Shown here piece after piece: positions 1 to 31,931 of a DNA stretch of 31,931 bases. Where the stretch lies: the IMG/VR virus record IMGVR_UViG_3300005613_000266, positions 1 to 31,931 of that record. The stretch is one strand, 5' to 3'. Source of the DNA: a virus (lineage: Duplodnaviria; Caudoviricetes). Each line of letters begins with the position of its first letter. Position 1 is the first letter of the stretch. The notes below the pieces were generated by a model that was given only the letters and a program-made list of their open reading frames with translations, ran no database searches and was not told where the DNA came from. A program made the translations under genes and the position numbers.

Positions 1-110
1 GGATGCTTGGTTACACGTAATGAATAATAAATATAAAGCCGCTTTTCACACGTGTTTCCAAGCAAAACATTATTCTGTGACTGGCGGCTTTATGTTTATA
101 AGGAGAATTG

Positions 111-344
111 ATGAAGAAAAATAATATTAATAAAAGATTATCTGAATATGTACAGGGGCAGCCTGTAATGACACCAGATGGTGAGGGTATATATCAATAC
201 ATGGATAGAATCAATGGCAGATTAAAACACCTCGTATTATTCAATATTGGTATCGATCCCGATGATCCAAAAGTATTCCTGGCTGAATTGCGCTCATTCT
301 TGAGTGATGAATTGCAACCATTATCAATGAATAGTGAGGAGTAG
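111..344 (+). CDS. hypothetical phage protein
   Basis: ORF with AGGAG at 101-105 before ATG 111; stop lies 2 nt before the next start. Confidence 0.6.
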   Translation: MKKNNINKRLSEYVQGQPVMTPDGEGIYQYMDRINGRLKHLVLFNIGIDPDDPKVFLAELRSFLSDELQPLSMNSEE

Positions 345-346
345 TA

Positions 347-1615
347 ATGTCAGAAACACGTAAAGTATCACAGATAATATTTAGAGAGGATTTATATCCA
401 AGAATAGCACACGATCCAAAGACAGTGCAAGAGTACGCAGAAAATATTAATATGCTGCCGCCGATTGAGGTCAATCAGCATAATGAATTGATTGATGGTT
501 ATCATCGATTAACAGCACATCGTAAAATGGAGTACGAGGATATTCAAGTAGAAATAACAGAGACCAAGAATGAAGCAGAATTTATCAAGCTGGCCATAAT
601 TAGAAATGCTACTCATGGATTACAGCTTAGCCGAGATGATAAACGGTCTATGGCAAGGAAACTTTATACATCTAACGGACACGATAAAAACGAGATAGCT
701 AATATCTTATCTGTTACTAACAGAACTGTCCACAATTGGGTTGAGGATATAGATAAAGCGCTGAAAGAAGAGCGCAACCGCAAGATATTTGATATGTGGC
801 TTTCCTGCCACAGCCAGCAAGAGATAGCGGATAGTGTAGGATTAGAACGCTCAATTCTATCAAAGCAAATGGAAGATATGTGCAAATTAGAAAATTTTCC
901 AAAAGTCACCAATCTTTCCGCAACCTATCAGGAAGAGAGTTGGACACAGCCGTTGTATAACGTTTGGAGGTTTTCCAAAGTATCTAATAACATAGCGCAC
1001 TTTGGCAAATCAGAACAGAGCATAGTAGATAATCTTCTTTATCTTTATACTGAGCCATTCGATATAGTAATTGATCCTTTTGCTGGCGGAGGTTCTACAA
1101 TCGACGTTTGTAAAAAAAGATTGCGAAGATATTGGGTATCAGATAGATTGCCTATTGTAGAACGTGAAAACGAAATACGCAAGCATGATATAGTCACTGA
1201 TGGAATAGCGGGTCCCTACCATTGGAACGATGTGTCTCTTGTATATCTTGATCCACCTTATTGGAGACAAGCAGAGAATCAATATAGCCAAGATGAAACA
1301 GATCTTGCTAATATGTCTCTTGATAAATTCTATACGCATTTATCTAACCTTGTAATTGAATATGCTAACCGTATGAGTAAAGGAGTAATAGCGCTTCTTA
1401 TTCAACCAACGCAATGGAAAGCAGATGGTAGGCGCTTTACAGATCATGTATATGATTTGATTAAATTAGTGGAGGGTAATAAATTGTATGTTATCAATCG
1501 TGTATCATGTCCGTACAATACAGAACAATACAATGCGCAACAAGTCGAGTGGGCTAAAAAGAACAAAGAGTTACTTGCACTTACAAGAGAATTGATTATC
1601 TGGAGAGTAAATTAA
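347..1615 (+). CDS. ParB/Srx-like N-domain + HTH + amino (N6-A/N4-C) DNA methyltransferase fusion
   Basis: PPIEV..LIDGYHRL ParB-like motif; HTH-like segments (EIANILSVTNRTVHNW, QQEIADSVGL); MTase motif I DPFAGGGST and motif IV LDPPYW; GAGGAG RBS. Confidence 0.85.
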   Translation: MSETRKVSQIIFREDLYPRIAHDPKTVQEYAENINMLPPIEVNQHNELIDGYHRLTAHRKMEYEDIQVEITETKNEAEFIKLAIIRNATHGLQLSRDDKRSMARKLYTSNGHDKNEIANILSVTNRTVHNWVEDIDKALKEERNRKIFDMWLSCHSQQEIADSVGLERSILSKQMEDMCKLENFPKVTNLSATYQEESWTQPLYNVWRFSKVSNNIAHFGKSEQSIVDNLLYLYTEPFDIVIDPFAGGGSTIDVCKKRLRRYWVSDRLPIVERENEIRKHDIVTDGIAGPYHWNDVSLVYLDPPYWRQAENQYSQDETDLANMSLDKFYTHLSNLVIEYANRMSKGVIALLIQPTQWKADGRRFTDHVYDLIKLVEGNKLYVINRVSCPYNTEQYNAQQVEWAKKNKELLALTRELIIWRVN

Positions 1616-2097
1616 TGTCAATATACTATGGTGAAAAAAACAAAGTCAAGCCAAGATTTGATGGGAAGGGTACTGAATTTGGATTGATGCATCGTGATTT
1701 AGGACCCGGATTTTTGATGTTTGATATAGATAGAATGAGCGCAGTGTTAGAGGTAAATCTTGAATTAAAGCGCGAAAATGAAGCGTTTGTAGAATATAGG
1801 CAATATGGTAATGCAATTAATTTTATAGCTATGTTTGAAGTGAAGGCTAAAAAAACCAAGTATTCATTGGAGGCTTTAGACAATACAAAATCTAGTTCAT
1901 TGGCTAGAGCGGAGATTGCAAGAAGGTTGGAATGTAGATTATTCGTTGTATATGGGAGTGACGGCAAGCAGCCATTCGAATTTTATGAAAATATTAATGG
2001 CGAATTTAGCCTTGTTGGTGTACTTAATTATAATAGTTCTAATAGAGATGTTGCGGTAAAGAAATTTTGGAACGAAATACTAATCATAAAGAGATAA
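1615..2097 (+). CDS. putative PD-(D/E)xK nuclease-like protein
   Basis: TAATG coupling to the MTase; FDID...MFEVK resembles a PD-(D/E)xK core. Confidence 0.5.
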   Translation: MSIYYGEKNKVKPRFDGKGTEFGLMHRDLGPGFLMFDIDRMSAVLEVNLELKRENEAFVEYRQYGNAINFIAMFEVKAKKTKYSLEALDNTKSSSLARAEIARRLECRLFVVYGSDGKQPFEFYENINGEFSLVGVLNYNSSNRDVAVKKFWNEILIIKR

Positions 2098-2109
2098 TTG
2101 GTTAATCCA

Positions 2110-2370
2110 ATGACAAAAACATCGTATACATTAATTCACGATCCGATACCAATAGCTGAAGGGGGATTGAAGCCAGGGTTCCGCGTTTATGGATTAGAAT
2201 TATATTACATGCTACAATACTATTGTATAACCGAAGGAGCGAAGTTCAAAAATGGCAGCAGTACGTATCGCGTGGAATTACGAGAAGTCGATTGGCAACG
2301 AACGAAGGTGCACAAGCTGCTGTTGGTATCTGAGCGCAACAATTCAGTCGTGAAGCTGAGGCATAGCTGA
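2110..2370 (+). CDS. hypothetical protein
   Basis: ORF filling the gap in a tightly packed operon; start could be 2098 or 2110. Confidence 0.5.
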   Translation: MTKTSYTLIHDPIPIAEGGLKPGFRVYGLELYYMLQYYCITEGAKFKNGSSTYRVELREVDWQRTKVHKLLLVSERNNSVVKLRHS

Positions 2371-2379
2371 GGCATAGCT
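2354..2379 (+). repeat. 11-bp tandem duplication AGCTGAGGCAT x2.4
   Basis: agctgaggcat agctgaggcat agct read directly. Confidence 0.9.
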
Positions 2380-2380
2380 A

Positions 2381-2701
2381 ATGTATAAAACTTATTCAAT
2401 CATCGAGCGCACGTTTGAGACGCATATCAAAGCGTTAAACCTACCAGAGCCGGTGCGGGAATACAGGTTCCATCCAACGCGCAAGTGGAGATTTGATTTT
2501 GCATGGTTACAAGATCAGGTTGCAGTAGAGATTGAGGGCGGAACATGGTCGCGTGGCAGGCATGTAAGACCGAAAGGTTTTGAGAGGGACTGCGAGAAGT
2601 ACAACGAAGCCCAGCGCATGGGGTGGATGGTGTACAGATTTACCAGCAAGATGGTAATGAGTGGTGAAGCTATTAAATTTATGGAGGAGGTGTTGAATTG
2701 A
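2381..2701 (+). CDS. phage endonuclease, Vsr/DUF559-like PD-(D/E)xK family
   Basis: EYRFHPTRKWRFDFAW..VAVEIEGG..GRH..DCEKYNEAQ.MGW.VYRFT signature. Confidence 0.8.
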   Translation: MYKTYSIIERTFETHIKALNLPEPVREYRFHPTRKWRFDFAWLQDQVAVEIEGGTWSRGRHVRPKGFERDCEKYNEAQRMGWMVYRFTSKMVMSGEAIKFMEEVLN

Positions 2702-2964
2702 AAATGAATGACTTGTTTCCAAAATGGAAACAACTAAAAGTAGAAAGACCAGCGAGACATTGTGATGTGCTATTGTGCTATGGGAATAGCAATATAGTAT
2801 ATTCTGCATACTATGATGGTTATGTGTTTATTGATGCGCTAAACCAGCAGTTGATAAACGTAAATAGAGATGACGTGTATTGGATGTATGCGCCAAAAAC
2901 AATCAAAGAATTACGAGAAGGTGAAACGGAGTGGAAACATGATAACAGTAATATATCCGTGTGA
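2698..2964 (+). CDS. DUF551-like phage protein
   Basis: W....ERP....VLL...YWMYAP pattern; GGAGG RBS. Confidence 0.55.
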   Translation: MKMNDLFPKWKQLKVERPARHCDVLLCYGNSNIVYSAYYDGYVFIDALNQQLINVNRDDVYWMYAPKTIKELREGETEWKHDNSNISV

Positions 2965-3682
2965 TAGGAATAACGTGTGGATGACCTGCGATTGGGCTTG
3001 TCATTTGAAGCGTCCTGGATACAAAGCGCAGTATGCAGGAACGGATTATGCGGGCCCCGAACAGCCATTGTGGGCATCGCAATACAACGGCAAAGTGCTG
3101 CAATCAATGTGGAGTAATCTTGGTTATGGCAACACAACGTTTGTTGAGCACTACGACCAAGCCGGTAATGGAGTATTGAGGATACGCAACGCTCACCAGA
3201 AAGACCTTGCAGTATCAGTAGGTGATATTGTACAGCCTGGCGATTTACTAGGCACGATGGATAGTACCGGCAATTCCACCGGAACGCATACGCACTGGGA
3301 AGTATGGATTAAAACGCATGGGTCGTGGCAGAATATTGACCCGTTAAATTTATCAAATGGAGTAAAGATCGTGGCAAATAAAGAATCGTTAGAAACGCTA
3401 GATGGCAGTGAACCAATACCGCAACCCAAATTCAAGATCCCGAATGTGGCGTTTGTGCCTTGTAAAAATATGCTGTACGATCCGATAAATCTTAGAACGT
3501 TGCCGCATACAAGCGCAGGGGCTAGGATTATTGGACGAGTAGAACCTGCTAGCATTTGGGAATATTGTGGAAGCAAGACCGATACAGTTGGCAACGTATG
3601 GTTCGCGCTTCGCAAGGGAGACAAGATCGGCTGGGCTGCTGCATACTACAACGGCGCAGCTTGGATAGTACCGCAGGAATGA
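2939..3682 (+). CDS. M23 peptidase + SH3-like domain, endolysin paralog A (247 aa)
   Basis: GYGN, AHQ, VGDIVQPG, TGNSTGTHTHWEV M23 motifs; INLR..P...GW SH3b-like tail; start chosen by alignment with 7875..8618 and GGAG RBS. Confidence 0.85.
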   Translation: MITVIYPCDRNNVWMTCDWACHLKRPGYKAQYAGTDYAGPEQPLWASQYNGKVLQSMWSNLGYGNTTFVEHYDQAGNGVLRIRNAHQKDLAVSVGDIVQPGDLLGTMDSTGNSTGTHTHWEVWIKTHGSWQNIDPLNLSNGVKIVANKESLETLDGSEPIPQPKFKIPNVAFVPCKNMLYDPINLRTLPHTSAGARIIGRVEPASIWEYCGSKTDTVGNVWFALRKGDKIGWAAAYYNGAAWIVPQE

Positions 3683-3687
3683 ATTGT

Positions 3688-3858
3688 TTAATAAGCATAT
3701 TCTTATTAAGCGATAAAGCTAAACTATATAATTAATTTTAGTTTAGGCAATCGCATTAAAATAAAGTGGCAATAATCTTAATGGGAACTAACAAGGATTA
3801 CTTGATAGTTGGAGTTAGTGCAAAATATGCACATGGTGAACATATCGAATATATCGAT
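3688..3858. repeat. array of six different short inverted repeats
   Basis: IRs at 3688-3709, 3719-3746, 3754-3783, 3786-3810, 3818-3832, 3844-3858. Confidence 0.7.
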
Positions 3859-3881
3859 GAGTTGAAACGAAAGGAGAAAGC

Positions 3882-4049
3882 ATGATACAGAAATTGACAG
3901 CACTTGAATATTTAGCGATTGAACCAGATGTGATTGAATCTGACGAGGAATATTACCTCAGATTGGCGCGAACTGTGATGTATTATCTTAGGTTAGAAAA
4001 AGCTATGGCAGATATGAGCAATGACAAAACTAGTGAAGAATCGTACTAA
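3882..4049 (+). CDS. small hypothetical protein (55 aa, MIQKLTALEY...)
   Basis: AAAGGAG RBS; translated by hand, below the ORF-track cutoff. Confidence 0.6.
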   Translation: MIQKLTALEYLAIEPDVIESDEEYYLRLARTVMYYLRLEKAMADMSNDKTSEESY

Positions 4050-4068
4050 TTGTGAAAGGAGTTGAGTG

Positions 4069-4422
4069 ATGTACTACACAGTAACATTTAGAGAATATGA
4101 AGTAGGACAAGAAGAAATAGAATTTGACATAAATTTTATAGCGAGCGATAATAAACAGTTGATGGAACTAATAAAAAGATTTATCAAGCGCTATTGTGAG
4201 GAATATTATAATGAACATAAAGACGATTTGCTTATATCATCAGATGGGATGAAAGCTACGCTAAATTATAAATCAATCTATGCGTATTATGTTCAGCCAT
4301 TTAGAACATACGCAAAGTTTATTAATGCGGATGATGAGCAAGTGTTTCATAGAGTTACCGTTGGGGATAGAATACCACCGGTGGATGCGGTGGAAAATGT
4401 TGATTTTTTTTGTAAGGAGTGA
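4069..4422 (+). CDS. hypothetical protein
   Basis: GAAAGGAG RBS; flanked by a 16-bp direct repeat. Confidence 0.7.
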   Translation: MYYTVTFREYEVGQEEIEFDINFIASDNKQLMELIKRFIKRYCEEYYNEHKDDLLISSDGMKATLNYKSIYAYYVQPFRTYAKFINADDEQVFHRVTVGDRIPPVDAVENVDFFCKE

Positions 4423-4435
4423 AAGGAGTTGAGTA

Positions 4436-4609
4436 ATGGCATACAACTGGAATAATTCAATGATCGCTACTATCGAGAAATGGGACGAATTACTGAAAGA
4501 GCTTGCTGATTACACCTATCAAACGTATATTGGAGCTACTACTGATTATTACACAGAGACTACAGATGATGCAGAAGATGCAGAAATGACGCAAAAGGAG
4601 ATTAACTGA
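4436..4609 (+). CDS. small acidic hypothetical protein (57 aa, MAYNWNNS...)
   Basis: GAAAGGAG RBS; TGATG coupling to the next ORF. Confidence 0.6.
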   Translation: MAYNWNNSMIATIEKWDELLKELADYTYQTYIGATTDYYTETTDDAEDAEMTQKEIN

Positions 4610-4737
4610 TGGCTGCGTTGGGAGCTTTTATAATTGCGGGTTCATGGGTGCTTGGATTATTTATTATAATTTGGTCGTTATGGCAAATTTGTGAATGGAT
4701 GTGGAATTGGTTGATTGACGGAGATAGTAATGACTAA
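4609..4737 (+). CDS. small single-pass membrane protein (42 aa)
   Basis: AAGGAG RBS; MAALGAFIIAGSWVLGLFIIIWSLW hydrophobic stretch. Confidence 0.55.
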   Translation: MAALGAFIIAGSWVLGLFIIIWSLWQICEWMWNWLIDGDSND

Positions 4738-4975
4738 AATAATCGACATCGAAGATGCCGAATCGATGATTAAAATTAATTTGAGACCGTGTCCATTTTG
4801 CGGGAGCCATAGAGCAAGGCTTCATAAGGCAATGGGGTTCTGGTCTGTGTATTGCTATAAATGCCTTGCGGAAACGGATCATTATAATACACAAGCTCAG
4901 GCTTATAATGCCTGGAATGCACGCAATGGGGAATTAGATAAAGATCATGCTTATAGTGAGAGCAAATGGGATTGA
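4730..4975 (+). CDS. Lar-family restriction alleviation protein (Zn ribbon)
   Basis: LRPCPFCG...VYCYKC..A...A..AWN.R pattern; GGAG RBS. Confidence 0.8.
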   Translation: MTKIIDIEDAESMIKINLRPCPFCGSHRARLHKAMGFWSVYCYKCLAETDHYNTQAQAYNAWNARNGELDKDHAYSESKWD

Positions 4976-5112
4976 TCAACATACTTGAAACGCTATGGTA
5001 CTGCATAATATGTGATCGTCATCAGTATCTGCATCGGGGCGCAGGTATTTATGTTTGCGTAAGGTGCGGCAAACGAACAACACATAGGGAATTGTTTGGA
5101 GGTTTTTTTTAG
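4966..5112 (+). CDS. small CxxC-CxxC zinc-finger protein (48 aa)
   Basis: Hand translation MGLINILETLWYCIICDRHQ...YVCVRCGKRT. Confidence 0.45.
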   Translation: MGLINILETLWYCIICDRHQYLHRGAGIYVCVRCGKRTTHRELFGGFF

Positions 5113-5121
5113 TGATGAATT

Positions 5122-5289
5122 ATGACTGAACGTTATCCATGCCAATACATCATTGCTCTTCCCGAGCGCACGGTCAATTGGACATGGCATCGGATGTTGG
5201 ATCGCACTTGGGCGATGATATTTATTCAGGATGGCTACTACATTAGCTTGATAGATTTGTCATCGGAATTGATACATCGCCGCAATTAG
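5122..5289 (+). CDS. small hypothetical protein (55 aa, MTERYPCQY...)
   Basis: Open frame filling the gap; RBS spacing is weak. Confidence 0.35.
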   Translation: MTERYPCQYIIALPERTVNWTWHRMLDRTWAMIFIQDGYYISLIDLSSELIHRRN

Positions 5290-5377
5290 TGAAAGGAGTG
5301 AATATACAGCTATTACCGAGCAGTCCGGTAATGAAATACTAATTGTGACATTGGGAAACGAACGGGAGGTAGTCAAA

Positions 5378-5479
5378 ATGAACTTTACTCAGATTATTGG
5401 AACCATAGCAATATTTCTACTGATTGTGTCACTATTCACATTGTGGCTCTCATTGTTGATCCTGGGGTTGGCATTATGA
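5378..5479 (+). CDS. small membrane peptide (33 aa)
   Basis: GGGAGGT RBS; fully hydrophobic; ATGA overlap with the next gene. Confidence 0.55.
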   Translation: MNFTQIIGTIAIFLLIVSLFTLWLSLLILGLAL

Positions 5480-6339
5480 GTGAATATATTACCGAGCAAA
5501 CTGAGCGCAATGTGCTGACGTTAAAATTCGATGTTGCCAGTGATTGGCAGCAATGGATCATGCTCAGTAGTGATCATCACGTAGATAATCCAATGTGTCG
5601 GCGAGATTTATTGACTAGAGATTTGGAGAAAGCACAAGAGCGCGACGCGTTGATTTTCTTCTTTGGGGACACCTTCTGTGCAATGCAGGGGAAATACGAC
5701 AAACGATCGTCGATGGATGACATTCGGTCTGAAGATGTTGGTGAAGATTACTTAGATCGGATCGTTAATCACGCTGCGGAGTTATACAGCCCGTTTGTGG
5801 CCAACATTGCATTGATTACCAAAGGCAATCATGAGACGTCGATCCGCAAACGTCATGGCACAGATATAGTCAGCAGCCTTGTTACGTTGCTGAATATCAA
5901 CGCCAATGGTCACCGAGTGTATGAAGGCGGTTATGGTGGTTGGGTGAGGTTTCAATTCGCGGTGTACACACGGAAGATTTTGAGATCGTTGAAATATCAT
6001 CATGGCGCTGGTGGTGGGGGTCCAGTAACGCGTGGTGTGATCCAGACTAATAGACAAGCGGTTTATTTACCCGATGCGGATATTGTGGTCAATGGTCATA
6101 CGCATGATAGCTGGGTTGTTCCGATAGCGAGAGAGCGGTTGAACCGCAAAGGGCACGTTGCGCGTGATCTTGTTCATTTTGTGCGCACGCCGGCATATAA
6201 GGACGAATATCGGGATGACTATGGCGGTTTTCATACCGAGAAATGGGGACCTCCGAAGCCGCTTGGGTGCGTATGGTTGCATTTTTACTATGACAGTGCC
6301 GATGGGGTGAGGTTCGAGTTGATACCAGATGTAAGTTGA
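5476..6339 (+). CDS. calcineurin-like metallophosphoesterase
   Basis: SDHH, GD, GNHE, HG, GHTH motifs in canonical order. Confidence 0.85.
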   Translation: MSEYITEQTERNVLTLKFDVASDWQQWIMLSSDHHVDNPMCRRDLLTRDLEKAQERDALIFFFGDTFCAMQGKYDKRSSMDDIRSEDVGEDYLDRIVNHAAELYSPFVANIALITKGNHETSIRKRHGTDIVSSLVTLLNINANGHRVYEGGYGGWVRFQFAVYTRKILRSLKYHHGAGGGGPVTRGVIQTNRQAVYLPDADIVVNGHTHDSWVVPIARERLNRKGHVARDLVHFVRTPAYKDEYRDDYGGFHTEKWGPPKPLGCVWLHFYYDSADGVRFELIPDVS

Positions 6340-6350
6340 CTTGTGAGTTA

Positions 6351-6381
6351 AAAATAAAAAGTCCTCCAGCTGCGGAGGACT
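6351..6381 (-). terminator. intrinsic terminator of the minus-strand cassette (possibly bidirectional)
   Basis: agtcctcc-agctgc-ggaggact stem with an A-tract on its left (U-tract on the minus strand). Confidence 0.75.
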
Positions 6382-6401
6382 GATTGGTTGTGTTTGATGA
6401 T

Positions 6402-6836
6402 CTAATCTGATTTCCAGTTGGGATTTCCCACGGGGCGATCCAGCTTAGCGAACTCATCTAGGTCGCTTGATTTTATAAATAAGTCACGCCCCATCTTGCG
6501 GGCGGGTAGTTGATTGTTAATGATCAGTTGTCTTACTCGGCTGTCGGTAATACCGAGTCGCTTGGCTGCGTCTGCAGTTGTGATAATAAATTGATTCCAG
6601 GATGAATTAACATATTCAGTTAGTTGATTGTGGATGTATCTTGCATCGTAAATGTCATATTCAATTCCATATTCCTCATTGTCGTTGAGAAGATAATCTG
6701 TGATTTCATTGATGTATTCATCAGCGGTCAAGCCATCGTTGTGTGCATCTTCTGGTGTATATTGTAAACTCTGCCAGTAATCTCGCAGTGTGTTATTCAA
6801 TTCATTTATTCTATGTTCCCAGTTTTTTTCGTTCAT
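6402..6836 (-). CDS. acidic N-domain fused to a C-terminal excisionase-type HTH (HTH_17-like)
   Basis: ITTADAAKRLGITDSRVRQLI...LPARKMGRDLFI; AGGAG RBS before ATG 6836. Confidence 0.75.
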   Translation of the reverse strand: MNEKNWEHRINELNNTLRDYWQSLQYTPEDAHNDGLTADEYINEITDYLLNDNEEYGIEYDIYDARYIHNQLTEYVNSSWNQFIITTADAAKRLGITDSRVRQLIINNQLPARKMGRDLFIKSSDLDEFAKLDRPVGNPNWKSD

Positions 6837-6889
6837 TTCAAATTCTCCTGCCTGGTTTACCCGCCAGGCTCGGGGATAGGTGGGTAAAA

Positions 6890-7054
6890 TCATCCGCCAA
6901 TCCAATACCACTGAGCAGACAGCCATTCTAAAACTTGATCAGTGTTCATATCCTCGTCTAAATCATATATGTCTTTGATCTCTGAAATGGTAAGCCACCC
7001 AGTCGTTGTATTGTATTTCTTTTCAAGTTGATATTCTACTAATCTGGTATCCAT
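6890..7054 (-). CDS. small acidic hypothetical protein (54 aa)
   Basis: GAAAGGA RBS before MDTRLVEY; directly downstream of a strong promoter. Confidence 0.65.
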   Translation of the reverse strand: MDTRLVEYQLEKKYNTTTGWLTISEIKDIYDLDEDMNTDQVLEWLSAQWYWIGG

Positions 7055-7097
7055 TTTTATTCCTTTCATTTCAATCTGTTTGTTTATCGTTATACTG

Positions 7098-7127
7098 CTA
7101 TTATAACACATGCGTTATAATAGTCAA
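7098..7127 (-). promoter_or_regulatory. sigma70-type promoter overlapped by a 26-bp operator palindrome
   Basis: Minus strand TTGACT-16nt-TATAAT with an extended TG; CTATTATAAC-acatgc-GTTATAATAG palindrome at 7098-7123. Confidence 0.8.
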
Positions 7128-7173
7128 GAGATTTATATTAATAGATTATTAGAAATTACTACACGTTGGGGTG

Positions 7174-7202
7174 TTGCATTACATGATGTAATATGGTATA
7201 CT
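7174..7202 (+). promoter_or_regulatory. sigma70-type promoter of the lysis/packaging operon with internal palindrome
   Basis: TTGCAT-17nt-TATACT with an extended TG; ATTACAT-g-ATGTAAT at 7178-7192. Confidence 0.7.
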
Positions 7203-7247
7203 GAGTGATATAGGCAAGATACATATTTGTTTCAGGGAGTGTAAATT

Positions 7248-7544
7248 ATGACCGTAGAAATGTTATCAGCAACATCCGCAGCGTTACTAAGTTTGGTATT
7301 TAGCTATGTACCAGGGCTGAACGCGCAATTCGAGAAGTTGGAGGGTGTGTATAAGCGACTAGTTATGTTACTGTTACTGGTTGTTGTGTCCGCTGGCGCG
7401 ATTATTTTAGCCTGCGCGGGCTATGGCGAAGCCTTCCAGGTTGGCGTATCCTGCGACCAGGTGGGATTGACCGAATTGGTGAAAGTGTTTTTAGCTGCAG
7501 TGATTGCTAATCAATCCGTTTATGCCATTTCGCCAAAGAAATAA
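7248..7544 (+). CDS. holin
   Basis: 98 aa, 2-3 hydrophobic helices, basic C-terminus, upstream of the lysin. Confidence 0.7.
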   Translation: MTVEMLSATSAALLSLVFSYVPGLNAQFEKLEGVYKRLVMLLLLVVVSAGAIILACAGYGEAFQVGVSCDQVGLTELVKVFLAAVIANQSVYAISPKK

Positions 7545-7559
7545 AGTCGCAACTGCATC

Positions 7560-7838
7560 ATGGCAGAGGGCAATGGCAATCGAGAGTTAGGAGAGATTCA
7601 GGCGACATTGAAGCATATTTCCAACGATATTGGCGATATGCGATCGGACATAAAAGACCTTCGTGACAAAATTACCAATCACTGCATAGAGACGGAAAAT
7701 TTGAAATCGAGGGTCTTTGACCATGATAATGAGATAAATAATTTGCGTAAGAAGTCTGAACGCTGGGACATCGCCAACAGCATCGGAGCTAGTATGAGCG
7801 CAATTGTGGCGGGAGTGATCACCTGGCTGAAGACCTGA
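7560..7838 (+). CDS. coiled-coil protein with C-terminal TM (XhlA/holin-accessory-like)
   Basis: Heptad-rich N-terminus, single hydrophobic C-terminal helix, located in the lysis cassette. Confidence 0.6.
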   Translation: MAEGNGNRELGEIQATLKHISNDIGDMRSDIKDLRDKITNHCIETENLKSRVFDHDNEINNLRKKSERWDIANSIGASMSAIVAGVITWLKT

Positions 7839-7874
7839 GTATATACTGACAATCGATCGAAAGGAGTATTACAA

Positions 7875-8618
7875 ATGAAGATCATGTGGCCATGTGACCG
7901 CAATAATGTTTGGATCACAGATGATTGGTCGGAACACTTGCAGCGTCCAGGCTACAATCGGGCGTATGCAGGCACGGATTTGGCGGGTCCAGAGCAGCCA
8001 TTGAATCCATCGCAGTACAACGGTAAAGTGCTGCAAGCGATGTGGTCGAATGTCGGCTACGGCTACACCACATTTGTTGAACATTACGATCCATCGGGGA
8101 AAGCAGTACTGCGGATCAGGAACGCACACCAAAAAAATCTAGCCGTATCAACTGGAGATATTGTCCAGCCTGGCGATTTACTGGGAACAATGGACAGCAC
8201 GGGAAATTCCACTGGCACGCATACACATTGGGAAGTATGGCTGGTCATCAATGGACAGTGGCAGAATATTGATCCATTGGATCCGAAATTCGGGGTAACG
8301 ATTGTTGGTGATGAAGCGGCGTTGGAGCCGTTGGATGGCAGTGAGCCACCGGAGGTACCTGTGTTTGAAGTTCCAGAGGTTGAGTTTGTACAATGCAAGA
8401 ATATCATTCGATATCCGATTAATTTGAGATCGGCGCCGTTTGTTAGCGCTGGGGCACGTATATTGGGCAGTGTGACACCTGGCAGCGTTTGGGATTACTG
8501 CGGGCACAAGGTCGATGTACTCGGTAATACATGGTTTGCTCTACGCAGTGGAGATAAGCTGGGCTGGGCGGCTGCACACTACAACGGGGCTGATTGGATT
8601 GTACCGATAGAGGAATAA
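7875..8618 (+). CDS. M23 peptidase + SH3-like endolysin, paralog B (247 aa)
   Basis: Same motifs as 2939..3682; AAGGAG RBS; next to the holin. Confidence 0.88.
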   Translation: MKIMWPCDRNNVWITDDWSEHLQRPGYNRAYAGTDLAGPEQPLNPSQYNGKVLQAMWSNVGYGYTTFVEHYDPSGKAVLRIRNAHQKNLAVSTGDIVQPGDLLGTMDSTGNSTGTHTHWEVWLVINGQWQNIDPLDPKFGVTIVGDEAALEPLDGSEPPEVPVFEVPEVEFVQCKNIIRYPINLRSAPFVSAGARILGSVTPGSVWDYCGHKVDVLGNTWFALRSGDKLGWAAAHYNGADWIVPIEE

Positions 8619-8667
8619 TGTCAGATACTACCGAGCCAATAACTCTGGAATACAGGGAGGTATAGCA

Positions 8668-9039
8668 ATGCCAGTATACGGAAACGCCAAAGGGAAATTG
8701 ATAACCGCGGATGACGTCATCAAGGCAATTGAGGATGCGCGCGGCTACGCATCCAAAGCCGCGGAACTGCTTGGCGTCGGGCGATCATCGTTCTATCGAT
8801 ATCTCCAGAAATTTACATCCGCACAGCAAGCGCTTGAGGACACACGCGAGAAACGTCACGACTACGTTGAAAACAAACTGATGAAATTGATCGATGAGGG
8901 CAATGTACCGGCGACTATATTCTATCTAAAAACTCAGTGCAAACACAGAGGCTATACCGAGCGGTACGAATACACCGGTGCGGACAACAAGCCCATAGAG
9001 ATCAAAACAATCGAGGTTATCAAGGACTATGGCACATGA
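8668..9039 (+). CDS. terS: terminase small subunit (HTH)
   Basis: AAELLGVGRSSFYRY HTH, ATIFYLKT..GY.E pattern, immediately upstream of the large subunit. Confidence 0.75.
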   Translation: MPVYGNAKGKLITADDVIKAIEDARGYASKAAELLGVGRSSFYRYLQKFTSAQQALEDTREKRHDYVENKLMKLIDEGNVPATIFYLKTQCKHRGYTERYEYTGADNKPIEIKTIEVIKDYGT

Positions 9040-10315
9040 CCTGGTTGAGATTGAGAACAACAAACTGCGGCTGCATCTTCACCCAGGACAAACGGCGGCG
9101 TGGGATGCAGATCAGCGGTTTGTTTTCGTTCTTGCGGGGACACAGAGCGGGAAAACTTCTTTTGGACCTTGGTGGTTAGAGCGTGAAATTAGGCGATGCG
9201 GTGATGGTGATTATTTGGCGGTAACTGCTACTTACGATCTATTCAAACTCAAAATGCTACCGGAGATGTTAACCGTGTTCGGTGGCTATCATCCAGGCTG
9301 GGAATACCACAAAACAGATCGTGTAATTCACAATGGCGACAAACGCATTATTTTGAGAGCCGCGACCAGCGAAGGCGGGTTGGAAAGTGCGACCGCTAAA
9401 GCCGCGTGGATTGACGAATGCGGGCAAGATGATTTTGGAATTGGCGCTTGGGAGGCAGTCTTGCGCAGATTATCACTAGAGCAGGGGCGCATATTAGGGA
9501 CAACGACGATTTACAATCTTGGGTGGTTATATACCGAGGTTTACAAACGTTGGACTGCGGGCGACCCAGATTATTTCATCAAGCAATTCGAGAGCATTAT
9601 GAATCCAGAATTCCCGAAAGAGGAATTCGAGCGCGCGCGGCGAACACTGCCAGCGTGGAAATTCGAGATGCAATATCGCGGGAATTTCTCCAGACCCGCG
9701 GGGATGATTTACGATGTATTCGATACTGAGAAACACGTTATAGCACCATTTACAATCCCAGATTGGTGGGCTCGATATGGTGGGATGGATTACGGAGGGG
9801 TGAATACGGCTGCGGTTTGCTATGCGGAAGATCCAGAGACAAAAGTATTGTACGCCATCAAAGAATACTTAGCGGGTGGCAAAACAGCGCGCGAACATGC
9901 GGAAGCATTGAAGCAATGGGGTTGCCGTCTGTGGGTTGGCGGCGCGCCGAGTGAAGATCAGTGGCGACTTGAATTTCAGCAAGCTGGACTGCCTGTGCGG
10001 GGACCAGAGATCAAAGAGGTTGAAGTTGGTATTGACCGGGTGTATGGCTGTCACAAGCGGGACGAAATCTATGTATTTGATACGTTGAGCCGCTATTTAG
10101 ACGAAAAGGGGCGCTATTCCAGGAAGCTGGACGACAGCGGTCAGCCGACGGAAGAGATCAAGGACAAAAACAGTTTTCACGTTATGGATGCGGAACGCTA
10201 TATTGTGGGATTCATTCGGGGGGGCTATACCGAGTTACCAGAGACACAGCCAACGATCCAAAGCAAGTGGGTTGATGATGATATCAGCGGAGAAAGCCGC
10301 TGGAAGAGGTATTGA
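9029..10315 (+). CDS. terL: terminase large subunit
   Basis: LHPGQ, Walker A AGTQSGKT, Walker B AWIDE, nuclease GMDYG...HVMDAERY. Confidence 0.93.
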   Translation: MAHDLVEIENNKLRLHLHPGQTAAWDADQRFVFVLAGTQSGKTSFGPWWLEREIRRCGDGDYLAVTATYDLFKLKMLPEMLTVFGGYHPGWEYHKTDRVIHNGDKRIILRAATSEGGLESATAKAAWIDECGQDDFGIGAWEAVLRRLSLEQGRILGTTTIYNLGWLYTEVYKRWTAGDPDYFIKQFESIMNPEFPKEEFERARRTLPAWKFEMQYRGNFSRPAGMIYDVFDTEKHVIAPFTIPDWWARYGGMDYGGVNTAAVCYAEDPETKVLYAIKEYLAGGKTAREHAEALKQWGCRLWVGGAPSEDQWRLEFQQAGLPVRGPEIKEVEVGIDRVYGCHKRDEIYVFDTLSRYLDEKGRYSRKLDDSGQPTEEIKDKNSFHVMDAERYIVGFIRGGYTELPETQPTIQSKWVDDDISGESRWKRY

Positions 10316-11709
10316 TTATGGCAGAACTAGGACGAACGGGACTGAGCGAGTGGTCAGGACAAATCCAGGAAGATTTTCTCAAGGAGCTTCACGGCAAGAA
10401 GGGATACAAAAAGTACAACGAAATGCGGATGAACTCTCCAGTCATCGGGGGAATGCTGCTGGCGATTGAGCAAGCGCTTCGAAAAATTACTTGGGATGTG
10501 ACCAGTGATGTTGAGGATGATCCGAGGATTGAGTTAGTCAATGATTCTTTGGAGAATATGAGCGCGTCGTTTAATGATCATATTACCGAGGCGTTGACGA
10601 TGCTGCCATTTGGATACTCGGTATTTGAGATTGTGTATGAGCGTATTGGTGCGCAAGTGTTGTGGCGTAAATTTGCCATTCGCGGGCAGGACACTGTATA
10701 TCAATGGCTGTTTGATAAGCAAGGTGGACTAGCGGGATTAGTACAAGTTGTCCAAACAAAGGCGTTTGATCCAGTGACGATCCCGATTGAGAAGCTGTTG
10801 TTGTACAGAACACGAGTTGAGAAAGGAAATCCCGAGGGTCGCTCAGTATTGCGCACAGCGTATATACCGTACTACTACTGGAAGAACATCAGCCAAATTG
10901 AAGCAATTGGGATTGAACGTGACTTGGCTGGACTGCCAATGATCAAATTACCGGTGAATGCGACCACAGACAGCGGATCGAGCAGCGACGCGAGCAAAGC
11001 CAATCAGTTAGTGCGCAATGTACGCAATGATGAACAGGCGGGGATTGTATTACCGAGCGACTGGGAGTTCGAGTTGGTATCAACGGGTGGTACACGTCAA
11101 TTTGACACAGATACAATTATTAGACGCTACGAAAGCCGCATGTTACTAAGCGGGCTTGCGCAGTTTCTGATGCTGGGACAAGACAAAGTGGGCTCATTGG
11201 CCTTATCTGAGGATCAAACAGATTTCTTCAATATGAGTGTGAATGCGACCGCGGATATCATCGCCGAGACGTTTACCAAATATGCAATACCGAGATTGTT
11301 GAAGCTCAATGGTATGGATGCGGATGGAATATCGTTACAACATACGCCGGCTGGCGATGTAGATATTATGGCAGTGGCAGACTTTTTGCAAAAGGTGGGT
11401 GCGAAGATCACATGGTTGCCGGAGGATGAAATCTGGCTACGCAGTTTGGCAAATCTCAATGATGTTGATACTGAACGGATTGAGGACGAACGCGAGCGCA
11501 ACGCTGAGCGAATGATGCAACTCAGACCGCAATTTCCGCAGCAACAGGATGATGACAATATGACTGCGCAATATTACCGAGCAACGCAGGGTAACAAGCC
11601 GCCGAATGATAATGAGCGGCGATTGAGTGAGAAACAGATCTATCGATTGGTAAATAGATTTTGGGAAGACCAGAAGAACAGAATACGACGTGGATTAAAG
11701 GAGACGTAA
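10312..11709 (+). CDS. portal protein (DUF935/Mu gp29-like)
   Basis: Follows terL; FGYSVFEIVY, NPEGRSVLR, GSLALSE motifs. Confidence 0.88.
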   Translation: MIMAELGRTGLSEWSGQIQEDFLKELHGKKGYKKYNEMRMNSPVIGGMLLAIEQALRKITWDVTSDVEDDPRIELVNDSLENMSASFNDHITEALTMLPFGYSVFEIVYERIGAQVLWRKFAIRGQDTVYQWLFDKQGGLAGLVQVVQTKAFDPVTIPIEKLLLYRTRVEKGNPEGRSVLRTAYIPYYYWKNISQIEAIGIERDLAGLPMIKLPVNATTDSGSSSDASKANQLVRNVRNDEQAGIVLPSDWEFELVSTGGTRQFDTDTIIRRYESRMLLSGLAQFLMLGQDKVGSLALSEDQTDFFNMSVNATADIIAETFTKYAIPRLLKLNGMDADGISLQHTPAGDVDIMAVADFLQKVGAKITWLPEDEIWLRSLANLNDVDTERIEDERERNAERMMQLRPQFPQQQDDDNMTAQYYRATQGNKPPNDNERRLSEKQIYRLVNRFWEDQKNRIRRGLKET

Positions 11710-11712
11710 AGG

Positions 11713-11793
11713 ATGACAAAGGTATTGGTAACAGGCAGCGAGGGATTAGTTGGAACGCCAACTGTTGATTTGTTAAAAATATCGGGATACTAA
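11713..11793 (+). pseudogene. 26-aa remnant of an NAD-dependent epimerase/dehydratase N-terminus
   Basis: MTKVLVTGSEGLVGTPTVDLLKISGY* contains the extended-SDR TGxxGxxG motif; TAATG-coupled to the next gene. Confidence 0.7.
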
Positions 11794-12413
11794 TGTATGA
11801 CAGCGTAGGCATTATCCCAGCAGCTGGTCGATCAGTGCGATTTGGAGGGTTATTGAAAGAGCTTCTTCCGGATCGCGACGGTGTGCCGTTGATAAAACGA
11901 ACAGTGCAGCAATTAGAACATGTGTGTACGGATATCGTGATTGTTACGAGTGAGTCAAAAATTACCGAGCATACAAAAGCGGTTGGTAACTGCGGTTGTC
12001 AGTTTCGAATACAGCGCCACGATACTGGACTATGGGGAGCGATATTGACAGCAATGGTTGTACCTGCGGAATATTACTATTTTATGATGCCTGACACGGT
12101 GGTTGAGGGAGAGTTTCCATATTACTTTAAAAACTTTGCCATGGGATTGCATCAAACAATGAAGCCGGAGCGATTTGGCGTTCTCCTCGGTGATCGGGTC
12201 GTCGATAAAGGCGCTGGAATTGATACACCTGCCAACGCATGGGGAACATTGGCATGGAGCGATACCGTAAAACGCAAATGGATGAATGAGAGCATAAACG
12301 ATCATACATTAGCAATCAATATGGCTATTCATAGTTATGGAGTGGAAATATTCCAATTGACTGAATACTATGACATGGCAAGTGTTGGAGATTATCGGGA
12401 GTATTTACGATGA
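11793..12413 (+). CDS. sugar-phosphate nucleotidyltransferase-like (RmlA/GalU fold)
   Basis: GIIPAAGRSVRFGG..KELLP, MPDT, RFGV, YYDMA. Confidence 0.8.
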   Translation: MYDSVGIIPAAGRSVRFGGLLKELLPDRDGVPLIKRTVQQLEHVCTDIVIVTSESKITEHTKAVGNCGCQFRIQRHDTGLWGAILTAMVVPAEYYYFMMPDTVVEGEFPYYFKNFAMGLHQTMKPERFGVLLGDRVVDKGAGIDTPANAWGTLAWSDTVKRKWMNESINDHTLAINMAIHSYGVEIFQLTEYYDMASVGDYREYLR

Positions 12414-13057
12414 CACCAGATCCGAGAGACCCATTGTTTTGGGACGAAGAACTAGCAAAAATGTTCAATCTGTTTGCTCCACGTGTAATTGGGTTATTGT
12501 TATCTGGTGGTCAGCAGGGTGTGGGTGAGTTGCCAGATGCAGCCGCGGTATTGATGAATTGGGATGTTTTCAATCAAAAGGCAATTGACTGGCTGCACAA
12601 CTACGGCGTAGGATGGCTGCGGGATATCAATGAGACCAGCCGAAATCAGGTTGTGAATGCAATTGACGATTTCATCAGGCAGGGTAAATCGATGCAGGCG
12701 TTGAAAAAAAACATTACTGAAATACTAGCGCCAACATACAGTAAAGCACGCGCAGAGATGTTAGCGGTTACCGAGGTAACGCGTATTTATGCGGAAGGGA
12801 ATCTGATGGCATGGAAATCAACAGGGGTAGTAACGAAGAAACGTTGGATGACAGCCAGAGATGAACGAGTGTGTCCAATTTGCGCGCCATTGGACGGAAT
12901 GATTGTTGATGTTGATAGCAATGGTTTTACTACTGAGGTTGGTGGATTAGGACTTAGTAGTCCTCCTGCTCATCCTAGGTGTAGATGTTGGCTAACGCCG
13001 GTAGTTGATGTTGCAGCAGCTGAGCGAAAGGTACGAGAGGCGATTGAAAACGCATGA
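12410..13057 (+). CDS. head morphogenesis / minor capsid protein (MuF, SPP1 gp7-like)
   Basis: RAEMLAVTE, KRWMTARDERVCPIC..LDG, PPAHPRCRC. Confidence 0.9.
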   Translation: MTPDPRDPLFWDEELAKMFNLFAPRVIGLLLSGGQQGVGELPDAAAVLMNWDVFNQKAIDWLHNYGVGWLRDINETSRNQVVNAIDDFIRQGKSMQALKKNITEILAPTYSKARAEMLAVTEVTRIYAEGNLMAWKSTGVVTKKRWMTARDERVCPICAPLDGMIVDVDSNGFTTEVGGLGLSSPPAHPRCRCWLTPVVDVAAAERKVREAIENA

Positions 13058-13533
13058 AAATTGAAGTTGAAGGGTTAGAGGAATTGCGAGCGCGATTTGC
13101 ACAATTTCCCAGACAATTCAATGCAGCGTTGCGCAGTACATTGATGGATTCGTTGAATGCCGTTTGGGAAAAAGTGTTGCCGTATCCGCCACGACCGGAA
13201 AGCAGCACGTATATAAGAACTGGTACACTCGGTAGATCGCTGGGCAGTTCCGAAAGCGGTGGACAAAGCGGCGGCAGACCAGGTATCTATCAGGTGAAAT
13301 CTCAAGGCACAAAGGCAATGTTCGGTGAATTCGGGACAAATCTTGAATACGCGCCATATGTCATTGGGGATAGGGAAACGGTTGAAGGCGAAAAGGGACA
13401 GACAAAAACTCATCGTAAGAATGGGTGGTGGACATTGACTGAGATTGGAGAGAGAGCGGTGCCAAAAATACAGCAGTTATTTGAAGGCATGGCGCGCCAA
13501 TTAGCACAGTGGTTGGATGGGCAGCGGCTATGA
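13054..13533 (+). CDS. HK97 gp10 / Mu gpG-like neck protein
   Basis: IEVEGLEEL, RTGTLGRS, GTNLEYAPYV. Confidence 0.75.
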   Translation: MKIEVEGLEELRARFAQFPRQFNAALRSTLMDSLNAVWEKVLPYPPRPESSTYIRTGTLGRSLGSSESGGQSGGRPGIYQVKSQGTKAMFGEFGTNLEYAPYVIGDRETVEGEKGQTKTHRKNGWWTLTEIGERAVPKIQQLFEGMARQLAQWLDGQRL

Positions 13534-13904
13534 ACGGTAGTAACGGTAATGGTAAAAATCATAGACGATATCATATTATTGAATATCGCTGTTATTCGTG
13601 TGGGCGATTGCTGTTTCGCTCGGTAATGAGTGAAGGGACAAAGATAGAAATTCGATGTCCAGGGTGCGGTATTATGAATGTGTTTCCAGTACCATCATAT
13701 AATAAGAATGATCCCAAACAGGTAAAAAAACGAGTTGAGGTAGAAGAAATCGATCCGAATGAATACAGTGCTAATGATTTTAGGAAATTAGTTACTCGAC
13801 TAGGTAATTTGCCCGATAATTTGATTAGTGATATGATTGTGATGGAACAGAACGGCAAAAACCGTTCAAGTGTTATGAAAGCAATTGCGCGCTTGCAAAA
13901 ATAG
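13530..13904 (+). CDS. Mu Com-family zinc-finger RNA-binding regulator with C-terminal helical extension
   Basis: EYRCYSCGRLLFR..KIEIRCPGCG matches the Com pattern RCxxCxxLL..IEIRCPxC; ATGA overlap start. Confidence 0.75.
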   Translation: MNGSNGNGKNHRRYHIIEYRCYSCGRLLFRSVMSEGTKIEIRCPGCGIMNVFPVPSYNKNDPKQVKKRVEVEEIDPNEYSANDFRKLVTRLGNLPDNLISDMIVMEQNGKNRSSVMKAIARLQK

Positions 13905-13931
13905 CAAGAATGTGCTAATATTATATATAAT
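13893..13931 (+). promoter_or_regulatory. candidate promoter for the capsid operon
   Basis: TTGCAA-17nt-TAATAT with TG, or the alternative TATAAT at 13926-13931. Confidence 0.45.
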
Positions 13932-13942
13932 TGAATAAGCCT

Positions 13943-14014
13943 GAGCGCCATTGAGCGCCTGTGCGAAACCTGTTTTTAGCTTCGGCTAAACTCTCGAGCG
14001 CCATTGAGCGCCTG
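13943..14014 (+). promoter_or_regulatory. two 19-nt direct repeats GAGCGCCATTGAGCGCCTG flanking a C(UUCG)G hairpin; putative Com-binding sites
   Basis: Exact copies at 13943-13961 and 13996-14014; tttagc-ttcg-gctaaa at 13975-13990. Confidence 0.75.
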
Positions 14015-14057
14015 GAAAGATCAACACATGTGGTTGGTTTATCCAGGTGCTTTTTTT
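14006..14057 (+). terminator. intrinsic terminator/attenuator in the capsid operon leader
   Basis: agcgcctgga...tccaggtgct stem extended by agatcaac/gttggttt, followed by T7. Confidence 0.75.
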
Positions 14058-14077
14058 GTTAATCAATTCGGAGGGTT

Positions 14078-15067
14078 ATGGATAGTATCTATTTGCTAGA
14101 TCAATATGTGACGACCAAGGCAGGGGAACCATTCCGGTTGTTTCCATTTGGGAAATTAGTTAAAAATGGAAAAGCGCGGGAGATCACAAGGGAATTAGCA
14201 AGCAAGTTCAAACTGCCGCATTTCAAGCCCGCTATCAAGCTGGGATCACATGAGGACGCAACGCCTGCGGGTGGTTTTATTACCGAGTTACAGGTGCGAG
14301 ACGATGGGTTATATGCGTTGCCGGAATGGAACGAGAAAGGCACACAGGCGACCGTAGATGGCGCGTATCGTTATCAATCGCCTGAGGTAATTTGGGAGGG
14401 TGGCGGATTAGAAGATCCAAATACAGGAAATGTTATTGAAGGACCGCTGGTGATCGGGGTGGCGCTGCTGCATACGCCACATCTAGGGAACGCAGCGGCG
14501 TTATATAGCGTGAGCGAAATATTGGAAAATCAGGAGGTACGTATGGAAACTGTACAGGTTCCACAAACGTTCTGGGATAAATTTATGAGCAAGTTCTTTA
14601 TTGAAAAAGAACCTGAACCAGAACAAGAACCGCAGAAAGTGGACGATCGGGCACAGGTTGAGAGATTCGAAGCATTAAAACAAGAACGCGATGAGTTGAG
14701 TGCGCGATTGCAAGCAATCGAGGCTGAGAAAGCAAAAGCCGATCTGCTAGATCACTACCGAGCGGAAATGAAAGAAACAAAGCTGGACGGCGATGATGAG
14801 ATTGTTGCCTTACTAGCTGGATTAGAGACTGAGGTTGCGGAGAAATTCGTGCAGCATTTCAAAGCATTATCAGCGCAAATTGACGATACAAAGATTCTGG
14901 ATGAGAAAGGCGCGGACGGCGGGGGCGTTGACGACGATCCGGTGAATGCTTTTGATGTGGCTGTAAGAGCATATGCTACTGAGAACAAAGTTGATTACAT
15001 TACTGCATTAGGCTCAGTTGCTCAAGCCCAACCCGAATTGTATCAAGCATATAAAGGAGGTAATTAG
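14078..15067 (+). CDS. prohead protease-scaffold fusion (Mu gpI-like)
   Basis: H...PAGGFI..L..RDDGLYA..EWN, YRYQSPE, GVALLHTP; C-terminal coiled coil. Confidence 0.85.
   Translation: MDSIYLLDQYVTTKAGEPFRLFPFGKLVKNGKAREITRELASKFKLPHFKPAIKLGSHEDATPAGGFITELQVRDDGLYALPEWNEKGTQATVDGAYRYQSPEVIWEGGGLEDPNTGNVIEGPLVIGVALLHTPHLGNAAALYSVSEILENQEVRMETVQVPQTFWDKFMSKFFIEKEPEPEQEPQKVDDRAQVERFEALKQERDELSARLQAIEAEKAKADLLDHYRAEMKETKLDGDDEIVALLAGLETEVAEKFVQHFKALSAQIDDTKILDEKGADGGGVDDDPVNAFDVAVRAYATENKVDYITALGSVAQAQPELYQAYKGGN
14543..15067 (+). CDS. nested in-frame scaffolding protein (Mu gpZ-like)
   Basis: CAGGAGGT RBS before the in-frame ATG 14543, at the protease/coiled-coil boundary. Confidence 0.6.
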   Translation: METVQVPQTFWDKFMSKFFIEKEPEPEQEPQKVDDRAQVERFEALKQERDELSARLQAIEAEKAKADLLDHYRAEMKETKLDGDDEIVALLAGLETEVAEKFVQHFKALSAQIDDTKILDEKGADGGGVDDDPVNAFDVAVRAYATENKVDYITALGSVAQAQPELYQAYKGGN

Positions 15068-15069
15068 AG

Positions 15070-15456
15070 ATGGCTATTTTCGCAAAATATGATTCCATCC
15101 CTGGATTAGTTGCAACAGCAACATTAGCATCGAAACAATATTATATAGTACAGGCGTCTAGCACCGCGGGCGAAGTGAAGCAGGCTGATACTGCTGCGAC
15201 GGATCCAATACTCGGTATTGTGCAAAACGATCCGGCAGCGGCTGAAATTGCGGATGTCGCATTCCAGGGAATTGCTAAAGCTGCGGCTGAAACTGGCGTA
15301 AGCTATGGAGACAGCTTGACCGTCTCTTCGACTGGTAGAGTTAAAACAACTACTACTGATGGCGATCGCATTGTAGGAATTGCATTACAGGCAACGACCG
15401 CAGCTGGGGACATTATCCCAGTATTAATGAGTTTACACGCTGGATATTGGGCGTAG
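15070..15456 (+). CDS. capsid decoration/cement protein (DUF2190-like)
   Basis: Ala/Thr/Gly-rich 128 aa with VGIALQA..AAGDIIPV, between scaffold and capsid. Confidence 0.75.
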   Translation: MAIFAKYDSIPGLVATATLASKQYYIVQASSTAGEVKQADTAATDPILGIVQNDPAAAEIADVAFQGIAKAAAETGVSYGDSLTVSSTGRVKTTTTDGDRIVGIALQATTAAGDIIPVLMSLHAGYWA

Positions 15457-15468
15457 TAGGAGGAAATT

Positions 15469-16419
15469 ATGAGTTTACCAACTGGAAAAGATGTTCAAGC
15501 TGTTGATCCTGTCTTGACCAATATGTTAGTGGCATATTATCAATCTCAGGATCGATTTGTTGCGGATCGCGCCTTTCCTGGCGTTCCTGTAGACAAAGAC
15601 AGCGGAACATATTACACATTCGATAAAAAGTATTTCATGACCGACGAGATGGAAGAGCGAGCCTATGGGGCTCAGTATGCGCGCGCGGGATTTGGCGTTA
15701 GTTCGACAACCTACACCACTATTCAGTATGCGCTCAGTAAGCCCATTGCAGATGAAGAGGAAGCAAATTCACAACTTCCAATGACGCTGGAACAGGCTGC
15801 TATCCGATTTCTCGGACTAAAGGCATTGATCAAGAAAGAACGTGAGTGGGCATCGGATTTCATGAAAACGTCTGTGTGGGATACGGATGACAATAACAGC
15901 ACTACGGATTGGGACGACTATTCAGGGTCTGATCCTGTGGGCGATGTACGCACTGCAAAGCGGACTATTTCTCAAAGCACTGGCTACACCCCCAATGTCA
16001 TGGTCATGGGTGAGATCGTTGAAGATGCGCTGGTCAATCATCCAGATTTGATCGATCGTATCAAATACACACAGATGGCAACATCTGGTAGTGTGCGCGG
16101 CGCGATGGCTGCATTATTCGGGCTGGAAGAGATCCTGGTCGGGATGGCAATCTACAACAGCGCTAACGAGGGACAGTCTGCATCTATGGGAGCGATCATT
16201 GACGACGACGCGCTGGTTATGTATCGCAACAATTCACCGAGTATCTTTGAGCCTTCTGCTGGGTATACGTTTCACTGGGCGCCTGGTGGTGGGTTAGGCG
16301 GGATCATGCCATTGGTGCGTGAGGCTGCTAACGACAGCGACCTAATCAGGCTCAAGATGCAATGGGACCAGAAAGCAGTTTGCACTGATGTGGGTTATTT
16401 CTTTGCAGACGTTGTATAA
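15469..16419 (+). CDS. major capsid protein (lambda gpE-like)
   Basis: DPVLTN..Y....FVADRAFP.VPV, W.D..SDPV.D, GY.PN.MVMG, GYFFADVV; strong RBS. Confidence 0.88.
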   Translation: MSLPTGKDVQAVDPVLTNMLVAYYQSQDRFVADRAFPGVPVDKDSGTYYTFDKKYFMTDEMEERAYGAQYARAGFGVSSTTYTTIQYALSKPIADEEEANSQLPMTLEQAAIRFLGLKALIKKEREWASDFMKTSVWDTDDNNSTTDWDDYSGSDPVGDVRTAKRTISQSTGYTPNVMVMGEIVEDALVNHPDLIDRIKYTQMATSGSVRGAMAALFGLEEILVGMAIYNSANEGQSASMGAIIDDDALVMYRNNSPSIFEPSAGYTFHWAPGGGLGGIMPLVREAANDSDLIRLKMQWDQKAVCTDVGYFFADVV

Positions 16420-16431
16420 GGAGGTGAACTG

Positions 16432-16881
16432 ATGGCACATCCACAGAACTCACCGCGTGGTCTGTTCGCAATGAACAGAATCGATATAGATGACGCACAA
16501 CTCACCGATGACGCCAGCGGCAATTTGTTAGCATCCGCTGGATTAGCATTGAGCGGACAATCGGATGCAATTACACAAACTGCAAGCACGTTGAAAGTAC
16601 CAGTAGGCTTGTCACTCAGCGGTCGAACGGAAGTGATCACACAAGATGCTAGTGGCGTAAATCTCCCAGGAGCAATTAGCCTGAGCGGGCAATCTGGGTT
16701 GATTACGCAATCATCCACTGGGGTTGTATTGCCTACTGTGACAACTATACCGAGCGCGAGGGCTGGGAATGGAACGCTCTCGGTAATCAGTGATAGTACT
16801 GGGCAATGCGTCGTAATTAATCAGACAGGGACTACATGGGTATATTTGAATATCACCTCTGTGCGTCCTACTATTGGATAA
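16432..16881 (+). CDS. Ser/Thr-rich repeat protein, probable head fibre/decoration
   Basis: Three ~21-aa repeats (LxLSGxxxxITQ); AAGGAGGT RBS after the capsid gene. Confidence 0.55.
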   Translation: MAHPQNSPRGLFAMNRIDIDDAQLTDDASGNLLASAGLALSGQSDAITQTASTLKVPVGLSLSGRTEVITQDASGVNLPGAISLSGQSGLITQSSTGVVLPTVTTIPSARAGNGTLSVISDSTGQCVVINQTGTTWVYLNITSVRPTIG

Positions 16882-16893
16882 TGATGAGGGGAT

Positions 16894-16961
16894 CAAATTG
16901 GGATAGTTAGCGTAGGGTGGTACACGTTAACTGTCCCAATTTGCCTCCAACCACCTGGAGG
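16894..16961 (+). promoter_or_regulatory. 20-bp stem-loop plus SD-sequestering hairpin before the glycosyltransferase block
   Basis: 16894-16913 pairs with 16924-16943 (2 G-U); CCTCCA 16944-49 pairs with TGGAGG 16956-61. Confidence 0.65.
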
Positions 16962-16966
16962 TCATA

Positions 16967-17854
16967 TTGACAGAGAATAAACGTTACACGGGCTCGGTAT
17001 ATGTGGGGATTGTTGGTCCAGAACGAGACTACAGCACAGCGAGGGATAGCATTCAAAAACTGTTGTTGAGGCCTGGCGACAGTGGACCGCATTTCAGCCG
17101 AGCGACAAAAGGCTATGAGGCAAGGCAAACGCACCTTAACAACTTCATAGAAAGCACACATGATTTCATCTTCTTTGGGGATCATGATCAGGTATTTCCC
17201 GCAGATACGATCGAAAAATTACGCAATCATCAATTGCCGTATGTCAGCGGGTTATATTTGCGCAGATCGTATCAGCCAATCGCGCCAATATGGTTCCGAC
17301 CGTTTACAGGTGAATTTCCGTTTGAGCCATGGGTCGGAAAAATTGAACGAGGAAGATTGCACGAAATCGGAGCTAGCGGTTGGGGATGCGTATTGATACA
17401 TCGTGATGTAGTAATGGCTGTCCGAGATCAACTCAAAGGCGAATGGGAAATATTCGAAGATTTTATGGACATTTATCCATACGATTTGAAACGAATAATG
17501 AGCGCTGTTCATGGACTACGAAAGTTGGTTGATAAAGTTCGAGACGTGAATATTGAAAAGATTGATCAGTATTTGACAGTCTTAGAAGAAGAAATCCGAC
17601 CGCTGCGGGCGGACAAAACAGAGCCAGTTGGTTCCGATATTCGATTTCCCTTCTTTGCACTACAGGCAGGCTATCAACTCTACGGTGATCCAGATGTACG
17701 CTGTGGGCATATGCTAGATTATCCATTGAGCCCAGATGATTTCGACGGGTTACCGAGCGAGACACTGGAGAAGATCGCTGCATCATTAGATGAGCGCATG
17801 AAAACAGGTAGAGCACAAATTAAAAAACAACGAAATGAGGTACTAAGTGCATGA
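16967..17854 (+). CDS. GT-A fold (GT2-like) glycosyltransferase
   Basis: DFIFFGDHDQ DxD, VSGLY, GWGCVLIHRDV, GSDIRF, DPDVRCGH; TTG start with GGAGG. Confidence 0.75.
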   Translation: MTENKRYTGSVYVGIVGPERDYSTARDSIQKLLLRPGDSGPHFSRATKGYEARQTHLNNFIESTHDFIFFGDHDQVFPADTIEKLRNHQLPYVSGLYLRRSYQPIAPIWFRPFTGEFPFEPWVGKIERGRLHEIGASGWGCVLIHRDVVMAVRDQLKGEWEIFEDFMDIYPYDLKRIMSAVHGLRKLVDKVRDVNIEKIDQYLTVLEEEIRPLRADKTEPVGSDIRFPFFALQAGYQLYGDPDVRCGHMLDYPLSPDDFDGLPSETLEKIAASLDERMKTGRAQIKKQRNEVLSA

Positions 17855-18755
17855 CATTTTATTCATAACACCCGGTCCAGTTGAACAATGGGCGTCGTCT
17901 AGGTTACGTTGCACATGGGTTGCGAAATACATTGAGAACAGCTATGTAATCGATGGGACGCAAATTCACAATACAGGTATACCGAAGTCAAAGGTATATG
18001 TTTGGGAAAAGATTGGTAATCCTGAAACGATGAGATTACAACGAGAAGCGGGCGCGTTAGTATTTTGGGATTTGTGCGATCCAGTGTGGTGGTTCAGCAC
18101 AAACGATTGTAGAGAAATAGTCAATAACGTCAGTGGCGTAGTATTGAGCAATCATGACCTGAGAGCAGATTTTGACCAATGGATATTGGATAACAATATC
18201 AGTGTGATGACTGAATGTATACCGGATCGATTGTTATTGCAGCATTACAACAAGCAGAAGATACATACATTGCAACATACAACGCCAGTGCGCTTCATCT
18301 GGTATGGATCAGCGCAGAATAGAGTCGCATTATTTGGAGCCGTGGCGCCATTGGAACGATTAGTAGCGGATGGATTTGATATTCAGCTAACGATTATGGA
18401 TGATCGACCGGATGTGAGATGGGATTTTACCGATAAATTACCGGTCTACTATACAGGTTGGAGTTTGCAACATGAGGTAGATATTATATCGTCTCACGAT
18501 ATTGCATTATTACCGAGTTATCCTGGTCCATGGGGAGCGGTAAAGTCGAACAACAAACGACTAACAGCCTGGGCATGTGGACTGCCAGCTACAGATGGCG
18601 CGGATTACAAGTATATGTTCAGATTAGTTGATGATCCAAAAGAGAGGATGTTAGAAGCGCGGCATGGATTGACGATATTGCAAAATGAGTTTGATGTAAA
18701 AAAATCAGCGATTGAATGGAGCGAGTTTATCGATGCGTGTCGGAATAATTCATAG
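17847..18755 (+). CDS. GT-B fold glycosyltransferase-like protein
   Basis: ASSRLR, WDLCD, WYGSAQN, DIALLP, KSNNKRLTAWACGLP. Confidence 0.7.
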   Translation: MHDILFITPGPVEQWASSRLRCTWVAKYIENSYVIDGTQIHNTGIPKSKVYVWEKIGNPETMRLQREAGALVFWDLCDPVWWFSTNDCREIVNNVSGVVLSNHDLRADFDQWILDNNISVMTECIPDRLLLQHYNKQKIHTLQHTTPVRFIWYGSAQNRVALFGAVAPLERLVADGFDIQLTIMDDRPDVRWDFTDKLPVYYTGWSLQHEVDIISSHDIALLPSYPGPWGAVKSNNKRLTAWACGLPATDGADYKYMFRLVDDPKERMLEARHGLTILQNEFDVKKSAIEWSEFIDACRNNS

Positions 18756-19677
18756 ACCAGGAGCGACAAGCGGCGGCGACTGGATCGCTGCCAACAACTA
18801 TGCTTATGAGCTACGTAATTTAGGCATGGATGTAAATTTGATACCTGCGGATGATTTTCAATCGTTCTTGTCATGCGACTTTCTTCATTTATATGCTGCC
18901 TGTTCTCCCGATTGGGGATTACCTGCGGCGAGGGAAGTCAAACGGCTCGGTAAGCCGTTGATCGTATCGCCGTTTTGGTGGCCACGCGATGAACGTCAAG
19001 CCTATTACGGATATGCGGGCAAAGATTTAGTGAGAGGTTATGCCGAGGCAGTCGCAAAAACGCTGAGCCTAGCGGATGTATTATTTACGGTAACAATGAG
19101 CGAAGCGGTTGAATGTTGGAAATTGGTACCACGCGCAAATGTCAAGGTGATTGGCATTGGATGCGCAAATCCGCCGATTATGGAAGATGTTGAGCGACAT
19201 GATGTGGTTGTTTCGATTGGCAGAATAGAACCGCATAAAAATCAATTGATGACAGTGCGAGCAGCGAAACGACTAGGATTTCCAGTAATATTAGCGGGCG
19301 AGATTGCAAATCCGGAATATTGGGAGGTGATCCAACGAGAAGGCTGGGATGTAAAGCATTTTATCCCGAATGAGAAACAAAAATGGCTGTTGCTGGCAGG
19401 ATCACGGGTACACGCATTACCGAGCTTCTTTGAAAATCCTGGATTGGTTCACTCGGAAGCGGCGCTAACATTTACGCCATCAGTCATGGGGGGGCATGGA
19501 TGTGAGCCGGAGTTCTTCGGGGAGTATGGCATTTACTGTGACCCAACGGACTTGGATGATATTACCGAGGCAATAGCCGAGGCGTGGGATCGTGAGCCTG
19601 CGTGGTGGGCAGAGATACCAGAATGGCGCGATGTAGCCTGGAGCGGTTATTCATGGATGGTTTACCATGGGCAATAG
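18733..19677 (+). CDS. GT4-family glycosyltransferase
   Basis: SGGD, SIGRIEPHKNQ, LPSFFENPGLVHSEAA (E-x7-E). Confidence 0.85.
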   Translation: MRVGIIHRPGATSGGDWIAANNYAYELRNLGMDVNLIPADDFQSFLSCDFLHLYAACSPDWGLPAAREVKRLGKPLIVSPFWWPRDERQAYYGYAGKDLVRGYAEAVAKTLSLADVLFTVTMSEAVECWKLVPRANVKVIGIGCANPPIMEDVERHDVVVSIGRIEPHKNQLMTVRAAKRLGFPVILAGEIANPEYWEVIQREGWDVKHFIPNEKQKWLLLAGSRVHALPSFFENPGLVHSEAALTFTPSVMGGHGCEPEFFGEYGIYCDPTDLDDITEAIAEAWDREPAWWAEIPEWRDVAWSGYSWMVYHGQ

Positions 19678-20389
19678 AATTGCAGTATTGATTGTAAACT
19701 ACAACATGCCTGAGCGGGCAGATGCGCTGGCTGAACATATCAAGAAACACACACAGATACCGTATGACATGTATTTGATCGATAACGGTTCCGATATTAT
19801 GAAGCCGGCGAAATATACAACGGTTAGACTGCCCGAAAATGTACAGACGACCAATGGATGGTTAGCAGGATTAGAGTCCGCAGCCAAGAAACAAATTGAT
19901 TATTACGCCTATTGGTTCCTTATTACAAGTGCAAATTTTGTCGATGAGCGAGATCCATTGCTGCCATTAGTTGAGTTGATGCAATCGGATGATGACATTG
20001 TAGGTGTGCATCCAGCATTGACAAAATCATCTACTACGCATTGGAAACATCTCATTACGCAGGGTGGAACGGAACCGAGACAGGTATTCATGATCGATAA
20101 TATCGCCAGTCTATACCGAGCAGATTGGTTTGACAGCATCGGGAGATTTGATAAACGGCTGATATATGGCTGGGGCATTGATTTGGAAACTGGGTATATA
20201 GCGAGAGAGATGAGAAAAAAGCTGTATGTTTGTGAACAATCGCAGATCCACAAGACCACCGATATTGGCTATTCAATGGGGCGTATGGGTATGGACGCGG
20301 TTGAACGCCGCAGATTGGCAACCTGGAACATGGAGCAAATATTCGTGAATAAATATGGCGAACAGTGGAGGGATATCATCTTCCCATGA
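19667..20389 (+). CDS. GT2-like glycosyltransferase
   Basis: VLIVNYN, IDNGSD, IGRFD..YGWGID; no canonical DxD visible. Confidence 0.75.
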   Translation: MGNRIAVLIVNYNMPERADALAEHIKKHTQIPYDMYLIDNGSDIMKPAKYTTVRLPENVQTTNGWLAGLESAAKKQIDYYAYWFLITSANFVDERDPLLPLVELMQSDDDIVGVHPALTKSSTTHWKHLITQGGTEPRQVFMIDNIASLYRADWFDSIGRFDKRLIYGWGIDLETGYIAREMRKKLYVCEQSQIHKTTDIGYSMGRMGMDAVERRRLATWNMEQIFVNKYGEQWRDIIFP

Positions 20390-21075
20390 GCGAGCTAACG
20401 ATTTTAACAATTACGCGTGGCGAGAGCCATTCGCTACCATTCTTGCAAAATCTAAGCGACTTTGCCAAAACAATCGGCGCGGAATATCTGATTGGACTAG
20501 ATATGTTTACTAATGCAGAAATCGATTTGATGAAGATTGGAACGTGTCGGATGGTTCCGTGTACCTCCAGCGGCGCAATTGAGCATGTATTAGCAGATGT
20601 GAGTCAAAAAGCGCATGGCGATTGGATATTACGGATTGATGATGATGAGAGCATGAGCATGGCGATGGAGTACTGGGTCAAGTGCGGTAGTTGGCTGACC
20701 GACGAATATACACATTATTCATTCCCAACGGCATGGCTATGGAACGATTTGGATCATTATCTAATCAATGAGCGCATGTTCCCAGATGTACATACCAGAT
20801 TAGTCAAACGTGATTTAATGCGCGATTGGCCTCGGCAGTTACACGCATCATTTTCACACGGTGTTGGGAAAATTGAACCGGTATTGTTGCTTCATCATAA
20901 ATTCTTAGTGAAGAATTATTCAGAACGTCAAACGGTGGCGGCTCGGTATGATTGTGTGCGTGATGGTGGCGGCTCGAATAATGTTTACAAACGTTATAGT
21001 CTACCAGAAGATGTATTCAGCGAAATGCGATTAGCTGAGGTTGGGACTGGATTATTACAGGGATGGCAATCATGA
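20386..21075 (+). CDS. GT2-like glycosyltransferase
   Basis: GDWILRIDDDE, PDVHTRL, LLHH; ATGA coupling. Confidence 0.7.
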   Translation: MSELTILTITRGESHSLPFLQNLSDFAKTIGAEYLIGLDMFTNAEIDLMKIGTCRMVPCTSSGAIEHVLADVSQKAHGDWILRIDDDESMSMAMEYWVKCGSWLTDEYTHYSFPTAWLWNDLDHYLINERMFPDVHTRLVKRDLMRDWPRQLHASFSHGVGKIEPVLLLHHKFLVKNYSERQTVAARYDCVRDGGGSNNVYKRYSLPEDVFSEMRLAEVGTGLLQGWQS

Positions 21076-21674
21076 CGGAATCATATGTAGATAAATTGGC
21101 AATGATCAATAACAAAATCCATGGCAGTATATGGACGGACGCGGATGAGTGCGAATTGATTACAGAGATAATCCAGGAGGCTGGTGATGGGCTGCACCTG
21201 GAAATCGGGACAGCACATGGTGGGACGGCGATCATCGCAGGATTGGCTAAGAAAGAGTACAATATTGGCGGTGGCGTTGTAACTATTGATCCAATGGTAG
21301 GCGGTTGGTGGGATCATGGCGATGGCAACGGGGATACACCAACGCGACAAACGGTATTGGATAATATTAGTAAGTTTGATATAGACTGCACCAGTATTGT
21401 GGGATATTCGCAGGATATTATTCCAGCAAATGATTTCAAACCTGTGACTACATTTATTGACGGCGACCATTCGCATTGGGGGTGCTTGTGGGATTGGAAC
21501 TTGGTCAAGGATATTACCGAGAAATTCGTGATATTCCACGACTACAATTTCGATAATCCCAAATTAGCAGGCGTGATCAAAGTTGTTGATGAGATAGCCA
21601 GTATAGATAGCGAGTGGCAGAGATACAAAGAAGTAAATAGAGTAGTTGTATTCAAGAGGCTGGAATATGATTGA
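21072..21674 (+). CDS. class I SAM methyltransferase (Methyltransf_24-like)
   Basis: LEIGTAHGGT, TIDP, FIDGDHS, IFHDY. Confidence 0.85.
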   Translation: MTESYVDKLAMINNKIHGSIWTDADECELITEIIQEAGDGLHLEIGTAHGGTAIIAGLAKKEYNIGGGVVTIDPMVGGWWDHGDGNGDTPTRQTVLDNISKFDIDCTSIVGYSQDIIPANDFKPVTTFIDGDHSHWGCLWDWNLVKDITEKFVIFHDYNFDNPKLAGVIKVVDEIASIDSEWQRYKEVNRVVVFKRLEYD

Positions 21675-22290
21675 GAACAACTTGCTCAGTATTATTGTGG
21701 CAGCGCATAATCAGTGGGATGAATTTACCGAGCCAATGATGCGGTCACTACGGAAATATAATCCAGAAACGCCTGTGGTAATTGTAGACAATGGAAGTTC
21801 TCCAGCATATCCAACAGAGTTGGATAGTCACACGTTAGTAATTAGATCAAATAATAACAGTCTGGCACAGGCGAATAATCTCGGTATTGTACACAGTCCG
21901 ATTAGCAAATGGTATTTGACGCTGAATAATGATGTGATTGTGAGCGGAAATATCGAAGAACACGCAGCGCAGTTCGCCGAAGATACGATTTACAGCAATC
22001 AGATCCACACCTGGACGCACAGTACGTATGCGGTTGGGTGGTGTCTAGCATTACCAAGACAGGCATTATTGGATGTTGGATTGTATGATGAGAATTTCAT
22101 CAAACTATATTATGACGAAGTCGATTACTGCTACCGAGCAGAGCATTATGGGTACAAGATCAAACAATGCTATTTGCCAATTATGCACCTGGGCAAAGGT
22201 GGGGGTAGCAGGCACTTTAACGATAGCGACAACATCGCGGCGATCAACAAACGCTGGTTTCTGACTAAACACAATCTGGAGAAATCATAA
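21667..22290 (+). CDS. GT2-family glycosyltransferase
   Basis: SIIVAAHN, VDNGS, LNND, VGLYDE, EVDYCYRA, HLG. Confidence 0.85.
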   Translation: MIENNLLSIIVAAHNQWDEFTEPMMRSLRKYNPETPVVIVDNGSSPAYPTELDSHTLVIRSNNNSLAQANNLGIVHSPISKWYLTLNNDVIVSGNIEEHAAQFAEDTIYSNQIHTWTHSTYAVGWCLALPRQALLDVGLYDENFIKLYYDEVDYCYRAEHYGYKIKQCYLPIMHLGKGGGSRHFNDSDNIAAINKRWFLTKHNLEKS

Positions 22291-22533
22291 ATGCCAACCT
22301 ATGTATATCGGTGTAAATGTGGCAATGAGACGATCGTTGTTGAGCCAATGATGGCGATCAGCGACGTATATTGTAATGAATGCGGTAGTGTGATGTGGAG
22401 GAAGCCGCAATTACTAAGAATCAATTGGAACGGGCTGAAGCCTTCGCAGGGAGAAATTCACCCAAATATTAGGGAATTTATAGACGACACGCCTCGGCGA
22501 ACGGAGGCGATGGAGGAGAAATATGCCAGCTAA
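22291..22533 (+). CDS. FmdB-like zinc-ribbon protein
   Basis: MPTYVYRCKCG...CNECG..M.R. Confidence 0.75.
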   Translation: MPTYVYRCKCGNETIVVEPMMAISDVYCNECGSVMWRKPQLLRINWNGLKPSQGEIHPNIREFIDDTPRRTEAMEEKYAS

Positions 22534-22831
22534 ACGAACGGCTTTACATGGATTGATGAATGCAGGATTTGAAAAAATCACATTGTCGGGAACGTCGGTA
22601 CATTCGCTTAACAGCACGGTTAAGACTGCGGATGTACTGGATATCAGCGTAGAAACACAAGATGCGCGTTACCGAGCGGATGGAACAAGTCCAGCGGCGT
22701 CTACGGGCGTATTGTTACAAGCTGATAACTGGTATCGATTGCAGGGATACAACGGAACAAGTAATTTGAAATTCACAGGCGCGGTAGCGGGCTCGGTATT
22801 GAATGTTCAGGGATGGAAGTTCGAGAGCTAG
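22523..22831 (+). CDS. small beta-rich probable virion protein
   Basis: GGAGG RBS; RYRADGT.P..STGV.L pattern; located in the structural operon. Confidence 0.55.
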   Translation: MPAKRTALHGLMNAGFEKITLSGTSVHSLNSTVKTADVLDISVETQDARYRADGTSPAASTGVLLQADNWYRLQGYNGTSNLKFTGAVAGSVLNVQGWKFES

Positions 22832-22900
22832 TATCAGTGGCGAGCGGATGGAAACGAGATCGTGTTGACAAGCGTCGCAAGATGAAGCGACCTAAGAGGA

Positions 22901-23440
22901 ATGAAAACAATGACGATAAGAAGCGACAGTTACGGATCAACAACTGAGGTACTGGCATTCACGCGTCATCTGATGGATGGGCAGACTACATTTAATAGTA
23001 CTACACGTCCCACAAATACTGAGGTTGAGAAATTCATCGATCGGGCGAGCGGTGCGCTGAATGTGGCATTGAACAACTGGGGGATGACAACGCCAGTGAC
23101 AAACACAACGGCTAAGTTAGTCTTGGATGAATGGGTTGTATCAAAAGTTACCGAGCATGTGGAATTGACGCAGCGTGGCGTTGGATATTCGGAAGCCGAA
23201 GGATCGAGATATATTGGATTTCGGAATCTACATCAGGCAGCGCATGATTTTGTAAAGACAAATGCGCTCGGTATGAAACGATTGGGCGTCGGAATAAGTG
23301 CACAGTTGAATCAGGGTATGACATTTACGGGACTGGACGCACAGGATGACCGCGCGGATCCGGATGATACCAGTCTGGAGCAGCCGTTATTCGCTCGGCG
23401 ATTGTTTGATAATAATAACGATGAGGATGACGACCAATGA
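22901..23440 (+). CDS. head-tail adaptor protein
   Basis: Position; Y.S..EV, TRPT..EVEKFI..AS..LN pattern; start 22901 or 22910. Confidence 0.6.
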   Translation: MKTMTIRSDSYGSTTEVLAFTRHLMDGQTTFNSTTRPTNTEVEKFIDRASGALNVALNNWGMTTPVTNTTAKLVLDEWVVSKVTEHVELTQRGVGYSEAEGSRYIGFRNLHQAAHDFVKTNALGMKRLGVGISAQLNQGMTFTGLDAQDDRADPDDTSLEQPLFARRLFDNNNDEDDDQ

Positions 23441-23880
23441 GTTACTCCACCGGAGAAGCATTGTTGCTAACGCGTGTACAGGTGTGCACTGGATTTGATT
23501 CGAACAATACCAGCCGGTGTAATTGGAAGATATTGAACAAGGGTAAGTCGGATCACTACGCAATACTGAGACCTGGGGCGTTCAATATCGAATGGCACGC
23601 GTTGTCTGCGTATACCGCCAATTGGACAACAGTTGTTGAAGTGTGGCAAAGATACAAAGACGATACCACATCGCAGACAAATCTATATGGTCATATCACC
23701 AATTTGATGGCAATTATGGCATATCCATATTTAGGTGATGATACAACGGTTGTGGATAGTTCAATCGAAGGTGCGGATGAGCCGGAAGAGATGTGGACAC
23801 AAGGCGGGGGTCCCGGATGGATACGCTGGAAACTGCGGGTGATATGGCAGGAACAAACGGAGGTAACGTTCAGTGAATAA
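23437..23880 (+). CDS. tail terminator / completion protein
   Basis: 147 aa, located between adaptor and tube. Confidence 0.5.
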   Translation: MSYSTGEALLLTRVQVCTGFDSNNTSRCNWKILNKGKSDHYAILRPGAFNIEWHALSAYTANWTTVVEVWQRYKDDTTSQTNLYGHITNLMAIMAYPYLGDDTTVVDSSIEGADEPEEMWTQGGGPGWIRWKLRVIWQEQTEVTFSE

Positions 23881-24199
23881 ATCAGATGAGATCAAGCGAT
23901 TGCAAGAGAAAATCAAATGGCACGAAAGCCGTGGGAGATATGTAGGAACGTATGAACACGCACGGCTAGAACAAATAATCAATAGTGAATTGAAAGAATC
24001 GGAGGTAAACGATGGCAAATCTAACATGGAAATCAATGGCGCTGAAGATCGACGACAACACGGGGTCGTTGACGACAGTAACGAATTGGGTGAACAGCGC
24101 GAGTCTAGAGGGAGCGATGGAGACGTTGGAGGACACAAGTCTAAACGACGAGGAACACAGCTACCTAAGCGGACTAGCGGGGGCGACGATCCCGATTAA
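23873..24199 (+). CDS. hypothetical protein overlapping the tail tube gene
   Basis: GGAGGT RBS before GTG; first ~46 codons fill an otherwise empty gap. Confidence 0.35.
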   Translation: MNKSDEIKRLQEKIKWHESRGRYVGTYEHARLEQIINSELKESEVNDGKSNMEINGAEDRRQHGVVDDSNELGEQRESRGSDGDVGGHKSKRRGTQLPKRTSGGDDPD

Positions 24200-24419
24200 T
24201 GGGTGGGTGAATACCACTACTGAGGGTATCTTTGGACCGCTGGTTGGGAATAGAACTACAGCGACCAAAACGGTTGAGTTCTACAATGGCGTGAAGTACT
24301 ACAATGGCGAGGTCTGGGTTACCGAGGTTTCGTTCTCGGGTGATGCGGGATCACTGCAGACATTCAGCGCCAATTGCACATTTGACGGGGCAGTAACACG
24401 TACTAGCACATCATCATAG
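24012..24419 (+). CDS. major tail tube protein
   Basis: ETLEDTSLND...YLSGL..., YNGEVWVTE, TFSA..FDGAVT; GGAGGT RBS. Confidence 0.8.
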   Translation: MANLTWKSMALKIDDNTGSLTTVTNWVNSASLEGAMETLEDTSLNDEEHSYLSGLAGATIPINGWVNTTTEGIFGPLVGNRTTATKTVEFYNGVKYYNGEVWVTEVSFSGDAGSLQTFSANCTFDGAVTRTSTSS

Positions 24420-24434
24420 GAAAGGTGGTAATTC

Positions 24435-24722
24435 TTGGAATTCAAGCAGGGTAAATCAAGTTTTACTGTACCGGATGAGCCGACTGTAAGGCAAATATTG
24501 CGCTATGACAGCGTGATTGAAAGTAAAGCTGAGTTGGAACTATACGAACGGCTCTGGGCTGGCTGCTGTGTGATTGCGCAAAATTGGAAATCTGACAAAG
24601 TGGAATTGAGCGCGGACGCGTTGGATCAGAAGCTAAGCGCGGATGCACTTGAGATCATCAAATGGGCGAGTTTGGCAGCGTTTAGCTATGTTTTACAGAT
24701 CAAAAAAGTGCCAAAAAACTAA
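24435..24722 (+). CDS. tail assembly chaperone G
   Basis: Between tube and tape measure; ends in the slippery CCA AAA AAC TAA. Confidence 0.75.
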   Translation: MEFKQGKSSFTVPDEPTVRQILRYDSVIESKAELELYERLWAGCCVIAQNWKSDKVELSADALDQKLSADALEIIKWASLAAFSYVLQIKKVPKN

Positions 24723-24988
24723 TCGAGCGGGCGGTAGGCTGTGCGGAACGCGGAGAGACGCCGCCGCCTGCGCTCGAAATGGCGTGGAGATGTGAGCGAT
24801 GGAATGCCTTACCGGACGGCGGCGGATTGTATGATCAGGAATATAGGTTACTGAGCAGCATGGGTATATTGTCGAATGTATACAATACAGTTGTGCGGGT
24901 ACGAAATATGAAAGGAGATCAAATTCACAATCTGAGCGATGGCGAGCGCAGAATACTGAGAAATTTGATTAACGAGGAATTGATGTAA
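24719..24988 (+). CDS. tail assembly chaperone GT extension via -1 frameshift
   Basis: The -1 frame is open from A_AAA_AAC (24713-24719) through LIERAVG...MAWRCERW to the TAATG of the tape measure. Confidence 0.75.
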   Translation, partial: LIERAVGCAERGETPPPALEMAWRCERWNALPDGGGLYDQEYRLLSSMGILSNVYNTVVRVRNMKGDQIHNLSDGERRILRNLINEELM

Positions 24989-27924
24989 TGGCTGATGTAA
25001 AGATCAGGATAGTTGGCGAAGATCACGCGAGTGCGGAGCTAGATAAGATTGGCAACAAGGTCAGTACATTTACCAAAGAACTCGGTAAAATGGCTGCTGG
25101 ATTCGCAGCCGCTGGATTAGCGTCTAAGGAAATATTTGAGTTTGGGGAAATGGGCGCGCAGGCAATACAGACCGCGGAATCGTTTGACATTCTGTTGGGG
25201 AAGGTTGGCGCTGCACCTGATTTGCTGAGTCAATTGAAATCCGCGAGTAAGGGCACAATTAGCGAATTGGAATTAATGAGTTCAACCTCATTGTTGCTTG
25301 CGGGAACATCAGGTGAGTTAGCTACCGAGTTGGCTAATTCGACGCCGCGTCTATTGGAAATTGCGAAAGCTGCAAATAAACTCAATCCAAGTTTGGGTGA
25401 TACCACATTCATGTATGATAGTTTGTCTCGTGGTATTAAGCGTGCATCGCCATTGATATTGGATAATTTAGGGCTAGTTGTTTCGGTAGGTGATGCGAAT
25501 GCAAAATATGCCGAATCTATCGGGAAAACAGTTGAAGAACTGACCGCTGAAGAAGAAAAAATTGCTCTGTTAAATTCGGTATTAGAACAAGGTGATACAC
25601 TGATCGACCAAGTTGGTGGGACGACTGATAGCACCACTGATTCATTCGCTCGGATGAATGTAGCAATTGAAGAATCTAAAACAGCATTGCAAGAATCGTT
25701 AACACCCATGTTGGCAGAAGCTGCTGAGGCAATTGCTACATTACTCACGTGGAACGACAAACTTAAAGCATCTTTAGATGAACATAGAACTGAGATACAA
25801 AGCACGGCTAAGTCGTATGATGAATACCGAGTCGAGATGGAACGAGCCGCTGAGGCAGCTGGATTCTTCGTGGATGAACAAGGTAATTTAGTTGATATGA
25901 TCACGACTGCATCGGGGCGTCCGATGGAGAAGATCATTGAAGAAACCTATTTATTATCTGAGGCTGAGTGGGAAGCAAAGGAAAATATCGAGGGTGCGAG
26001 TGAGGCTGTTGGAGATCAAATTGCGGCGTATGAACGAGGCAGAGAAAGCACGCGTGATTATGCAGAAGAAGCTAACAACTTGGCTAAGGTACTCGAGGAA
26101 GGATTAGCGGCTGGCATCAAAGGCGAACTAAAAGACGCGCTGGACAACTACAGTGAAAAAATGCGATCGCTGCAAGATGAAAATCAAGAGTTGCATGACA
26201 AGATTGTAGATTTGATTGTTGATGGTATTGATCCAGCGAGTGATACCGTAGCGGAATTATCCAAACAAATTGATGACAACACACGTGAACAATCCGAGTT
26301 AGCAGAACAGTTGCAACTGACGACTAGAGAAATGGTTTATCAACGAGCGGCTGCGGATTTGGACACAGAAGCAGCGTTGGAATTAGCGCGTGCGATGGAT
26401 TTGATTTCTGAGGCAGATTACGAGTTAGCGTCTGCAATTCAGGATGTGCGTAATGAATTCGATCTCAACGCTGATGGAATGATCGATGCTACCGAAGCGG
26501 CGAATGGATACAATCAATCGATTCTAGATGTAACTACCAGCGCATTAGATGGGTTACCTACATTAGAGGAACAAAATCTAGCGTTAGAAACATATGCTAC
26601 TAATACTGATACTGCATCTGATGCAGCCGAACGATTGACACAAATTCAGAGTGCATTGAGCGCAGGTTTATCAGGAGAACTCAACCAATCGATGAGCGAC
26701 TACCATCAAACGCTCAGAGATCTGCATGACGAAAATGAAGAACTGCAATTCAAGATCGATGGTATCCAACAAGCATCCGATGAATATAAGGAATTGAATA
26801 AACAGCTTGATGGCTATACCGAGAGAAATGAAGCCGTATTCGCCGATAATGAAATAATTGTTAGAATGAATGAGCTCTACAGTAATGGCGTAGAGACTTC
26901 GGCAGAAGAATTAGAAAAACTCAATCGGCAACTTGACGATAATAAACAAAAACAAGAGGCAGCGCGTGATGCTATGCGGGAATCAATCGCGCAAATGATC
27001 TACCAACAGGCAGCCAGCGGTTTGAGTGCAGACGCGTCACTAGAATTGGCGCGCGGCATGGGACTAGTATCTGAACAGGATTACGCAGTAGCAGCGGCTA
27101 TTGAACAATTGCGGGATGCCTATGATACCAATAACGATAGCCAAATAGATGCTACTGAGGGCGCGTATGATTACGCAAGACAAATTAAAGAACTTAATGA
27201 TCGAGTTCTGCAATTACAAGGCGCTAATGAAAATATCACATTAGCAACGTTGGGATATAACGATAGCCTTGGAACTGCGAATCAATCATTGCTAGGCATG
27301 ACAAGAGAAACGCAAGCGACTATTGAGGAAGTTGACGCATTGCAGTTATCGCATGAGAATCTTAACCTTGAAATCGATAACACTACTGATGCAAACGAAC
27401 GATTTGTAGACTATACAGGCAACGTAAATGATGGATTAGAAGCAGAAACGACAGCGTTGGAAATATTGACTGATGGTTTGGGTCAAAATAAAGAATCAGT
27501 TAAACAATTGAATGATGCGATAGTTATATTGACGGACAATTATGAAGCCAATAAATTAGCGCTTGCGCAATTGAATATTGTATTAGCAATGAGTGATACC
27601 TATTATGCTGAAGCGTACAAAGAGGCTGGTAATTATACAGATGGGTTGCATAAATTGTTAAAAGTCGTTCGAGCATTACAGGCTGAAGGAGTGGACGTGG
27701 GCGGCAGCGTAACACTCGGTAATGGGAGTATCGATAGATTTGGCAAAAACTACTATCCGGAACAAAGTCAAGTTGGCAGCCGTGGATATAACTACAGTGG
27801 TACCACCACCAGTGGCAGCAGTGTGACGCTGAATTACTATCCGTTGATATCCACTATGGATGAAGAACGAGCTATGAATACATTGTTACCAATAGTTGAG
27901 GATGCGTTAAGGCAGTTACGATAA
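24988..27924 (+). CDS. tape measure protein
   Basis: 978 aa, helical and Ala/Glu-rich; VKIRIVGED.AS start; SPLILDNLG motif; follows the chaperones. Confidence 0.9.
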   Translation: MADVKIRIVGEDHASAELDKIGNKVSTFTKELGKMAAGFAAAGLASKEIFEFGEMGAQAIQTAESFDILLGKVGAAPDLLSQLKSASKGTISELELMSSTSLLLAGTSGELATELANSTPRLLEIAKAANKLNPSLGDTTFMYDSLSRGIKRASPLILDNLGLVVSVGDANAKYAESIGKTVEELTAEEEKIALLNSVLEQGDTLIDQVGGTTDSTTDSFARMNVAIEESKTALQESLTPMLAEAAEAIATLLTWNDKLKASLDEHRTEIQSTAKSYDEYRVEMERAAEAAGFFVDEQGNLVDMITTASGRPMEKIIEETYLLSEAEWEAKENIEGASEAVGDQIAAYERGRESTRDYAEEANNLAKVLEEGLAAGIKGELKDALDNYSEKMRSLQDENQELHDKIVDLIVDGIDPASDTVAELSKQIDDNTREQSELAEQLQLTTREMVYQRAAADLDTEAALELARAMDLISEADYELASAIQDVRNEFDLNADGMIDATEAANGYNQSILDVTTSALDGLPTLEEQNLALETYATNTDTASDAAERLTQIQSALSAGLSGELNQSMSDYHQTLRDLHDENEELQFKIDGIQQASDEYKELNKQLDGYTERNEAVFADNEIIVRMNELYSNGVETSAEELEKLNRQLDDNKQKQEAARDAMRESIAQMIYQQAASGLSADASLELARGMGLVSEQDYAVAAAIEQLRDAYDTNNDSQIDATEGAYDYARQIKELNDRVLQLQGANENITLATLGYNDSLGTANQSLLGMTRETQATIEEVDALQLSHENLNLEIDNTTDANERFVDYTGNVNDGLEAETTALEILTDGLGQNKESVKQLNDAIVILTDNYEANKLALAQLNIVLAMSDTYYAEAYKEAGNYTDGLHKLLKVVRALQAEGVDVGGSVTLGNGSIDRFGKNYYPEQSQVGSRGYNYSGTTTSGSSVTLNYYPLISTMDEERAMNTLLPIVEDALRQLR

Positions 27925-29432
27925 TGGCGAGATATTCGAAATTCGCTTATAACAGTGGCACAAAATACGGTACATCAGCTGCGAGTAATACTCTATCGGT
28001 AGCGCTGGAAATCGATTGGGATAATGATGGTGTATGGAATGGCTCGAGTGAAGATGAGTGGTTACAATCTATTCAAATTAAGCGCGGTAGACGCTATATG
28101 ATTCAGGAGGAAGGCGAAGATTTTGAAGATGTAATAGTTGGTAACGCGTTGTTTGTATTGAATAACAATGATGGTCGTTATTCTACGGACAATGAGGATA
28201 GTGCTTTATATCCGAATGTATTACCAGGAAGAGTCTGCAAGTTGCGTATTAAAAACAATAGCGACGGCGAATTATACTCGGTATTCTATGGGTACATCAA
28301 AGACATTCGTCCGTTCTATGAAGGATTCAACAAAGTAAGAATTACTGTTGACGATGGAATGCAGTTTTTGAAGCAGCGATCGATTACAACAACATTGTAT
28401 ACTGATGAGAAAGTTGAGGATCTATTCACTTATATCCTTGATGACTATGCAGGTTGGACAGATGGATACAGTATTGGGAATGACGAGGAGACTATTCCGT
28501 ATTGGTGGGAATACGACAAAATTAAAGCCTTGACATCATTACGAAAATTAACTCATGCCTACGTAGGCAAAATGTTTATTGATGCGAGTGGTCAATTTGT
28601 TTATTATTCACGTAATTATGATCCAAGCAGCTCTGCTAATATCACTAGTACAGATATTCAACGCAATTTTGGGGCATCGCAACCATGGGATTTCATTAGA
28701 AATAAAATTGAGGTAATAGCACATCCACGGAAATTAAATAATGATGTAACAATTTGGGAATTGAATGATACGCCATTGATAGAAGCAGGGGAGAGTTTGG
28801 AAATATGGGCTGATTATTCATATGATGGTAAAACTGTACCTGCAATTGATGTAATATCGCCAGTGGCAACAACCGACTATACAATGAATGCTCAGGCGGA
28901 TGGAGGGGGCTCAAATCTAACAGCTAATTTTACAGTCACACCGACAAAATTTGCGTCATCAACGAAATTGGAAATAGAGAATACTGGTGGTACAGATGGA
29001 TATATTACGTTTATGCAATTACGTGGTGATGCTCTCTCAGAATATCCGACAACGATTAAGCGGGAGGACTCATCGTCCATTAGCACTTACGGTGAGCGAG
29101 CATTCACGTTAGATTATGACTCGGTACAGGAAATTGATATTGCAATCGACTTTGCCAATTATCTTCGTACATTGCTGGCATCACCAAAGAAATGGTTAGA
29201 TATTACGATTATCGGAAAGCCAGATAAGCAATTATTAGAATTATTCGATCTTGTCTCGGTAATTGTGAATGAGTATATTAGTGGTGATTATTGGGTTGCA
29301 TATTTAGAACACGATTGGAATATTCAGAATGCGCATAATATTATTACTAGAATGAGGTTAGAACAAAAAGACGAAACAGCGTTCTGGACATTCACGGCGC
29401 AGGTTGGTGATAGCACGAGGTTTACATACTAA
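27924..29432 (+). CDS. tail tip / hub protein
   Basis: After the TMP; IKRGR, LNNNDGRY, FIDASGQFVY, SISTYGER, LELFDLV hub-like motifs. Confidence 0.7.
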   Translation: MARYSKFAYNSGTKYGTSAASNTLSVALEIDWDNDGVWNGSSEDEWLQSIQIKRGRRYMIQEEGEDFEDVIVGNALFVLNNNDGRYSTDNEDSALYPNVLPGRVCKLRIKNNSDGELYSVFYGYIKDIRPFYEGFNKVRITVDDGMQFLKQRSITTTLYTDEKVEDLFTYILDDYAGWTDGYSIGNDEETIPYWWEYDKIKALTSLRKLTHAYVGKMFIDASGQFVYYSRNYDPSSSANITSTDIQRNFGASQPWDFIRNKIEVIAHPRKLNNDVTIWELNDTPLIEAGESLEIWADYSYDGKTVPAIDVISPVATTDYTMNAQADGGGSNLTANFTVTPTKFASSTKLEIENTGGTDGYITFMQLRGDALSEYPTTIKREDSSSISTYGERAFTLDYDSVQEIDIAIDFANYLRTLLASPKKWLDITIIGKPDKQLLELFDLVSVIVNEYISGDYWVAYLEHDWNIQNAHNIITRMRLEQKDETAFWTFTAQVGDSTRFTY

Positions 29433-30226
29433 TGACATTTACAACAGTACCTACGGTAGTAGTTGGCGATTTATGGGATGAGGATGATTTTAACACTTAT
29501 CTTAGAGATAATTTTGCTGCATCTGTACCGGACATATTCACTACGAAGGGTGATATTGCTGTTGGCACAGGTTCAAAGGCGCTTAGCAGATTGGGGGTAG
29601 GCAATGATGGAGAAATCCTAATTGCAGATAGTGGCGAAATCACAGGGATGAAATGGTCAAAGGGTAAAGTAGAAATTGGGATGATTATCATCTGGTCTGG
29701 AGCGGTAGGATCAGTACCAACGGGTTGGCAGATATGTGACGGTACGAATGGCACACCGGATTTGAGAGATCGATTTGTTGCAGGCGCGGGTGATAGCTAT
29801 GCGGTAGATGCTACGGGTGGAGCGACTACAATTGATATACGGCATAGGCATGATATTAGCAGTAACATAAGTACAGAGCAACACAGGCATCATATAACTG
29901 GTACATTTCAAGATTATACTGATTACAACTACGAAAGCGCCCATTCCCATAGTATAAGCAGTCCATTGGTTTCATCTGCACCGACTGCAGTGGGCAATAA
30001 ATTGCATTCTGGTGTAAATGGTTCAATAGCGCCATCAGATCATACTCATACAATATCGAATTTCAGTTGTTATCCACAGGGAACGCACAGCCATTCCGTA
30101 GATTTATATACAGGTTATGCATCATCTCATTCGCACACGTTTGGATATAGTAACTATTCCCTATCTTCAACACAAAGCATTTTACCTAAGTACTATGCAC
30201 TTTGCTTTATTCAGAGGGTAAGTTAA
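29432..30226 (+). CDS. tail fibre protein 1 (collar domain + HxH repeats)
   Basis: IGMIIIWSG..VPTGWQICDGTNGTPDLRDRFV; HxH repeats; PKYYALCFIQR. Confidence 0.8.
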   Translation: MTFTTVPTVVVGDLWDEDDFNTYLRDNFAASVPDIFTTKGDIAVGTGSKALSRLGVGNDGEILIADSGEITGMKWSKGKVEIGMIIIWSGAVGSVPTGWQICDGTNGTPDLRDRFVAGAGDSYAVDATGGATTIDIRHRHDISSNISTEQHRHHITGTFQDYTDYNYESAHSHSISSPLVSSAPTAVGNKLHSGVNGSIAPSDHTHTISNFSCYPQGTHSHSVDLYTGYASSHSHTFGYSNYSLSSTQSILPKYYALCFIQRVS

Positions 30227-30984
30227 TGAGCTACACAGTTATTACCGAGAAATCAACTGACGATACTTGGACAGCACGTGAAAACAATGAGCTAAGAAAT
30301 AATTTCGAGGCAGGAATTGGATTAGTTTCATCAAAAGGCGATTTACTGATTGCATCAGCAGAGGACACGGCAGTAAAATTAAGTATCGGTTCTGATGATG
30401 AAATGCTAGTCAGCAACAGCAGTGAACAAGGCGGACGCGAATGGGTTGGTAGTGGATTAGTGCCTATAGGTGGAATAGTTATTTGGTCAGGGAGTGAGGG
30501 GAGCATCCCGACGGGCTGGCAGATTTGCGACGGGAGCAACGGGACGCCTAATCTGCAGGATCGGTTTGTGGTGGGGAGCGGCGATGATTATACGACTGAT
30601 GACACGGGCGGGCAGACGACGGTCGACTTGGAGCACGATCATGATTATGCTGCGGAGACGAGCGAAGATGGATCACATAGTCATACTATAGCAGCTTTAT
30701 CTGGTGGCACGCATTCGCATACTGTTGGGGTTACGAATGAGATAGCATCAGGTGATCTTGCTCCTGTACAAACAGGCACGGATTTAATTAGTGAACATAC
30801 ACATACATTTAGTGGAAGTGGGAGTACAGATACCGATGGCTCACATACACATCCTGGCAGGAGTGTCAGCGATGGAGAACATACGCATACCATGAATGAT
30901 AGTCAAACAGACAATCAATTATCATCAAGTCAAGATATACGACCACCTTACTATGCACTTTGTTATATACAGAGGTTAACATGA
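30226..30984 (+). CDS. tail fibre protein 2 (collar domain + HxH repeats)
   Basis: Paralog of fibre 1; TAATG coupling. Confidence 0.8.
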   Translation: MSYTVITEKSTDDTWTARENNELRNNFEAGIGLVSSKGDLLIASAEDTAVKLSIGSDDEMLVSNSSEQGGREWVGSGLVPIGGIVIWSGSEGSIPTGWQICDGSNGTPNLQDRFVVGSGDDYTTDDTGGQTTVDLEHDHDYAAETSEDGSHSHTIAALSGGTHSHTVGVTNEIASGDLAPVQTGTDLISEHTHTFSGSGSTDTDGSHTHPGRSVSDGEHTHTMNDSQTDNQLSSSQDIRPPYYALCYIQRLT

Positions 30985-31757
30985 GTTATACAGCAGTACC
31001 AACTGTATCTAACGATGATGACATTAGCGCCAGTTGGTGGAATACATATGTAAGAAACAATTTTGAATCAGGTATCCCAGCAATATTTTCTGACAAGGGC
31101 GATATCGCAGTAGCGAGTGCAGCGAATGCAGCAACTACATTGGCAGCTGGTACAAATACACAATGTATTGAAGCTGACAGTGGGGAAGGGGCAGGCATAA
31201 AAAACAGTTGGAATTTTGTGCCAGTTGGAGGCATCATCATGTGGGGCGGCGATTTGGGGGATTTACCGAGCAACTGGCAATTATGCAACGGAACAAATGG
31301 AACGCCAGATTTAAGAAATCGGTTCGTAATTGGAGCCGGAAATAATTACAGTGTGGGGAATACAGGCGGAGCAGAAAGCATCAATTTAGCACATGATCAT
31401 GAGAGTTCAGGAACAGCAGGAACGTCATCTACGGTAGGCGGATCTCATAGTCATACATTATCGGGAAATACTGGCGCTGGGTCCTCACATAGGCATCAAG
31501 ATGAAACTAGTACATATGCACCAGATGATACTTCATATGATCTGGATTTAGGTTATCCATATATCAATACTCCAGAAAGTCATTATCATTATGTCTACAC
31601 AGATTATGAAAGCAGTCATGTGCATAGCGTGCCAACGCCAGCAAGCGCTAGTGATTCTCACGATCACACTATTGGGTTCGATGGCAACGAATTGAGTAGT
31701 ACACAAGACATTCGCCCGCAGTACTACGCATTAGCATTTATTATGAGATTAAGTTAG
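30981..31757 (+). CDS. tail fibre protein 3 (collar domain + HxH repeats)
   Basis: Paralog of fibre 1; ATGA coupling. Confidence 0.8.
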   Translation: MSYTAVPTVSNDDDISASWWNTYVRNNFESGIPAIFSDKGDIAVASAANAATTLAAGTNTQCIEADSGEGAGIKNSWNFVPVGGIIMWGGDLGDLPSNWQLCNGTNGTPDLRNRFVIGAGNNYSVGNTGGAESINLAHDHESSGTAGTSSTVGGSHSHTLSGNTGAGSSHRHQDETSTYAPDDTSYDLDLGYPYINTPESHYHYVYTDYESSHVHSVPTPASASDSHDHTIGFDGNELSSTQDIRPQYYALAFIMRLS

Positions 31758-31767
31758 GAGGTAACTT

Positions 31768-31931
31768 ATGGCAGCAAGTTTCCCAAGCAGCGTAAAGAGT
31801 TTTACGGATAAAACAGATAATATTGATGATGTCATGGCTACGGACATCAACAGCGCGTATGACGAAATCGAGGCAATAGAAACAGAGTTAGGCACTGACC
31901 CCGCGGGCACGTTTGATACCGTGGTATTGCG
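31768..31931 (+). CDS. tail protein, truncated by the window edge
   Basis: AGGAGGT RBS; MAASFPSSVKSFTDK...DEIEAIETELGTDP, open to the end. Confidence 0.65.
   Translation, partial: MAASFPSSVKSFTDKTDNIDDVMATDINSAYDEIEAIETELGTDPAGTFDTVVL

Follow-up and report, generated by a model that had tools for sequence, protein, structure and literature searches.

The 31,931-nucleotide stretch of viral DNA analysed here (positions 1 to 31,931 of IMG/VR record IMGVR_UViG_3300005613_000266, hereafter the window) contains many copies of a seven-base word, TACYGAG. Our preferred explanation, which we advance tentatively, is that TACYGAG is a selected, evenly spread, two-strand signal that marks the start sites of a putative phage primase. 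The enzyme link is only putative because neither the window nor the 12 proteins of a second phage that carries the word (G1140) yielded a primase or any other replication gene. Both records are fragments, and the primase gene would sit in a part of the genome that is absent from both contigs.

The main form, TACCGAG, is the top-ranked 7-mer of the window. A sequence-only reading had listed 33 starts on the plus strand and 17 of its complement CTCGGTA, and a recount found every position exact. The 50 copies span 5314..31270, and 48 of them lie within ORFs, the exceptions being those at 5314 and 8629. A second-order Markov model predicts 2.5 copies and codon-preserving shuffles 3 to 5, in agreement with the earlier estimate of about 3. 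Across 44 ORFs, the sense copies number 30 and the antisense copies 18, compared to 3.4 and 1.3 expected from within-gene synonymous shuffles; the maxima in 1000 such shuffles were 10 sense and 7 antisense copies. Shuffling the core genes as a pool gave 3.3 copies against 48 observed. Enrichment is at least 9-fold in either orientation, and 14-fold in the antisense one. The enrichment thus persists under the codon-preserving null proposed as the test of the word, which bears out the claim of a selected DNA-level signal maintained against codon choice. The word is also read in every frame, as claimed, with 17, 7, 6 and 9, 1, 8 copies in the six combinations of frame and orientation.

Analysis of related words indicated that all seven positions matter, since 20 of the 21 one-mismatch variants are at chance level (37 copies observed, 39.9 expected). 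The remaining variant, TACTGAG, is present in 16 copies in 1048..27159, 11 on the plus strand and 5 on the minus strand, 15 of them to the right of position 5000. In the shuffle comparison, 14 copies are within ORFs, compared to 1.9 expected (z 8.8). Because TACTGAG is also enriched, the full word is TACYGAG. Mismatch variants had been described as occasional, which is correct for the 20 but not for TACTGAG. Similarly, the A/T base reported 5' of 44 of the 50 copies was counted correctly, but it is located outside the word: in the second phage this base is C in 10 of 17 copies and G in none. A palindrome of the HIP type was rejected, as TACCGAG and CTCGGTA differ.

The copies of TACCGAG are evenly spaced. 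The mean gap is 530 bp for both strands combined, 811 bp on the plus strand and 1296 bp on the minus strand, and the longest plus-strand gap is 3.4 kb. This spacing is more even than a uniform null predicts (CV 0.71, P 0.007-0.008) and than one built on silent opportunities (CV 0.69, P 0.003). Even spacing recurs in the second phage (L469; CV 0.50, P 0.005). A control word of host origin, ACGGCCGT, shows no such evenness, either in its host or in two phages (CV 0.85-1.0, P 0.30-0.66). In the window, no same-strand neighbors are less than 100 bp apart (5.1 expected, P 0.005), and two opposite-strand neighbors are (4.3 expected, P 0.20). In G1140, where the per-strand mean gaps are 1603 and 1698 bp, one same-strand pair lies within 400 bp (5.7 expected, P 0.014), as do five opposite-strand pairs (6.1 expected). 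The spacing is only marginally strand-specific: permutation of the strand labels gave P 0.038 at 145 bp but 0.08-0.17 at 200-400 bp, and only one of the four single-strand series is even by itself at P<0.05. The two orientations are intermixed over the entire contig, without the switch expected of a single origin. Their bias in the window is mild (33:17, P 0.03), with 31 of 63 opportunities used in one orientation and 17 of 66 in the other (P 0.007).

TACCGAG is absent from the left arm of the window (1..5313). None of the 13 silent-codon opportunities there is used, compared to 37% in the core, and the GC content of its ORFs is 39% versus 45%. The left arm is likely a recently acquired module. 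It contains a plus-strand gene for a protein with ParB-like, HTH and N6/N4 methyltransferase domains (347..1615), which the sequence-only reading had suggested as a reader of the word. This suggestion is not supported: the gene is located in the site-free arm and its family is widespread (2,358 proteins at E<=1e-20). A second suggested reader, the HTH_17 gene (6402-6926), belongs with a small ORF to an accessory stretch on the minus strand (6340..7121) that has one site, at 6551. The sister strain L310 lacks this 780-bp stretch yet bears TACCGAG, which argues against the HTH protein.

The other regions of the window, all on the plus strand, provided additional comparisons. The metallophosphoesterase (5443..6339) is the sole strong protein link to the second phage, at 58%. 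In the two phages the TACCGAG sites of this gene are at different codons, and closer homologs (63-66%) belong to loci without the word. A small lysis-region gene (7560..7838) has no site in the window; the L310 allele, divergent over 151 bp with 76 of 151 bases identical, has two. The genes for terminase, Mu-like portal, head morphogenesis, protease, decoration and major capsid proteins follow (8668..16419). The major capsid gene, which offers only two silent opportunities, contains no TACCGAG and two TACTGAG. Two genes of the adjacent glycosyltransferase/methyltransferase cluster (16967..22290) are found in 61 and 25 related loci, and the excess is absent in the best 5 of each. The cluster is therefore unlikely to be the writer of the word. 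Genes for head-tail and tail tube proteins, the tape measure and three paralogous tail fibers (22901..31757) all lie within the array. Searches found no tRNA, no Rfam match and no close named phage.

Among 199 related loci, two bear the word: the sister strain and G1140, a phage with unrelated head genes. The 15,798 bp of G1140 contain 17 TACCGAG (1.7 expected) in an 8:9 orientation and four TACTGAG (1.1 expected). Its portal and protease are HK97-type and unrelated to those of the window. GC content is 44% in the window phage and 58% in G1140; the former avoids GAWTC and the latter CATG. The second phage gained its TACCGAG positions independently. Its record is 38% complete and contains no replication module. 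Replication modules vary among the relatives: G409 encodes DnaB and a replisome organiser, and L314 a D5-type primase-helicase family protein with no TACCGAG excess.

Pattern scans of viral sequences, each estimated to detect about 3-20% of genomes resembling the window phage, gave several candidates that were rejected. The direct-triple scan (at least 120 loci, 40 with short flanks only) had tandem repeats among the matches listed. In locus L157, 16 copies occur within 11.5 kb, three of them in tandem, but TACCGAG is outside its top eight 7-mers. In the mixed-triple scan (two loci), G406 has 22 copies against 13.6 expected. None of the 111 loci from the divergent-pair scan (31 with short flanks) is enriched. 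A prophage search with the phosphoesterase found none in 296 genomes. TACCGAG was not found in the relevant literature either, in searches without supplements and with few subscription journals, which does not establish its absence from print.

The putative primase would read 5'-CTC(G/A)GTA-3' on the template strand without copying the last A, and its primer would begin with pppAC(C/U)GAG, like the pppAC made by the T7 and T4 primases at 5'-GTC-3' and 5'-GTT-3'. By chance, a 7-base site occurs here once per ~13 kb. This supply is too low, so selection would have to write the sites, and it would place one in each strand every 0.8-1.7 kb. The length scale of Okazaki fragments is like the per-strand mean gaps (811-1698 bp). 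The replication module would be shared and exchangeable between phages, which may explain why the word is independent of capsid and terminase kinship.

The proposed site was compared with those of known phage primases. T7 and T4 primases recognise three bases, 5'-GTC-3' (expanded to TGGTC, GGGTC or GTGTC) and 5'-GTT-3', respectively (PMC2910064 and PMC4488733, both in excerpt). The NrS-1 primase-polymerase uses an 8-base site, 5'-TTTGGTTA-3', and also 5'-GTG-3' (PMC8718748, in excerpt). Like the T7 and T4 sites, CTC(G/A)GTA finishes with GT and a single further base and would direct a pppAC start, a likeness that is a fit of sequence only. The tolerated position of TACYGAG would be the third primer base, and the site would be read on a single strand, as in phage primase sites. 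Unlike the T7 and T4 sites, TACYGAG has seven fixed bases rather than three, and it forms a selected, evenly spaced, genome-wide array. It also differs from all three systems in being known from sequence, with no primase gene in view. The pppAC fit is post hoc, and we estimate that about one in eight 7-mers would fit by chance. Several findings speak against a primase: the left 5.3 kb or more is free of sites, the longest plus-strand gap reaches 3.4 kb, the intermixed orientations show no origin switch, L314 has a D5-type protein but no TACCGAG excess, and a different word in the same capsid family is host-derived. If the primase reading is true, the genes of these phages carry a map of lagging-strand priming, spelled out in a 7-base site of T7/T4 type, and the word is a replication-module fingerprint that links phages with unrelated structural genes. 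The reading specifies an exact oligonucleotide that is testable in vitro.

The word may instead be a hyper-abundant, HIP- or uptake-like signature of an unsampled host lineage that both phages adopted, an origin we regard as unlikely but ahead of the other alternatives. It would explain why the word is common to two phages whose head genes are unrelated, and the same capsid family provides a precedent: L025 has 16 copies of ACGGCCGT in 13.3 kb (0.5 expected) and G409 has 21 in 43 kb, and this word occurs 5,706 times in a 4.1-Mb genome of the class of G002, at a density like that of TACCGAG in the window. However, none of 1,131 distinct Chloroflexota-group genomes is enriched for TACCGAG. The highest density is 0.29 per kb with a Markov ratio near 1, and genomes poor in the word are TA-poor rather than avoiding it. 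The class sampled first (genomes of 1.0-4.4 Mb) may not be Anaerolineae, and the class of G002 was therefore added. The host may fall outside the sample. As a sampling control, ACGGCCGT was visible in one of 201 genomes and in none of the 121 drawn first from the phylum, so a small host lineage can be missed.

Metagenomes were also searched. A triple-site scan (81 loci) found no cellular contig with a dispersed TACCGAG excess; per assembled 4-Mb host, ~2.9 hits would be expected at phage density and 0.4 at half of it. Loci with high counts were rejected as local repeat clusters of less than 1.5 kb or conserved gyrA codons. Locus L263, with seven copies in 3 kb, three of them pattern-selected, stays a candidate. 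Among 105 genome-derived loci searched for short matches, there was no spacer and one 30-base match, within a terminase homolog.

A host lineage would have to be broad, because the two phages differ in GC content and avoided sites. The control host word is randomly spaced whereas TACCGAG is not, and the one-mismatch neighbors of TACCGAG are not depleted. HIP1 and the alternate HIPs of cyanobacteria are highly iterated host words (PMC5861425 and PMC4390886, in excerpt). Compared to these excerpts, TACCGAG resembles HIP1 and ACGGCCGT in occurring nearly once per gene, in all codon frames and at a 10- to 20-fold excess; it differs in being non-palindromic, in being frequent in no chromosome searched and, from ACGGCCGT, in being evenly spaced. 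Were the word host-derived, it would represent a non-palindromic counterpart of HIP1 or else a first candidate Chi of these bacteria, and it could serve to mark the hosts of uncultured phages.

It is rather improbable that TACCGAG is a Chi-like site of a host break-repair helicase-nuclease, mildly frequent in the host and accumulated by recombinase-less phages. Chi is a short non-palindromic word with an O/E of about 2.3 in its hosts (PMC3784561, in excerpt) and arises convergently in unrelated phages. Chi-rich phages such as LLS, MD8 and P1 likewise carry an intragenic word that, in the excerpts available, is absent from new segments, as TACCGAG is from the arm that was likely acquired recently (PMC12315714, PMC3784561). 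The mild 33:17 bias would also fit. In those phages, however, one orientation dominates (20:3 in LLS, 32:0 in MD8), compared to 33:17 and 8:9 here with both orientations enriched, and density reaches one site per 1.86 kb (PMC12315714, in excerpt) rather than one per 0.53 kb. TACCGAG is thus ~3.5 times denser than the word in LLS, and its copies are distributed evenly instead of gathering at one end. The word of Chi-rich phages is denser than in the host, but no host with an excess was found for TACCGAG. Its O/E is at most 1.5 in 12 of 13 higher-ranked genomes sampled by sequence, the 13th being an uninformative 20-kb repeat-filled sample, and the first 100 forward sites of the complete chromosome G829 show no strand clustering.

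Equally improbable, and close to the ideas of the sequence-only reading, is that a phage protein, be it a methyltransferase, a base-modifying enzyme or a DNA-binding protein, marks TACYGAG or coats the genome there. Its mobile gene would read or mark the word as a lattice of self-DNA, move between unrelated Chloroflexota phages and drive codon rewriting until a site occurs every 0.5-1 kb; we give this scenario as a whole the same low probability. The use of both strands, the even coverage and the strict 7-base specificity with one tolerated position are consistent with it, and combined-strand evenness is the strongest spacing result. The gene pool does hold modifiers, a TET-associated glycosyltransferase with MT-A70 in G409 and Mom in L466. 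However, the HTH gene, the ParB-methyltransferase, the glycosyltransferases and the phosphoesterase fail to track the word. Opposite-strand sites come as close as 31 and 33 bp, with none of the avoidance that a double-strand coating lattice would suggest. If true, such a lattice would be a self-recognition system of a type that is not known from phages.

Programmed nicking and stoperator-like repression are very unlikely roles, since both require one orientation and both orientations are enriched, the antisense one at 18 copies versus 1.3 in ORFs. A stoperator is a longer element that is aligned with transcription. TACYGAG superficially resembles the tf nick consensus 5'-TACT/RTGMC-3', a phage-private short TAC(C/T) word with a main and a minor form, but known nick sites (T5, tf and phiKMV types) are confined to one strand, and tf has 14 of them in 46 kb (PMC3517423, in excerpt), compared to 33:17 and 8:9 here. 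We give a similarly small chance to a functionless by-product of biased repair or methylation-driven conversion. A similar model was proposed for HIP1 (PMC4390886, in excerpt), and TACTGAG may be a deamination product of methylated C. However, even spacing is not produced by mutation alone, the other 20 one-mismatch neighbors are not depleted, and TACCAAG, the decay product of the opposite-strand C, is at chance. The change also alters the amino acid in 7 of the 15 TACTGAG copies within ORFs.

TACCGAG is the top 7-mer of the window, which has 31,931 bases and 44% GC and constitutes an entire virus record, a fragment of a tailed phage. There are 50 copies compared to 2.5 expected from a second-order Markov model. 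A recount located TACCGAG or its complement CTCGGTA at all 50 positions listed in the sequence-only reading. The enrichment it reported persisted when synonymous codons were shuffled within each of 44 ORFs: 30 sense and 18 antisense copies were present, 3.4 and 1.3 were expected, and the maxima in 1000 shuffles were 10 and 7. All six combinations of frame and orientation are occupied, as it had claimed. Its remark that one-mismatch variants are occasional holds, with TACCGAG sites masked, for 20 of the 21 variants (37 in sum versus 39.9 expected) but not for TACTGAG (14 versus 1.9). Because TACTGAG alone among the variants is enriched, the word is TACYGAG, with C preferred.

The core of the window, to the right of position 5313, fills with TACCGAG 48 of the 129 places where the protein sequence allows it by silent changes only. 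Four control words fill 1 of 67, 0 of 63, 2 of 24 and 2 of 35 of theirs. The capsid gene has no TACCGAG because only two such opportunities exist in it. The left arm (1-5313) uses none of its 13 (P 0.002 at the core's rate and 0.05 at that of a second word-bearing phage).

Spacing between sites is more even than chance whether the null is uniform (CV 0.71, P 0.007-0.008) or samples the silent opportunities (CV 0.69, P 0.003). Under the latter, 7.2 gaps shorter than 100 bp are expected and two are found. The shortage of close pairs is mostly a same-strand one: no same-strand pairs lie within 100 bp (5.1 expected, P 0.005), versus two opposite-strand pairs (4.3 expected, P 0.20). A strand-label permutation over both phages, a weak direct test of this contrast, gave P 0.038 at 145 bp; for larger separations P was 0.08-0.17. 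That spacing is kept separately on each strand is suggestive only.

Searches with the capsid, terminase, portal and phosphoesterase gathered 199 related loci, 139 of them at least 8 kb long. TACCGAG is enriched in two; the other 197 show no excess (192 copies versus 199.9 expected in 2.5 Mb). The first, L310, is a sister strain with 96-99.7% identity across window 4700-9879, and carries 9 copies in 4.4 kb where 0.4 are expected. A divergent 151-bp allele in it, with 76 identical bases, contains two sites that are absent from the window equivalent, indicating that the word is a property of a wider gene pool. The HTH gene at 6402-6926 had been proposed as a reader of the word. This proposal is not supported, as window 6340-7121 is missing from word-bearing L310. 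That stretch, an HTH_17 gene and a small ORF on the minus strand with a promoter-like site (7127-7100) and a terminator-like hairpin (6360-6381), is probably a moron-like insertion.

The second locus, L469, was retrieved by protein similarity and not by word pattern. Its record has 15,798 bp and 58% GC, and is an estimated 38% complete. It contains 17 TACCGAG (8 and 9 by strand; 1.7 expected), with C as the next base in 15 of the 17, and 4 TACTGAG (1.1 expected), and the sites are evenly spaced (CV 0.50, P 0.005). Its terminase, portal, protease and capsid belong to families other than those of the window. The two have in common a phosphoesterase (58% identity) and weak head-morphogenesis and tape-measure matches. 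The phosphoesterase sites occupy different codons and were therefore gained independently. Word excess is absent from loci whose phosphoesterases are closer (63-66%). The restriction-type words that the two phages avoid differ, which suggests that they live in different hosts. The enrichment itself is firm, recurring as it does in an unrelated phage; its mechanism is inferred.

We class the feature as a short recognition site that a phage has accumulated across its genome. It falls outside the Chi, HIP, nick and stoperator families, as it lacks a defining property of each. The part of the literature that was searched gave no relevant match to TACCGAG or its complement, and nothing relevant on the phenomenon of such a genome-wide word. 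The data call for a reader with sites at regular intervals in both orientations, strict at six of seven positions, common to phages with unrelated structural genes and absent from capsid kin. The best fit, which we favor tentatively, is a phage primase in an exchangeable replication module. The other strand, 5'-CTC(G/A)GTA-3', would be its template and the primer would be pppAC(C/U)GAG; the primase gene would travel with a replication module exchanged between phages. At 5'-GTC-3' T7 primase produces pppAC, and T4 primase synthesizes pppACNNN at 5'-GTT-3'; both enzymes need the last base of the site but do not copy it (PMC2910064, PMC4488733). These site cores have three bases, whereas the word has seven; the NrS-1 primase-polymerase is described with an 8-base site (PMC8718748). 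Per-strand gaps average 0.8-1.7 kb. Replication modules vary among relatives: in a scan of 62 of the 81 listed ORFs, the capsid relative G409 had DnaB and a replisome organiser, and L314 had a D5-type protein. However, no primase gene is visible, the fit to the T7 and T4 sites is a post hoc one, the left arm is devoid of sites, and there is no orientation switch along the contig.

It is unlikely that phages took up a hyper-abundant word of an unsampled host, although this capsid family provides a real precedent. The control word ACGGCCGT, in excess in capsid relatives L025, L036 and L052/L053 (G409), has 5,706 copies in one 4.1-Mb genome, G634, among 201. Host words thus exist in the class of G002 and reach phages of this family, and the genome sample used here can miss a small lineage. 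But ACGGCCGT is randomly spaced in host and phages, TACCGAG is not, and the screens were negative. TACCGAG (in its W-extended form for the phylum of G002) was counted in 1,131 distinct genomes: 401 each from the class of G001 and the phylum and class of G002, with overlaps. Of these genomes 23 are marked unpublished, and they enter into this negative count alone. All stayed far below the phage density of 1.57 per kb, with a measured maximum of 0.29. Of 13 higher-ranked genomes sampled at 15-100 kb each, 12 had Markov ratios no higher than 1.5; the sample from G829 was taken up by a repeat array and was uninformative. A metagenome triple-site scan returned 81 loci and no cellular contig with dispersed excess; per assembled 4-Mb host it would give about 2.9 hits at phage density, 0.4 at half that and 0.05 at one quarter, in a collection that may omit close relatives of the window's genome.

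A Chi-like site is improbable. Recombinase-less phages are described as gathering Chi, with none near newly acquired modules (PMC12315714, PMC3784561), but in these accounts the sites of Chi-rich phages share a single orientation and are no denser than one per 1.86 kb. We give similarly little credence to a phage DNA mark or binding lattice: no visible gene tracks the word, and the reading is kept because a writer gene could lie in the missing part of the genome. Programmed nick sites are very unlikely, since those published lie on one strand (PMC3517423) and TACCGAG on both. Mutational origin alone, as modelled for HIP1 (PMC4390886; selection is argued in PMC5861425), finds no support in the one-mismatch counts.

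No integrase, replication or recombination genes lie within the window. Its left arm encodes a ParB-HTH-methyltransferase, a DUF559 nuclease, an M23 endolysin and a Lar-like gene, followed rightward by a metallophosphoesterase, a holin-like gene, a second M23 endolysin, terminase, Mu-like portal and protease, capsid, a glycosyltransferase cluster and tail genes. The M23 paralogs (2942-3682 and 7875-8618) share about 71% DNA identity and only the right one contains TACCGAG, which suggests that a related phage donated the left arm, or else that the assembly is chimeric left of position 4700. The ParB-HTH-methyltransferase and the 160-aa protein after it (347-2097) form a possible methyltransferase-nuclease cassette; a low-confidence model of the latter resembles HsdR N-terminal nuclease domains. 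GGCC (8 versus about 52-66 expected), GANTC, TTAA and CCGG are strongly avoided and are likely host restriction sites. Homologs of the holin-like protein occur in 3 of 151 genomes from the class of an Anaerolineae-labelled genome, one on a contig with a head-morphogenesis homolog; these are weak hints of a Chloroflexota host. The head module includes a Com-like zinc-ribbon protein (13509-13904) and an NTP-transferase (11793-12413). Six to seven glycosyltransferase/methyltransferase genes (16967-22290) directly follow the capsid gene, a position that suggests virion glycosylation by this set; two genes of the set occur in 61 and 25 related loci. Three tandem tail-fibre paralogs (29432-31757) have a common C-terminal end.

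Other words are in excess among the relatives: AGCCGAC in L035 (11 versus 0.5 expected), AACGATA in L511 and L515 (17 versus 2.1 in L515), CTGCCGC in L540 (12 versus 0.9) and CCGCGCC in L039 (58 versus 13). AGCCGAC, AACGATA and CTGCCGC lack even spacing. ACGGCGA, mostly as CGACGGCGAC, is another hyper-abundant word or repeat in G603 (L596-L599), a Chloroflexota-group genome (102 versus 18.9 in 80 kb). In L578 (G829:C1:1-20000), a few 7-mers occur 226-458 times each in 20 kb, resembling a very long, putatively CRISPR-like array. G409 encodes a TET-associated glycosyltransferase and an MT-A70 methyltransferase (L328:1939-2796 and L324:14080-15141), and another related phage a Mom-family gene (L466:9949-10641). 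In L236:10001-10402 and near-copies L244, L252, L256, L278 and L281, eight clustered TTATACCGAG repeats adjoin three tandem integrase-like ORFs and resemble the ends of a recombinase-trio element.

Follow-up and report, generated by a model that had tools for sequence, protein, structure and literature searches.

The stretch of DNA that was analysed as a whole, here called the window, comprises 31.9 kb of phage DNA from a record that is approximately 63% complete. Genes for a Mu-type portal, gpF, gpI protease, cement and capsid proteins are encoded in the window as judged by Pfam. The features of the region around the protease are as follows.

13530..13904, plus strand: Com-like zinc-ribbon gene, 124 aa from its ATG
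13893..13921, plus strand: predicted sigma-70-type promoter, TTGCAA-17-TG-n-TAATAT, overlapping the stop of the com-like gene
13926-13931, plus strand: TATAAT, a second possible -10 element by sequence
13943..13959, plus strand: Com-type site 1, GA-GCGC-C-AUU-GA-GCGC-C, with a 4-bp stem and a hexaloop
13975..13990, plus strand: C(UUCG)G spacer hairpin, predicted by folding and not conserved
13996..14012, plus strand: Com-type site 2, whose 3' stem strand (14008-14011) doubles as the base of the terminator stem
14006..14057, plus strand: predicted intrinsic terminator, with a hairpin at 14006-14052 (-27 kcal/mol) and T7 at 14051-14057
14070..14074, plus strand: Shine-Dalgarno-like GGAGG, outside the terminator hairpin
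14078..15067, plus strand: Mu gpI-type head maturation protease/scaffold (PF10123, E 2.2e-12; PF09956; PF03864)
15070 and 15469, downstream of the protease: starts of the cement protein gene and the major capsid protein gene

The ATG of the com-like gene overlaps the stop codon of an upstream neck gene, and the protease is the first gene after the leader. A first-pass annotation of this DNA had placed the terminator about 20 nt ahead of the protease and had stated that the region has no mom-like gene. Both points hold, with the T7 ending at 14057, the ATG 20 nt past the U-run at 14078, and the next gene being of the Mu gpI type by Pfam. The GGAGG is also present, but at 14070-14074 instead of about 14069. 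Further upstream, a promoter-like sequence (TTGCAT-17-TG-n-TATACT, 7176-7204, plus strand), which has no Com site, precedes a unit that begins at 7248 and includes M23 peptidase, terminase and portal genes before it reaches com. Pfam also identified a cluster of glycosyltransferase and methyltransferase genes at 16967-22290, directly after the capsid genes, and an NTP-transferase at 11793-12413 between portal and gpF; these are possibly involved in virion glycosylation.

The product of ORF 13530-13904 is probably a divergent member of the Com family by sequence comparison. It consists of a four-cysteine ribbon (aa 17-53) and a predicted three-helix C-terminal extension (aa 81-123). The Com-like CxxC..CPxC arrangement reported earlier was confirmed as C21-x2-C24 and C43-P-G-C46, and these residues have the CxxC...CxxC spacing of a short Com-type ribbon. 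The protein scored 21.5 bits (E 1.6e-4) against PF10122 (Com), with the Pfam gathering cut-off narrowly above this at 22.9, and its two closest full-length relatives passed the cut-off with 23.1 and 25.6 bits. It also matched phrog_6417 ('translational regulator') at E 4.1e-8, and HHalign comparison with canonical Com gave 96.8%. The full search returned 73 relatives; in an alignment of 63 sequences (the query and 62 of these relatives), 31 matched PF10122 at E <=1e-3. AlphaFold2 modelled the protein with a mean pLDDT of 78.7, where the four-strand ribbon reached 89-98 and the three-helix part was less certain. Structure searches with this model returned nothing at E <=0.001 from the PDB or BFVD, a PDB sequence search returned generic zinc ribbons and nothing more specific, NCBIfam returned just the FmdB ribbon below cut-off, and a word-indexed protein search returned the self-match alone. 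Such an extension is rare, since a tail longer than 35 aa occurs in 4 of 39 Com-like matches; the three-helix segment (13770-13904 in the window) is common to P0002, P0003, and P0019. We infer that the Com-like protein would bind zinc and the bipartite RNA hairpin, a site for which is present beside its gene.

The leader carries an exact repeat of 19 nt, GAGCGCCATTGAGCGCCTG, at 13943-13961 and again 53 nt further on at 13996-14014; as first described, the C(UUCG)G hairpin lies between the two copies at 13975-13990. The consensus that the first-pass annotation gave for Com, GAG-N2-CC-N2-3-GAG-N2-CC, was correct in sequence, but according to the available text of the source it was selected in vitro with Haemophilus sputorum Com and not with Mu Com (PMC6483171). 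Both repeats fit this consensus exactly, as had been claimed. They are its sole matches in the window on either strand, with a chance expectation of 0.03 from 100 order-2 Markov simulations. The window sites also share their hairpin geometry with the native Mu mom target printed in the part of that paper available to us, which has a GA, a 4-bp stem, a C-N3-GA loop and a C (PMC6483171). In other loci GAGCGCC-N3-GAGCGCC lies between a canonical Com gene (40-53 bits) and either Mom (L035) or a Dam-type gene (L053, L060), and this ties the window's site to true Com proteins.

Folding of the leader gave a z value of -2.64. The earlier proposal that the second repeat forms the 5' arm of a terminator holds for the hairpin and T7 at 14006-14057, but just the second half of the repeat, from 14006 onward, is part of that arm. 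Because the terminator stem is built at its base from the 3' strand of site 2, the site-2 fold and the terminator fold are mutually exclusive. The predicted cost of forcing site 2 is approximately 5.5 kcal/mol, and that of forcing both sites is 8.5. In modelled partial transcripts, the predicted pairing is between one repeat and the other and not within each as a site, which is a point against a simple picture. The long interrupted stem at 14006-14052 was absent from the list of a simple terminator scan, and the promoter at 13893-13921, which the first-pass annotation had not mentioned, was absent from that of a consensus promoter scan.

Because the Com alignment was too variable for scanning contigs, we collected relatives by their protease. 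This yielded 148 loci, fetched without use of the motif, which together with the window formed 90 clusters at 90% identity; 81 of these had at least 250 nt upstream and 60 had at least 1200 nt. A Com-like gene was called at 30 bits or more with an HMM built from 11 ribbons, 6 of them from the protease-fetched set. By this call, 38 of the 81 clusters have a Com-like gene; L301 and L392, which have an interrupted ribbon, scored Com-negative and both are without a site. In the set of 60, the SELEX pattern, which was fixed a priori, was present in 14 of 33 Com-positive versus 0 of 27 Com-negative leaders (Fisher p 9e-5, phylogeny ignored). A wider sequence-only pattern, GA-RNNY-C-N1-6-GA-RNNY-C, occurred in 21 of 33 Com-positive and 1 of 27 Com-negative leaders; the opposite strand carried it in 2 of 38 Com-positive loci. 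This pattern was composed after viewing the leaders, so its p-values are optimistic. The sequence-only site was missing from 13 of the 38 Com-positive leaders, several of which have 3- or 5-bp variants. A structural descriptor with stems of 3-5 bp was found in 30 of 38 Com-positive and 11 of 43 Com-negative loci, five of these 11 being truncated within 700 nt upstream.

On a quick tree of 57 proteases, from which 3 short matches were dropped, Com presence switches 11 times, 4 of them on well-supported branches. In independent pairs the site follows Com in 3.6 of 4 and does the opposite in 0 (p 0.125); there are only four well-supported pairs, too few for this test to reach significance. The single GTDB locus among the protease homologues is Com-negative at 41% identity, and no close cultured relative was found. 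One locus (L399) has a full two-site leader and terminator 228 nt before the protease match and no Com-like gene in its 2.2 kb of upstream DNA.

Scanning by the motif first was a poor test with little enrichment. At least 119 loci (about 350 estimated) were found, versus at least 81 for the reversed pattern, and among the matches listed many lie in coding frames. For loci with at least 600 nt upstream, a Com-like match was present in 6 of 74 versus 0 of 74 for the reversed pattern; two of these six are contigs of a seed and one is weak. A terminator starting in the second repeat was present in 2 of 119 motif-first loci versus 1 of 81 reversed-pattern loci. Searching for the site and terminator together gave 20 loci, and the fetched DNA of 5 of them contained a Com-like gene; this set was selected for site/terminator overlap and so is not used as evidence for the overlap. 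Within three loci (L027, L255, L258), a small ORF that is Com-like by eye and without cysteines lies just before a leader with site and terminator. Elsewhere (L002/L244, L253, L262, L068, L071) site and terminator are directly before long genes of unrelated phages, which are terminase-like by eye. No Com-like gene was detected in the fetched DNA of L244, L253, and L262, and in loci of this type Com may act from elsewhere.

We then considered what is conserved in the leaders themselves. In the 46 sites that were selected on sequence alone, pairing was seen for 170 of 184 stem cells compared to 147.6 after shuffling the halves, and 0 of 10000 shuffles was as high; with the 24 distinct stem combinations the values were 82 of 96 cells versus 67.0, in a test that ignores relatedness. 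Covarying stem pairs include GCGT/ACGC, ACGC/GCGT, GTGC/GCAC, and ACTC/GAGT. With no T filter applied, 23 of 25 leaders have a stem of <=-9 kcal/mol that begins in the last site. At least 5 T within the 8 nt after this stem were present in 20 of the 25, whereas 4 of 265 hairpins from coding sequence had such a run. These results bear on whether the repeats are DNA operators immediately downstream of the promoter, at which the protein activates or represses transcription, perhaps by way of its C-terminal helices, with the terminator being separate. The direct repeats do adjoin a promoter, and the protein carries an extra predicted three-helix domain. However, the halves of the site vary so as to keep pairing and not identity, the position of the site is tied to that of the terminator base, most relatives lack the extension, and Com is described as an RNA binder in the available text of PMC6483171. 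We regard DNA operators as quite improbable.

A second possibility is translational activation in the manner of Mu com-mom, where the long hairpin or pairing between leader and Shine-Dalgarno sequence would block ribosome entry at the protease and Com would open it. This is the main rival, and it may act together with termination. Translational activation is the only proven activity of Com in the available portions of two papers (PMC6483171, PMC3299994). The distance from the end of the stem to the next ATG is 6-27 nt in 35 of 36 Com-positive leaders and <=14 nt in 14 of 36, so that the stem could also block ribosomes. In the window, by contrast, 26 nt separate the end of the stem from the ATG, and the Shine-Dalgarno sequence lies outside the stem. 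The first-pass annotation had considered this ribosome-binding site free; it is indeed outside the hairpin, but weak alternative pairings of 14068-14079 with the leader are predicted. Pairing probabilities have 14072-14074 mostly paired, spread over several partners, which favors the translational reading, and no single pairing exceeds 0.47, which does not. Across relatives, a Shine-Dalgarno-like word within the 3' arm was found in 3 of 25 leaders compared to the 20 of 25 with a U-run after the stem, and opening one ribosome-binding site would reach one gene and not an operon. For these reasons we consider translational activation unlikely as the explanation for this leader.

A promoter-like site scoring 10 or more was found upstream of the terminator in 28 of 36 Com-positive leaders, compared to 0 in coding controls and 0.8 in shuffled ones; the window's own promoter is weak by consensus, at 9 of 13 and under the cut-off of 10. 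The unit from promoter to terminator is 45-161 nt long in relatives, and both its length and its middle part vary. Two or three sites occur in 16 of 25 leaders with start-to-start spacings of 8-53 nt, and the UUCG hairpin is not conserved, with CTTCGG in 3 of 36 Com-positive leaders.

Bacillus phage PBC4 (NC_070843.1; L402) offers a cultured case. It has an unannotated Com-like gene (22.5 bits) and, within the 78,138 of 80,647 bases that were scanned, a single site that is joined to a hairpin and U-run, at 64479 on the minus strand, with TTGCAA-17-TATAAT upstream. This site is approximately 3 kb from the Com-like gene and antisense to gp087-gp080, with the nearest same-strand gene about 4 kb further on. 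By sequence, PBC4 supports a link between protein, site and terminator, and since its site is not before virion genes, targets vary.

The stretch from promoter to terminator could also be a stand-alone small RNA, such as a Com sponge or structural RNA, with the head genes transcribed otherwise. Its own promoter-like site and terminator, the short unit in relatives, and the PBC4 copy without a gene directly behind it are in keeping with this. A sponge, however, needs no strand shared with the terminator stem, yet this overlap recurs, and neither length nor middle part is conserved. In the window, the 20 nt between the U-run and the protease ATG leave no room for another promoter. An Rfam scan of the window found nothing at gathering scores, the 5 weak matches (E 0.88-2.1) being far below cut-off. 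We think a stand-alone RNA improbable.

The co-occurrence of gene and site, the covariation, the overlap with the terminator base, and the fit of an upstream promoter-like site in these relatives support the antitermination reading that had been put forward for this leader. We estimate a probability of roughly 0.65 that the Com-like protein gates the head and downstream genes by ANTAR-like RNA antitermination. Because the putative Com target overlaps a predicted terminator before the capsid genes, the protein likely enables particle production by read-through. In this model the internal host-type promoter would start a short leader that stops by default at the U-run. The Com-like protein, encoded last in the upstream lysis-terminase-portal unit, would bind the emerging site-2 hairpin approximately 40 nt before the 3' arm of the terminator is complete. 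Binding would remove the bottom of the terminator stem, so that polymerase continues into the protease and capsid genes. Site 1 may serve as a helper, through loading or two-site binding. Opening the terminator would need 5.5-8.5 kcal/mol or kinetic capture. Without such a switch the host-type promoter would be on constantly, and since com is the last gene of the lysis-terminase-portal unit, its product would permit synthesis of the abundant head proteins once the packaging genes have been expressed.

Com binding might instead promote termination as negative feedback. Against this, in the available text of PMC6483171 Com favors the hairpin form of its site and binds the duplex form weakly, and the site-2 hairpin and terminator base exclude each other. 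We consider this the least probable reading. Overall, a DNA operator, a small RNA and pro-termination fit less well than antitermination.

So far, the only role known for Com is translational activation of DNA-modification genes. If antitermination is correct, an RNA-binding domain of roughly 40 residues together with a site of 17 nt could make up a late-gene switch in phages, which would be distinct from lambda N and Q, Mu C, and phage sigma factors. It would also suggest a function for many small unannotated phage genes, and synthetic circuits would gain a very compact terminator under protein control.

The position between the neck gene and the protease is not always occupied by Com. An unrelated small helical protein of 45-70 aa occupies this slot in 16 clusters (13 clear and 3 at 14-21 bits), never together with Com; examples include L152:786-977, L153:2680-2886, L356, L358, L346, L344, L315, and L274. 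None of these 16 has a Com-type site. Instead, a GGCAGT/GGCTCT...CGCC motif, composed after inspection, was present in 8 of 16 leaders versus 1 of 38 Com-positive loci; it often occurs twice and by eye ends in the terminator base. A GTAGCAC...GCCGCGC-type motif was seen by eye in L277, L283, and L284. A Pfam scan of 14 members of the helical family gave no credible match and an ESM Atlas search gave no usable one. A third family of small proteins is directly before the protease in six further clusters (L297, L307, L359, L369, L370, L383). These appear helix-turn-helix-like by eye, their leaders are without Com sites, and the 2 members scanned had no Pfam match.

Together, these leader sequences suggest that each small protein is paired with its own RNA motif, and make the helical protein a candidate for a second antiterminator family. 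Our tentative extension, which we put at somewhat less than an even chance, is that the head operon of this phage family is gated by interchangeable cassettes, each a tiny RNA-binding protein with its own motif at the same terminator position. Under this model one cassette, in 38 of 81 clusters, would pair Com-like ribbons with GA-stem-C-Nn-GA-stem-C, and the other, in 16 different clusters, would pair the helical protein with a GGCAGT/GGCTCT...AACGCC-type motif. Were it true, Com would be a phage late-gene antiterminator alongside a second, undescribed family of RNA-binding antiterminators, and the exchange of Com for the helical protein would provide a natural pair for specificity-swap experiments.

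As a comparison, one of the nearest known systems is Mu com-mom, with which the window shares the 4-Cys zinc ribbon, the consensus RNA site, the same stem-hexaloop geometry, and binding that would destabilise an overlapping inhibitory hairpin, as far as the available text of these papers describes them (PMC6483171, PMC3299994). However, the target here is a head operon in place of mom or a methyltransferase, the hairpin has a U-run with the Shine-Dalgarno sequence (14070-14074) and ATG (14078) outside it, a promoter-like site and two Com sites lie between com and its target, and the protein has a 70-aa extension. Since target and hairpin differ, we rejected identity with the com-mom switch. 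In the available text of two papers, com-like genes also precede Pseudomonas llpA, tailocin cargo, and levansucrase genes (PMC6240691, PMC3899960), so that, as in the window, a Com homologue is beside a gene other than mom. Unlike the window, no RNA site or terminator is described for these in the same text; one of the papers terms the wider role of Com homologues unexplored (PMC6240691), and the other reports that a com stop mutation left lscB output unchanged (PMC3899960). A search of open PMC and bioRxiv text, with subscription journals and supplements such as RNA-motif tables outside its scope, found no account of Com as an antiterminator.

The ANTAR proteins EutV, AmiR, and NasR (PF03861) are antiterminators, and the window has the layout of the proven ANTAR dual-hairpin system. 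In the available text on this system, two small hexaloop hairpins are present, the second at the 5' base of a terminator, and protein binding excludes the terminator (PMC3369931); in the window, folding predicts a corresponding pair of small hairpins with the second overlapping the 5' base of the predicted terminator. By contrast, a Pfam scan of 46 window proteins found no ANTAR domain. The window loop is CAUUGA (C-N3-GA) where ANTAR loops have A at position 1 and G at 4, and the linker is 39 nt compared to 5-12 nt in eut genes, as given in the same text (PMC3369931). The regulated genes are phage late genes here and nitrogen metabolism there. With no ANTAR domain and a different loop, identity with an ANTAR system was rejected.

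The same 46 proteins gave no Pfam match to the Q or Mor/C families in this approximately 63% complete record. At lambda pR'/tR', late gene expression is gated by a short leader that starts at a host-type promoter and terminates; Q loads on polymerase through a DNA site. Mu C activates initiation, and one Mu C-dependent late promoter precedes gene I. The window resembles lambda in having a predicted terminated leader, from a predicted host-type promoter, ahead of late genes, and resembles Mu in having its putative control point just ahead of a gpI-type protease. Mu has four late promoters, all needing MuC, according to the available text of PMC12867686. By contrast with both lambda Q and Mu C, the cue in the window would be a local RNA fold.
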